The translations under genes and the position numbers were made by a program. A stretch of 64,000 nt of DNA, taken from contig OZ037765.1 in assembly GCA_964035545.1 (NCBI GenBank), forward strand, positions 3,410,001 to 3,474,000, in the 5' to 3' direction. Positions 1 through 64,000 of this stretch are shown here, in pieces; the stretch's first letter is position 1; every line of letters starts with the position of its first letter. The notes under the pieces were generated by a model. It was not told the DNA's origin. It saw only the letters and a program-made list of their open reading frames with translations, and made no database searches. Origin of the DNA: Bugula neritina (Eukaryota; Animalia; Bryozoa).

Positions 1-25
1 CATTACAAAGATGGCTGACACATAC

Positions 26-3000
26 CTTGAGTTGGTAGTTCACAAATAGGAGGATTGTCAGACCATTCTCCTTTACCATCTACTAATTCACATGTGATGG
101 CAACAGGACCTTTTCTGATAAAACCCTCTTTACAATCATAATTCAGAGTGGAGCTCAGTTTCCAGCTTTTATCAACAACTGGTGTTTCAAGATTTGTTAC
201 AGATTGTGGTGTTGAGCATGTGATTGGTTGAACCACTGAAATAAAACAAATTTAAATTTCGGAAACATTTTAAAAAGGTAAAAAGAATAATAGTTTGAGC
301 TAAGGAAATGTAGTTGCCGGAAATAATGCTGTTATATAAACAGTCACATTGTCTATGCTATCTACATGCGTAATGGATCTCTTTTTCCTAGATGACAACT
401 TTTCAACAAAAACAACCATAGAGTCATATTCTTTTAGAATATCATCAGATGAATTGATGTTTGGTAAGGGTTTCCTCTGATGGGTTAACTTTATTAAATA
501 TTATTGCCGTATGTCAACATTGGTTCTAAAATATTAAAGCAATGACTTCATTTACTAGCAACAAGTGACCAAAAATGTTTAAATTACTCGAAACCTTTGG
601 CTTTATGTTTATTCCAACTCGTTAAGCTTCAAAGTTCAGAGCAGCTTGCATTAAAATTTACCTTTTAAAATTGTGGTGAGCATAAAGTTATCTACCTTCA
701 GGTTTAGTCCAGAACACAACTTCTCTGGAACTTTCTCCAAACTCATTTCCAGACAGAAGAGCTTTAACTGTACAGCTGTATTCTACTTGACTATAAAGTG
801 ATTCTATAGTAAGAGAGGTGGTAGAAGAGTCAGATGTTGTATAGTACTTCACTGAGTTCACTGTCACACTATCATTAAAGGTGTTGTTGGTTGTGATGCA
901 TGTTGCCTGTAGCCAGTAATCAAAACAGTATATAAAGTAAAGATCATTTACTTTTATCTATTTCATATTGTCATGTTTAAAAATGCTCTGTTTAAACAAG
1001 CTGCAAAAAATATGTTAATTTTTCACTTCTGGGTTAATTTAAAACAAATTCAAATGCCAAAGGTATATTGATGTGTAAGAAATGACCGAGAGCTAGCCAG
1101 TTACCAACAAAACTTATAGAGTTGAAAAAGAGAACAAAGTATGTTAAGTGTGCTTGATAACATGCAGAGCATACATAGAAGTGCACCTGAAGAAGTATAG
1201 CAATAAGTTGACTTAAACTCTAAAATTAACAAAATTGAAGTTACGCTGAACTTTTTCCTGTTCTAATTTATACTATACTCACCTGATACTGTTGAATAGA
1301 GTAGATCTTATCTGTATAGACTACAGGAGACCAGGAGATAGTAACTGAAGTAGAAGTTCTGCTGTGAACTGTCAGTTCATTTGGTGAGTTTGGGGCTATA
1401 AAATTGATATTATCGTAAGAAATGATCACTTTTATTACTCAAGAACTTTTTTTGACTATAAAAAATGTCTCAGTGTTGCTAAAATAAGTTTCAAACCAAA
1501 ATTTAGAAAGTTTCAATTTGATCTATATAATATCCATTCTTCAACCCATGACGGCTTCATTGACTATTTATAAACTTTTATTAGATGTAAATCATTTAAA
1601 AACTGCATTTATGTCTTCACTAATATAATCTTCATTATATGGTAACCTAAATCCTAATCTATGTAAGAGAAAAATAAAATATCTGAAACTATTAAAGACC
1701 TATTAACCTTTAAATCTTTAAAACACATAATTATAGAAGCACACATTATATATACACATGTATAAGCCCGCTGGCATGCACATTGCATTCATGCATATTA
1801 TAATATACTTGCAATAGCTTCTACTCACCTTTACTAGTTGTGTATTCTTCTTGCCATATTATATTCTCATGTCCATCTAGTAGTTCTACTATAACAGTCA
1901 GTTCAAATGTCACACCTTGCTGTTTAATGAAATTCCATGGGCCTGTTTTCATCTGATTGGATAATTGTCCACTTCCATAAGTTAATGTAACACTGGATAC
2001 ACAGTCATCAGCTTCCTGTTACAGAGAATGTGTTTAAATAAGTTTTGGCCTAATTTAAGAAAATAGAAGCAGAAGTAAATTGCGATGGCTTCAGAACAAT
2101 CTCAACAGTGTGAATTGTGATCAATTTGTACATTAATCATGATTATTACACAAATCTATATATTATACCCAAGTAATACACAATAATAATACTGTTTATA
2201 TGTAAATAATTGCAAAGCTATATAGGCTACTATAGGTATTACTATATACTCATATTACTCAAAACATATTCCCCAACCAAATCCTAAAACTGAAATATAA
2301 GCAAAGATAAAATATATAGACCTACTAGCAAAAGTACACTATACTCAATGCATATTCCTAACTTAATCCTAATTATCCTACAGTTATAGTGAAGTATCTA
2401 TATAACTGAAGCATTACCTTGACATATTGAACCCAACCATTGCTGAATTAAGCTTATGAAGAATAAAGCAGTAAAAATTCATCTATGTATTTCTAACTGT
2501 AGAAACCTATTTTACTTATATTATAGATAATACTATATAAGATACTTTAGAAAATTGAATAACAATATTTATATTTTGAGTAAATCTACTAAAATGGCAC
2601 ATTAAGACCGTTTCAACTACTTTCATAGTATCGAAATAATCCAATATGATATTATTATATAGTCCAAAATTCATATGATCTAAAACTATAGACTGTATAT
2701 AATAATATAGACTTACAAATGAAGGAACAGACACAGTAAATATTCTCCCTTCTTCTGGTTTCAGAATTCCACTTTCTGTTATGATGACCTTCCCAGGTGC
2801 TAATTTACCTCTTTCTGTAGAATGTAAAATATATATTCATTAGCAAAAAATATTCGTAACAGAGACAAATACTTAAGATGCAGGAGTCATTGCTCCAACC
2901 TGCAAAACTATAAAAATACAGTTAACGTACTAATCTGCTTTTAGGTAAGAATTATTTAAATAGCAATTTACCTGCACAGAACAGAGTGCTGACTGTGGAG

Positions 3001-6000
3001 ACATCTTGTGTTAACTCTTCACCATTATAATTCCTCACAGTTACTACTCTAGCATAGTGAGGTCGTTGTATATTCAGATTACTAATCACAGTCTCTCTGT
3101 AATCTATAGAAACTAATTTAGAGCTTATTATTGTGTTGAAGTTGGAGTTGTCTGAACATTCTATTTTAAAATGAGTAGTTGTGAGCTCCTGATTGGGTGT
3201 AGTAACTGGGAATTTCCATGTAATTCTGATTTCTTCTGGTGACACATCTGTGTGAGAAGATACTGGGTCTCCAGATAACTTAAAGATTTCTAAAAGTAAC
3301 AATCAGCAACTTAATTATTACACTCAACATCGGTTAACTAGTAAAAATGAAAATAATACAATTTTACCTTTTTACAATTATAGCAAACTACACTAAGTAT
3401 AGTTTAATGAGCATAAATATTATCTATATAAAATAATGGTTTATATAGATCTTATGACATTAATAAATTTAGTTTGCAGCAAAGATTTTAAACAAAGCTT
3501 GCATATAACAGCCTTTAAGTTTCAAATTTGAACCTATGAAGAGTACATCTCCAAAAGTATATACAAGTTTACACACAAAAAAACAAAACAGGTAGTTTTA
3601 TAATGCAGTTTTGTTAGTGTGGTAAACTCAGATTATAAAACAGTAGTCTAGTAAAACAAACAAAGTTTAATTTAAGTATAACAAATATTGTTATAGCCAG
3701 GACAGAATGTGATGTCATCATATTGCAATAGTAGATGGTAATAAATAAATATTATATGATCAAGAATAGCGATGCATGGTTTGATTTAAATACAAATAAA
3801 TAGCTAAACTTGTAGAAACCTACTGAATGGTGGTTATAATATTCAAGCAGATACGTGAAAACTTACTATCAGAATTTTCGCTAAACCTATACGGTTGAGG
3901 GAACAAATTAATATTTTCACATCTCCTTTGCTTAGCTAAGCTGATAATATAATTTTACACTTTGAGCAAAAAACAGTGCTTTCTTTTAAACATTCAGGTA
4001 AAAAATGGCTTCACCCTGTGAAATCTTTAATTTCAAACCTAAAGTAAAATAATATATAAGGTGAGCTAGTTTGAGCCTGATGCCTGCAGTTACAAACATG
4101 CCTGGGACATATTCTTGCAATATATATTTTGGTTTGTAGTTATTCTACAAGTTATAATAAAACAGAAAATTAAACAAGTAATTTATAAGCTATCGTGATA
4201 TAACAAATTATAGATATATGTGCCGCTGTGTGCCTATACAATGGATATTTAAGATCAAAACTTTAAGATGAGCAAATTCAAATACTATATTATATATACT
4301 ATATATATAGTTTTAGTGGCTCAACTTGCATTTAGTCACTGGCAGAACACATAATTGCAAAACTTTTTCCCTCACTGGGAATCCGACCTTAGATTTTTTT
4401 GACTTGCAAGCATGCGTGCAATGGCCAATTACACTTCTGGGATTCCTAATAACAATATTAAACTGGAAATGCTGTTTGTAAAATTGCATTTTCGGCAAAA
4501 CTATGCAATATATATGAATATTTAGTCGACAGAGATATTACTAACTGTTGAGAACACCAAGTTTGTTATGTGAATGTTTAGAGTTTTGATTATACGTGAA
4601 CTTAGCTTGCTTAATTGTAGGAAACAAAATTGTTGACTTTCTCAACTTTCAGCATAAATAAAAAACTCAAAGCTCTATACTCTGGTCTCACACGTTTCCA
4701 ACTTTCTCTCTTTCCCAACTGAGAACACAAGATTTGTTTCAATTTTCATGCCACTTGTGACTCAACCACCATACACATTTGCTGATTACGGATAACGGGC
4801 TCAAGTAGCTGTTAAAATTATGGGAAAAATATCAATCAAATTATACTTAAAAAAGCTTCAGGTTGTGCTGTGCACTTGTTATTGGTCAATAATCCACAGT
4901 TAATTGCACCAGTATAATATAATCACCTGCTATGTAGGCTCTCAGTGCTACTGCTCTAGTTTCTGTGACAACATCTGAAGCTGTGAGTCTGTCTACTCTG
5001 TCTGTTTTAGGGAAAATTATATAAGCTGGAGGATCTCCAACCACTTTAAATCTAAATGAGACGAGGTTACCTTTACAACCAGATTTACTCAAGTCTTCTA
5101 CATACAGAGCAAGAAAGTCTCCTTTTCTAACTACTTCTGTAGAGTTCTGTATAAACTGGAATCTGATTCCTCCTGTAGATGCATCTTCAGGTGTGAGTAG
5201 AGTTTCTGTAATCAGATTGAATACAGCAGAGTTACCTTCTCCTGTCTGTCTCCAGATAGCAGCATATGAGTCACAGTAGTCAGTAGAATGACCAATCATA
5301 TACTTCCAGCCAACTAAATATCCGTCTGCTTCTATCTTATAGTTGAAGAGTAACATGAGAGCAGTTCCAGCTGATCCATAATTTATTATCTTTGTGTTGG
5401 TTGTACTGTCAGAGTTATCTGAAATTAATAATATGGTATGCTTATAATAAAATTTATCATTTATCAGATATAGTGCAAATCACTTTTAATATAGGAATTT
5501 ACATGCCTGATTATCACGCTATTTAATTATCTCATATCAAATCATACTTTTTTTCTTTAAATGTGTTATATTAAAACAGTTAGTATCCTGGGTTCATCCT
5601 TAAACGTGTAGCTCAATGACCTTTTGTAATTAGCAACTTAAAGGTATATATAGAATGCAAATTACAGTATTTTGTTATATCAATTTAATTCGATGTTGCC
5701 ATGGTTCATAGGATATATTTATACTATTTATATTATGAGTTGTGCTCTCTAAAAAACTGATGACCCATTTCAGCTCAGCTGCACCTATACATTTACACTA
5801 TAACAAGTGTAATGCAATATATTGTTTGACAATATATCTCTCTGGTTTGAAAAGTGTAAAAATTATATATAGAATGCACACCAAACCTGCTACAACATGT
5901 TACTTTGAGTACATAAAAGTATATAAAAGAAGTATTGCAGTTCTCTGGTAATACCAATGGCTTCCAGCAAAGAATAAATGTATTTCGCACATTTCTTTGA

Positions 6001-7313
6001 TAAATGCGTTTTTATAACTGCATATGTTGAACAAGTAATAAAATAACCTCATTAGATAAATATTACATTTTACTAATCTATTGTATTTCATATTTGCTGC
6101 AAAGCACGTGCGTGGCAAATTTGCCCGCTATCAATAGCTTACATTTTGTTCTCTGAACACATGTATACGTTATAAATACTAAAGTTCTAACATGTTTTAA
6201 ATTCATTTTATGTTTCATACTTCAGATCCCTGAATGTGCATGATATATTAATATTAGAAAAAGACAATATCTATGCTTAAGAGTCTACATTGAGCCAAAG
6301 GACCCTATACCCTATTAACTGACAAAGAAGAAAGTGAATCAATGGATAATTTGTCTAGCAGAGAACTTACTATTAATGCTAAAGTTGCTAATGGTGATGA
6401 CAAACTTGCCTGAATATTGCTGGATTGAGGTGAACAAAATAACAGAACAAAACAAAACAACGTGCTTGGTTGTTGATAAGAATGCTGAAAAGTATTCACA
6501 GAATTACTTTAATCAGTTTAGTACCCTACCTAAGGGGACTGGCAGACCATCAAAGGTGATCGAATATGTTGGGACTTTACATAAGCTGGGAAAGCTTATT
6601 AGCTTTTCACATATCATCTCAGCTATATTATGCTTTTCCACTTTAATCATTATAGCTAATACACAAAAGCTAACTTTTTTACTATAGTACTTTTTTACTT
6701 ATAAGTACTATAAAAACCCAGCGGTTTTTCACTTATCCAGACTTGCAGTATTTCACACTTGTACTTGCAACTTATAACTCATAAGATAACTTACTTTTAC
6801 ACATCGATTTTTTTCAGTCTGCTATAATTATTATTTATTTCTCTAACTTAAAACACAACATGTTATGCAGAATAGAATATTATAATCTTGTGGAAATGCA
6901 AGATAACAAAAACATTTAATAGAAAAAGAGTATGACAAAATTTTCAGTTGTAATATTATAGGTCTCTGCTTGTGGCATGTAATTTTTCAATCTATACACT
7001 TCAATTTTGCTCAAAAATGCTTTCTCTTTTACTTTTTACATTTATATCATAATTAGGCTAATAGTTATATGCATTTGCACCCAATTTGATATCAGTTATT
7101 AGACATTTTATAATATTCGGCAAAATTTTGCTATATAAAAATTGACCAGGTTGCATACCATTAGTAATATTAGATTTGCAATAGCCTTGTTGTATACATA
7201 TAACTTGATATCAATTTGAAAATATGTAATACTTGTTTTTTATTTCAGCATGAAAATTTGTAATTTGCATGCGCTCAGTGCATCATGCATATATATGTAT
7301 ATATATATATATG

Positions 7314-7345
<32 letters not shown>

Positions 7346-7347
7346 AT

Positions 7348-7401
<54 letters not shown>

Positions 7402-8926
7402 GCGCATCGTATTCTAGCAGTACTGCTGCAGAGAAAAGTGAACTGAGACAAGTTTACCTAATCAAGTATGTAGAACCAACACCAACTATATTAGAAAATA
7501 TAACTCAAAAGGTGATTGAAGCAAATTTTGGGTTAATTCTTTTTTGTTTATGTAGAGTTTTGCTAATATTAATTAAAAACTATTTATCAACATTTACTTG
7601 GTTTTGCTACAAGTTTTCATAAGTTTCTTGTTTTTATCAATTTTAAAAATAAATCAAAGTTGCTATAATAACTAAATCTAGTTCAATAATTGAACGTATG
7701 AATTTTTAAACTAGGGTGAAAAATTTTCAATCAAAAAGCTGTAGCTATAAAAAATCAAAATTTTCACTCATACCTGAATACCAGAGAGGGAGGTTAAAGT
7801 ACTGATAGTCTGTATGTTTTTCTGCTGTCACTCCGGTATCATCTGATCTCTTATTGACAATCTCACATTGATCTCCACTCACTGACTTCACTATAGAACT
7901 ACAGTTATAACTGATGTCTTCATCTTCTAAACAGAAACTCATACAGTCTCTGAGGTCTGATGTACTTGTCTGGTTGTACTTCTGTACTCCACTGTTTAGA
8001 TAGTCACCTCTAGTAGCTGTCCATGGCTGCCATATTCCTGTGAAATACAATACTCTATGAGAGATTGTACACAAAAATCCGTTTAAAACTAGACCCATGA
8101 TTACTTGTTGCCTAAAACATTTCATCAGTCATATTTTAAGTTCAGATTTAAGGAAATATAGAAGTTGATAGATTGATCTGGTAATTTGCTATACGCACTC
8201 AAAAATCTAAAGTCTTTCTGCAACATTTATAATTTATTTGAGTATATAAAATTAAAATTTTCTCAAAACGTGCTATAGACTTACTATCTGATGTTGTATT
8301 GCAATCCTATATATAGTCACTCGATTTCATAAATACTCACCAGCACAGTTTGGTCTAACAGAGTATCTCCACTGACTATCAAAACTACTAATAGTAGCAG
8401 TCTGGGTATTCTCTGCTAACAGTTGACAGTTTCCATCCTCAATTTTGTAGTTTATTGAGGCACATATAAATGTTGTCTGTTGCATACACTGAGCTCTACA
8501 CTCATCTTCACTGTTTACAGAGAGAGTCTTTATACTACCAGATGTTATGTGAGGATCTAGTCTACCCACACCTGATGTCCAGTCACAGGTTAGTCCTGAA
8601 AATATGCATAAGATGCTATTGCCATATTTTATTCAGGTTATATAATGCTAGCTGGAAAGTTTTATGACTTAATACTAACTTTGTAAAGCTTTTTAGAATA
8701 GCAAGAGTTTACTATGGGTTTATACATTTGAGAGCTTGTATTGCTATAATAATTGCGTCAATGTGTACAATTTCTATGTATATGCTCCAAATAATGGTCA
8801 TAAAAAACTTAATAGATTGCATTATAAAAACAATATTATATCTAACATACCTTGTGCTGGTGCAGAGATAGACACAGTAACTAGAAAGAACTGCAAAGTA
8901 AAACACAAGTACAGTATTCTCTCCAT
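26..8926 (-). CDS. Receptor copy 1 (PAN-PAN-variable-FN3x3-[exon 10 decayed]-Sushi); TM/tail exon lies off the window edge
   Basis: GT-AG exons: 8851-8926 (signal peptide MERILYLCFTLQFFLVTVSISAPAQ), 8341-8595, 7774-8037, 4927-5418, 2972-3289, 2717-2814, 1829-2015, 1283-1395, 696-906, [318-525 disrupted], 26-235. All are open except exon 10 (TAA TAA at 491-496, small indels, ~187-bp deletion removing the donor). Either functional through exon skipping or a pseudogene. Confidence 0.75.
7288..7400. repeat. (TA)n microsatellite in intron 3 of copy 1
   Basis: Interrupted TA dinucleotide run, ~110 bp. Confidence 0.95.
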
Positions 8927-8951
8927 GTTAACACTACTTAGTAACGTCTAT

Positions 8952-9095
8952 ACACTGAAGTAGTGTTTAGTAAAGTTATACTTTTATACAAATAAATCAC
9001 AATAGCCACAGTCTTTCACTATTAGCGGCTACTATAATATATGTATTGTACTTGAAAGAATAGAAAGTCACAAGAATGTATTACAAGGAGGAAGT
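8952..9095 (-). promoter_or_regulatory. Putative core promoter of copy 1: TATAAAAG plus Inr-like TCAGT, upstream ETS-type GAGGAAGT
   Basis: Minus-strand TATAAAAG at 8988-8981 and TCAGTGT at 8958-8952 (A+1 at 8956, 32 nt from the TATA start, 30 nt before the ATG). GAGGAAGT at 9088-9095 (+). The same layout occurs before copies 2-5, where the box reads TATAGAAG. Confidence 0.5.
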
Positions 9096-9872
9096 TGAAA
9101 AACTCTATACAAATACTTTAACCAGTACTGTATAATAAGTATTCATTTTTTCACTCCCAATGCATTTTGTTATTTTGAAGGTTGTGTCCCCTGTACTAGG
9201 TAATAGAAGTTGCACTGATTCAATATATTGTTAAGATCATGTAATAAATGGATTGCTCCTTAATTCATTATAGATAAAGCTACTAGACATACACCAGTCA
9301 GCAAGGGAGGTAATTAAGTAACATTAGTTCAAGATCAGGTTTAGGTTCAGATTAACTCCTAATACCAAAGAAAGCAAATAATGGAAGCATCCACTTTCAC
9401 CTTTAAACAATTCCACTTCTATTTTTGCTGATTGAGGTAATTTGATAAAAATGTCAAAATGAAGTTATACTGTCTAACAAATCATTAGGATTTTCTCGCA
9501 TTTGTATTTACATACATGTATGTAGTTAAATTATTGTGGATATAGCTATTAAGATAGTTGATTGCATAAAGATAAAAAGCAAATTTACACTATATCTTAT
9601 AACATAATAACTTTTGAATGAGTAAATGTGAAAATTCAGAACAAAATATATACCTATGGTTATGTTTCATCAAAGAATTTGAAGCACTATTTTGTAGAGC
9701 AGAAAAGTAGCACAAGCATATAACATTCGAATAAACATTTCACTCACATTCTTCAAGGTTTTTATGCATGAAAACCACCTTTCGCTGCAAAGCACTCAAC
9801 TGGCTTTGAATAATAAAAGCTGCCAAGCTTTTGTGGAGTTATGAATTATTGCAGCTTCTGAAAAAAAATTTA

Positions 9873-9922
9873 ATTTAATTTTTTTGTTCTCACTCTGCAG
9901 AGTGAGAACAAAAAAATTAAAT
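9873..9922. repeat. 50-bp perfect palindrome
   Basis: ATTTAATTTTTTTGTTCTCACTCTG|CAGAGTGAGAACAAAAAAATTAAAT, no loop. Confidence 0.95.
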
Positions 9923-10665
9923 GTGGTCAGCTAATTTACATTGACCTTTTGACTTTGCTACCAGAAGTAGTTGTTTTAATAGTCTTCGTATATAAATAAT
10001 TAGGATACATCTGTGTGTTGTGTTCTTTGTTTACAACTTGTCTCCTCTATAAACTGTAAAACTCAATATAAAACTTACTCAAACGACATTCAATGTTTAA
10101 TATCTGCTAAAAGCTATGATGATTTTCTACATCTTTTGACTCCTATATATAGTATTTGTAAATTGTTGAAAGAAAGCTGTTTCATACTGAGTGTCTGACA
10201 AAGTCACACTCTAGTCACCATAATGCATTTATGTCATCCGAATAATGATAATAGTAATTTATGCAGTTCTGTTTATCAAAGTTATCAAAAGCAGGGCCAA
10301 AATATAATCAACAATGGAATAAGTCAAAAGTTGTGCAACCTCCACCACTTTTACAGTTATATGATTGCATAAGTATAGTAAAATATATTGTAGTGCTCTA
10401 ATGCCATATGCCAAGGTTATCTTTTAATAAAATAAAAATATATGCGGGTCATTTCACAATTTCAGCACAAATATTTTATAATTTTACTTTTTAATTAGCT
10501 TTATTGTAATAATAATAGAACTGCTTTTTATGTTGTAGTTGATATTTAATAGGAATAGTTATGTAAACAGGCAGTCACGGTATTAAATCATTTTTTGCAA
10601 GAAAAACAATTTCTAAAGCATATTATAGAGCAACATACATTACAGATAAATTAAGTCAGAAATAG

Positions 10666-10671
10666 TTTATT
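10666..10671 (-). terminator. Candidate polyadenylation signal AATAAA for copy 2
   Basis: AATAAA on the minus strand ~370 nt after the stop; retained at equivalent sites downstream of copies 3, 5 and 6. The region is AT-rich, so evidence is weak. Confidence 0.3.
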
Positions 10672-11041
10672 CATATTTTGTAATCCAAAAGCTAGCAGCT
10701 AAAAATATGATGACAAAATTTACTTTATCATGGACAAGAAAATTAAAACAAATCCAGCAGGAAGCATATTTCTATGAAACGGTGGAAGTGCAGATATGTA
10801 GTTTTAAGCAATAGTATATGTCATAATAAAACACTTTCTAAAAATTAGTTTAATCTCAAACAAGCTGAATGGATTTCTTATTTCAATCCAACAAAGACCT
10901 AAAGTTATTTCTCTATAAGATCATAGTTTTAACACATTACTATAAAATGCACATTTAGGACAATTATTATATTTAAAATTTAACTTCTGGCATATTAAAA
11001 GCTCAGTAAGCAGTAAGAATTGTTTCTGAATTGAGTTTGTT

Positions 11042-11376
11042 TCAAGCTTTGTTGCTGATTGTTGGAGTATTTTCATAGCAGACATGTTCCGTCTGTTTAG
11101 TTACTTTCTCATAGACATGGTCATCTGATGTAGCCTGGAAACTTGTTGTCTCATACTCAGCACTTTGTACTGGTACATCTCGTGTACCACCCTGATTCTT
11201 AGAAGATGTAGGTGTCAGTCCCACTTCTTCATATTCAGTATTAGGCTGAGCTCTATTCTCTTCAGACTCAGTACCAGAAGATCTTCTCGCCAACATCACA
11301 ATAATAATCACTGCTTGTAAAATAATGATGAAACCCATTGGAACACCAACTGCTACTCCAACCACCCAGCCTGCTT
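11042..11376 (-). CDS. Copy 2 exon 12: transmembrane helix and Tyr-motif cytoplasmic tail
   Basis: WVVGVAVGVPMGFIIILQAVIIIVMLA followed by RR stop-transfer; tail contains YEEV, YETT, YEKV and YENT; TGA at 11042-11044. Confidence 0.9.
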
Positions 11377-14300
11377 CTAGAATAAAGATATGCATAAATT
11401 GTTGCTGGAAAAACTCTTTCTGTGTGCTAAGCTATAATCTCTCAAAGTAGGTTGCAAGCCTTTTATTAATGAAAAGCAGCGTTGCAGGCTTGCTGCTGCA
11501 ACTACTCAAAATATGAGTTTCTTCAAAATTTTCAACAACTGGGATAGTTATATATTTAAAAATAATTAGTTTACAATAACAGATAGTACTAACACATGTA
11601 CCTTTAGTTGGTAGTTCACAGGTAGGAGGATTGTCAGACCATTCTCCTTTACCATCTACTAGTTCACATGTGATGGCAACAGGACCTTTTCTTATGAACC
11701 CTTCTTTACAATCATAATTCAGAGTGGAACTCAGTTTCCAGCTTTTATCAACAACTGGTGTTTCAATATTTGCTACAGATTGTGGTGTTGAGCATGTGAT
11801 TGGTTGAACCACTGAAATGAAATAATGAAATTTTCGCAAAACTTTAAAAAGTTAAAAGGAATAACATATTTTGAGCTAAGAAAATATAGTTGCTGATTTT
11901 CAACTCACATCTTACAGACTCTGCACCAGGAATAGTGGTAACCTTCAAAACATCATCTTCAGTCTTAGCCTTGAATCCAACAGCAATGTGATATGAGTAT
12001 TGGTTGTCTAGAGGTCTGTTCCAGTAACCACCATATGTTTGGTTATCACCAACACTAAGTGAGGATGGATAGTTGGTAACCGGAAATGATGCTGTTATAT
12101 AAACAGTCACATTATTTATGCTATCAACAGTAATGGATCTCTTTTTCCTGGATGACAATTTTTCAACAACAATAACCATGGAGTCGTATCCTTTCAGAAT
12201 ATCATCAGATGAAGTGATGTTTGGTAGAGGTACTGTAATGGTTTCCCCTGATGGATTTACTGTATTATTGCCATCATTGCTGTATGTCAACACTGGCTCT
12301 AAAAAGCAATTACATTGTTTATTATATAGCAAGAGGAACTAAATATTTTTTGATTAGCCACGCTCTCTGAGTTTATATTTATTGCAAAGTTTTGTGAGTT
12401 TCAAGGTTTGAAGCTTCATGCCCTGAAATATTTTCAAAATAGTGTGAGTAAATATTTACTTACTTTCAGGTTTAGTCCAGAGCACAACTTCTCTAGAACT
12501 TTCTCCAAACTCATTTTCAGACAGAAGAGCTTTAACTGTACAGCTGTATTCTACTTGACTATAGAGTGATTCTATAGTTAGAGAGGTGGTAGAAGAGTCA
12601 GGTGTAATATTATAGTAACTCACTGAGTTTACTGTCACATTATCATTAAAGGTGTTGTTGGTTGTGATGCATGTTACCTGTAGCCAGTGATTAAAACAGT
12701 ATATAGCACAAATATCATTAACTTTTATGTATTTAATATTGTCATATTAAAAAATTCTCTGCTTAAACAAGCTGCAAAGAATATGCTAATTTTCTAATTC
12801 TAGGTTAATTTAAAACATAGTTGGATGTCAAAGGTATATTTATGTGTAAGAAATGATCGAGAGCTAGCCAGTTATCAACAAAACTTAGAGAGTTATTGAA
12901 AAAGAGAACAAAGTATGTATAAGTATGCCTAGTGACATGCAAAGTATAGAAGCAGACCTGCAGAAGTATAGCAAGTTGACTTGGCATCTAAAAACAAAAT
13001 TGAAGTTAAGCTGAAATTTTTCCTGTTTGACTTATTACTCACCTGATACTGTTGAATAGAGTAGATCTTATCTGTATAAACTACTGGATACCAGGAGATG
13101 GTAACTGAAGTAGAAGTTCTGGTGTCAACTGTCAGTCCATCTGGTGAGTTGGGTGCTGCAAAGTAAATATTATCATAGGAGATGATCACTTTTATTACTC
13201 AAAAACTTTGTTTGGTTACAAAATGTCTCAGCGCTGCCAAAAATTTTTCACCAGTATTTTGAAATTTTCAGTTTTACCCTTATTATATCCATATTTCAAC
13301 CCATGACTGCTTGATTGACTATTTTATTTTTATTATATGCAAATCTTTTAAAAGTTGCATTTATGTCTTCACTAACTATAATATAATCTTCATATAGTAA
13401 CCTAAACCCTAATTTATGTAAAAGAAAAATAAAATATTTGAAACTATTAAAGACCTATTAACTTTCAAATCTTTAAAACATCCAAACACATACACATATA
13501 GAATTATAGAAGCACGCATGTACACACATAAGCCCACTCACATGCACATTGCATGCAGGAGCAAAGTTATCTCCACACTTGCAATAACTTCTGCTCACCT
13601 TTACTAGCAGTGTATTCTTCTTGCCATATGACATTCTCATGTCCATCTTGTAAATTTACTTTAATAGTCAGTTCGAAGGTCACACCTTGCTGTTTAGTGA
13701 AAGTCCATGGTCCTGTTTTTATCTGATAGGATAATTGCCTACTTCCATAAGTTAATGTAACACTGGATATGCAGTCATCAGCTTCCTGTTACAGTGAAAG
13801 AGTTTAAATAATGTTAGGCTTACTTTAAGAAAATAGAAGCAGAATTAGTAGGTTGCTATGGCTTCAGAATAATCTCAACAGTGTGACTTTTGATTTAATT
13901 ATGAATTGAGTATGATTATTGAACAGACCTACCCAAGTAATTACACATAGCAATAGTAGTGTTTATAAGTAATTGCAGAAGTATACTCAAATATATTTTT
14001 TAACCTAATCCTAAAAGTGAAATATATATTAAATATAAACTTACAAGTGAAGGTACAAAATTTCACTCAATACAAATTATAAATTAATTCATTCACAATT
14101 AATAACCAGATTACATTGACACAGTAATAATAATGCTTGCATTATAAATAATTGCTGAAATACTATATACTCAAAATTTATTTTTAACTTAATCCTAATT
14201 TTAAAGTTACTGATGTATTTATATAGTTTAGGCTGTATAGGCGTAACCTTAACATATTATTGAACCCAATCATTGCTGAAAAGCAAAATAAGAAAAAAAG

Positions 14301-17300
14301 GAGTATAAACTCATTGCTGTATTTTTGAATGTAGAAACCTACTTTACTACATATAATATTATGGGTAACACTATGATATGATTCAAATTTTAATTACAAT
14401 ATTTATATTTTAAGTAAATCTACTCAAAATATAAATATCTCAACTATTTTTATAGTTTTAGAATAACCCAAGATGATATTATATTATAGTTCAAAATCAA
14501 TATGATCTAAAAGTATATAGATTATAGATAAAAATATAGACTTACAAGTGAAGGTACAGACACAGTAAATATTCTCTCTTCTCCTGGTTTCAGAATACCA
14601 CTTTCTGTTATTATAACATCTCCAGATGGTAATGTGCCTCTTTCTGTAGCATATAAAAAATATATTAATTAGTCAAAAATGTTTGTAACAGAAACAAATA
14701 CTTGAGATGCAAGGCCACCACTTTAACCTGCAAAAATTGTAGAAATACAGTTAACGATACTAATCTGCTTGTAGGTAAAAAATGTTTGAATAGTAATATA
14801 CCTGCACAGAAAAGAAAACTGACAGTAGAGGCATCTTGTATTAACTCTTCACCATTATAGTTCCTCACAGTAGATACTCTAGCATAGTAAGGTTGTTGTA
14901 TATTCAGATTACTAATCACAGTCTCTCTGTAGTCTATAGAAACTAATTTAGAGCTTATTATTGTGTTGAAGTTGGAATTGTCTGAACTTTCTATTTTAAA
15001 ATGAGTAGTTGTGAGCTCCTGATTGGATACAGTAGCTGGAAATTCCCATGTAATTCTGATTTCTCCTGGTGACACATCTGTGTGAGAAGATACTGGGTCT
15101 TCAGACAGCTTTAGAATTTCTAAAAAATTATCAAAATAAAAACATTTAAAGCATCATTTATTTCGGGTATAACTAATAAAATGAAAGTAATATGATTTTA
15201 TTCCTTTACAATTATAGCAAACTATATTTTGTATAGCTTATTGAATATAAATATTTTATATAAAACAATGGTTTATATAAAATTTTTGACAATATAATAA
15301 AGCCAGTTCATGGTGAAAGTTTTAGACAAAGCTTGCTTAACAGCCCATAAGTTTCAGATGGAAACTTAGAAAGTGCATCACGAATAGTATATATATGTAT
15401 ATAAGTTTACACGAAAGATACAAAAATTGAGGTTTGTGGTTTGCATTAACTTATAGTTGAGGTTTCATTTGATGTAACTATTTCCATTAGCCGAATGAAA
15501 AAATCTATTCCGAAAGCAATAATGGAGCCGATAATGGAAACGTAGTGTATATATCATAAAATAATACTATCATAATTAGTGCTGTCCTTGAAACCAAATG
15601 ACTATCAGAATTTTTTTTTCAACCTACACTGAGTTAAGAGAATAAAATATTTTCACAGATCTCCTTCTCTTAGCAAAACTGATAATACAAGTTTACATTT
15701 TGAAGAAACAGTGCTTATTTTTAAACATTTAGGTAAAAAGTTGTTTTACCTTGTGACTTTCAATAAATATAAAAGTGAAATAATCTTTAGGCGAGCTTTG
15801 AACCTGAGGCCTGCTGTTAAAAACATGCCTGGGATATATTTTTGCAATATATAGTTTGGTTTGTTGTATAGCCATTCTATACAATGTAGAATAATTATAA
15901 CAAAAAATTAAACAAGTAATTTGTAAGCTGTTGGGTACATAACAAATTATTCAAATTTGCACCATGCATTATCTATAATAGATCAAATGAGATCAAAACT
16001 GAAAAATGAGCAAATTCAAATACTACATACTATATATACCATATATAGTTTTACGGACTCACGCAGAACAACTTGCATTTAGTAACTGTGAGAACACATA
16101 ATAGTAAAACTTTTTCCTCCACTGGGATTCAGACCTTAGACCCCTGATTTGCAAGCAGGAGCGCTAGCAAATCCCACTACGGGGGCTTTGAGATTCCGGA
16201 CAACAATGACAAACGCAAAGTGCTGGTTGTAAAATTACACTTTCTACGAAACTAGGCAATATATAAATATTTAGTCTACTAAGATATTACAAATTACTGT
16301 TAAGAACACCGAGATTGCCATGTGAATGTTTAGACTTTAGACATTTTATTATGTAAATATAGCTTGGAAGTGATTCAGTTTACTTCATTTAGTACATGCA
16401 CATCGGCAAATTATGACCTAACATTAAAATTTGCTCAAAATTCATTGAAATTGACTATATGGTATATTTATGTTATGATTCTCATTATGCATAACATAAA
16501 AGCATTAAAGCATTAAAGCGCACGTCATTTTCATATAATGCACTTATTATTATGTATGTGCAACCGTTGAAACAAACCACAATGTCTGCAACTCCAAATT
16601 AGCTAAATAATTAGGAAAAACATGGGAAAATAAGCAAAATTAAAAATAACCTTGACTATTTATTGATATGTTATTAGTTTTAGGCAAAAACCCATATATA
16701 TTAGCAGCTAAAAAATAGCTAAAAACTGGAGATTTCGAGTGTGTACTAAATTAAGCAAAATGACCCAATTGCAGGAGGAGAAAATTTTTTTGACTTTCTC
16801 AACTTTCAGTATAAATTAGAAACCTGAAGCTGTACTCTGATCTCACACATTTCTATATCATCACTCTTTCTCAACTGACAACACAAAATTTGTTAACATC
16901 TTCATACCATTTGTAACTCAACCACCATACACATTTGCTGATTACAGATAATGAGCACAGGTATAGCTGCAAGATCTAGCGAGTAAAATATACACTAAAA
17001 TATACTTAAATTGCCACAGGTTTTGCTGTGCACTCGTTGTTGGTCAACAATCTATGGCTTCTTAATGCACCAGTGCATTGTAATCACCTGCTATGTAGGC
17101 TCTCAGTGCTACTCCTCTGTTTTGTATGACAACATTTGAATATGTGAGTCTGTCTACTCTCTCTCCGTTAAGAAAAGGTAGACTTATATAAGCCTCGGGA
17201 TCTGCTGACATATGTGGTCTAAATGAGACGAGGTTACCTTTACAACCAGAAGTACTCAAGTCTTCTACATACAGAGCAAGAAAGTCTCCTTTTCTAACTA

Positions 17301-20300
17301 CTTCTGTAGAGTTCTGTACAAACTGGAATCTGATTCCTCCCGTAGATACATCTTCAGGTGTGAGTAGAGTTTCTGTAATCAGATTGAATACAGCAGAGTT
17401 ACCTTCTCCTGTCTGTCTCCAGATAGCAGCATATGAGTCACAGTAGTCAGTATAATGACCAATCATATACTTCCAGCCAACTAAATATCCGTCTGCTTCT
17501 ATCTTGTAATTGAAGAGTAACATGAAAGCTACTCCAGCTGATCCATAATTTATTATCTTTGTGTTGGTTGTACTGTCAGAGTTATCTGAAAATAATAATA
17601 TGTTATTCCTAAGATATAATATCACATTTATCAGGTAATGCAAACTACTTTTAATATAGGAATTTAAATGCTTATTCATCACACTATTTAACTATCCCAT
17701 TATATAAAATCCTACTTTTTTCTATAAATTTTTTCTTCTGGCATATTAATTGTGTAAGATGGCTGGCAGGGGGGGGGGTGAAGGTTTGACACAGTTTGAT
17801 CTCAACGAAGAGATTACCCAAACATACTTTAATCACCAAAAGGACCTGGCAGATCACCATTTTACTAAACATGCATAGGGTGATGAAATATAACACTAAC
17901 TTGTGCAAAAACAAGAGAGCCAAAAGATTTTCTGGAGAAAATGTAAAAAAAAGCCTTTCATTCAATGTAGAAAATTTAATATAAGTCTCAGCTCATCATG
18001 TGGTCTTTGGTTTTATACCAAATATTAATGTGATCTTTGATATCATATCAAATAATGATGTGGTACTCTGTGCTCTAGCATGCTGATGAACAATGCTTTT
18101 GTTACTTTTTACATATAAGTCAGATTTATGAAAATATGTATTTAAACTGACTTTGATATTACTTAGACAGTTGGTAGGTCATGCAATGGTTTAACTGTTT
18201 GTTTTAGTTATATATCAGTATTAAAAAGTATATATATATATATCATTGTTAATCTTAAAGACTAGCAGCGGCCTGAAATTAAAGTATATTTTTTCAATAA
18301 ATCTCGTTTCTTTCAACATAAAAATTTGTACTGCTCAGTTATAGTACATATAAGTAGTACATATTTCATGTTGATTCAAATTATTAGAGCTCTCATGCAA
18401 GTGAGTAGGGCTTTGCTAATAGCAATTAAGAAATAATTGCCAATATTTACTTGCTTCTATAATAACTACAAATAATTTCTTTGTTTTTTTAGCTTCGAAA
18501 AATATACAAGAAGCAGCTGTAACAGCTGTATCTATTCCAGCAACTGAACATAGCCTATTTGCACACTAGCTATAGTCTAAAAATTTAGTTTGTAATCAAT
18601 AAATTTCACCCATACCTGCATACCAGAGAGGGAGGTTGAAGTACTGATAGTCTGGATGTTTTTCTGGTGTCACTCCAGCTTCATCTGATCTTTTGTTGAC
18701 AATCTCACATTGATCTCCACTAATTGACTTCACTATAGAACTACAGTTATCACTGATGTCTTCATCTTGTAAACAGAAACTCATACAGTCTCTGAGGTCT
18801 GATGTACTTATCTGGCTGTACTTTTGTACCCTATTGTTTAAAAAGTTGCCCCTATTAGCTGTCCATGGCTGCCATATTCCTATTGGAAAAGAAAATACGT
18901 GTACATAGTGGAGCTACTCAATAGTTTTAACCACCAGATTTTTTAATTTCTTGATAATTTAATAACAGATAATAATTATTAGACAAAGTTGTTTAATTAT
19001 AGCTTTAAGATCACATCACCTCTCAAGTAACATAAGAATTAAGAAATGATGATCTATCAATATGATGAACAAGATATGAAGAATAAAAAGCTTTTGCATT
19101 ATTCAATAAATTTAGATTGAGAGGCTATCTATAGCTCATAACTAAAACTAAATTATCAAAACTAAATATTGAGAAATTGTTATGAAATCTTCCTCTGAAT
19201 AATTAAGTCATAATCCAGCTATCACTTTTTGTTTACAATATATATAAGTTATATACATAACTGCCCAAACATACGTTGACAACGCTGACAGTATAACAGC
19301 AAATGCGAGCCATTTTTAAAAACATCCTGTCTGGCTTGAACCAGAGGAAGGTAGAGGTTATACTGAGGATCAAACACTGCTCAATTTAAAACATTACCCC
19401 CCCCCCTCCCTACTATTGGAGGAAAAGATGGCATTCTCAAAGTCAGTTATTGGGCAAATAAAACCAACCTATAGCATAATGTTTAACTGCAGCTAAACTA
19501 ACAAACTTCCATATTCATGAAGTTGATAAGAAGTTATAATATTATATAAGTTATATAAGTAGTTAGGTTACAGTTGAACTTTCAATCTGTACTCTAAAAC
19601 AATTAATTGCACTTTTTACAGATAATCTATATAATATAATTTTTTTAAAACAAATTTTTATGCAACAGGCTGTCATGATAATAGATTCATAACATTTTTG
19701 GATACCTGGCTATACATACTTGTCAAACATTTGCAAAAAATAAAGTCACATGCAATGCATGCATCCATTGAAATTGGTTGCTGAATGTTGCATCTTTTTT
19801 CACTGTTTACTTAATTGAAATGCTTTTAGAATTAGATTGAATTAGATTGACACTGTCAGAACTGGCACTAAGTTCTAAATCCTGCCCTGTTTTTGATTAT
19901 TCATGAAGGCCAAAATATCATAATGTCTGGTTTGTGTTAAGCCGGAGTTAACAGTAGCATATTCAAAGAGCACTTTCAGTTGGTTATTACTGTCAATACT
20001 AACTGTAAGTATGTACATCATAAATAATAATCATGTAGTGTTAGATTATCATAAATACTCACCAGCACAGTCTGGTCTAACAGAGTATCTCCACTGACTA
20101 TCAGAACTACTAGTAGTAGCAGTCTGAGTATTCTCTGCTAACAGCTGACAGTTTCCATCACCAGTTCTGTAGTTTATTGAGGCACATATAAATGATGTCT
20201 GCTGCATACACTGAGCTCTACACTCATCTTCACTGATTATAAAAAGAGTCTTTATACTACCAGATGCTATGTAAGGTTCTAGTCTACCCACACCTGATGT

Positions 20301-20606
20301 CCAGTCACAGGTTAGTCCTGTAAATATGCAGCAGGGAAAAACTAACAACATACTAACTTTGTAAAGATATTTAGAACAACAAGAGTTTACTATGGGTCTA
20401 TACAATTGAGAATTTGTGCTGCTATAATAATTGCATCAATGTGTACAATTTCTATCCATATGCTACAAATAATGGTCATAAAAAACTTAATTGAGTACAT
20501 GATATAAACAATACTATATATCTAACATACCTTGTACTGGTGCAGAGATAGACGCAGTAACTAGAAAGAAGCACAAGTGAAAACACAAGTACAGTATTCT
20601 CTTCAT
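11042..20606 (-). CDS. Receptor copy 2, intact, ~985 aa type I membrane protein (PAN x2, variable domain, FN3 x3, RPTP-type membrane-proximal domain, Sushi, TM, Tyr-motif tail)
   Basis: Exons 20531-20606, 20063-20317, 18616-18879, 17088-17585, 14802-15119, 14546-14643, 13599-13785, 13043-13155, 12464-12677, 11909-12298, 11602-11811, 11042-11376. All GT-AG and phase-compatible; total 2958 nt with no internal stop found. Confidence 0.9.
11602..11811 (-). CDS. Copy 2 exon 11: Sushi/CCP domain
   Basis: CSTP...YDCKEGF..KG...ITC...GEWSDNPPTC: four-Cys plus Trp CCP signature. Confidence 0.92.
11909..12298 (-). CDS. Copy 2 exon 10: receptor-PTP-type membrane-proximal FN3-like domain with RKKR furin site
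   Basis: IVVEKLSSRKKR|S...YITASFP...LSVGDNQTYGGYWNRPL...Y resembles the cleaved membrane-proximal domain of R2-type receptor tyrosine phosphatases and SUSD1 (Y-x-AA...F-x-VGDN-x-TY-x-G-[YF]WN-x-PL). Confidence 0.8.
12464..13155 (-). CDS. Copy 2 exons 8-9 (13043-13155, 12464-12677): fibronectin type III domain
   Basis: APNSPDGLTVDTRTSTSVTISW...LTIESLYSQVEYSCTVKA...GESS...WTKP: canonical FN3. Confidence 0.9.
13599..14643 (-). CDS. Copy 2 exons 6-7 (14546-14643, 13599-13785): degenerate FN3/Ig-like beta domain
   Basis: 98-nt and ~187-nt exons are conserved and open in all six copies and joined by a phase-0 intron. Alternating hydrophobic strands (VTFELTIKV). Domain identity tentative. Confidence 0.65.
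14802..15119 (-). CDS. Copy 2 exon 5: fibronectin type III domain
   Basis: IRITWEFP...FKIE...TVISNLNIQQPYYARVSTV: FN3 W, L and Y signature. Confidence 0.85.
16372..16766. mobile_element. Degenerate MITE, same family as 50089-50514
   Basis: Right end ...GTGTGTACTAAATTAAGCAAAATGACCC matches the 50-kb element; the left end is degenerate (GATTCAGTTTACTTCATTTAGTACA). Flanks AAGT/AATT. Absent at the paralogous site in other copies. Confidence 0.7.
17088..17585 (-). CDS. Copy 2 exon 4: beta-rich domain of uncertain family carrying the hypervariable loop
   Basis: GYLVGWKY...YAAIWRQ...VVRKGDFLALY...VALRAY. Phase 1-1 exon, open in all copies. The fold (possibly C1q/TNF-like jelly roll) is inference only. 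Confidence 0.8.
18616..18879 (-). CDS. Copy 2 exon 3: PAN/Apple-like domain 2
   Basis: DLRDCMSFCLQDEDISDNCSSIVKSISGDQCEI...YQYF: PAN-type four-Cys spacing. Confidence 0.75.
20063..20317 (-). CDS. Copy 2 exon 2: PAN/Apple domain 1
   Basis: SEDECRAQCMQQTSFICASINY...GNCQL matches the PAN pattern C-x3-C...C-x-S-x2-Y...C-x-L. Confidence 0.85.
20531..20606 (-). CDS. Copy 2 exon 1: signal peptide
   Basis: MKRILYLCFHLCFFLVTASISAPVQ, then donor G|GTATGT. The same 76-nt exon is present in five copies. Not in the ORF track (too short). Confidence 0.85.
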
Positions 20607-22709
20607 GTTATCACTATTAGTAATGTCTATACACTGAGGTAGTGCTTAGTAAAGTTATGCTTCTATACAAATGAATCACAATAGCTAGAACCTTTCCAAT
20701 ATAAGTAGGTAGCTGCTATAATAGATGCATTGTAACTAAAGGAACAAAAAGTCACAAGAATGTAGTACTTAAGGAGGAAGTTGAACATTTCTATTCAAAT
20801 ATTCCAATCAGTATTGTATAATAAGTATTCAATTTTTCACTTCCACTGCTTTTTGTTATTTTGAAAGTTGTGTCCCCTGTACTATTATAAGTAAAAGAAG
20901 TTGCACTGATTCATTACATTGCTGAGATGTAATAAAAGTATTACTCCTTCATTATACATAAAACTATATACTAGACATATACCAGTCAGCAAGGGAGGTA
21001 ATTAAGTAACATTCGTTGAGGTTTAGGTTTAGGTTCAGATTAACTCCAAATATCAAAGAAAGCAAATAATGAAAGCATCCACTTTCACCTTTAGGGAGTT
21101 TAACTTCCATTTTTGCTGATTGAGGTAATTTGATAGAAAACGCCAAAAAAAAGTTATACTGTCTGAAAGTTCTTCCCACTTTCCAGCATTTGTATTTACA
21201 TAAATGTATGTAGTTAAACTATTGTGGATATAGCTATTAGGATAGTTGATTGCATGAAGATAAAAAGCAAATTTACACTATCTTATAACATAATAACTAT
21301 TTTAAATAAGTAAATGTGAATATTCAGAAAAAAATATATACCTATGGTTATGTTTGAACAAAAAACTTGAAACATTATTTTGTAGAGCAGAAAAGAGATA
21401 CAACCGTAACATTTGACTAAATATACTTCACTAACCTTCTTTAAGGTTTTATGCATAAAAACCACTTTTTGCTGCAATAGCACTCAGCTGGCTTTAAATA
21501 ATAAAAGCTGCCAAACTTTTGTGGAACTGTGAATTATTGCAGCTTCTTGAAAATTAAATTTTATTTCTTTGTTCTCATATCGTGATCAGCTTTACATTGA
21601 CCCTCTGACTTTGCTATTAGAAGTGGATGTCTCAATAGTCTACTTATATGAATAATTAAGATACATAAGTGTGCTGTGTTCTCTGTTTAAAAGTTGTCTT
21701 CTCTATGAACTGTAAAACTTAATATAAAACTTACTCAAACGACATTCAATGTTTAATATCTGCTAATAGCTATGATGATTTTTTACATCTTTTGACTCCT
21801 ATATTGTGTTTGTAAATTGCTAAAAGAAAGCTGCTTCACACTGAGTGTCTGACAAAGTCGCACTCTAGTCACCATAGTGCATTTATATCTTCTGAATAAT
21901 GATAAGAATAATACATGCAGTTCTGTATATCAAAGTTATTAAAAGTGCAGGGCCAAAATATGATCAACAAAGGAATAATAGTCAGAAGTTGTGCAACCTC
22001 CACCACTATACAGCTATCTGATTGTTAATTTCCAGCAAAAATACATTGTAGTACTCTAATGCCAAATGCCAAGGTTATATTTTGTTACAATAAAAATACA
22101 TGTGAGTCATTTTACAGCTTCAACACAAATATTTTATAATTTTATCTTTTAATTAGCTTTGTTATAGCAATATTAGAAGTGCTTTATATATTATAGTAAT
22201 TAGGTAATACGAATAGTTATGTAAACTGCAGGCAGTAACTGTTGTTATTGAATCATTTTTTTGCAAGAAAAACAATTTCTAAAGCATATTATAGAGCAAC
22301 ATGCATTACAAATAAATTTAGTCAGAAATAGTTTATTCATATTTTGTAATCCAAAAACTAGCAGCTAAAATTATGATGACAAAATTTACTTTAAAATGGA
22401 CAGGAAAATTTAAACAAATCAAGCAGAAAGCATATTTCTATGACACGGTGGAAGTGCAGATATGTAGTTTGAAGCAATAGTAAGTACTGTAATAAAACAT
22501 ATTCTAAAACTTAGTTTAATCTAAATCAAGATTAATGGATTTCTTATTTTAATCCAACGGAGACCTAAAGTTATTTCTTTATAAGACCATATAGTTTTAA
22601 CACATTACTATTATAAAATGCACATTTAGGACAATAATTTTTAACATTTAACTTCTAGCATATTTAAAGCTCGGTGAGCAGTAAGAATTGTTTCTGAATT
22701 AAGTGTGTT

Positions 22710-25700
22710 TCAAGCTTTGTTGCCAATTGTTGAAGTATTTTCATAGCAGACTGGTTCCATCTGTTTAGTTACTTTCTCATAGGCATGGTCATCTGATGTA
22801 GCCTCAGGATTTGTTGTCTCATACTCAGCACTTTGTACTGGTACATCTTGTGTACCACCCTGATTCTTAAAAGATGTAGGTGTCAGGCCCACTTCTTCAT
22901 ATTCAGGAGTAGGCTGAGCTCTATTCTCTTTAGACTCAGTACCAGAAGATCTTCTCACCAACATCACAATAATCATCACTGCTTGTAAAATAATGATGAA
23001 AGCCATTGGAACACCAACTGCTACTCCAATCACCCAGCCGGCTTCTAGAATAAAAAATATGTATAAATTGTTGCTGGAAAAATTCTTCTTCTGTGCTAAG
23101 TTATAATCCCTCAGAGTAGGTTGCAAGCCTTTTATTGAGAAGCAGCGTTGCAGGTTTGCTGCTGCAACTACTCAAAATAGTATTTTCTTCAAAAGTTTCA
23201 ACATTTGGTAGTTATATTTGCAAATAATCAGTTTATAATAACATATATTACTAACATATTATATACCTTGAGTTGGTAATTCGCAGATAGGAGGATTGTC
23301 AGACCATTGTCCTTTACCATTTACCAGCTCGCATGTAATAGCAGCAGGACCATTTCTTATAAATCCTTCTTTACAGTTGTAAGACACAGCAGAACCCAAG
23401 TTCCAGCTTTTATCAACAACTGGTGTTTCAAGATTTGCTACAGATTTTGGTGTTGAGCATGTGATTGGTTGAACCACTGAAATAGAAAAATGAAATTTTT
23501 GCAAGATCTTAAAAAGTTAAAAAGAACAATATAGTTGAAACTAAGTAAATATGGCTGCAGACTTTTAACTCACATCTTACAGAATCTGCACCAGGAATGG
23601 TGGTAAGCTTTAAAACATCATCTTCAGTCTTAGCCTTGAATCCAACAGCAATATGATATGAGTATTGGTTGTCTAGAGGTCTGTTCCAGTATCTACCATA
23701 TGTCTGGTTATCACCAACACTAAGTGAGGATGGGTAGTTGGTAACAGGAAATGATGCTGTTATATAAACAGTCACATTATCTATGCTGTCTACAGTAATG
23801 GATCTCTTTTTCCTGGATGACAACTCTTCAACAACGATAACAATGGAGTCATATCCTTTCAGAATATCATCAGATGATGTGATGTTTGGTAGAAGTACTG
23901 TAAAGGTTTCTTCTGATGGGTTGACTGTATTATCATTGTTGAAGGTCAACACTGGTTCTAAATCAAAAAACTTCATTGCATTAGCAACTATATATATCAA
24001 TTTTCGAATTACTTAAAGGTTTTTGAGTTTTTTCTATTTTGTATTTATTGCACTTCCGTTAAACCAAAAATCTTAAAGCAACATGCACTTAAATTGAAGT
24101 AACTTTAATGAACTCGTAACCATAAAGTTACTTATACCTTCAGGTTTGGTCCAGAGCACAACTTCTCTAGAACTTTCTCCAAACTCATTTTCAGACAGAA
24201 GAGCTTTAACTATACAGTTGTATTCTACTTGACTATAGAGTGATTCAATAGTTAGAGAGGTGGTAGAAGAGTCAGATGTGTTATAGTAACTCACTGAGTT
24301 TACTGTCACACTATCATTAAAGGTGTTGTTGGTTGTGATGCATGTTACCTGTATAGCCAATGATTGTATATTAAAACAGAATATAATGCATAACAAATGT
24401 CATTATAACACGTGCGCATGAAATAATTTTTTGTTAGAATAAGCCATGCAATTAGACACATTTGCACTGGAAAGAGTAAGTTAATTCTAATGATCTGAGC
24501 TAGTCTACAGTGGGTTGGGATGTTAAAGGTATACTACTGCGCAAGAAATGAATGATGACTCATCAGCAGACATTTGCATGATGATAAACATGAGACCATA
24601 TGTAAGTATGCTTATAGTAACTCTTGGAACACAGAAACTGGTCTATATGAACAAGTATATATAGCAAGTTGACTTGACATCAAAAACCAACTTTAAACAT
24701 GTTCTCATATCCATGCACCTGATAATGTTGAATGGAGTAGATATTATCTGTATAAACTACTGGAGACCAGGAGATGGTAACTGAAGTAGAAGTTCTGGTG
24801 TCAACTGTCAGTCCATCTGGTGAGTTGGGTGCTATAAAATAAAACATGGGATAAAAAATTACTGTTGTCACTTTAGAATTATGTTGGACTACAAAGTGTG
24901 TTTGGGCTGCAAAGGTTTTATGCTAATATCAAGCATGAAAATTTTAGCTTTATCTGTAGGTATCCACTTCCACAACCACAGAACATCCACACTTAATTGA
25001 CAATAGCGTTTTTATATATAAACACAAATCCCAATTGAAGATAATACTATATTAGATGTAATTTCTGCATTTTAACCTCAATCCTATTACATGGAAGGAA
25101 AAATGAAATATTTTAAGCTAATAGAAACCTGTTGAGTTTTATGTTCTTAAAGCATACACATACACACGTATATACATATATGCATATACATGTGCATATA
25201 CATATATGCACACATATAAACATGCACATCATATACTGCAAGAGTAAATTTGTTTTTACATGGCATTTAAAACATATACTACCATGCAACAATTTTTACT
25301 CACCTTTGCTAGTTGTGTATTCTTCCTGCCGTATTATATTCTCATGTCCATCTTGTAGTTCTACTTTAATAGTCAGTTCAAAGGTCACACCTTGCTGTTT
25401 AGTAAAAGTCCATGGTCCTGTCTTCCTCTGATTGGATAATTGTCCACTTCCGTAAGTTAATGTAACACTGGATACGCAGTCATCAGCTTCCTGTTACAGT
25501 GAATAAGAATCATATATAAGTGAAGATATAGGTTTTACCATTATGTTATGCTAAACTTATATGCTTTGAAGAGCAGTATAAAATTGAAACAATTTAAATC
25601 TATTGACGTGTATGTATAATTATAAACCCAATTTATCTATTTTGTTAACAATAAGAACAAGTTTAAAATTTATGCAAGTAAAATGTTGCTAATTAGATTT

Positions 25701-28700
25701 CAATTTTATAATTTTATTCACATTGTCTCAACTGCATATACTTTTAGAGTGTAAACGAAATGCCAAGTCCAAAGTCAATATATAGTCCAAAAGTCTACAT
25801 TAAGAAGAAAAACATAGACTTACAAGCAAAGGCACGAACACAGTAATTATTCTCTCTTCTTCTGGTTTTAGAATCCCCCTTTCTATTATGATAACATCTG
25901 CAGGTGTTAATTTGCCTCTTTCTACAATATATATATAAATTATTTTAAATATATTTACTAAAAAAGGTGTACCTAACAGAAACAAATAGTTTAGACTCAG
26001 GAGAGATAAATCCAACCTTTAGAAAAAATAACGATAACTTACACTAATTGTTAACTAATCTGCTAAGTAAAAATTATGCGAATATCAATTTACCTGCACA
26101 GAACAGAGCACTGACTGTGGAGATATCTTGTATTAACTCTTCACCATTATAATTCCTCACAGTTGATACTCTAGCATAGTGAGGTTGTTGTATATTCAGA
26201 TTACTAATCACAGTCTCTCTGTATTCTATAGAGACTAATTTATAGCTTATTATTGTGTTGAAGTTGGAGTTGTCTGAACATTCTATTTTAAAGTGTGTAG
26301 TTGTGAGCTCCTGATTGGGTGTAGGTGCTGGAAATTCCCATACAATTCTGATTTCTTCTGGTGACACATCGGTATGAGAAAATACTGGGTCTCGATCTCC
26401 AGACAGCTTTAGAATTTCTAAAAATTTTAGGAAAAAAAAATTTACAGCAGTACGCCCAAAATCACCCAACTAATGAGAATGAAAATAATACAACTTTACC
26501 CCTTTACAATTATAGCAAACTATACTAACTATAGCTTAATGAACATAAATATTTTATATAAAATAATGGTTTATATAGATTTTACAACGTCAATAAATAT
26601 ATAGTTTGCAGCAAAGATTTTAGACAAAGCTTGCATAACAGCTTTCAGGTTTCAAATTTGAACATATAGAGAGTGCATCACCGAAAGTATGCAAGTTTAC
26701 ACGAAAAACAAAAAAAGTAGTTTTATAATGCTGCGTCTTGTTAGTTCGCTAAACTAAGAATATATAACAGTAGTCTAATAAAACAAACAAAGTTTATTTA
26801 AGCAAGGTTTTAGATTAAACAATATATTGTTATCGCCAGGACAGAAAGTGATGTCATCATATTGCAATTGTAAATTGTAAAAAATAAATTTATGATCAAG
26901 AATAGAGACGGTCTGATTTAAATACAAATGACTATAAGCTATACACTTGATTTAAATATACAAATGAATAGTCAAACTTGTAGAAACCAATTGAATGATG
27001 TTTAATATTCAAGCCGATATGTGAAAATTGACTATCAGAACTTTTGCTCAACCTATACTGTTAAAGGAATAATATATTTTCACATCCCCTTTCTTTAGCT
27101 AAGCTGATATAAATATAACTTTACAGTTTGAGAAAAAAAGAGTGCTTGCTTTTAAACATTTAGGTAAAAAATGGTTTTACCTTGTGCGACTTTTAGTAAA
27201 CCTAAAGTAAAATAATATATATATAAATATATATGGAAAGCTTTGAACCTGACGCCTGCAGTTAAAAACATGCCTGGGATTTATTTTTGCAATATATTAT
27301 ATTTTGGTTTGTAGTCATTCTACAAGTTACAGTAAAACAGAAAATTAAACAAGTATTTTATAAGCTACCAGGTTATATATATATAACAAATTATTCAACT
27401 TTGTACCATGCACCATATTTAACTATAATAGATAAAATGAGATCAAAACTTGATGAGCAAAGTCATATATTCAAATACTATATAATTATATATACTTTAT
27501 AGTTTTACTGGCTCAAAGAGAACAACTTGCATTTAGTCACTGTCAAAACACATAATAGTTAAACTTTCTTCCCCCCTCCCACGCTAGGATACCCACTTTA
27601 GACCTTCGACTTGCTTAATCAGGAGCGCTAGCAAGTCACACCTCACGGATTCCAAACAACAATAAAGTTCTGACTGTAAAATTACACTTTCCACAAAGCT
27701 ATAATGCAATATATATAAATATTTAGTTCATTAAGATATTACTTATAGCTGTTATGGAACACCAAGTTTGCTATGTGAATGATTAGAGTTTTGGTTATGT
27801 GAATGTAGCTTGTAATTGTAGGAGGAGAAAAAATTGTTGACTTTTTCAACTTTCATTATAAAAGAAGCTTGAAGCTCTACTCTGGTCTCACACATTTCTA
27901 TATCACCTTTCCCAACTGACAACACAAAATTTACTTTTCATTTCATACCAGTTGTGACTCAATCTCTATGCCCATTTGCTGATTACAAATAATGAACACA
28001 AGTAGCTGTAAGATCTAGCAAGTAAAATATACGTGTACCAAAATATACTTAAAATGGCCACAGATCGTGCTGTGCACTTGTTATTGGTCAATAATATAGA
28101 CGCATTGCACCAGTGTAATATAATCACCTGCTATGTAGGCTCTCAGTGCTACTGCTCTAGTTTCTGTGGCAACATCTGAAGCTGTGAGTCTGTCTACTCT
28201 GTTTCTGTTAGGATTATGTGCATTTTTACGTAGAAGAGCCTCGGGATCAACATCTGGCCTAGTTGGTCTAAATGAGACAAGGTTACCTTTACAACCAGAT
28301 CTACTCAAGTCTTCTACATACAGAGCAAGAAAGTCTCCTTTTCTAACTACTTCTGTAGAGTTCTGTACAAACTGAAATCTGATTCCTCCTGTAGATACAT
28401 CTTCAGGTGTGAGTAGAGTTTCTGTAATCAGGTTGAATACAGCAGAGTTACCATATCCTGTCTGTCTCCAGATAGCAGCATATGAGTCACAATAGTCAGT
28501 AGAATGACCAATCATATACTTCCAGCCAACCAAATATCCGTCTGCTTCTATTTTGTAGTTGAAGAGTAACATGAAAGCATGTCCAGCTGACCAATACTTC
28601 ATTATTCTTGTGTTGGTTGTACTGTCAGAGTTATCTGAAATATTAATAATATGTTATGCTTATAATAAAATTTATCATTTATCAGGTATAGTGCAAACCA

Positions 28701-31700
28701 TTTTAATATAAAAATTTACATGCTTGATTATCAGGCTATTTAATTATCTCATTACATCAAATCATACATTTTCCTATAAATGTGTTACAATAAAACATTT
28801 ATAGTATGCTGGGTTCATCCTCAAACGTGTAGCTCAATAACTTTTTAGACTTAGCATTTTAAAGGTTTATAGCATGCAAATTGCAGTATGTTGTTATATC
28901 AGTTTAATTCAATGTTACCATGGTACATAGGATATATTTATGTTATATCTATTAGGAGTTGTGCTCTCTAAAAGAGTGATTAACTCATTTCAGCTTAGCT
29001 GCACCTATACATTCACACTATAACCAGTGTAATGGAATATTATTCAATATATATCTCTGGTTTGAAAAAGTATAGTGAGAATGCACGCAAAATCTGCAAC
29101 AACATGTTCATTTGAGTCCAGCTTTTCAAACCTGCCAGCTGTGCTTTGCTGTTACTTTGTAAAAAAATATTACTGTTCTCTGACTACAATGGCTCCCAGC
29201 TTAAAGTAAGTGTATTTTGCACATTTCTTTGATAAATGTGTTTTTATAACTTCATATACTGTAAAAATAATAAACTAACCTCATTTTAGTTTAATTTCAC
29301 ATTTTTCTAATCTATTGTATTTCTGCATATCATTTCATATTTGCTGTAACGTATGTAGCAAATGTGCCTACTATCAATAGCGTACATTTTGTTCTCTGCA
29401 CACATTTACTTTATAAATACCAAATTTCTAGCATTTTTTAATTTCATTTTATGTTTAATACTTCAGTTCCCTGAATGCACATAATATATTATCTGTATAT
29501 TAGAAAGAACAATATTTTCTCTATGTAAAAGGTTTACATTGAGCCAATAGACCCTGGCCTATATTGACTGACAAAGACGTCAGTGAATTGATAGATAATT
29601 TGTCTAGCAGACAACTGACTAGCAATGCTAGAGTTGCTTTCCATTACAAACCGCGTATAATTTAAGGTGATGGTGAAACTCACCTGAGTACTGTTGGGTT
29701 GTAGTTAACAAAACAAACCAAACAAAACAAAATTTGTGATTGTTGCATAAGAATGCTAAAAGGATTTCACAGAGATACCCAAATCAGTTCAGTGGACTAC
29801 TTAAGGGGGTTGGCAGACTATCAGAAGGTGATGGAATAGAATGTTATCTTGTGGAAACACAAGATAACAAAAGCATTTACTGGAGAAGGAGGTATAAAAA
29901 CATTGTTCAATCAGCATATAGAAAATGTAGTATAAGTCTCTGCGTGGCATGTAATCTTTATTTCATAACTAATTATAATGATGTTGTGATTTGTATAACA
30001 CTTCCATTCTGCCCAATAATCCTTTCTTTGTTAATTTTTACATACAAATCATAATTATCGGGTAATATATGCATTTGCGCCCAATTTGATATTAATTTTA
30101 GACATTTATAGTATTTAGCAAAATTTTGCTAACAATATTGACAAGATTGCATAACATTGGTAATTTTAAATTTGCAATAGCCTAAAATTGTTGTATACCT
30201 ATTGTACTAATTTAAAAATATTTATGAGACGTATTTCTTATATCATCATGAAAAATTGCAATTTGGATGCCTTCAGTGCATGCAGGTATACATATGTGTG
30301 GCACATCGTATTCTAGTAACACTGCTGCAGAGAAATATGAACTGAGACGAGTTAGTCTAATTAATCAGGTAGAACCAACAACAAGTGCATATTAAAAAAT
30401 ATAAAATTATAACTCAAAAAAATTGAAGCAAAAAATAGGTTAAATTCTTTTTGTTGATGTAGAGTTATGCTATAAATAGCATTTAATAACTAGCTATCAA
30501 CATTTTGCTACAAATTGCTATAAGTTTCTTGTTTTAATCAACTATATAGTAACTAAATCTAGTTCCATCATTCAATGTATGAATTTTCAAACTAGGGAGA
30601 AAATTTTATTATTAATCAAGAAGCTGTAGCTATAAAAAATTAAAAGTTTCACTCGGCCTACCTGAATACCAGAGAGGGAGGTTAAAGTACTGATACTGTT
30701 TAAGTTTTTCTGGTGTCACTCCATTATCATCTGAGCTCTTGTTGGCAATCTCACATTGATCTCCACTCACTGACTTCACTATAGAACTACAGTTATAACT
30801 GATGTCTTCATCTTGTAAACAGAAACTCATACACGCTCTGAGGTCTGATGTACTTGTCTGGTTGTATTTCTGTACTCCGCTGTCTAGATAGTAACCTTTA
30901 GTAGCTGTCCATGGCTGCCATATCCCTATTGGAAAAGAAGATATCTGTACATAGCGGAGCTACTCATTACTTTTAACCACCAAATATTTTAGTTTCTTGG
31001 TAATTCAATAAAAGATAATAATTATTAAACAAAGTTCTTTAATTGGTTTTAGGATCACACCTCTTGGGTAATATGAGAATTAGGGAAGCACAATTTATCC
31101 ACATGATGAAAAATGCACAGAATAAAGAGCTTTTTGCATTATTCAATAAATTTAGATTGAGGGGCTATATATCTGTAGTTCATTAAATAACTAAAACTAA
31201 ATTATCAAAACTAAATTTTGAGAAGTTCTTATGAAACCTTCCTATAAATAATTAAGCCACAATCCATGCAGCTATTACTTTGTGTATACCAAACTGCCAA
31301 GACACGCTTTACCCTAACGTTGACAGTAACAGCAAATTCCAGCCATTTTTAAAGTATCTGGTTTGGCCGAACTGGCACTGTTTCCACTATTCAAAAAAGC
31401 TAAACTATCAAAATGTCTGGTTTGTGTTAAGCCGGAGTTAACAGTAGCATATTCAAAGAGCAATTTCAGTTGGTTATTACGCCCACACTACCTGTAAGGA
31501 TGTAGGGGTAAGGGGGGGGGGGGCACAACGGGCCGAATTTTGCGTTTGTTGCTCTCATTCGTCTGTTTTTCAAGTTACTAGTTCAATAATCTCTAGTCTT
31601 AATGCTGCATCTGTTTTCTATTACAGGTACCAGTTTGTTGTTTTTATCTCTCTCACAACTTTCAGAATAATGAAATTTTCATGACGAAAAAATTGGCCCA

Positions 31701-33487
31701 TTGTGCCCCGGTACCTGGGTACAATGGGCCAGTGGGTGGGACACAACAAATATATTGAAATTTTGCAGATTTTGTTGCATCTGATCTTTATTTATTTAAT
31801 ATTACAAACAAATAAAGATACTCTTTCAGATCTACAGCAAAATTCATGTTTTAGCTGTACAGTTTGTGCCACTACGGATAGCAGAGGGAGGCAAAATCAA
31901 ACGCACGTCACTTGATTCTGCAGTGCCATTATCATTACTGTTAAAAACTAAAAATGTTTTGTTATTTTCACTTCAGAGGAACGTTTATTAAAAAAAAACT
32001 TTAGTAACATATGTACTACAACATTCCGAGTGGACTTTTTCCTATAAACTGTAGCTAAGGTGCATGCATGGCTGAGGTTTGTGACTGGAGTACGGAAGGG
32101 AGAAGGGGGAGCAAATGAGCAAATCACAATTTATTTCAGTCAAATACATGTATATTCCCTCAATGGTGTAATATATAATGATTATCATGACTATCTATTA
32201 GTAGCAACAGCAGAGTGTTTTGCATTATGTATAAAATGGCAAAGCTTTAACCTCACCAGATGTATATATTAGGGGAGCTTCAACTTGTAGTTTTGTAGTC
32301 TTACCATATTGATGTCTTTTGATATTTTACAAAAAGGTCAGAAATGGCTATATCTATAGATTTTAGTAACATTTCAACCAACTTTTTGGGCAAACAAACT
32401 AATAACAGTGATCAGGGTGCAATAATCAGGTGGCCCATTGTGCCCTGGTTAGCGTGGCCCATTGTGCCCGGATCGCCAAATTGAAAATAAATGTGCCTCA
32501 GGGAAAATTTATTTTAGTGTTTGCTGTTATACTAGTTAAGAAATGTAGAGGCAAGCAATGGCAACAATATTAGTAAAATATAGGCTTCTTGCCTTTGAGT
32601 GTAAAAAGTTATAAAGCTGTAACAACGTCCTAAAGATTTTACAAAGAGTAGGTAAAAACAGTTTTTTACTCGCTTTTTCAACACGTATGTTCCGCAAGTG
32701 TTGAAACTACAAAGGCTGAATAATTATGTCAATATCTTTTTATGAAAAAAAAATCACAACTTCAAGTCAATAAGTTCTCTCACAATTTGGCTGGCTTTTT
32801 GTACCCCTATGACCGTTGTGCCCCCCCCCCCCTTACCCCTACATCATAAATAATAATCACTTAGCGTTAGATTATCATAAATACTCACCAGCACAGTCTG
32901 GTCTAACAGAGTATCTCCACTGACTATCAGAACTGCTCATAGTAGCAGTCTGAGTATTCTCTGCTAACAGTTGACAGTTTCCATCATCAGTTCTGTAGTT
33001 TGTTGAAGCACATATGAATGATGTCTGCTGCATACACTGAGTTCTACACTCATCTTCACTGTTCACAGAGAGATTTTTTATACTACCAGATGTTATGTAC
33101 GGATCTATTCTACCCACACCTGATGCCCAGTCACAGGTTAATCCTGGAAATACAATATAAAAGAGGATATATGACACTTATTTTAACTTATTCAGTGTAC
33201 ATAATCCTGGCTGAAAAAGTTAAACTACCTTGGTCTCGTGTTTGTAAAGTGTTTTAGAATAGCAAGAGTTTACTACTGATTTATACATTTGAGAGCAAGT
33301 ATACAATACTTTCAGCTATGTGCATGTACACTTTCTGTCCGTATGCTACAGATAATGGTTATAAACAAACCGAATAGATTATTTTGTAAAATAAAGCTAA
33401 CTATAACATACCTTGTGCTAGTACAAAAAAAGACACAGTAGCTAGAAAAAACCACAGGTGAAAACGCAAGTACAGTATTCTCTCCAT
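22710..33487 (-). CDS. Receptor copy 3, intact, ~987 aa
   Basis: Exons 33412-33487, 32889-33143, 30662-30925, 28128-28634, 26094-26417, 25824-25921, 25304-25490, 24719-24831, 24138-24348, 23574-23957, 23267-23476, 22710-23044. Total 2964 nt, no internal stop found. Confidence 0.88.
31505..32839. mobile_element. Non-autonomous TIR DNA transposon with TA target duplication (Tc1/mariner-pogo-like), 1335 bp
   Basis: TIRs GGGGTAAG(G)nCACAACGG / CCGTTGTG(C)nTTACCCC flanked by TA; the empty site ATGTACATC is seen in copy 2 (~20011-20019). Internal GGCCCATTGTGCCC repeats; no transposase ORF. Confidence 0.9.
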
Positions 33488-33773
33488 GTTATCACTACTA
33501 AGTAATGTATATACACTGAGGTAGTGCTTAGTAAAGTTATGCTTCTATACAAATGAATCACAATAGCTAGAGTATTTTACTATTATAGTAGCTGCTATAG
33601 ATGCATTATACCTAGAAGAATAAAAAGTCACAAGACTGTATTACAAGGAGGAAGTTGAAAAACTCTATTCAAATATTCCAATTAGTATTGTATAATAATA
33701 AGTATTTAAACTTTTCACTCCCAAAGTAATTTGTTATGATGAAGGTTGTGTCCCCTGTACTAGGTAATAGCAA

Positions 33774-34983
<1,210 letters not shown>

Positions 34984-36681
34984 TTGACGCAAGCTGGTAG
35001 CATAGAAGTTTCTAGATATATAAATATGTAAACTGAGAAGATATAACTGTTGTATTTTCATATACTGCATTGTTGTTATACGGGCTTTAAGAGAAGAAGC
35101 TTGCGAATAAAAAGCTAAGGTTCCAATCACACATACTGTTACTTACTCTTTCTCTACTACTCAACCTACATAAGCAACATATGTTAAATGCTCAATAAAG
35201 CATATCACATAATACTACAACATCTATGGTTAGATTTTTTATTAAATTTGGAATATAGTATAAAGTACATAGTTAGCAGAGTACAGCAAAATTTAGCTAT
35301 AGTAAATGTTGGCTAAATATTTTACTCACTCACTACTTTTTCATACACAAATTTTTTTTTCAAAATTTATAAATTGCATAGCAATCTGTGCTTTGAATTC
35401 TAAAAGCTACTGCAAGTAGCTTGTAAAGTATTAATTTTGTATGCAGCAGCTATAGATTAAGAAAACTAAACTTTATTTACTTGTTATCACTTTGTATGAG
35501 TCAGCTATAATTTGGCCTTTAGACTCTGCCAGAAGTCATGGCTGTCTCAAATCTACTGATATGATTGGTCAAAATGCATTAGTTTACTGTATTCCCTGTT
35601 TACAAGTTGTCTCCTCTATAAACTGTAAATCTTTGATATAAACAGCTTGATATACAAATTTACTGAGGTGACATTCATTTTTGTATCCGGTAATATAGTT
35701 TTGGTGTTTCTCTTCATCTTGTGACTTTTACTTTTTCTACATTGTTGAATGAAAACTGCTGCATAAATAGTGTGTGACAAAACTTTAATGATATGATAAA
35801 CATAACTGGCACATTTTAATCACCATAATATGATTGTTTCATTTGAACATTATTATTAATAATAAACTTTATATCAAAGTAATTAAAAGCAAAGCGAAAA
35901 TATGATCAACAATGAAAGAGGTCTAAGGTTCTGCAATCTAAGCAACTTTTACAGCTCTCTGATGGTCACATTCTAGTTAAATATAATATATTATATATAC
36001 TCTCATGTGTGCTTTGCAAAGGTAATATTTTAGCTAGGAGAGTATGAAATACATAGAAGTTAAACCTTATTTGTGAGTTATTTTAGAGCTTCCATGAACT
36101 TATTTCACAGTTTTAGTTTCATTATAATAATAAAAGAAGTCCTTGATATATATAAGTGAAAATTAATAGAAATCATTAAACAAGCAGGCAGTTGGTATCG
36201 AATTATTTTCAAAAGAAAGTCAACTTGTATAGAATAATATGCATTCAATATATATAAATCAGTCATAGAACAATTTAAGATTACCCTAGAAAATTATAAT
36301 TGTTGGTCATGCAGTTGGTATTAAATTATTTTAAAAGAAAATCAATTTCTAATGTATAGATTAATATACATTAAACATATAAATAAGTCACAAAAAAATT
36401 TAATATTACTCTAGAAAATGATAATATTGTTTTTAGAATAGCTGAAGTGCAGAGATGTAAGTTCAAACAATAGTAGATATAGTCTAAAAATATAATTATT
36501 AAAACAAGATGTATGAATCTATTAGTTTAAACAAATAAAAACTCATGATGAAAACTTATAAATTTTATAATTCTAACATTTTACTAAAAGCGTAATTTAT
36601 TTTTATATTTCAACTCGAAAAAACGGATCATTAAGTAGTATAGGAGTTGTTTCATCTCAGAACTAAATGATCAGTTATGTT

Positions 36682-39600
36682 TTAGCATTTGTCTCTAATT
36701 GTAAGGTTATTCTCATAGCAGGCTTGTTCCGCCTGTTTAGTTACTTTCTCATAGACATGGTCATCTAATGTAGCCTGAGGACTTGTTGTCTCATATTCAG
36801 CACTTTGTACTGGTTCATCTCGTGTACCACCCTGATTCTTAGAAGATGTAGGTGTCAGTCCCACTTCTTCATATTCGAGATTAGGTTGAGCTCTGTTCTC
36901 TCCAGACTCTGTACTAGAAGATCTTCTCACCACCATCACAATAATAGTCACTATACTAGTAGAATGATAATGAAACCCATTGGAACACCAACTGCTACTC
37001 CAACCACCCAGCCTGTTGTAAAAACAGAAATATACCAATTATTTCTATAAAACCTATGTGTAGGCTATAAATTTTGATTGTTGAAAGGAAATTTAAAGCT
37101 TTTGTAAGACCGAGGCACTAAGCCACAAGTTTGATGTTATAATTATTCAAAACTAAGACAAATGGTTTCATTGTCAAGAGTTCTAATATTTCTCATTTTT
37201 AAACTAATCGAAAATAAATTTACATAACATTTACATACATCGAGTTGGTAGTTCACAGATAGGAGGATTGTCAGACCAATCTCCTTTACCATCTATCAGT
37301 TCACATGTAATGATAGCAGGACCTTGCCTTGTATATCCTTCATTGCAAAAGTAAAACACAGTTGAGTTCAAATTCCAGATATCATCAGACACTTGTGTTA
37401 CAGCATTGGTTACTGGAGATGGTTTGGAGCATCTGATTGGTTGAACCACTAAAACAAACAATAATAATCCCCTTTCTAATTTTGATAAATATGATAACAA
37501 ATTATATTATAGATTATAGAATAATAATTAGTCTTTGTTTGTTTGTTTATTCAAAAACTAAGGTACAAGTAATGTAATTGCTTACTAGTGTGATTCAAAC
37601 TCACATCTTACAGACTTTGCACCAGGAATAGTGGTAAGCTTTAAAACATCAGCTTCAGTCTTAGCATTAAATCCAACAGCAATGTGGTATGAGTATTGGT
37701 TGTCTAGAGGTCTGTTCCAGTAACCACCATATGTCTGGTTATCACCAACACTAAGTGAGGATGAGTAGTTGGTAACAGGAAATGATGCTGTTATATAAAC
37801 AGTCACATTGTCTATGCGATCTACAGTGATGGATCTCTTTTTCCTGGATGACAACCTTTCAACAACAATAACCATGGAGTCATATCCTTACAGAATATCA
37901 TCAGATGAAGTGATTTTTGGTAAAGGTACTGTAATGGTTTCTTCTGATAGGATGACTACATTATCATTGCTGTAGGTCAACACTAGCTCTAAAAAAGCAA
38001 TTACATTGTTTATTATAGCAACAGCTGACTAAACCTTTTTGATTAGCCAAGCTCTCTGAGTTTATATTTATTGCAAAGTTTTTTGAGTTCTGAAGTTTGA
38101 AGCTTCATGCCCCGAAATATTTTTAAAATATTGTGAGTAAATTTTTACCTACCTTCAGGTTTAGTCCAGAACACAACTTCCTTAGAACTTTCTCCAAACT
38201 CGTTTTCAGACAAAAAAGCTTTAACTGTACAGCTGTATTCTACTTGACCATAGAGTGATTCTATAGTTAGAGAGGTGGTAGAAGAGTCAGATGTGTTATA
38301 GTAACTCACTGAGTTCACTGTCACACTTTCATTGAAGGTGTTGTTGGTTGTGATGCACCTTACCTGTAGTCGAAACACAGCACAAAACTAACGCCATTCA
38401 CTTTTGCACATGAAAAAGCAAGTTTTTATCATTGAATGAGAATATAAATAAGAAGGGGTGGCAATAAATAAATACCAGCACAACTTAAACACAAGTTAAA
38501 CGAAATAACATTTATAGGTAAGTATGCCTATGATAATTTGCAGCAAACTAGCAATGATGCAGAGGTATATTAAAGAACCTAACAGCAGTATAGCAGTTCG
38601 ACACAGCTCAATGCAAACACTCACCTGATACTGTTCAATAGAGTAGATCTTATCTGTATAAACTACTGGAGACCAGGAGATGGTAACTGAAGTAGAAGTT
38701 CTGGTCTCAACTGTCAGTCCATCTGGTGAGTTGGGTGCTATACAAAGTAAATACTATTATACAAAACTTACAGTTATTACTCAGAAACTGGGTTGCACTA
38801 CAGAAAGCATTAGTGATAAAAAAGCGTTCAAAATAAATACTATAGCCCAAGAGTACGTTAACTTATAAACAAATAAAGTCGTATGCAACAAAATGTGAAC
38901 TTAAATGTTGATTTAAAAAAACTTCGCCATACATACAGAAATGCTTACAAATAAAATTAGGCAACATAAAAACAAGAAATTTATGATGCAACGTAAAGTC
39001 CTGTAAAGATGCAACACCTAAATATTGTTTTACGCTAAATATGACTTTCGTACATAATTATTATAGTATGTGTGAGCAAAGTTATCTCTTCTTGACAGAT
39101 AGCAATAGACTGCTAGCAACAATTTCTATTTACCTGTACTTGTTGTGTATGTTTCTTGCCATATTATATTATCATGTCCATCTAGTAGCTCTACTTTAAT
39201 AGTCAGTTCAAAGGTCACACCTTGCTGTTCAGTAAAAGTCCATGGTCTTGGTCTCTGATTGGATAATTGTCCACCTCCATAAGTTAAGGTAACACTGGAT
39301 ACACAGTCATCAGCTTGCTGTTACAATAAATGAGTCTAAATAATTTTAGACCTAATTTCAGAAAATAGAAGCAGAAGAAAGTTGCTATGGTTTCAGAATA
39401 ATCTTAACAGTGTAAACTGTGATTTGATTAGGAATTAAATAGGATTATTGAACGAACATACCCTCAGTAATAACAATTTCTAAAAGTTAATACAAAACTA
39501 TACTCAACATATATTCCCCGACCTAATCCTAAAACTGAGTGAAATATAAGTAAAGATATAAAATATAAGAAAACTTACTAATATAGTATTTTAGTCCAAA

Positions 39601-40339
39601 ATTAATATGATCTAAAAGTATAGACTATAAGAAATAAAAATTTAAACTTACAAGTGAAGGTACAGACACAGTAAATATTCTCTCTTCTTCTGGTTTAAGA
39701 ATACCACTTTCTGTTATTATAACATCTCCAGGTGTTAATTTACTTCTTTCTATAATATGTGAAAATAAAGCAAAATCTGTAGTGAATTAACTAACTGACC
39801 TCAATACAACAACGGAATACATTTTAAAAAAGACATTAGTTTTATATATATGTTGTTGCTAGTCAAATAACCATACATAGCAATTGACCTGCGCAGAATA
39901 GAGAGCTGACTGTATAGACATCTTGTATTAACTCTTCACCATTATAATTCCTCACAGTAGATACTCTAGCATAGTGAGGTTGTTGTATATTCAGATTACT
40001 AATCACAGTCTCTCTGTAGTCTATAGAAACTAATTTAGAGCTTATTATTGTGTTGAAGTTGGAGTTGTCTGAACATTCTATTTTAAAATGTGTAGTTGTG
40101 AGCTCCTGATTGGGTACAGTAGCTGGAAATTCCCATGTAATTCTGATTTCTCCTAGTGACACATCTGTGTGAGAAGATACTGGGTCTCTAGACAGCTTCA
40201 GGATTTCTAATAAAAATAAACAGCATCAACACATATTAGTTATTCCTTTATTACAATTTACAGCAAATACCAAGTGTCCTATTAACATGGCTTTATTTAA
40301 ACAGTTAATAAATGGATAGTTTTGTAAACAATCTTATTT

Positions 40340-40386
<47 letters not shown>

Positions 40387-43246
40387 ATATAACTATATAA
40401 TAGTAATCATTTCTGACTTTTATTACATACTACTCTTGACGGTTGCAACACACTACTTATCACCAAGCTGGATGATAGTTCAAAATTTTAAGTCTGTATT
40501 TTTGGAAAATTGATCAAATTGATGATAGATGCTGTAAATTGTTGCAAAATAAATAACCAGCAAATATTCAAAAATATCTTCGCAAATATTAATATATACT
40601 AAACTCACAATTAAGCTTTAAACTTGATAGGAAGTCATCATTTAGAAAAAAAATTTTACGGACAATAACAAAAAATTAACCAGTTAGTTTGAGTACGAGT
40701 AAAATTTACACAAAAACATACCTAAAATAGCTAAAGTGTGTGCTTTGCTTGTAAACAACAATCTATAGATTATTGCACTATAAGTGTAATATAATCACCG
40801 GCTATGTAGGCTCTCAGTGCTACTTCTCTAGTTTGTGTGACAACATCTGAAGCTGTGAGTCTGTCTACTCTGTCTCTGCTATCGAAAGGCCTACGTATGT
40901 AAGCTGAAGGATCTTTAGTCCCACCTGGTCGAAATGAGACAAGGTTACCTTTACAACCAGAGTTAGTCAAGTCTTCTACATACAGAGCAAGAAAGTCTCC
41001 TTTTCTAACTACTTCTGCAGTGTTCTGTACAAACTGGAATCTGATTCCTCCTGTAGATACATCTTCAGGTGTGAGTAGAGTTTCTGTAATCAGATTGAAT
41101 ACAACAGAGTTATCTTCTCCTGTCTGTCTCCAGATAGCAGCATATGAGTCACAGTAGTCAGTATAATGACCAATCATATACTTCCAGCCAACTAAATATC
41201 CGTCTGCTTCTATGTTATAATTAAAGAGTAACATGAAAGCACCTCCAGCTGATCCATAATTTATTATCTTTGTGTTGGTTTTACTGTCAGAGTTATCTGA
41301 AAATAATAATATGTTATTCATAAAAAATAAAATATATCTTATTTATCAGATATAGTGCAAACAACTTTTAATATAGAAATTTACATTATTAGTTATGTCC
41401 CACTATAATTCAATCTAAATAAATGTGTTATATTGAAATGGTTATTAAACGCTGAGTTTATCTTCAAGTGTTAATCAACTTAGTAATTTGAAAGGCTTAT
41501 AGGACGCAAATTACAGTGTTTTGTTTCACTAGTTTAAGATATTAATGTTACCATGATACATATAGGATATATTTATACTATTTATATTAGGAGTTGTGCT
41601 CTCTAGAAAAGTGATGAGCTCAGTGTAATGTAATATTGTCTGATACATCTCTCTAGTTTGAAAAGTGTAAAAAGTATATTGAGAATGCATACCAAACCTG
41701 CTACAACATGTTTATTGGAGTACAGCCTTTTAAACCTGCCAGTATGTGCTTCTCTGTTACTTTGCATATAAAATAAGTATTAAGCAGTTCTTTGGTAATA
41801 CCATGCAATAGCTCCCAGCAAAGAATATGTGGATTTCGCACATTTCTTTAATAAATTCGTTTTTATAACTGCATAAATTGAACAAGTAGTAAACTAACCT
41901 CATTGTAGTTAAATTTTATCTTTTCCCAATATATCGTTTTTCTGCATATCATTAATTTATATTTTATATTTATATTTAATATATATTAAATGTGTCTTCT
42001 ACCAATAGCACAATGTTTGTCTGAACATATACTTTTCGAATACCAAAGTTCTAGCATGCTTTAATTCCATTTTATGTTTAATACTTCAGATCCCTATGAA
42101 TGCGCATAATACTTTAGCTATATAATTAAAAAAAGACAATATATTATATCTAGGTAAAGGTTTACATTGACTCGAATGACCCTAGCCTATGTTGACTGAC
42201 AAGGACGACAGTGGAATTATAGCTAATTTGTCTAGCAGAGAATTGACTATAAGCAATGCTGAACTTGCTTCCCGTAACCTTCATTTAACTTAAGGAAATG
42301 GTGAGACTCACCTGATTACTGCCGGAATGTAATGAACAAAATAATAAAACAAAGCAAAAACACAATGTGTGGATGTTGCAAAGGAGGGCTGAAAAAATTT
42401 CACAGAGATACCCAAATCAGTTCAGTAAGGGCGCTGGCAGACTATCAGAAGGTGATGCAGAAATAGAATATTATCTTGTGAAAACACATGATAACAAAAG
42501 CATTTACTGGAGAAGGAGTTATAAAAACATTGTTCAGTCAGCATAAAAAATGTAGTATAAGTCTCTGAGTTTCACTCATACCTGAATACCAGAGAGAGAG
42601 ATTAAAGTACTGAGAGTATGTATGTTTTTCTGGTGTCACTCTAGGATCATAAATACTCACCAGCACAGTTTGGTCTAACAGAGTATCTCTACTGACTATC
42701 AGAACTACTAATAGTGGCAGTCTGAGTATTCTCTGCTAACAGTTGACAGTTTCTATCATCAGTTCTGTAGCTTATTGAGGCACATATGAATGATGTCTGC
42801 TGCATACACTGAACTCTACACTCATCTTCACTGGATACATAGAGAGTCTTTATATTACCAGATGTTATGTAAAGATCTAGTCTACCCACACCTGATTTCC
42901 AGTCACAGGTTAATCCTGAAAATATGCATATGATGCTATTGCCATATTTTATTCAGGTTATATAATGTTAGCTGGAAAGTTTTACGACTTAATACTAACT
43001 TTGTAAAGCTTTTTAGAATAGCAAGAGTTTACTATGGGTTTATACATTTGAGAGCTTGTATTGCTATAATAATTGCATCAATGTGTACAATTTCTATGTA
43101 TATGCTACAAATAATGGTTATAAAAAACTTAATAGATTACATTATATAAACAATATTATATCTAACATACCTTGTACTGGTGCAGAGATAGACACAGTAA
43201 CTAGAAAGAACCACAAGTGAAAACACAAGTACAGTATTCTGTCCAT
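36682..43246 (-). pseudogene. Receptor copy 4, pseudogene
   Basis: Lesions: TGG>TAG in exon 2 (42689-42691); deletion of intron 2 and most of exon 3 (remnant ~42582-42642); AAA>TAA in exon 10 (37888-37890); 2-nt insertion giving TAG inside the TM (36951-36953). Exons: 43171-43246, 42661-42915, 40799-41296, 39889-40206, 39652-39749, 39134-39317, 38625-38737, 38153-38363, 37605-37988, 37239-37448, 36682-37012. Confidence 0.9.
40339..40379. repeat. (TA)n microsatellite in intron 4 of copy 4
   Basis: ~40 bp TA run. Confidence 0.9.
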
Positions 43247-45865
43247 GTTAACACTACTTAGTAATGTCCATACACTGAGGTAGTGCTTAGTAAAGTTATG
43301 CTTCTATACAAATAAATCACAATAGCCAGAGTATTTTACTATTAGCGGCTATACTATATATATGCATTGTACTTGAAAGAATACAAAGTCACATGACTGT
43401 ATTACAAGGAGGAAGTTGAAAAACTCTGTACAAATATTTCAACCAGTATTGTATAATAATAAGTATTCAATTTTTCACTCCCAATGCATTTTGTTATTTT
43501 GAAGGTTGTGTCCCCTGTACTAGGTAATAGAAGTTGCACTGATTCAATATATTGTTAAGATCACATAATAAAAGGATTGCTCCTTAATTCATTATAGATA
43601 AAGCTACTAGACATATACACCAGTCAGCAAGGGAGGTAATTAAGTAACATTAGTTCAGGATCAGGTTTAGGTGCAGATTAACTCCTAATATCAAAGAAAG
43701 CAAATAATCGAAGCATCCACTTTCACCTTTAAACAATTTTACTTCTATTTTTGCTGATTGAGGTAATTTGATAGAAAATGTCAAAATAAAGTTATACTGT
43801 CTAAAAATTCATTCCAATTTTCTAGCATTTGTATTTACATGCATGCATGTATGTAGTTAAACTATTGTGAATATAGCTATTAGGATAGTTGATTGCATAA
43901 AAATAAAAAGCAAGTTTAAGCTATCTTATAACATAATAACTTTTGAATAAGTAAATGTGAAAATTCAAAACAATATATATATATACCTATGGTTATGTTT
44001 CAACAAAGAATTTGAAGCACTATTTTTTAGAGCAGAAAAGTAGCACAAGCATAACGTTTGATTAAGAATTTCACTCACCTCCTTTAAGGTTTTTATGCAT
44101 GAAAACCACTTGTTGCTACAAAGCACTCAGCTGGCTTTGAATAATAAAAGCTGCCAAGCTTTTTTAGAGTTGTTAATTTTTGCAGCGTCTTGAGAATTGA
44201 ATTTTATTTCTTTGTCCTTGCTCTGTGGTCAGCTTTACATTGACCTTATGACTCTGCTGCCAGAAGTATAGCTGTCTTAATAGTCTACTTATGTGAATAA
44301 TTAAGACACATCTGTCTGTTTTGTTCTCTGTTTAAAATATGTTTTCTCTATAAACTGCAAAACTTAATATAAAACTTGCTCAAACGACATTCAACGTTTA
44401 ATATCTGCTAATAGCTTTGATGATTTTCTACATCTTTTGACTCCTATATATGGTATTTGTAAATTACTGAAAAAAAACTGTTTCATACTGAGTGTCTGGC
44501 AAAGTCGCACTCTAGTCACCATAATGCATTTATGTCTTCTGAATAATGATAATAATAATTTATGCAGTTCTGTTTATCAAAGTTATCAAAAGCAGGGCCA
44601 AAATATGATCAACAATGGAATAAGTCAAAATTTGTGCAACCTCAACAACTGTTACAGCTATCTGATTGCTAATTTCTAGCATAAATACGTTGTAGTGCTC
44701 TAATGCCAAATGCCAAAGTCATCTTTTATTACAATAAAAATACAAATACACCTCCCACAGACGTATTTTATAATTTTATATTTTAATTAGTTTTATTATA
44801 ATAATAATAGAAGTGCTTTACATAATATAGTTAATATCGGTAATATGAATAGTTGTGTAAACAGGCAGTTGGTATTGAATCATTTTTTGCAAGAAAAACA
44901 ATTTCTAAAGCATATTATAGAGCAACATATTACATTACAAATAAATTTAGTCAGAAATATTTTATTCATATTTTGTAATCTAAAAACTAGCAGCTAAAAT
45001 TATTATGACAAAATTTACTTTAATATAGACAAGAAAATTTAAACAAATCAAGCAGGAAGCATATTTCTATAAAACAGTGGAAGTGCAGATATGTAGTTTC
45101 AAGCAATTATAGTAAGTACCATATATAATAAAACATTTTCTAAAAGTTAGTTTAATCTAAATCAAGATTAATGGATTTCTTATTTTAATCCAACAGAGAC
45201 CTAAAGTTATTTCGTTATAAGATCATATAGGTTTAACACATTACTATTATAAAATGCATATTTAGGACAATAATTTTTAACATTTAACTTCTAGCATATT
45301 AAGAGCTTGGTAGGCAGTAAGAATTGTTTCTGAATTAAATGTGTTTCAAGCTTTGTTGCTGATTGTTGAAGTATTTTCATAACAGACTGGTTCCATTTGT
45401 TTAGTTACTTTCTCATAGACATGGTCATCTGATGTAGCCTGGGGACTTGTTATCTCATACTCAACACTTTGTACTGGTACGTCTCCTGTAACACCCTGAT
45501 TCTTAGAAGATGTAGGAGTCAGGCCCACTTCTTCATATTCAGGATTAGGCTGAGCTCTATTTGCTTTAGACTCAGTACCAGAAGATCTTCTCACAACCAT
45601 CAAAATAATAATCACTGCTTGTAAAATAATGATGAAGCTCATTGGAACACCAACTGCCACTCCAACCACCCAGTCTGTTGTAAAAACAAAAATATACCAA
45701 TTATTTCTATAAAATTTATGTGTAGGCTATAAATAAATATTGTTGAAAAAAGTTTTTTGTATGTGAAAATTCATTGAGCTAAAAGAATGCTGTTACACAT
45801 ATATTCAAAACCAAGACAATGGTTTGAATTTCAAGATGTCTAATATTTCACACTTTCCACTTTTG

Positions 45866-46183
45866 GTAGACAGAGACATACAGTAGAGTGGAACATACAG
45901 TAGACTAACACATACAGTAAACTAACACATACATTAGACTGGCACATGCAATAGACTGACACATGCAGTAGAGTGACACATACAGCAGATTGACACATGC
46001 AGTAAACTAACACATACAATAAACTAACACATAGATTAGACTGACACATGCAATAGACTGACACATGCAATAGACTGACACATACAGTAGACTGACACAT
46101 GCGGTAGACTGACACATACAGTAGATTGACACATACAGTAGATTGACACATACAGTAGACTGACACATGCAGTATAGCTGACA
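45866..46183. repeat. 17-bp minisatellite (GTAGACTGACACATACA)n, ~18 units, intron 11 of copy 5
   Basis: Direct tandem units without spacers, moderately degenerate. Confidence 0.93.
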
Positions 46184-49100
46184 TTACATTACAAAAATGG
46201 CTGATACATACGTTGAGTTGGTAGTTCACAGATAGGAGGTTTGTCAGACCATTCTCCTTTACCATCTACTAATTCGCATGTGATGATAGCAGGACCCTGT
46301 CTTGTATATCCTGCTTTACAGTTGTAAGACACAGCAGAACCCAAGTTCCAGGTTTTATCAACAACTGGTGTTTCAATATTTCCTACAGATTGTGGTGCTG
46401 AGCATGTGATTGGTTGAACCACTAAAATAAAAAAATTGGAGATTTTGCAAAATTTTGAAAATAAAAAAGAATAATTGTTTGAGCTAAAAAAGTATAGTTG
46501 CCGATTTTTAACTCACATCTTACAGACTCCGCACCAGGAATAGTGGTAAGTTTTAAAACATCATCTTCAGTCTTAGCCTTGAATCCAACAGCAATGCGAT
46601 ATGAGTATTGGTTGTCTAGAGGTCTGTTCCAGTATCCACCATATGTCTGGTTATCACCAACACTAAGTGAGGATGAGTAGTTGGTAACAGGAAATGATGC
46701 TGTTATATAAACAGTCACATTGTCTATGCTATCTACAGTAATGGATCTCTTTTTCCTGGATGACAACTTTTCAACAACAATAACCATGGAGTCATATCCT
46801 TTCAGAATATCACTAGATGAAGTGATTTTTGGTAGAGAAACTGTGATGGTTTCCTCTGATGGGATGACTACATTATCATTGCTGTATGTCAACATTGGCT
46901 CTAAAAAAGCAATTACATTGTTTATTTATATATAGCAAGAGGTAACTGAATATTCTTTGATTTGCCACGCTCTCTGAGCTTATATTTATTGCAAAGTTTT
47001 GTGAGTTGCAAGGTTTGAAGCTTCATGCCCGGAAATATTTTTAAAACAGTGTGAGTATATTAAATATTTACTTACTTTCAGGCTTAGTCCAGAACACAAC
47101 TTGTCTAGAACTTTCTCCAAAATCATTTTCAGACAGAAGAGCTTTAACTGTACAGTTGTATTCTACTTGACTATAGAGTTATTCTATAGTTAGAGAGGTG
47201 GTAGAAGAGTCAGATGTGTTATAGTAACTCACTGAGTTTACTGTCACACTATCAATAAAGGTGTTGTTGGTTGTGATGCAGGTAACCTGTATAGCCATTG
47301 ATTTTATATTAAAACAGTAAACTTCATTAACCTGTGTGCAAAAATAATTTTATGTTAGAATACGCCATCCTTAGACACAATTGCACTGAAAAGGGTAGGT
47401 TAATTTTTTCACTCTGGGCTAGTTTAAGGTGGGTTGGGAGATGTTAAAGGTATATACTACTGCTCAAGAAATGAATGATGACTTATCAGCGGACTTTTGC
47501 ATGATAATAAATAGGAGACCATATGTAAGTATATATATAGCAAGTTGAGTTGACATCAAAAACAAATTTTAAACATGTTCTCATATCCATGCACCTGATA
47601 CTGTTGAATAGAGTAGATCTTATCTGTATAATCTACTGGAGACCAGGAGATGGTAACTGAAGTAGAAGTTCTGATTTCAACTGTCAGTCCATCTGGTGAG
47701 TTGGGTGCTATAAAATAAAACATAGGATAAACAATTACTGTTGTCACTTTAGAATTATATTGGACTACAAGGTGTGTTTGGGCTGCAAAGGTTTCATATA
47801 CTAATATCAAGCATGCAAATTTCAGCTTTATCTGTAGGTATCCACTTCCACAACCACAGAGCATCCACAATTAATTGACAATAGTGTCTTTATATATAAA
47901 CATAAATCCGAATTGAAGATAATACTATATATTAGATGTAATTTCTGCATTGTAACCTAAATTCTATTACATGAAAAGAAAAGAAATAGTTGAAACTAAT
48001 AAAAACCTGTTAAGTTTTATGTTTTTAAAACACACACATACACACATATACATATATGCATATACATACACATATACATAATATGCACACCTATAAAAAT
48101 GCACATAGTATACTGAGCAAGAGCAAATTTGTTTTTACATGGCATTTAAAACATGTACTACCTTGTAACAACTTTTACTCACTTTTGCTAGTTGTGTATT
48201 CTTTCTGCCATATTATATTCTCATGTCCATCTAGTAGTTGTACTTTAATAGTCAGTTCAAAGGTCACACCTTGTTGTTTAGTGAAACTCCATGGACCTGT
48301 CTTTCTCTGACTCGATAATTGTCCACTTCCATAAGTTAATGTAACACTGGATACACAGTCATCAGCTTCCTGTTACAGTAAATACAAGGTACATTATATA
48401 TAATTGAAGATATAAGTTTTACCATTATGTTATGCTAAACCTATATGCTTTGATGAACAGCATAAAAATATAACAGTCTAAATTCATTGAGGTGTATCTT
48501 TGATTATAAATCTAATTGATCTACTTTGGTAACACTAAGAACAAGTTCAAAATTTATGCAAGTAAAACTTGCTAATTAGACTTCTATTTTATTACTTTAT
48601 TCACATTGTCTCAACTGCATATACTTTTAGAGTGTAAACAAAATGTCATAGTCTGGAGTCAATGTATGATCCAAAAGTCTAGATTGAGAAGAAAAACATA
48701 GACTTACAAGCAAAGGCACAAACACAGTAATCATTCTCTTTTCTTTTGGTTTCAGTATTCCCCTTTCTATTATGATAACATCTTCCGGTATTAATTTACC
48801 TCTTTCTACAGTATATATAAAACATTTCAAATAAATTTACTAAAAAAGGTGTACCTAACAGAAACAAATAGTTGAGATTCAAGAGAGATAGCTCCAACCT
48901 GCATAACATAGAATGTTGACTTTTAGACTGTGGACATACAGGTAACTTTTACTAATCTGCTAATTAAACCTAATTTGAATATCAACCAAACAGTTTACCT
49001 GCACAGAACAGAGAGCTGACTGTATAGACGTCTTGTATCAACTCTTCACCATTATAATTCCTCACAGTGGATACTCTAGCATAGTGAGGTTGTTGTATAT

Positions 49101-50088
49101 TCAGATTACTAATCACAGTATCTCTGTAGTCTATAGAAACTAATTTAGAGCTTATTATTGTGTTGAAGTTGGAGTTGTCTGAACATTCTATTTTAAAATG
49201 AGTAGTTGTGAGCTCCTGGTTGGGTGTAGTAGCTGGAAACTCCCATGTAACTCTGATTTCTTCTGGTGACACATCTGTGTGAGAAAATACTGGGTCTCCA
49301 GAAAGCTTTAGAATTTCTAAAAATTTTAAGAAAAAAAATTTAAAGCAGTACGCCCAAAATCACCCAACTATATTATAATGAGAATGAAGATAATACAACT
49401 TTATCCCTTTACAATTATAGCAAACTATACTAATTATAGCTTAATGAACATAAATGTTTTATATCAAATAATGGTTTATATAGATTCTTCAACGCTAATA
49501 AATATATAGTTTGCAGCCAAGATTTTAGACAAAGCTTGCATAACAGCTTTCAGGTTTCAAATGTGAACCTATAGAAAGTGCATCGCCGAAAGTATGCAAG
49601 TTTACACGAAAAACAAAAAAAGTAGTTTTATAACGCTGTTTTGTTAGTGCGTTAAACTAAGATTATATAACAGTAGTCTAATAAAACAGACAAAGTTTAT
49701 TTAGGCAAGGTTTTACGTATAACAAAATATTGTTATCGCCAGGACAGAATGTGATGTCATCATGTTGCAATAGTAGATGGTAATAAATAAATATATGATG
49801 AAGAATAGAGATGGTTTAATTTAATTACAAATGAATAGCTGAACTTGTAGAAACCAATTGAATGATGGTTAATATTCAAGCCGATATGTGAAAATTTACT
49901 ATCATAATTTTTGCTCAACTTATACTGTTGAAGGAATAAAATATTTTCACATCTCCTTTCCTTAGCTAAGCTGATAATATAACTTTACACTTTGAGAAAA
50001 AAAGAGTGCTTGCTTTTAAACATTTAGGTAAAAAATGGTTTCACCAATTTTGTGCGACTTTTAGTAAACTTAAAGTAAAATAATATAT

Positions 50089-50514
50089 GGATCATTTTAC
50101 TTAATTTAGTACACACTGGATATCTTCAGTTTTTAGCCATTTTGCACAATTTAGCTGATAATGAACATGGCTTTTTGCTCAAAACTAGTAAAGCACCAAT
50201 AAATATACCAAAACAATTAAGGTTCTTTTCAATTTTGCTTGATTTCTCATATTTTTTCTTATATATTTAGCTTATTAGGAGTGCGGACCGTTACGAAAAA
50301 AACCGTAACAGTCCGCAACCAAAATTAGCTGAATAATTGGGAAAAAACATGGGAAATGAAGCAAAATTAAAAAGAACTTTAATTTTTTAAGTGTATTTAT
50401 TGGTGTTTTACTAGTTTTGGCTAAAAAAACCCATGTCCATTAGCAGTTAAATTGTGAAAAATAGCTAAAAACTGAAGATATCCAGTGTGTACTAAATTAA
50501 GTAAAATATGACCC
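50089..50514. mobile_element. Foldback-type MITE, 426 bp, ATAT target duplication
   Basis: The whole element is an imperfect inverted repeat (arms ~210 bp, centre GCGGACCGTTACG-A7C-CGTAACAGTCCGC) with termini GGATCA...TGACCC, flanked by ATAT. Empty site TAATATATAAGG in copies 1 and 6. Confidence 0.9.
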
Positions 50515-53500
50515 ATATAAGGAAAGCTTTGAACCTGACGCCTGCAATTAAAAACATGCCTAGGATTTATTTTTGCAATATATTATATTTTGGTTGGTAG
50601 TCATTCTACAAGTTACAATGTAACAAAAAATTAAACAAGTAATTTATAAGCTACCAAGTATATAACAAATTATTCAACTTTGTACCACCATATTTACCTA
50701 TAATAGATAAAGTGAGATCAACAGTTGATGAGCAAAGTCAAATATTCAAATACTATATAATATATATACTTTATAGTTTTACTGGCTAAGAGAGAAAAAC
50801 TTACATTTAGTCACTGTCAAAACACATAATTGTAAAACTTTCTTCCCTCTCTCACTAGGATACGAACTTTATAGACCTTCGACTTGCTTAATCAGGAGCG
50901 CTAGCAAGTTACACATCACGGATTCCAAACAACAATAAAGTTCTGACTGTAAAATTGCACTTTCCACAAAACTATGCCATATATAAATATTCAGTTCATC
51001 AACATATTACTTATAGAGTTGTTATGGAACACCAAGTTTGCTATGGGAATGATTAGAGTTTTGGTTATGCGAATGTAGCTCGTAAGTGTAGGAGAAAAAT
51101 CGTTGACTTTCTAAACTTTCAGCATAAATAAAAAAGTTTAAACTCTACTTTGGCCTCACACATTTCTATATCACCCTTTCCCAACTGACGACACAAAATT
51201 TACTTCCAATTTCATACTAGTTGCGACTCAATCTCTATGCACATTTGCTGATTACAGATAATGAGCACAAGTAGCTGTAAGATCTAGCGAATAAAATATA
51301 CACCAAAATATACTTGAAATGGCCACAGATTGTGCTGTGCACTTGTTATTGGTCAATAATATATGGCTCATTGCACCAGTGTATGATAATCACCTGCTAT
51401 GTAGGCTCTCAGTGCTACTCCTCTATGTTCTTGTCTAACACTTGAAGACGTGAGTCTGTCTAATCTGTTTTTGTTATGATTAGCTGGATTACGTATATAA
51501 GCTTCAGGATCAACACCTGACAGACTTGGTCTAAATGAGACGAGGTTACCTTTACAACCAGAGCTACTCAAGTCTTCTACATACAGAGCAAGAAAGTCTC
51601 CTTTTCTAACTACTTCTGTAGAGTTCTGTACAAACTGGAATCTGATTCCTCCTGTAGATGCATATTCAGGTGTGAGTAGAGTTTCTGTAATCAGATTGAA
51701 TACAGAAAAGTTACCTTCTCCTGTCTGTCTCCAGATAGCAGCATATGAGTCACAGTAGTCAGTAGAACGACCAATCATATACTTCCAGCCAACTAAATAT
51801 CCGTCTGCTTCTATCTTGTAGTTGAAGAGTAACATGAAAGCATATCCAGCTGATCCATAATTTATTATCTTTGTGTTGGTTGCACTGTCAGAGTTATCTG
51901 AAAAACATAATATGTTATTCCTAAAATGGAATATCACCTTTATCAGGTATATAGTGCAAACCATTTTAATATAAAAATTTACATGCCTGATTATCAGGCT
52001 ATTTAATTATCTCATTACATCAAACCATACATTTTCCTATAAATGTGTTATAATAAAACATTTAGTATGCTGGGTTCATCCTTAAACGTGTAGCTCAATA
52101 ACTTTTTAGACTTAGAATTTTAAAGGTTTATAGCATGCAAATTGCAGTATGTTATTATATCAGTTTAATTCAATGTTACCATGGTACATAGGATATATTT
52201 ATGTTATATCTATTATGAGTTGTGCTCTCTAGAAAAGTGATGAACTCATTTCAGCTCAGCTGCACCTATACATTCACACTATAACCAGTGTAATGAAATA
52301 TTAATTTATATATATATCTCTGGTTTGAAAAAGTATATTGAGGATGCACGCAAAACCTGCAACAACATGTTCATTTGTGTCCAGCTTTTCAAACCTTCCA
52401 GCATGTGCTTTGCTGTCACTTTGCAACGAAGTATTACTGCATGTTCTTTCACAACAGCTTAGAGAAAGTGCATATTTTGCACATTTCTTTGATAAATGCT
52501 TTTTTATAACTTCATTATATACTGTGAAATTAATAAACTAATCTCATTTTAGTTGAATTTCACATTTTCTAATCTATTGTATTTTTGCATATCATTTCAT
52601 ATTTGCTGTAACGTATGTAGCAAATGTGCCTTCTGCCAATAGCACAATTTTTCTCTGTGCCTTCTATCTTAGCAATAGCGTACATTTTGTTCTCTATGCA
52701 CACATTTACTTTATAAATACTAAAGTTCTAGCATGTTTCAATTTTATTTTATGTTTAAAACTTCAGATCCCAGAATGCACATAATATATTATCTATATAT
52801 TAGAAAAAACCATATTTTATTTATGTAAAATGTTTACATTGAGCCAAATGACTCTGGCCTATAGTGACTGACAAAGACGTCAGTGGATTGATAGATAATT
52901 TGTCTATAGCAGACAACTGACTAGCAATGCTGAAGTTGCTTTCCATAACCTTCGTATAACTCAAGGTGATGGTGAAACTCACCTGAGTATACTGCTGGAT
53001 TGTAGTGAACAAAACAACAAAACAAAACAAAAACAAAATTGCCTGGTCGTTGCATAAGAAAGCTGAAAAGATTTCACAGAGATACCCAAATTAGTTCAGT
53101 ACACTACCTAAGGGAGCTGACAGACTATCAGAAGGTGATGGAATAGAATATTATCTTGTGGAAACACAATTGAAAACAAAAGTATTTACTGAAGAAGGAG
53201 GTATGAAAACATTTTTCAGTCAGCATAGAAAATGTACTGTATGCCTCTGCCTGGCATGTAATTTTTCATTTCATAACTAATAATGATGTTGTGCTCTGCC
53301 CACTTCCATTTTGACTGATAATGTTTTCTTTTTTACATTTTACATGCAAATCGTAATTAAGATAACATATATGCATTTGCACCCAATTTAATATTAATTA
53401 GACATTTTATAGTATTTAGAGAAATTTTGCTAACATTATTGACAAGGTTGCATATCATTGGTAAGTTTAGATTTGCAATAGCCTAAAATTGTTGTATACT

Positions 53501-55152
53501 TTCAAATTATGGTGAAAAATTCTTTTTCAATCAAGAAGCTGTAGCTATAAAAAATTAAAAGTCTCACTCATACCTGAATACCAGAGAGGGAGGTTAAAGT
53601 ACTGGTAGCCTGTATGCTTATCTGATGTCACTCCAGTATCATCTGCTCTCTTGTTGACAATCTCACATAGATCTCCACTCACTTCCTTCACTATAGAACT
53701 ACAGTTATAACTGATGTCTTCATCTTGTAAACAGAAACTCATACAGTCTCTGAGGTCTGATGTACTTATATGGCTGTACTTTTGTAATCCATAGCTCAGA
53801 TAGTAACCTTTAGTAGCTGTCCATGGCTGCCATATTCCTGTGAAATACAATACTCTATGAGAGAGTGTACACAAAAATTTGTTTATAACTAGACCTATGA
53901 TTACTTGTTGCCTAAAAACATTTCATATATCAGTCACATTTTAGGGTCAGATTTTAAGAAATATAGAATTTGATAGATTGATCTGAATGCTGTAATTTGT
54001 TGTGCGCTCTAAAATTCAAAGTCTTTCTGCAACATTTATAATTTATTTGAGTATATAACAATAATTTTTTCTCAAAACGTGCTATATAGACTTACTATAC
54101 GATGTTGTATTGCAATCCTATAGTCATTCGATTTCATATATACTCACCAGCACAGTCTGGTCTAACAGAGTATCTCCACTGACTATCAGAACTACTAATA
54201 GTGGCAGTCTGAGATTTCTCTGCTAACAGTTGACAGTTTTCATCCTCAGTTCTGTAGTTTATTGAAGCACATATAAATGATGTCTGCTGCATACACTGAG
54301 CTCTACACTCATCTTCACTGTTTACAGAGAGATTCTTTATACTACCAGATGTTATGTATGGATCTAGTCTACCCACACCTGACGTCCAGTCACAGGTTAA
54401 TTCTGAAGACATGCAATAATAAAGCATATGGTGCTTGCTATAATAGTTTAATTAGTGTACATAATATTGGCTGGGAAAGTTAAAGTATTTATGTCTAGTG
54501 TTCGTAAAGTGTTTTAGAATAGCAAGAGTTTACTATTGATTTATACATTTGAGAGCAAGTACTATAAATTCATCAGTTTATAGAATTTCTGTCCATGCTA
54601 TAATAATTTTCACAAAAAACTCTTAATAAGTCATGTTATAAAATAATGTTATCTAACATACCTTGTACTGGTGCAGAGATAGACACAGTAACTAGAAAAA
54701 ACCACAAGTGAAAACACAAATACAGTATTCTCTCCATGTTAACACTACTTAGTAATGTCTATACACTGAAGTAGTGCTAAGTAAAGTTATGCTTCTATAC
54801 AAATGAATCACAATAGCTAGAACCTTCCAATATAAGTAGGTAGCTGCTATAATAGATGCATTGTACCTAAAAGAATAAAAAGTCACAAGACTGTAGTACA
54901 AGGAGGAAGTTGAAAAATTCTATTCAAATATTTCAATCAGTATTGTGTAATAAGTATTCAATTTTCACTCTCAATGCATTTTGTTATTTTGAAGGTTGTG
55001 TCCCCTGTACTAGGTAAAAGAAGTTGCGCTGATTCGATACATTGTTAATGTTTAATAAAAGTATTGCTCCTTTATTATACATAAGACTATTAGACATGCA
55101 CCACTCAGCTAGCGAGGTAATGAAGTAAGTCAAGTAACATTAATTGAGGTTC

Positions 55153-56267
55153 AAACTTGAAGATGCAATCACCTAAATTACTGTAAGTGACGTGCCTCGT
55201 TTGGTGAACAGAATTATCAAATGTAGTTAATACTTTTATCACATAGGTGCAGTTCTGTTTTAGGAATTTGGTGTCAGTACAGGGCCATATGAGGCCTGTC
55301 TGTGAGCAGCATTTGATGTTATTTTCATATCACGTATCGCTCTGGGTAGGAAGCTGCTATGAAATAATTAGGTGTTGGTCCTGAGAGTGGTAGGCATGCC
55401 ATTTAACTGGGACTTGGTGGTAACTGATGTAGTGGGCTGGTCTATGAAGTGTTCATACAATTTTGAGTGTGAAAGATGATATTCCTCTTTGGCCAGCATC
55501 TGCATCAAGAGACTAAGTCGTAGGTCTTTGCGCCTGTTTTGCAGGGGGGTTAATCCAAGCCTAGATCTTGCCTCATCTGAGCTACCTCTGCTTTTAATAC
55601 TTGCCACAAATCTTATAGCCTGCTCTTGCATTTGTTCGATGTCTACTGCAGCCTTCATGGAGCTAGGGTCCCACACAGCAGCAGCATATTCTAGGTGAGG
55701 ACGACACAGGGCTTTGTATGCTATTAACTTTGCCTTTTCTGGTGCCCAATAAAGTGCCCTTTTAATCATCCCGAGTTTTTTCGCTTCGCTGTGAGTAATT
55801 TCTGCTGGATATGCATATGAAACTTCAGGTCTGATTGTATTGTGACACCAAGATACAACGCGTGTACAAATAACTGCGAGAGTCTGGCCTCCAAGTGAAT
55901 AGTTATGTGTGAATCACTTGTCACTGAAGATGATGATCTTGCTTTTTTTCACATTGAAAATGATGCTCAGAAGTCAAAAGAGTTCAGGTTGTGTGGAAAA
56001 TGGGCTGTGTCCTGCTGGCTTGTGATAGTCTGGTACATTAAGGTATCATCTGCAAATAGGGCGATTTAACAATCTACCTCGTTTGAGAGCTGATCCCTGA
56101 GGTGCTCCTGACAAGAATGGGAGACTGCTTGAAACCTTACCATTAGGTATCACCCGCTGAGAACTATCAGTAAGGAAATTATGTATTCAGTGAAGTAAAT
56201 TTGTGTCAAACGTTTCTATATCCTGGAGTTTTTCCGTTAGAAGTGCATGCTGCACCTTGTCAAAGGC
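55153..56267 (-). mobile_element. 5'-truncated, degenerate non-LTR retrotransposon (LINE; CR1/L2/Jockey-group-like) RT fragment
   Basis: Minus-strand motifs AFDKVQHALLTEKL (~56265-56225), LFADDTLMY (~56060-56034), YLGVTIQSDLKF and AYKALCRPHLEYAAAVWDP (ORF 55368-55769). Frameshifted; absent from the equivalent upstream region of copies 1, 2 and 4. Confidence 0.9.
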
Positions 56268-57768
56268 TTAGGTTCGGATTAACTCTTAATATCAGAAAAA
56301 GCAAACAATGAAAGCATCTACTTTCACCTTTTAGGAGTTCGACTTCTATTTTTGCTGAATGAAGTAATTTGATAGAAAATGTCAAAATAAAGTTATACTG
56401 TCTAAAAATTCATTCAAATTTTCCAGCATTTGTATTTACATACATGTATGTAGTTGAACTATATATTGTAAATATAGCTATTAGGATAGTTGATTGCATG
56501 AAGATAAAAAACAAGTTTACACTATCATATAACATAATTACTTTTGAATAAGTAAATGTGAAAATTCAGAACAAAATATATACCTATGGTTATGCTTCAA
56601 CAAAAAAATTGAAGCACTATTTTGTAGAGCAGAAAAGTAGCACAAGCATAACATTTGACTAAATATTTCACTCACTTCCTTCAAGGTTTTTATGCATAAA
56701 AACCACTTTTTCGCTGCAAAGCACTCAACTGGCTTTGAATAATAAAAGCTGCCAAGCTTTTGTGGAGTTGTGAATTATTGCAGCTTCTTAAAAATTAAAT
56801 TTTATTTCTTTGTTCTCACTCTGTGGTCAGCATTACATTGACCTTTTGACTCTGCTACCAGAAGTAACTGTCTCAATAGTCTAGTCATATGAATAATTAA
56901 GATACATTTGCCTGTTGTATTCTCTGTTTACAAGTTGTCTCCTCTATAAACTGTAAGACTGAATATAAAACTTACTCAAACTACATTCAATGTTTAATAT
57001 CTGCTAATAGCTTTGATGATTCTCTACATCTTTTGACTCCTATATAGTATTTGTAAATTGCTGAAAAAAAGCTGTTTTATACTGAGTGTCTGACAAAGTC
57101 GCACTCTAGTCACCAAAATGCATTTATGTCTTCTGAATAATGATAATAATAATACATGCATGTATATCAAAGTTATTAAAAGTATAGGGCCAAAATTTGA
57201 TCAACAAAGGAATAATAGTCAGAAGTTGTGCAACCTCCACCACTATACAGCTATCTGATTGTTAATTTCTAGCATAAATACATTGTAGTGCTCCAATGCC
57301 ATATGCCAAAGTTATATTTTGTTACAATAAAAGTACATGTAGGTCATTTCACAGTTTCAACACAAATATTTTATAATTTTATTTTTCAATTAGCTTTATT
57401 ATAATAAAAATAGAAGTGCTTTATATATTATAGTTATTAGAAAATATGAATAGTTATGTAAACTGCAGGCAGTTGTTATTGAATCATTTTGTTCAAGAAA
57501 AACAATTTCTAAAGCATATTATAGAGCAACATACCTTACAAATAAATTTAGTCAGAAATATTTTATTCATATTTTGTAATCTAAAAACTAGCAGCTAAAA
57601 TTATTATGACAAAATTTACTTTAATATAGACAAGAAAATTTAAACAAATCAACCAGGAAGCATATTTTTATAAAACAGTGGAAGTGCAGATATGTAGTTT
57701 CAAGCAATTATAGTAAGTACCATATATAATAAAACATTTTCTAAAAGTTAGTTTAATCTAAATCAAGA

Positions 57769-60700
57769 TTACTCATACTCAGCACTTTGTACTGGTGCGT
57801 CTCCTGTAACACCCTGATTTTTAGAAGATGTAGGAGTCAGCCCCACTTCTTCATATTCAGGATTAGGCTGATCTATATTCTCTCCAGACTCAGTACCAAA
57901 AGATCTTCTCACCACCATCAAAATAATAATCACTGCTTGTAAAATAATGATGAAACCCATTGGAACACCAACTGCTACTCCAACCACCCAGCCTGTAGCA
58001 AAAGCAAAAATATATCAATTATTTGTATAAAATCTATACACATGTGTAGGCTATAAATGATTATTTTTGAAAAAGTTTAAATTTTTTGTATGTAAATAAC
58101 CATTGAGCTACAAGGTTGCTGGTACACATATTCAAAACTAAGACAATGGTTTTAATGTCAAGATGTCTAATATTTCACACTTTCCAGTTTTGGTAGACTG
58201 ACACATACAATAGACTGACACATACAGTAGACTAACACATACAGTAAACTGACACATACAGTAGACTGACACATGCAGTAGACTGACACATACAGTAGAC
58301 TGACACATACAGTGGACTGACACATACAGTAGACTGACACATACAGTAGACTGACACATACAGTAGACTGACACATACAGTAGACTGATACATACAGTAG
58401 ACTGACACATACAGTAGACTGACACATACAGTAGACTGACACATACAGCAAACTGACACATACAGTAGATTGACACATGCAGTAGACTGACACATACAGT
58501 AGACTGACACATACAGTAGACTGACACATACAGTAGACTGACACATACAGTAGACTGACACATACAGTAGAGTGACACATGCAGTAGAGTGACACATGCA
58601 GTATAGCTGACAATACATTACAAAGATGGCTGACACATACCTTGAGTTGGTAGTTCACAAATAGGAAGATTGTCAGACCATTCTGCTTTATCATCTACTA
58701 ATTGACATGTGATGATAGCAGGACCTTTTCTGATAAATCCTTCTTTACAGTTGTAAGACGCAGCAGAACCCAAGTTCCAGCTTTTATCAACAACTGGTGT
58801 TTCAATATTTGCTACAGATTGTGGTGTTGAGCATGTGATTGGTTGAACCACTAAAGCAAAAAAATATGGTAATAATGTCATTTGTTATTTTAATAAAGAT
58901 AAAATAATGCCATTTAATTTTTATTTTAGCTGATAATACAAATAACCGATAATAAAAATAGTATTTTATGTGGTTACTAAAAATTAGCTATAATTCCACA
59001 CTAGTGTGTTTCAAACTTACGTCTTGCAGACTCTGCACCAGGAATAGTGGTAAGCTTTAAAATATCATCTTCAGTCTTAGCTTTGAATCCAACAGCAATG
59101 TGATATGAGTATTGGTTGTCTAGAGGTCTGTTCCAGTATCCACCATATGTCTGGTTATCACCAACACTAAGTGAGGATGAGAAGTTGGTAACAGGAAATG
59201 ATGCTGTTATATAAACAGTCACATTGTCTATTCTATCTACAGTAATGGATCTCTTTTTCCTGGATGACAACGTTTCAACAACAATAACCATGGAGTCATA
59301 TCCTTTCAGAGCATAATCAGATGAAGTGGTGATTGGTAGAGGTACTGTAATGGTTTCTTCTGATGGGATGACTTTATTATCGTTGCTGTAGGTCAACTTT
59401 GGTTCTAAAATATTAAAATAATTACTTCATTTGCTAGCAACAACTGACTAGAAATATTTAATTTACTCAAAACTTTTGAGTTAATATTTATTACAAGTCT
59501 GTCAAGCTTTTAAATTTAGAGCAGTTTGCATTAAAATGTTTTTTTTTAAAATCTTGTGAGCATTTTATAGTTATCTACCTTCAGGCTTAGTCCAGAACAC
59601 AATTTCTCCAGAACTTTCTCCAAACTCGTTTTCAGACAGAAGAGCTTTAACTGTGCAGTTGTATTCTACTTGACTATAAAGGGATTTTATAGTTAGAAAG
59701 GTGATCGAAGATTCCGGTGTATTATGGTACCTCACTGAGTTCACTGTCACACTATCATTAAACGTGTTGTTGGTTGTGATGCACGTTACCTGTAGTCAGT
59801 TGTTGTATATTATAACAGTATATAAAGCAAATATCATTTGCTTTTATGTGTTACATATTGTCATATTCAAGAATGCTCTGCTTAAACAAGTTTACACAGC
59901 TTGATAATTTTTCACTTCTGAGTTAATTCAAAACCTGTTGGATTGTCAAAGGTACATCGATGTGTAAGAAATGAACGAGTGCTAGCAAGTTATCAACAAA
60001 ACTTATAAGATTGAAAAATAAAACAAAGTCTTTAAGTATGCTTGGTAACATGCAGAAAATATATAAAAGCACACCTAAAGAAGTATATAGCAAGTTGAAT
60101 TGGCATATAAAAACACAATTTAAGTTAAGTTGAACTCTTTCCTGTTCTAATACCAACTTGATACTGTTGAATAGAGTAGATCTTATCCGTATAAACTACA
60201 GGAGACCAGGATATGGTAACTGAAGTAGAAGTTCTGGTGTCAACTGTCAGTCCACCTGGTGAGTTGGGTGCTGCAAAGTAAATATCATCACAAAAATATT
60301 GACTGTTCTTACTCAGAAGCTCTGTTCCACTACAAAATGCCTCAGTGCTGCAAATCTATTTGAAGATTTAAGTATTATCTACATGATATACTACAAATCA
60401 ACTGAAAACTGAAATTTCATCTTCACCAATATAATCTGCATAGCAACCTAAATCTTAATTTTTATGATAGAAAAACTAAATCTTCAAAACTAATACAAAC
60501 TAATTAACTTTCACGCTTTCCAAACACAAGTACATCAAGTGCACATGTACATGCACATGCACACGCACATATTAATAACCATGCTACATGTGTGCAAAAG
60601 CCAAGTTATCTTCTCATGATATTTAAAATGTGATATAATGTACTATACTTGTAATGACTTCTACTCACCTTTACTAGTTGTGTAGTCTTCCTGCCATATT

Positions 60701-63700
60701 ATATTCTCATGTCCATCTTGTAGTTCTACTTTAATAGTCAGTTCAAAGGTCACACCTTGCTGTTTAGTGAAACTCCATGGACCTATCTTTCTCTGATTGG
60801 ATAATTGTCCACTTTCATAAGTTAATGTAACACTGGATACACAGTCATCAGCTTCCTGTTACAGTGGACATATTCACTACGTTTTCATTATCAGATTTTT
60901 TCATTCGCCCTATGGAACTATAGTTGCATTGAAGCAAAACCGAAGCCGGAAAATCAATCAAACGGCTCCATTAATAAAAATTTTACTTTGCATTATGCGG
61001 ATGATGGAAATGTTTCCTTCGATTAAATAGAATGAAACGTTTTGTGCCGGAAGCAGAAATCAGCATATGTGGAGGCTAGTTACATAGTTATACGCTATGA
61101 AAACAAAATTATAAGTTACGACTTATACAACTACTCTAAAGTGTACTTAGGCTAACAACAATTTAAATTTATCTTAGCTGCTATTTTTTAAAATAATTAT
61201 TAATCATCTTAAATTTATAAAAATTTTCCGCAAGCCAAAGCATTTCCATGGTAAAAATAAGTTGACAGTTGAAATTCACCCAATTGAAGTTCGAATAGTA
61301 TGAGTATATATATAATATTATGTTTCAAAAATAATATCTCACATAAAAATATAAACAAACTTACTAATATAGTATTATAGTTCAAAATTATTAAGATCTA
61401 AAAGTATAGACTATAAGAGAAATTAATATAGACTTACTAGTGAAGGTACAGACACAGTAACTATTCTCAGTTCTTCTGGTTTCAGAATCCCACTCTCTGT
61501 TATGGTAAAATGTCCAGGTGTTAATTTACCCCTTTCTGCAATATATATCAGAATAAACTAAACTATTTAATAGATTAATTGATGAACAAAAAGTAACACA
61601 TTTCAATTTAAAAAACGTATACTTTGTTTTATCTAGTAGTAAGAATATGTGCAAGATAAATCAACATTTTTGATGTAAAATAGACATGACTCCAATTTTT
61701 ATAGAAATCTTTTCACTGGTACACATCTTAATAATATTTTTATTATTAATACATTACATTTACCACATTATAATATTCACCCGCACAGAACAAAGAGCTG
61801 ACTGTAGAGACATCTTGTATTAACTCTTCACCATTATAATTCCTCACAGTAGATACTCTAGCATAGTGAGGTTGTTTTATATTCAGATTACTAATCACAG
61901 TCTCTCTGTAGTCTATAGAAACTAATTTAGAGCTTATTATTGTGTTGAAGTTGGAGTTGTCTGAACATTCTATTTTGAAATGAGTAGTTGTGAGCTCCTG
62001 ATTGGGTGCAGTAGCTGGGAATTCCCATGTAATTCTTACTTCTCCTGGTGACACATCAGTGTGAGAAGATACTGGGTCCCCTGATAACTTAAAGATTTCT
62101 AAAAGTAACAATTAGCAACTTAATTATTACACTCAACATCGGTTAACTAGTAAAAATGAAAATAATATAATTCTACCCTTTTACAATTATAGCAAACTAC
62201 ACTAAGTATAATTTAATGAACATAAATATTTTCTATAAACTAATGGTTTATATAGATTTTATGACATTATTAAATTTAGTTTGCAGCAAAGATTTTAAAC
62301 AAAGCTTGCATATAACAGCCTTTAAGTTTCAAATTTGAACCTATGAAGAGTACATCTCCAAATGTATATACAAGTTTACACACACAAAAACAAAACAGGT
62401 AGTTTTATAATGCAGTTTTGTTAGTGCGGTAAACTCAGATTATAAAACAGTAGTCTAGTAAAACAAACAAAGTTTAATTTATGTATAACAAATATTGTTA
62501 TAGCCAGGACAGAATGTGATGTCATCATATTGCAATAGTAGATGGTAATAAATAAATATTATATGATCAAGAATAGTGATGCATGGTTTGATTTAAATAC
62601 AAATAAATAGCTAAACTTGTAGAAACCTACTGAATGGTGGTTATAATATTCAAGCAGATACGTGAAAACTTACCATCAGAATTTTTGCTAAACCTATACG
62701 GTTGAGGGAACAAATTAATATTTTCACATCCCCTTTGCTTAGCTAAGCTGATAATATATTTTTACACTTTGAGCAAAAAACAGTGCTTTCTTTTAAACAT
62801 TCAGGTAAAAAATGGTTTCACCCTGTGAAATCTTTAATTTCAAACCTAAAGTAAAATAATATATAAGGTGAGCCAGTTTGAGCCTGATGCCTGCAGTTAC
62901 AAACATGCCTGGGACATATTCTTGCAATATATATTTTGGTTTGTAGTTATTCTACAAGTTATAATAAAACAGAAAATTAAACAAGTAATTTATAAGCTAT
63001 CGTGATATAACAAATTATTGAAATTAGGTGCACCGCTGTGTGCCTATACAATGGATATTTAAGATCAAAACTTTAAGATGAGCAAATTCAAATACTATAT
63101 TATATATACTATATAATATATAGTTTTAGTGGCTCAACTTGCATTTAGTCACTGGCAGAACACATAATTGTAAAACTTTTTCCCTCACTGGGAATCTGAC
63201 CTTAGACTTTTTTGACTTGCAAGCATGCGTGCAATGGCCAATTACACTTCTGGGATTCCTAATAACAATATTAAACTGGAAGTTCTGTTTGTAAAATTGC
63301 ATTTTCTGCGAAACTATGCAATATATATGAATATTTAGTCAACAGAGATATTACTAACTGTTGAGAACACCAAATTTGTTATGTGAATGTTTAGAGTTTT
63401 GATTATACGTGAACTTAGCTTGCTTAATTGTAGGAAACAAAATTGTTGACTTTCTCAACTTTCAGCATAAATAAAAAACTCAAAGCTCTATACTCTGGTC
63501 TCACACGTTTCCAACTTTCTCTCTTTCCCAACTGAGAACACAAGATTTGTTTCAATTTTCATGCCACTTGTGACTCAACCACCATACACATTTGCTGATT
63601 ACAGATAACGGGCTCAAGTAGCTGTTAAAATTATGGGAAAAATATCAATCAAATTATACTTAAAAAAGCTTCAGGTTGTGCTGTGCACTTGTTATTGCGG

Positions 63701-64000
63701 TCAATAATCTACAGTTAATTGCACAAGTATAATATAATCACCTGCTATGTAGGCTCTCAGTGCTACTGCTCTAGTTTCTGTGACAACATCTGAAGCTGTG
63801 AGTCTGTCTACTCTGTCTGTTTTAGGGAAAATTATATAAGCTGGAGGATCTCCAACCACTTTAAATCTAAATGAGACGAGGTTACCTCTACAACCAGATT
63901 TACTCAAGTCTTCTACATACAGAGCAAGAAAGTCTCCTTTTCTAACTACTTCTGTAGAGTTCTGTACAAACTGGAATCTGATTCCTCCTGTAGATGCATC
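57769..64000 (-). CDS. Receptor copy 6 (5' part outside window) with deletion-truncated cytoplasmic tail
   Basis: Exons 63742->64000, 61781-62098, 61438-61535, 60669-60855, 60158-60270 (weak donor CAA|GTTGGT), 59579-59789, 59021-59404, 58641-58850, 57769-57992. All visible exons are open; the tail ends SAEYE* at a deletion junction. Confidence 0.78.
58193..58612. repeat. 17-bp minisatellite (GTAGACTGACACATACA)n, ~24 units, intron 11 of copy 6
   Basis: Highly homogeneous tandem units; the source of the spurious 17-aa-periodic Cys-rich ORFs. Confidence 0.95.
60866..61040. repeat. Probable small interspersed repeat fragment, related in reverse orientation to ~15450-15555
   Basis: CACTACGTTTTCATTATC and CGGCTCCATTA at ~60875-60973 match the reverse complement of TAATGGAGCCGATAATGGAAACGTAGTG at ~15521-15547. 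Neither is present at paralogous intron sites. Confidence 0.4.

What the first reader, a model, noticed from the sequence alone, without database searches (positions are those of the whole stretch)
26..64000. Tandem array of diversified PAN-PAN-variable-FN3-Sushi receptors with Tyr-motif tails: candidate undescribed immune or allorecognition receptor cluster
Seen: at least six complete gene units, each with the same 12-exon layout; the array runs off both window ends. There is a conserved framework, a focal hypervariable region, non-catalytic tails with SH2-type tyrosines, and a mix of intact, truncated and dead copies. Known: this genomic logic characterises recognition loci such as the Hydractinia Alr complex, Botryllus fester-family genes (Sushi) and vertebrate paired-receptor clusters. 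Inference: I do not recognise this domain combination as a named family, so it may be a lineage-specific self/non-self or pathogen recognition system.
Basis: partly seen in the sequence, partly recalled or inferred. Interest (0 to 1): 0.88.

Follow-up and report, generated by a model that had tools for sequence, protein, structure and literature searches.

The report
Bryozoan paired receptor-phosphatase gene cluster
A colonial moss animal (Bugula) has about 32 clustered genes that put nearly the same fast-evolving, lectin-shaped outside sensor either on a short tyrosine signalling tail (the genes in this window) or on a built-in tyrosine phosphatase, which looks like a paired receptor system for recognising non-self, but no ligand, expression or function has been shown.

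Summary
The array is real: six minus-strand units share a 12-exon layout (signal peptide, PAN, PAN, unnamed jelly-roll domain, three FN3-like domains, RPTP-type juxtamembrane domain, Sushi, TM plus tyrosine tail). Only four lie wholly in the window and only two are fully intact. The genome is from the Bugula neritina complex. Of 32 copies on this chromosome, 23 have tyrosine tails and 9 carry the same ectodomain on a tandem D1/D2 tyrosine phosphatase closest to RPTP-alpha. Ectodomains of the two types are as alike as copies within a type and are recombined (PHI p=0.0005). Positive selection is concentrated in the jelly-roll domain (2dL 78, omega about 7), which folds like a lectin/carbohydrate-binding module. 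The tails have SH2-type tyrosines but no canonical ITAM or ITIM. Best reading: an RPTP-derived paired receptor family for variable non-self ligands, microbes more likely than allorecognition. It is not an Alr or fester homologue. Ligand, expression, allelic polymorphism and signalling direction are untested. Earlier scan reports on neighbouring windows of this cluster (s1-478506, s1-478551) reached the same reading.

The parts
22710..33487 (-). Unit U4, intact 12-exon gene (987 codons). Exons: SP 33487-33412, PAN1 33143-32889, PAN2 30925-30662, jelly-roll (VAR) 28634-28128, FN1 26417-26094, FN2a 25921-25824, FN2b 25490-25304, FN3a 24831-24719, FN3b 24348-24138, RPTP juxtamembrane 23957-23574, Sushi 23476-23267, TM+tail 23044-22710
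   Evidence: all AG/GT, one terminal stop; Pfam by exon
11042..20606 (-). Unit U5, intact 12-exon gene (VAR 17585-17088; RPTP juxtamembrane 12298-11909; Sushi 11811-11602; TM+tail 11376-11042)
45346..54737 (-). Unit U2, all 12 exons, one in-frame TAA in exon 9 (FN3b, 47286-47076); young pseudogene or truncated secreted form
36682..43246 (-). Unit U3, pseudogene: stop in PAN1, most of PAN2 deleted with its acceptor, stop in exon 10, frameshift in the TM exon
26..8926 (-). Unit U6: exons 1-9 and Sushi (235-26) open; exon 10 (about 525-300) has a stop and has lost its 3' end and donor. Flanking exons share phase 1, so skipping would keep the frame. TM+tail exon lies just left of the window (C1:3,409,407-3,409,735)
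57769..64000 (-). Unit U1, cut by the right end (VAR from 64233 to 63742, then FN1 to Sushi open). TM exon 57992-57769 is shortened by a deletion that stops the tail after the second tyrosine; PAN2 beyond the window has a 4-bp insertion
28128..28634 (-). VAR domain (U4 copy): 169-aa beta jelly roll without a Pfam family, lectin/CBM-like fold; carries the positively selected sites (19, 112, 126-138, 156-159)
23574..23957 (-). RPTP-type membrane-proximal domain (PF23144) with RKKR furin-type site, shared at 84-91% aa identity with the phosphatase-bearing copies
22710..23044 (-). TM helix and 81-aa tail with four tyrosines (YEEV, YET/YEI, DDHxYEKV, YEN); no canonical ITAM or ITIM
2966..5185 (-). 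2.2-kb tract 96.9% identical to 61775-64000 (FN1, intron, VAR) against about 80% for the flanks: recent conversion or duplication tract between U6 and U1
45866..46183 (.). 17-bp minisatellite (18.6 copies) in the Sushi-TM intron of U2
58193..58617 (.). Same 17-bp minisatellite (25 copies) in the Sushi-TM intron of U1

Best explanation
The window is part of an RPTP-derived paired receptor family of cheilostome bryozoans. One ectodomain (PAN-PAN-lectin-like jelly roll on an FN3 stalk) is kept similar across about 32 genes by recombination while chosen residues of the jelly roll diversify. It is attached either to a D1/D2 tyrosine phosphatase (9 genes) or to Sushi/TM plus a short tyrosine tail (23 genes, including this window). 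Likely working: a variable outside ligand, most likely a microbial surface glycan or adhesin, clusters the receptors. A Src-family kinase phosphorylates the tail tyrosines, which recruit SH2 proteins (YEEV Src-type, YEN Grb2-type, acidic DDHxYEKV hemITAM-like). The phosphatase arm binds the same ligand and sets the threshold. Shown: architecture, shared and recombined ectodomains, positive selection, intact catalytic motifs, tail motifs. Inferred: ligand type, phosphorylation, co-expression, and whether the phosphatase opposes or primes the tail-type receptors.
For: 9 PTP-bearing copies with the same ectodomain at C1 3.95-4.23 Mb, matching GenBank KAF6029364.1. NRFKNI, WPD, CSAGVGRTG and MVQT motifs present in all 5 fetched PTP copies. 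Tail-vs-PTP exon identity equals tail-vs-tail identity, e.g. VAR 89.9 vs 90.8%. PHI p=0.0005. AU tests reject a tail-type clade for PAN (0.023), VAR (0.042) and FN1 (0.044). M2a vs M1a for VAR: 2dL 78 (61 without the indel stretch), omega about 7; FN1 and exon 10 not significant; still significant on three segments with their own trees (p 0.018, 0.015, 0.005). VAR folds like lectin/CBM modules. Ectodomain lesions in 4/6 tail-type vs 0/5 PTP-type copies, p=0.045. D[DN]HxYEK tail motif shared with Watersipora at 36% VAR identity. The same signs (gene conversion of ectodomains, diversifying selection) mark vertebrate paired pathogen receptors (PMC5112662).
Against: No canonical ITAM or ITIM. The PTP arm is closest to RPTP-alpha and keeps its C-terminal DY(S/A)NF motif; RPTP-alpha activates Src (PMC7959691), so 'inhibitory arm' is not safe. 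AU tests do not reject separate clades for FN2-3 (0.17) or exon 10 (0.054), and the three rejections are marginal and uncorrected. Recombination can inflate codon-model tests, and mine is a home-made implementation with fixed branch proportions. The fold match is middling (Z 10.5 and 8.1, rmsd 3.5) and a shared fold shows no function. The lesion contrast rests on 11 genes.
Confidence: 0.58

Rival explanations
1. Allorecognition locus: the variable ectodomains bind homophilically or allele-specifically between touching colonies (as R2B RPTPs and Alr1/Alr2 do), and the phosphatase and tail arms weigh fusion against rejection.
For: Colonial encrusting animal; bryozoans are listed as capable of allorecognition (PMC9546547). 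RPTP stalk of the R2B type, whose members bind homophilically (PMC7959691). Cluster logic like Alr and FF/FcoR.
Against: No allelic data. The only second assembly is about 13% divergent even in the flanking gene, so it is a sibling lineage and not an allele set. No MAM or Ig domain. The lectin-like fold and paralogue-level selection fit foreign ligands at least as well. Earlier scan notes describe other variable receptor clusters in this genome (unchecked), so this one is not singled out.
Confidence: 0.17
2. Decoy or dominant-negative copies: the RPTP is the working receptor and is exploited by a pathogen; the tail-type genes are expendable decoys or competitors that soak up ligand, and their tyrosines matter little.
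For: 4 of 6 tail-type units carry lesions. One could yield a secreted ectodomain. The RKKR site allows shedding. Tail omega 0.63, CI 0.37-1.14.
Against: All four tyrosines are kept in the four full tails, some copies repeat the tyrosine module, and the DHxYEK motif recurs in the C2 copy and in Watersipora.
Confidence: 0.15
3. Non-immune role (adhesion, gamete recognition, larval settlement or symbiont handling) with a largely neutral tandem expansion in a genome where RPTP arrays are common.
For: Several other PTP-exon clusters exist in this genome (C3, C5, C6). PAN domains occur in many non-immune proteins (own knowledge). Whole-exon omega never exceeds 1.
Against: Site-specific positive selection confined to the membrane-distal domains is not expected from neutral expansion, although gamete recognition would also give it.
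Confidence: 0.1

Closest known systems
Vertebrate paired receptors (CEACAM1/CEACAM3, Siglec-11/16, CD300A/C)
   Same: Near-identical ectodomains on two different cytoplasmic outputs, recombination between types, diversifying selection on the distal domain, faster decay of the non-phosphatase arm (PMC5112662; abstracts).
   Different: No Ig domains and no homology. The second arm carries its own D1/D2 phosphatase instead of an ITIM that recruits SHP-1/2. The tails lack a canonical ITAM.
Receptor tyrosine phosphatases R2B (PTPRM/K/T/U) and R4 (RPTP-alpha/epsilon)
   Same: PF23144 juxtamembrane domain with a furin-type site. The sister genes have D1/D2, best PDB match RPTP-alpha (1.6e-95), with the C-terminal DYxNF motif. 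GenBank labels two sister genes Ptprm/PTPRM.
   Different: PAN-PAN-jelly roll in place of MAM-Ig (R2B) or a short glycosylated stalk (R4). The window's genes have no phosphatase domain. Multi-copy rather than single-copy.
Hydractinia Alr family
   Same: Clustered genes and pseudogenes in a colonial animal, an FN3-like membrane-proximal domain, tyrosine tails (PMC9546547).
   Different: Alr has V-set/I-set Ig domains and canonical ITAM/ITIM; none found here. No phosphatase arm was seen in the passages read. Linkage to fusion is untested here.
Botryllus fester family and FcoR
   Same: Sushi domain, intergenic recombination, acidic hemITAM-like tyrosine motifs (PMC12582321).
   Different: FF/FcoR are Ig-superfamily proteins encoded as cognate gene pairs. 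Here the two types sit in separate blocks about 0.47 Mb apart and Sushi is the only shared domain.
Watersipora subatra XP_067947407.1 (uncharacterized)
   Same: SP-PAN-PAN-VAR-FN-FN-TM-tyrosine tail with matching exon borders and the DNHVYEK motif.
   Different: 36% VAR identity; no third FN3, juxtamembrane or Sushi domain; it has an ITIM-like VSYLEI.

Membership tests
Paired receptors (functional class) | Highly similar ectodomains on different cytoplasmic outputs | tested here: met
   Tail-vs-PTP exon identity 85-93.5% nt, equal to within-type values; map
Paired receptors (functional class) | Recombination or gene conversion linking the two types | tested here: met
   PHI p=0.0005 on 3 tail-type plus 5 PTP-type copies (also significant within PTP-type alone); AU 0.023/0.042/0.044 for distal exons, not significant for proximal ones
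Paired receptors (functional class) | Canonical ITAM on one arm and ITIM on the other | tested here: not met
   Motif scan: no Yxx[IL]x6-12Yxx[IL] and no ITIM in window tails; the other arm is an enzyme
Paired receptors (functional class) | Opposing signalling, shared ligand, co-expression | not testable with these tools
Hydractinia Alr family | V-set/I-set Ig domains | tested here: not met
   Distal domains are PAN and a jelly roll
Hydractinia Alr family | Extreme allelic polymorphism linked to fusion or rejection | tested here: inconclusive
   Second assembly is a diverged sibling lineage, flank 86-87% identical; no crosses
Botryllus fester/FcoR | N-terminal Ig-like domain plus Sushi | tested here: not met
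   Sushi present, Ig absent
Botryllus fester/FcoR | Canonical ITIM or hemITAM ([ED][ED][ED]xYxxL) | tested here: not met
   Only a looser acidic motif, DDHxYEKV
R2B RPTP (PTPRM type) | MAM-Ig-4xFN3 ectodomain | tested here: not met
R2B RPTP (PTPRM type) | Juxtamembrane Fn3_PTPRU domain with furin-type site | tested here: met
   PF23144 E 1.5e-9 and RKKR
Receptor tyrosine phosphatases | Cytoplasmic PTP domain(s) in the window's genes | tested here: not met
   No PTP exon in the window; present with intact motifs in the sister genes
Carbohydrate-binding jelly-roll modules (CBM32, F-type lectin, Cwp84 lectin-like) | Galactose-binding-domain-like fold | tested here: met
   pLDDT 91 model; Z 10.5 Bxb1 tail tip, 8.1 Cwp84, about 5 for CBMs and F-lectins; no Pfam member
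Carbohydrate-binding jelly-roll modules (CBM32, F-type lectin, Cwp84 lectin-like) | Glycan binding | not testable with these tools
   Needs a glycan array

The most novel reading that the evidence does not exclude
This is the bryozoan histocompatibility or non-self locus, built on a new signalling logic: polymorphic lectin-like sensors in which the counter-signal comes from a phosphatase fused to the same ectodomain rather than from an ITIM-recruited one.
Probability: 0.15. Interest if true: 0.92.

Novelty: new variant of a known kind. Interest (0 to 1): 0.64.

Why it matters
No recognition receptor family is characterised for bryozoans in the papers I could search; the draft-genome paper reports only weak Alr1-like hits (PMC7576161). 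Here is a defined candidate with a testable design: the same sensor on a tyrosine tail or on a phosphatase. If confirmed it would be an independent invention of paired receptors from RPTP parts, would give a function to an unnamed jelly-roll domain also seen in sponge clusters and a hemichordate protein, and would make bryozoan non-self recognition (colony fusion, handling of the bryostatin symbiont) directly testable.

Tried and rejected
Single-sequence structure prediction of VAR failed (pLDDT 34); the 78-row alignment worked. Foldseek against PDB gave nothing at E<=0.001. Full-length homologue searches returned only Bugula and Watersipora proteins; that tool sees only proteins of 0.55-1.75 times the query length, so this does not show absence elsewhere. 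Assembly artefact rejected: copies are about 80% identical in introns, carry different insertions, and occur in an independent assembly. The PTP-only codon test crashed. Cytoplasmic identities include intron overhang and were not used.
Full report
OBSERVATION. Self-comparison shows a minus-strand tandem array of about 11-12 kb period; 88% of the window has a paralogous match inside the window. Exon mapping gives six units with one 12-exon layout. The unit at 33487-22710 has canonical splice sites throughout and an open 987-codon frame; the unit at 20606-11042 is also intact. The unit at 54737-45346 has one TAA in exon 9. The unit at 43246-36682 is dead. The unit starting at 8926 has a broken exon 10 that could be skipped in frame, and its last exon lies just left of the window. 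The unit at the right end has a tail cut after two tyrosines and a 4-bp insertion in PAN2 outside the window. So 'six complete units' is overstated, but the array, the shared layout and the mix of intact and dead copies are real.

DOMAINS. Searched exon by exon: PAN_1, PAN_1, an exon with no family, three FN3-like domains (weak or no Pfam hits), PF23144 Fn3_PTPRU with an RKKR site, Sushi, then a TM helix and an 81-residue tail. The joined model was not searched. The unnamed exon (VAR) found 77 relatives by profile. With a 78-row alignment it folds confidently (pLDDT 91) into a beta jelly roll. Best matches are the Bxb1 phage tail tip (Z 10.5, rmsd 3.5, 158 aligned), a cyanophage capsid-unit chain (9.1), the Cwp84 lectin-like region (8.1), then CBMs and F-type lectins near Z 5. 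The Atlas puts it with unnamed clusters whose commonest recorded phylum is sponges (TM 0.72; feature score 0.97) and next to Lectin_like, PHR and DUF4082. This suggests, but does not show, glycan binding.

ORGANISM. The best hit's cluster holds KAF6029364.1 'Ptprm' of Bugula neritina, from assembly GCA_010799875.2. The genome here is 216 Mb, close to the 221 Mb estimate for B. neritina (PMC7576161). The flanking gene differs by 13-14% between the two assemblies, which fits the known sibling-species complex (PMC4183541, title and abstract only). The second assembly therefore cannot serve as an allele set.

THE WIDER FAMILY. The VAR exon has 32 copies on this chromosome, one on C2 and three distant ones on C3. 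Combining exon searches gives three blocks: 2.81-2.89 Mb (7 VAR copies, tail-type), 3.24-3.48 Mb (16, tail-type; the window lies in a run of nine long Sushi-bearing genes) and 3.95-4.23 Mb (9). The last block has the same ectodomain but continues into a different TM and tandem PTP D1/D2 domains. All five fetched copies keep the NRFKNI, WPD, CSAGVGRTG, MVQT and C-terminal DYSNF motifs. The closest solved structure is RPTP-alpha, including its C-terminal tyrosine motif. The distant C3 copies and a gene from an unnamed species (L036) are also PTP-type, and Watersipora has a tail-type form, so both forms exist outside this cluster. The window's long genes look like a PTP-type ectodomain, complete with its juxtamembrane domain, joined to the Sushi-TM-tail end of the short form. 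All modules are phase 1, which makes such shuffling easy. This order of events is inference; I did not root it.

EVOLUTIONARY SIGNAL. Exon identity between tail-type and PTP-type copies equals identity within types. Trees interleave the two types. A tail-type clade is rejected for PAN, VAR and FN1 (p-AU 0.023, 0.042, 0.044, uncorrected) but not for FN2-3 or exon 10. PHI indicates recombination (p=0.0005), and U1 and U6 share a 2.2-kb tract at 96.9%. Whole-exon omega is below 1 everywhere, highest in VAR (0.79) and lowest in the stalk (0.32). Site models find positive selection in VAR (2dL 78; 61 without the indel stretch; omega about 7; sites 19, 112, 126-138, 156-159), more weakly in PAN2 (p 0.002), and none in FN1 or exon 10. 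The VAR signal holds on three segments with their own trees. By strand order several of these sites should lie at the end of the jelly roll away from the stalk, near the conserved C49/C115 pair; I had no coordinates, so this is inference. Four of six tail-type units but none of five PTP-type units have lesions in the shared exons (p=0.045).

MECHANISM. The tails carry YEEV, YET/YEI, DDHxYEKV and YEN, with no canonical ITAM or ITIM. The third motif recurs in the C2 copy and in Watersipora. The likeliest working is ligand-driven clustering, Src-family phosphorylation of the tail, SH2 recruitment, and threshold setting by the phosphatase arm that binds the same ligand. This matches the genomic signature of vertebrate paired pathogen receptors (PMC5112662). 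The direction is open: RPTP-alpha dephosphorylates the inhibitory site of Src and binds Grb2 through its C-terminal tyrosine (PMC7959691), so the PTP arm could prime rather than damp the tail arm. I give 0.58 to a paired recognition system for foreign ligands, 0.17 to allorecognition, 0.15 to decoys and 0.10 to a non-immune role.

COMPARISON. It works like a paired receptor family but is not a member of Alr (Ig domains, ITAM/ITIM; PMC9546547), fester/FcoR (Ig plus Sushi, cognate pairs; PMC12582321) or R2B RPTPs (MAM-Ig). Paper searches found no description of this family or of a paired system with a built-in phosphatase arm; the library is incomplete. Two earlier scan reports on neighbouring windows of the same cluster reached the same reading. 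I had found the PTP block and written that reading before consulting them, and they are not independent support.

LIMITS. Those places were left out afterwards. Only 13 of the 32 copies on this chromosome could be read in sequence. Ligand, tissue and polymorphism are untested.

VERDICT. New variant of a known kind; interest 0.64.

Noticed in passing
window 55129-56263: 1.1-kb insertion between U1 and U2 (42% GC) whose minus strand reads like the 3' end of a LINE reverse transcriptase (family call from memory).
   Followed up: no
window 31532-32812: 1.3-kb unique insertion in the PAN1-PAN2 intron of U4, with no long ORF.
   Followed up: partly
Observed only.
   Followed up: no
L014 (C1:3,970,750-3,976,250): Gypsy-like LTR retrotransposon (gag, protease-RT-RNase H, integrase frames) between the first two PTP genes. 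Observed only.
   Followed up: no
C1:3.24-3.37 Mb, C1:2.81 and 2.89 Mb, C2:4.33 Mb: A shorter tail-type form lacking the third FN3 and the juxtamembrane domain, mostly with a more distant tail (47-80% identity); several copies at 2.83-2.88 Mb lack Sushi and repeat the tyrosine module.
   Followed up: partly
C3:4.04 and 4.07 Mb (L002, L007, L006, L001); C3:5.35 Mb (L003): Two distant tail-to-tail PTP-type paralogues (32% VAR identity) and a third locus with two VAR-FN1 modules.
   Followed up: partly
C6:8.0-8.4 Mb, C3:7.6-8.1 Mb, C5:0.5-2.3 Mb: Further tandem clusters of PTP-domain exons in this genome; their ectodomains were not examined.
   Followed up: no
L037, L039; P0073, P0059, P0052: The VAR jelly roll occurs in tandem or with Sushi, EB or PAN domains in other animals, including Glandiceps talaboti XP_077985727.1; an unnamed domain family.
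   Followed up: partly
L033:9782-14805 vs C1:3,951,000-3,954,000: The positional orthologue of the first PTP gene in the draft genome has a VAR exon closer to tail-type copies (90%) than to its orthologue (86-87%), a sign of exon turnover.
   Followed up: yes

Follow-up and report, generated by a model that had tools for sequence, protein, structure and literature searches.

A clustered receptor family in Bugula neritina with hypervariable loops in a predicted jelly-roll domain

We find that the 64,000-nucleotide stretch of Bugula neritina chromosome 1 analysed here (the window) carries six tandem genes on the minus strand, each with a copy of an exon, exon 4, in which a hypervariable loop sits in an otherwise near-invariant sequence. 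The original prediction had described this pattern for the window, and it holds across 33 genomic copies. The explanation that we favour, with moderate confidence, is a germline multigene family of surface receptors that cross the membrane once, with exon 4 encoding the domain that probably gives them their specificity. From the N-terminus, such a receptor would consist of a signal peptide, two PAN domains, the jelly-roll domain encoded by exon 4, FN3-type domains that include a PTPRU-like juxtamembrane FN3 with an RKKR motif, and a membrane anchor.

Six tandem genes and their variable exon

All six GNLVSFR anchors lie on the minus strand, with their first bases at window positions 63886, 51550, 40949, 28287, 17238 and 5071. 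The exon 4 copies around them are:

4927..5418, minus strand: exon 4 copy 1 (locus L006), 492 nt; loop 5000-5050; second variable patch 4952-4981
17088..17585, minus strand: exon 4 copy 2, 498 nt; loop 17161-17217; second variable patch 17113-17142; target of the AF2 model
28128..28634, minus strand: exon 4 copy 3, 507 nt; loop 28201-28266; patch 28153-28182
40799..41296, minus strand: exon 4 copy 4, 498 nt; loop 40872-40928; patch 40824-40853; gene decayed
51394..51897, minus strand: exon 4 copy 5, 504 nt; loop 51467-51529; patch 51419-51448
63742..64000, minus strand: exon 4 copy 6 (locus L012), clipped at the window end; full exon to 64233, 492 nt; loop 63815-63865; patch 63767-63796

As the earlier reading had it, exon lengths differ by whole codons only (492, 498, 507, 498, 504 and 492 nt for copies 1 to 6). 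The splice sites are conserved (acceptor ...ttttcAG/AT AAC, donor ...GCAG/GTGATT, the slash marking the junction) and are in phase 1 at both ends. The loop peptides of all window copies match the earlier reading exactly, and its loop coordinates are right for five copies and one base off for copy 4 (40872-40928, not 40871-40927). Four smaller variable spots that it named, SAG[x]A, the G[H/R] turn, the DL.. turn and the TETRA/IQNRG spot, are also real. Its statement that only DPxA is kept in the loop is true within the window; across the family, an NPNRD-type ending is also common to many loops. Copies 1 and 6 have identical loops because they occupy equivalent positions in a ~59 kb five-gene higher-order duplication, and their flanking introns are 2 % different. 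The copy just before the window, L003, pairs likewise with copy 5 (introns 2-3 % apart, ~59 kb spacing).

The exons surrounding exon 4 were mapped in gene 2:

20061..20317, minus strand: PAN/apple domain 1 exon (Pfam PAN_1, E=2.9e-9; acceptor tttacAG/GA at 20318/20317)
18620..18880, minus strand: PAN/apple domain 2 exon (tblastn against Watersipora XP_067947407.1; PAN_1 match on the copy-1 equivalent)
11910..15120, minus strand: FN3/Ig-like exons (14803-15120, 14549-14653, 13525-13788, 13013-13156)
11910-12290, minus strand: Fn3_PTPRU-like exon with the RKKR motif inside
11600-11800, minus strand: sushi exon (Pfam Sushi)
11045-11395, minus strand: TM and cytoplasmic-tail exon with four conserved tyrosines (YEEV, YETT, VYEKV, CYENT)

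Pfam matches in window exons comprise PAN_1, fn3, Fn3_PTPRU (E=1.9e-9) and Sushi. Given the acceptor at 20318/20317, a separate signal-peptide exon is expected upstream of PAN1, which fits the numbering of the variable exon as exon 4. Of the six genes in the window, two or more appear to be damaged: that of copy 4 has a stop in PAN1, a mostly deleted PAN2 and a stop in its Fn3_PTPRU-like exon, and that of copy 6 has two stops in its tail exon. Among public runs, covered as contigs, none contained more than a third of exon 4's sampled words. RNA-type contigs, from two RNA-looking runs, map to exons and to one intronic repeat but not to the remaining introns. One connects PAN1 (20062) to PAN2 (18878) of gene 2, and others cover 17253-17589 of copy 2 and then break at the variable region.

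Predicted fold and signalling classes

Exon 4 encodes a beta jelly-roll of ~165 aa, modelled by AF2 from 72 sequences with a pLDDT of 89.5 and a pTM of 0.86. The best structural matches by VIA-align are a Bxb1 tail-tip domain (Z 10.2), a cyanophage capsid protein (Z 9.2) and the lectin-like domain of Cwp84 (Z 7.9), and comparisons with CBM32, F-lectin, discoidin and PHR domains gave Z of about 5. A language-model search independently returned Lectin_like and PHR. Judged by the model, the domain is a jelly-roll of the galactose-binding/CBM-lectin type. Its placement came from VIA-align, as Foldseek against the PDB found nothing at E<=1e-3. A PDB profile search with the domain was blank and Pfam assigned no family to any of the 72 exon-4 members, as single copies or all aligned; sequence homology to galactose-binding-like families is therefore undetectable by Pfam or PDB profiles. 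The likeness to CBM32, F-type lectins, discoidin and the Cwp84 domain is one of general beta-jelly-roll class (Z 5-10), and sugar binding by the Bugula domain is putative. We also considered a MAM domain and rejected it, as there was no MAM entry among the top 50 structural matches and no Pfam MAM match.

Most of the variable spots fall in inter-strand loops of the AF2 model, but the patch after RVDRLT is part of a strand. The proposal that variation marks a ligand-binding surface draws support from this placement and from the lectin-like beta-sandwich, a fold class that usually binds through loops. Variable loops at one end of the domain hold the ligand in F-lectins and discoidin domains, and those of F-lectins were named CDRs. 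The exon-4 loops may determine specificity for a glycan or a cell-surface partner. A homodimer prediction for the domain scored 0.00, a 'no answer' that is evidence in neither direction.

The window holds a small part of the family. At least 33 exon-4 copies occur genome-wide in three blocks; contig 1 has 33 close copies, from 2.81 to 4.22 Mb, spanning 1.4 Mb in two orientations, and contig 2 has one more. Tail exons follow 23-24 of the copies and PTP exons follow nine. The tail-type class (~24 genes), to which all six window genes belong, has a short tail with the four conserved tyrosines and a sushi domain before the TM segment. The phosphatase-type class, nine genes at 3.95-4.23 Mb, 0.5-0.8 Mb off, carries the same ectodomain on two tyrosine-phosphatase domains. 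In a GenBank record, KAF6029364.1 'Ptprm [Bugula neritina]', the exon-4 domain precedes FN3s, a TM segment and a pair of PTP domains. PAN1 lies upstream of exon 4 in both classes, and the exon-4 domain is 76-87 % identical across them, with the contig 2 copy and L033 scoring lower. Measured against the ITIM/ITAM consensus as quoted in PMC9546547, canonical motifs are absent from the tails: YEEV, YETT, VYEKV and CYENT fit neither [ILVS]xYxx[ILV] nor Yxx[IL]x6-9Yxx[IL].

As expected of paired receptors, near-identical ectodomains are joined to different signalling modules within one cluster, and some variable segments of one class recur, unchanged or in similar form, in the other. Putative ligand binding would then be read out by phosphotyrosine signalling, with tail-type and phosphatase-type receptors that have similar loops acting as opposing partners.

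Divergence, selection and exchange in the variable segments

The variable segments comprise a main loop of 17-22 aa, a 10-aa patch after RVDRLT, the DLSxSGCxG turn and single residues. Over the 33 copies, diversity at codon positions 1, 2 and 3 is 0.04/0.03/0.05 in the core versus 0.56/0.57/0.44 in the first loop half. The jelly-roll core hardly varies, synonymous sites included. The other exons of the gene have pS of 0.12-0.25 and omega of 0.27-0.73, so that the gene's least and most variable coding segments are both found in exon 4. Mismatch in intron HSPs is ~0.12, against a core pS of ~0.09, and the low synonymous divergence of the core could mean that the family is young and its introns turn over indels fast, instead of pointing to homogenisation.

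The earlier reading had also judged the loop, by eye, to be more diverged than alignable intron, and this is borne out in every window pair but 1/6 (loop p-distance 0.27-0.53 versus intron 0.06-0.32). In a multiple alignment of the 3.5 kb loci the introns were mostly unalignable, and as the pairwise aligner is lenient, giving p=0.28 even on shuffled introns, only pairs well below that value were kept. In most young paralogue pairs the loop is 2-4 times as diverged as its flanking introns, and the excess is significant in most pairs, though not all (for example 17/63 versus 0.077, P=3.5e-6).

Diversifying selection, which the original prediction had proposed for the loop, is a separate matter. 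M2a is preferred over M1a with an LRT of 331, flagging the loop and 19 sites in all, under the assumption of uniform dS and one tree. Once the synonymous rate is free to vary, the main-loop omega is no longer above 1: it is 0.70 by ML and 0.95 by NG86, with 1.2 for sub-loop L1 and 0.8-1.0 for L2. Synonymous divergence in the main loop is as high as nonsynonymous (omega 0.7-1.2), and its three codon positions are about equally diverse. Five comparisons with orthologues from a second lineage agree, with omega of 0.76 in the loop and 0.75 in the patch and with a loop pN close to intron divergence, roughly the neutral expectation.

Elsewhere in the exon the signal is stronger. The patch after RVDRLT, which includes the TETRA/IQNRG spot, has an omega of 2.2 (LRT p=0.004; NG86 2.16, CI 1.4-3.8), and its codon positions 1 and 2 are 2.7 times as diverse as position 3. 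The IGHxT turn has a pS of 0 (p=0.01), and several hot codons keep a fixed third base while coding for 5-7 amino acids. A FEL-like test found nine sites with beta>alpha at p<0.05 (best 8.6e-5; copy-2 residues 152, 79, 11, 125, 148, 18, 62, 43 and 157), SAG[x]A and G[H/R] included. Five young pairs show nonsynonymous and synonymous differences of 61:13 in variable regions versus 28:21 elsewhere (Fisher p=0.004); in the three youngest, nonsynonymous divergence of the variable regions is ~2 times intron divergence (P=0.004). The codon likelihoods come from our own fixed-tree models on a GTR+G tree, the tested regions were picked after their variability was seen, and mosaic data violate single-tree models. 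Collectively, these results support positive selection on amino-acid replacements at the second patch and some single sites but do not show it for the main loop, and selection for diversity in the receptor loops is only partly shown.

Relaxed constraint alone is the chief rival reading. A tolerant, indel-prone surface segment may simply drift near-neutrally in a birth-and-death family whose core is kept by purifying selection, with no role in specificity, and we regard this as a serious possibility, if clearly the less probable one. The loop omega of 0.70-0.95, the equal diversity of its codon positions and the near-neutral orthologue values are what such drift would give. The main-loop region is also the unalignable, indel-rich part of the exon in distant homologues, and pseudogenes of the family are present in both B. 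neritina lineages. However, drift without import of sequence cannot produce a loop that stands 2-4 fold above flanking introns in young pairs. The reading frame is kept in 33 of 33 copies despite many indels, the sole in-frame stop (in L024) lying outside the loop. The codon-position bias and omega of the patch, the hot codons with a fixed third base, and the youngest pairs, with ~21.5 nonsynonymous to ~1.5 synonymous changes in their variable regions, likewise argue against drift alone.

The variable segments have largely unrelated histories. Correlations between segments are close to absent (Mantel r ~0-0.16), and 27 % of informative site pairs fail the four-gamete condition, whatever their distance. 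The nearest neighbour of a gene agrees over all three variable segments in only 7/32 genes, and 41/96 nearest-neighbour relations cross signalling class. For example, L011 (phosphatase type) and L005 (tail type) have patches that differ at 0/30 nt and loop halves that differ at 7/33 and 7/24, L006 and L018 differ at 1/30 in the patch and at 19/33 in the first loop half, and the first loop half of copy 3 is closest to that of a phosphatase-type paralogue, L013. A PHI-like four-gamete test was not significant, incompatibility being equally high at all distances. A GENECONV-like run test gave many 'significant' pairs but is confounded by the clustering of variable sites, and we do not use it as evidence of exchange.

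These patterns, in which the variable segments are combined independently of one another, among paralogues and between the two signalling classes, are consistent with cassette exchange, which better explains the excess of loop over intron divergence. Specifically, the variable segments would be old, paralogue-specific variants that short-tract exchange, through gene conversion or unequal recombination, re-sorts among paralogues of both signalling classes. Such exchange would account for loops more diverged than introns in young duplicates, for the high synonymous divergence of the loop and for the uncorrelated histories of the segments. Convergent change could mimic it by producing shared motifs.

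The loop had been called CDR-like, a term that is apt only as an analogy, the loops being germline-encoded and specific to each paralogue; nothing in the germline assemblies and contigs points to somatic diversification. In a true CDR analogue, somatic or targeted germline hypermutation would leave the copies as snapshots of a mutating site, and both the raised synonymous and nonsynonymous change in the loop and the breaking of other individuals' contigs at the variable region could be read in that way. However, such breaks are expected from de Bruijn assembly of 33 paralogues, and each variant belongs to a complete gene of its own, where it is fixed in the germline. Recent duplicates (copies 1/6; L003/copy 5) have identical or nearly identical loops, and in the two closest orthologue pairs the loops are almost unchanged while introns differ by 4.5-7 % between lineages. 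We consider hypermutation very improbable.

Equally improbable is an assembly artefact, in which haplotypes that were collapsed or wrongly joined, or a scaffold segment present twice, pass for paralogues. The introns of copies 1/6 and of L003/copy 5, 2-3 % apart at ~59 kb spacing, could come from a haplotype assembled in tandem. The remaining copies, by contrast, differ in indels, loop sequence and gene integrity, the 33 copies extend over 1.4 Mb in two orientations, and an independent JGI sample has at least ten further members on their own contigs with matching exon structure. Finally, the tandem, phase-symmetric repetition of the variable exon recalls Dscam- or protocadherin-like cassettes, alternative exons of one large gene with shared constant exons, but we dismiss this arrangement because the PAN, FN3, sushi, TM and tail exons are all repeated in each unit, where an in-frame stop follows the tail, and the RNA-type contig joins PAN1 to PAN2 inside one unit.

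Relation to known receptor systems and meaning

Vertebrate paired receptors (KIR, LILR, Ly49, SIRP, CD300) form clustered families in which nearly the same ectodomain is placed on opposing outputs. They evolve by birth and death with pseudogenes and exchange between paralogues, and they vary at ligand-contact loops. The Bugula family resembles them in its clustering, in its near-identical ectodomain on tail-type and phosphatase-type outputs, in its birth-and-death evolution with pseudogenes, in the apparent exchange between paralogues and in variation concentrated at putative ligand-contact loops. It differs in that the opposing output is an intrinsic tandem phosphatase rather than a phosphatase-recruiting ITIM, and in that the ectodomain is PAN-PAN-jelly-roll-FN3 rather than Ig or C-type lectin.

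Type IIB RPTPs (PTPRM/K/T/U) share with the family a juxtamembrane FN3 that matches Fn3_PTPRU, with RKKR at the place where those enzymes are cleaved. They also share two PTP domains with nine Bugula paralogues, and the GenBank record bears the automatic name 'Ptprm'. Of these features, Fn3_PTPRU and RKKR are present in the window genes, while PTP domains occur only in the nine paralogues and KAF6029364.1 and in 0/6 window genes. Unlike type IIB RPTPs, the family has PAN-PAN and the jelly-roll at its N-terminus without MAM or Ig, is massively expanded in tandem and consists mostly of members without a phosphatase. Pfam found no MAM or Ig match in window exons or in KAF6029364.1 as annotated, a record that starts at the exon-4 domain.

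Bryozoans are colonial animals with a capacity for allorecognition (PMC9546547). In another colonial invertebrate, Hydractinia, the Alr complex likewise comprises many clustered genes for single-pass receptors, in which each domain has its own exon, the tails carry tyrosine motifs and the membrane-distal domains vary; pseudogenes are numerous (PMC9546547). Unlike the Bugula domain, the variable Alr domains are Ig-like, and no phosphatase-fused partners are described for Alr; moreover, Alr genes are genetically proven allodeterminants with hundreds of alleles (PMC9546547), a role that is hypothetical for the Bugula family. Our literature search found no paper on this exon-4 receptor family or on bryozoan recognition genes.

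The site-model test that the original prediction had proposed also carries a warning about methods, as its very strong M1a/M2a signal (LRT 331) largely vanishes for the loop given dS variation, orthologue comparisons and mosaicism. Loop differences between genes may be the family's way of telling targets apart. More speculatively, and as an idea that we hold to be unlikely though worth stating, the 1.4 Mb cluster could be a self/non-self recognition complex, serving recognition of colony or larval kin or the sensing of symbionts or pathogens. The exon-4 loops would supply its specificity, loop cassettes would be shuffled among ~33 genes, and tail and phosphatase receptors with matched loops would read one ligand with opposite sign. 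If true, the phylum, for which we found no recognition genes in the literature, would have a system of the histocompatibility type that uses a new lectin-like domain. With its big receptor family, new putative binding domain, defined variable loops and paired tyrosine-tail and phosphatase outputs, the cluster is a concrete candidate, and the loops named here are the obvious places for studies of allelic diversity, binding swaps and fusion or kin settlement.

Variability of exon 4 in the window and across the family

The window is AT-rich (GC 31.7 %). It spans about five and a half units of 9-14 kb each, arranged head to tail, and the GNLVSFR anchor of exon 4 occurs in it six times, all on the minus strand. 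When we re-read the sequence, the peptides between GNLVSFR and R[VL]DRLT, here called the main loop, were identical to those originally read in all six copies, and the loop coordinates were correct except in copy 4, where they were shifted by one base. The exon 4 splice sites are conserved (acceptor ttttcAG/AT AAC, donor GCAG/GTGATT; phase 1 at both ends), with exon lengths of 492/498/507/498/504/492 nt in copies 1-6. Copies 1 and 6, whose flanking introns are 2 % different, have the same loop since they occupy equivalent places in a five-gene duplication of ~59 kb; L003, the copy just upstream of the window, matches copy 5 likewise. Within this block, window 4927-5418 pairs with 63742-64000 and L003 with 51394-51897, and introns are 2-3 % different. 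The duplication could be a real recent segmental event or a haplotype assembled in tandem.

Close exon 4 copies number at least 33 in the genome:

Contig 1, 2.81-2.89 Mb: tail-type block, six copies
Contig 1, 3.25-3.47 Mb: tail-type block that includes the window at 3,410,001-3,474,000, seventeen copies
3.95-4.22 Mb: phosphatase-type block, nine copies, with tyrosine-phosphatase domains in the downstream exons, replacing the short tail
Contig 2: one copy

PAN1 exons lie upstream of tail-type and phosphatase-type copies alike, and on this exon order we read the family as one ectodomain that would be wired to two outputs. The hypervariable loop in a near-invariant exon, proposed from the window alone, is real and extends family-wide:

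Diversity in 31 intact paralogues (codon-position diversity for positions 1/2/3)
Core: pN 0.046, pS 0.090; codon-position diversity 0.04/0.03/0.05
Main loop: pN 0.34, pS 0.36; codon-position diversity 0.56/0.57/0.44 in the first half and 0.31/0.39/0.33 in the second

Many four- and six-fold codons for conserved residues are uniform in all 31 copies. In the window genes, the remaining exons show pS 0.12-0.25 and omega 0.27-0.73; the gene's extremes of coding conservation and coding variability thus both lie in exon 4. The impression, first gained by eye, that the loop is more divergent than alignable intron was borne out where introns align, as the excess is significant in most pairs with intron p<0.17 (in one pair, loop 17/63 vs intron 0.077, P=3.5e-6; in one, 27/51 vs 0.142, P=8e-11). 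Introns are a poor family-wide yardstick; about half of the pairs have no alignable intron within 1.4 kb, and a lenient aligner yields p=0.28 on shuffled sequence too.

Selection and the histories of the variable segments

The answer on diversifying selection varies with the test used. In our own PAML-style implementation on a fixed tree, which assumes a single synonymous rate and a single tree, the M1a/M2a comparison gave an LRT of 331 and assigned omega 5.6 to 12 % of sites, and M2a flagged 19 sites, most of the main loop among them. Once a separate synonymous rate was allowed, the main loop had alpha 3.65, beta 2.55 and omega 0.70 (1.2 in the first half, 0.8-1.0 in the second). A FEL-like test found nine sites, of which only residue 125 lies within the main loop:

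Sites with beta>alpha at p<0.05 in the FEL-like test (copy-2 residues)
152: p 8.6e-5
79: p 0.0025
11: p 0.0037
125: p 0.0067
148: p 0.010
18: p 0.020
62: p 0.026
43: p 0.042
157: p 0.043

The 10-codon patch after RVDRLT, which is the TETRA/IQNRG spot of the original prediction, has omega 2.2 (LRT p=0.004) and an NG86 value of 2.16 (bootstrap CI 1.4-3.8). Diversity at codon positions 1/2/3 of the patch is 0.35/0.38/0.14, and several hot codons have a fixed third base yet encode 5-7 amino acids. Across five independent young pairs, nonsynonymous to synonymous changes stand at 61:13 in the variable regions vs 28:21 elsewhere (Fisher p=0.004 for this contrast). Taken by themselves, the variable regions have a ratio of 1.38, not significantly >1. 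Their count is about 21.5:1.5 (binomial p 0.02-0.07) when only the three youngest pairs are considered, and in these pairs their nonsynonymous divergence is about twice that of introns (P=0.004).

Another B. neritina lineage, represented by JGI sample 3300002729, yielded 18 related exon 4 ORFs, one with a loop identical to a copy here and most without a close match. Five orthologous comparisons, assigned by flanking introns (intron mismatch 0.045-0.175), gave pooled loop values of pN 0.148, pS 0.195 and omega 0.76, with 0.75 for the patch and 0.47 for the core; in the two closest pairs the loops are nearly unchanged. Positive selection is reasonably supported at the small patch and at some single sites. 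For the main loop, diversifying selection is not shown. Of the two signs originally named as speaking against it, one was seen there (dN/dS at or below 1) and the other was not: loop divergence is higher than that of local intron.

Distances measured in the two loop halves, in the patch and in the core show essentially no correlation with one another (Mantel r about 0-0.16), and 27 % of informative site pairs, at any spacing, fail the four-gamete test. Individual pairs differ in which segment they share:

Nucleotide differences by segment
L011 (phosphatase type, 4.09 Mb) vs L005 (tail type, 2.84 Mb): patch 0/30, loop halves 7/33 and 7/24
Copy 1 vs copy 3: patch 1/30, first loop half 19/33
Copy 1 vs L021, another paralogue: first loop half 2/33, patch 8/30

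For the first loop half of copy 3, the nearest sequence is that of phosphatase-type L013. The nearest neighbour stays the same across all three variable segments in only 7 of 32 genes, essentially recent duplicates, and 41 of 96 nearest-neighbour relations cross signalling classes. Exchange of short cassettes between paralogues would account for the loop's high synonymous divergence, for a loop divergence above intron level in young pairs and for the independent histories of the segments. This exchange, suggested by the mosaic pattern, is not proven; among the exon 4 paralogues a PHI-like test was flat and a GENECONV-like test confounded. Convergent change in short motifs is a possible alternative. 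The core's very low synonymous diversity is in line with homogenisation, and also with a young family whose introns turn over rapidly. The GenBank protein KAF6029364.1 (P0054) departs at four core positions (Q57R, E60T, S63P and V95L, copy-2 numbering) where 28-29 of 29 own-genome copies agree with each other (alignment A2), which weakly hints at concerted evolution within the lineage.

Predicted fold and gene architecture

None of the 72 family members matched a Pfam family, and a profile search gave no PDB sequence match. AF2 produced a poor model from paralogues alone (pLDDT 64) and, with distant homologues added, an all-beta sandwich (pLDDT 89.5, pTM 0.86). Foldseek returned no significant structural match. 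Exhaustive VIA-align comparison gave Z 10.2 to a Bxb1 tail-tip protein domain, 9.2 to a cyanophage capsid protein, 7.9 to the Cwp84 lectin-like domain, about 7 to carbohydrate-esterase modules and about 5 to CBM32, F-lectins, discoidin, PHR and SUN domains; independently, a language-model search listed Lectin_like and PHR. The predicted exon 4 domain is therefore a galactose-binding-domain-like jelly-roll, and the MAM domain suggested by the name 'Ptprm' is rejected on this fold. Variable spots fall mostly outside strands:

Variable residues in the model
18: before strand 21-28
43-44: turn 42-46
79: loop 74-83
108-115: loop 107-115
123-141 (main loop): two loops flanking strand 130-134
148-157 (patch): enters strand 151-158, the exception

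Searching 1.84 billion protein representatives with a profile gave only 53 relatives, which include KAF6029364.1, 'Ptprm [Bugula neritina]', and an uncharacterised protein of Watersipora subatra. On these hits, the sponge (Porifera) origin hinted at by Atlas labels was rejected. Read exon by exon rather than from one joined spliced protein, each unit encodes PAN (E=2.9e-9), PAN, the exon 4 domain, FN3/Ig-like exons, a Fn3_PTPRU-like FN3 (E=1.9e-9), sushi, TM and a tail of ~75 aa. As the PAN1 exon starts at a good acceptor, a separate signal-peptide exon is expected upstream, which fits the numbering 'exon 4'. Four tail tyrosines are kept in all window copies (YEEV, YETT, VYEKV, CYENT), none in a canonical ITAM or ITIM, and HVYEK is common even to Watersipora. 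The Fn3_PTPRU-like FN3 carries RKKR (window 11910-12290), also in tail-type receptors without phosphatase; furin cuts type IIB receptor phosphatases at the corresponding place. L036, a distant homologue at 37 % identity from a metagenome contig of ENA assembly ERZ27296354, likewise has a PAN-domain ORF upstream of its domain exon, at a distance of ~1 kb, so this combination of PAN and jelly-roll predates Bugula.

Signs of transcription, gene decay and the proposed germline repertoire

Expression evidence came from assembled contigs of sequencing runs over the gene 2 region, which give presence, not level. In two RNA-looking runs, contigs cover exons only, apart from a dispersed intronic repeat:

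14547-14646, 14802-15121, 17253-17589, 18616-18878, 20062-20265: gene 2 exons covered
16250-16850: dispersed repeat, intron after exon 4 of gene 2

One contig links 18878 straight to 20062, the PAN1-PAN2 splice. In the run that matches introns without difference, probably the assembly's own individual, exon depth far exceeds intron depth. Contigs end at 17253 or 17218, the edge of the variable part, as expected because 33 paralogues share the core. The repeat has 10-100x the contig depth of adjoining exons in all four runs, and many contigs continue into unrelated sequence at 16711 and 16767.

Several members are broken, and the window also holds local repeats:

36685-42928: gene 4, whole decayed unit, ~2-3 kb shorter than adjoining units
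42659-42928: gene 4 PAN1, contains a stop
42586-42639: gene 4 PAN2 remnant, last ~18 codons only
37606-37980: gene 4 Fn3_PTPRU-like exon, contains a stop
57757-58014: gene 6 tail exon, two stops
45764-46284 (gene 5) and 58074-58628 (gene 6): 17-nt tandem-repeat arrays, intron between sushi and TM/tail exons, not seen at the equivalent position in other units
33659-34089 (gene 3) and 7190-7472 (gene 1): short-period arrays, 8-14 nt, upstream of PAN1 exons

Gene 4, whose tail exon lacks the TM part, looks decayed from its sequence; its exon 4 is still intact, with a unique loop. For gene 6, the nearest PAN1 upstream of exon 4 is ~10 kb off (contig 1:3484494), vs the usual ~3 kb. Paralogue L024 has an in-frame stop. 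Two of the orthologues compared from the second lineage are broken, L040 by a stop and L037 by a ~19-codon deletion, and their respective counterparts here, L029 and L031, are intact, indicating lineage-specific loss of family members.

Nothing in the germline data favours somatic diversification. The label 'CDR-like' can stand only by analogy with F-lectins and similar modules, whose binding sites are built on loops and to which the exon 4 loops, known here from sequence and predicted fold, may be likened. Selection for change is detectable at some positions. We read the family best as a germline repertoire in which a conserved lectin-like scaffold carries paralogue-specific loops, and these loops appear to have been re-assorted between genes, tail-type and phosphatase-type included.
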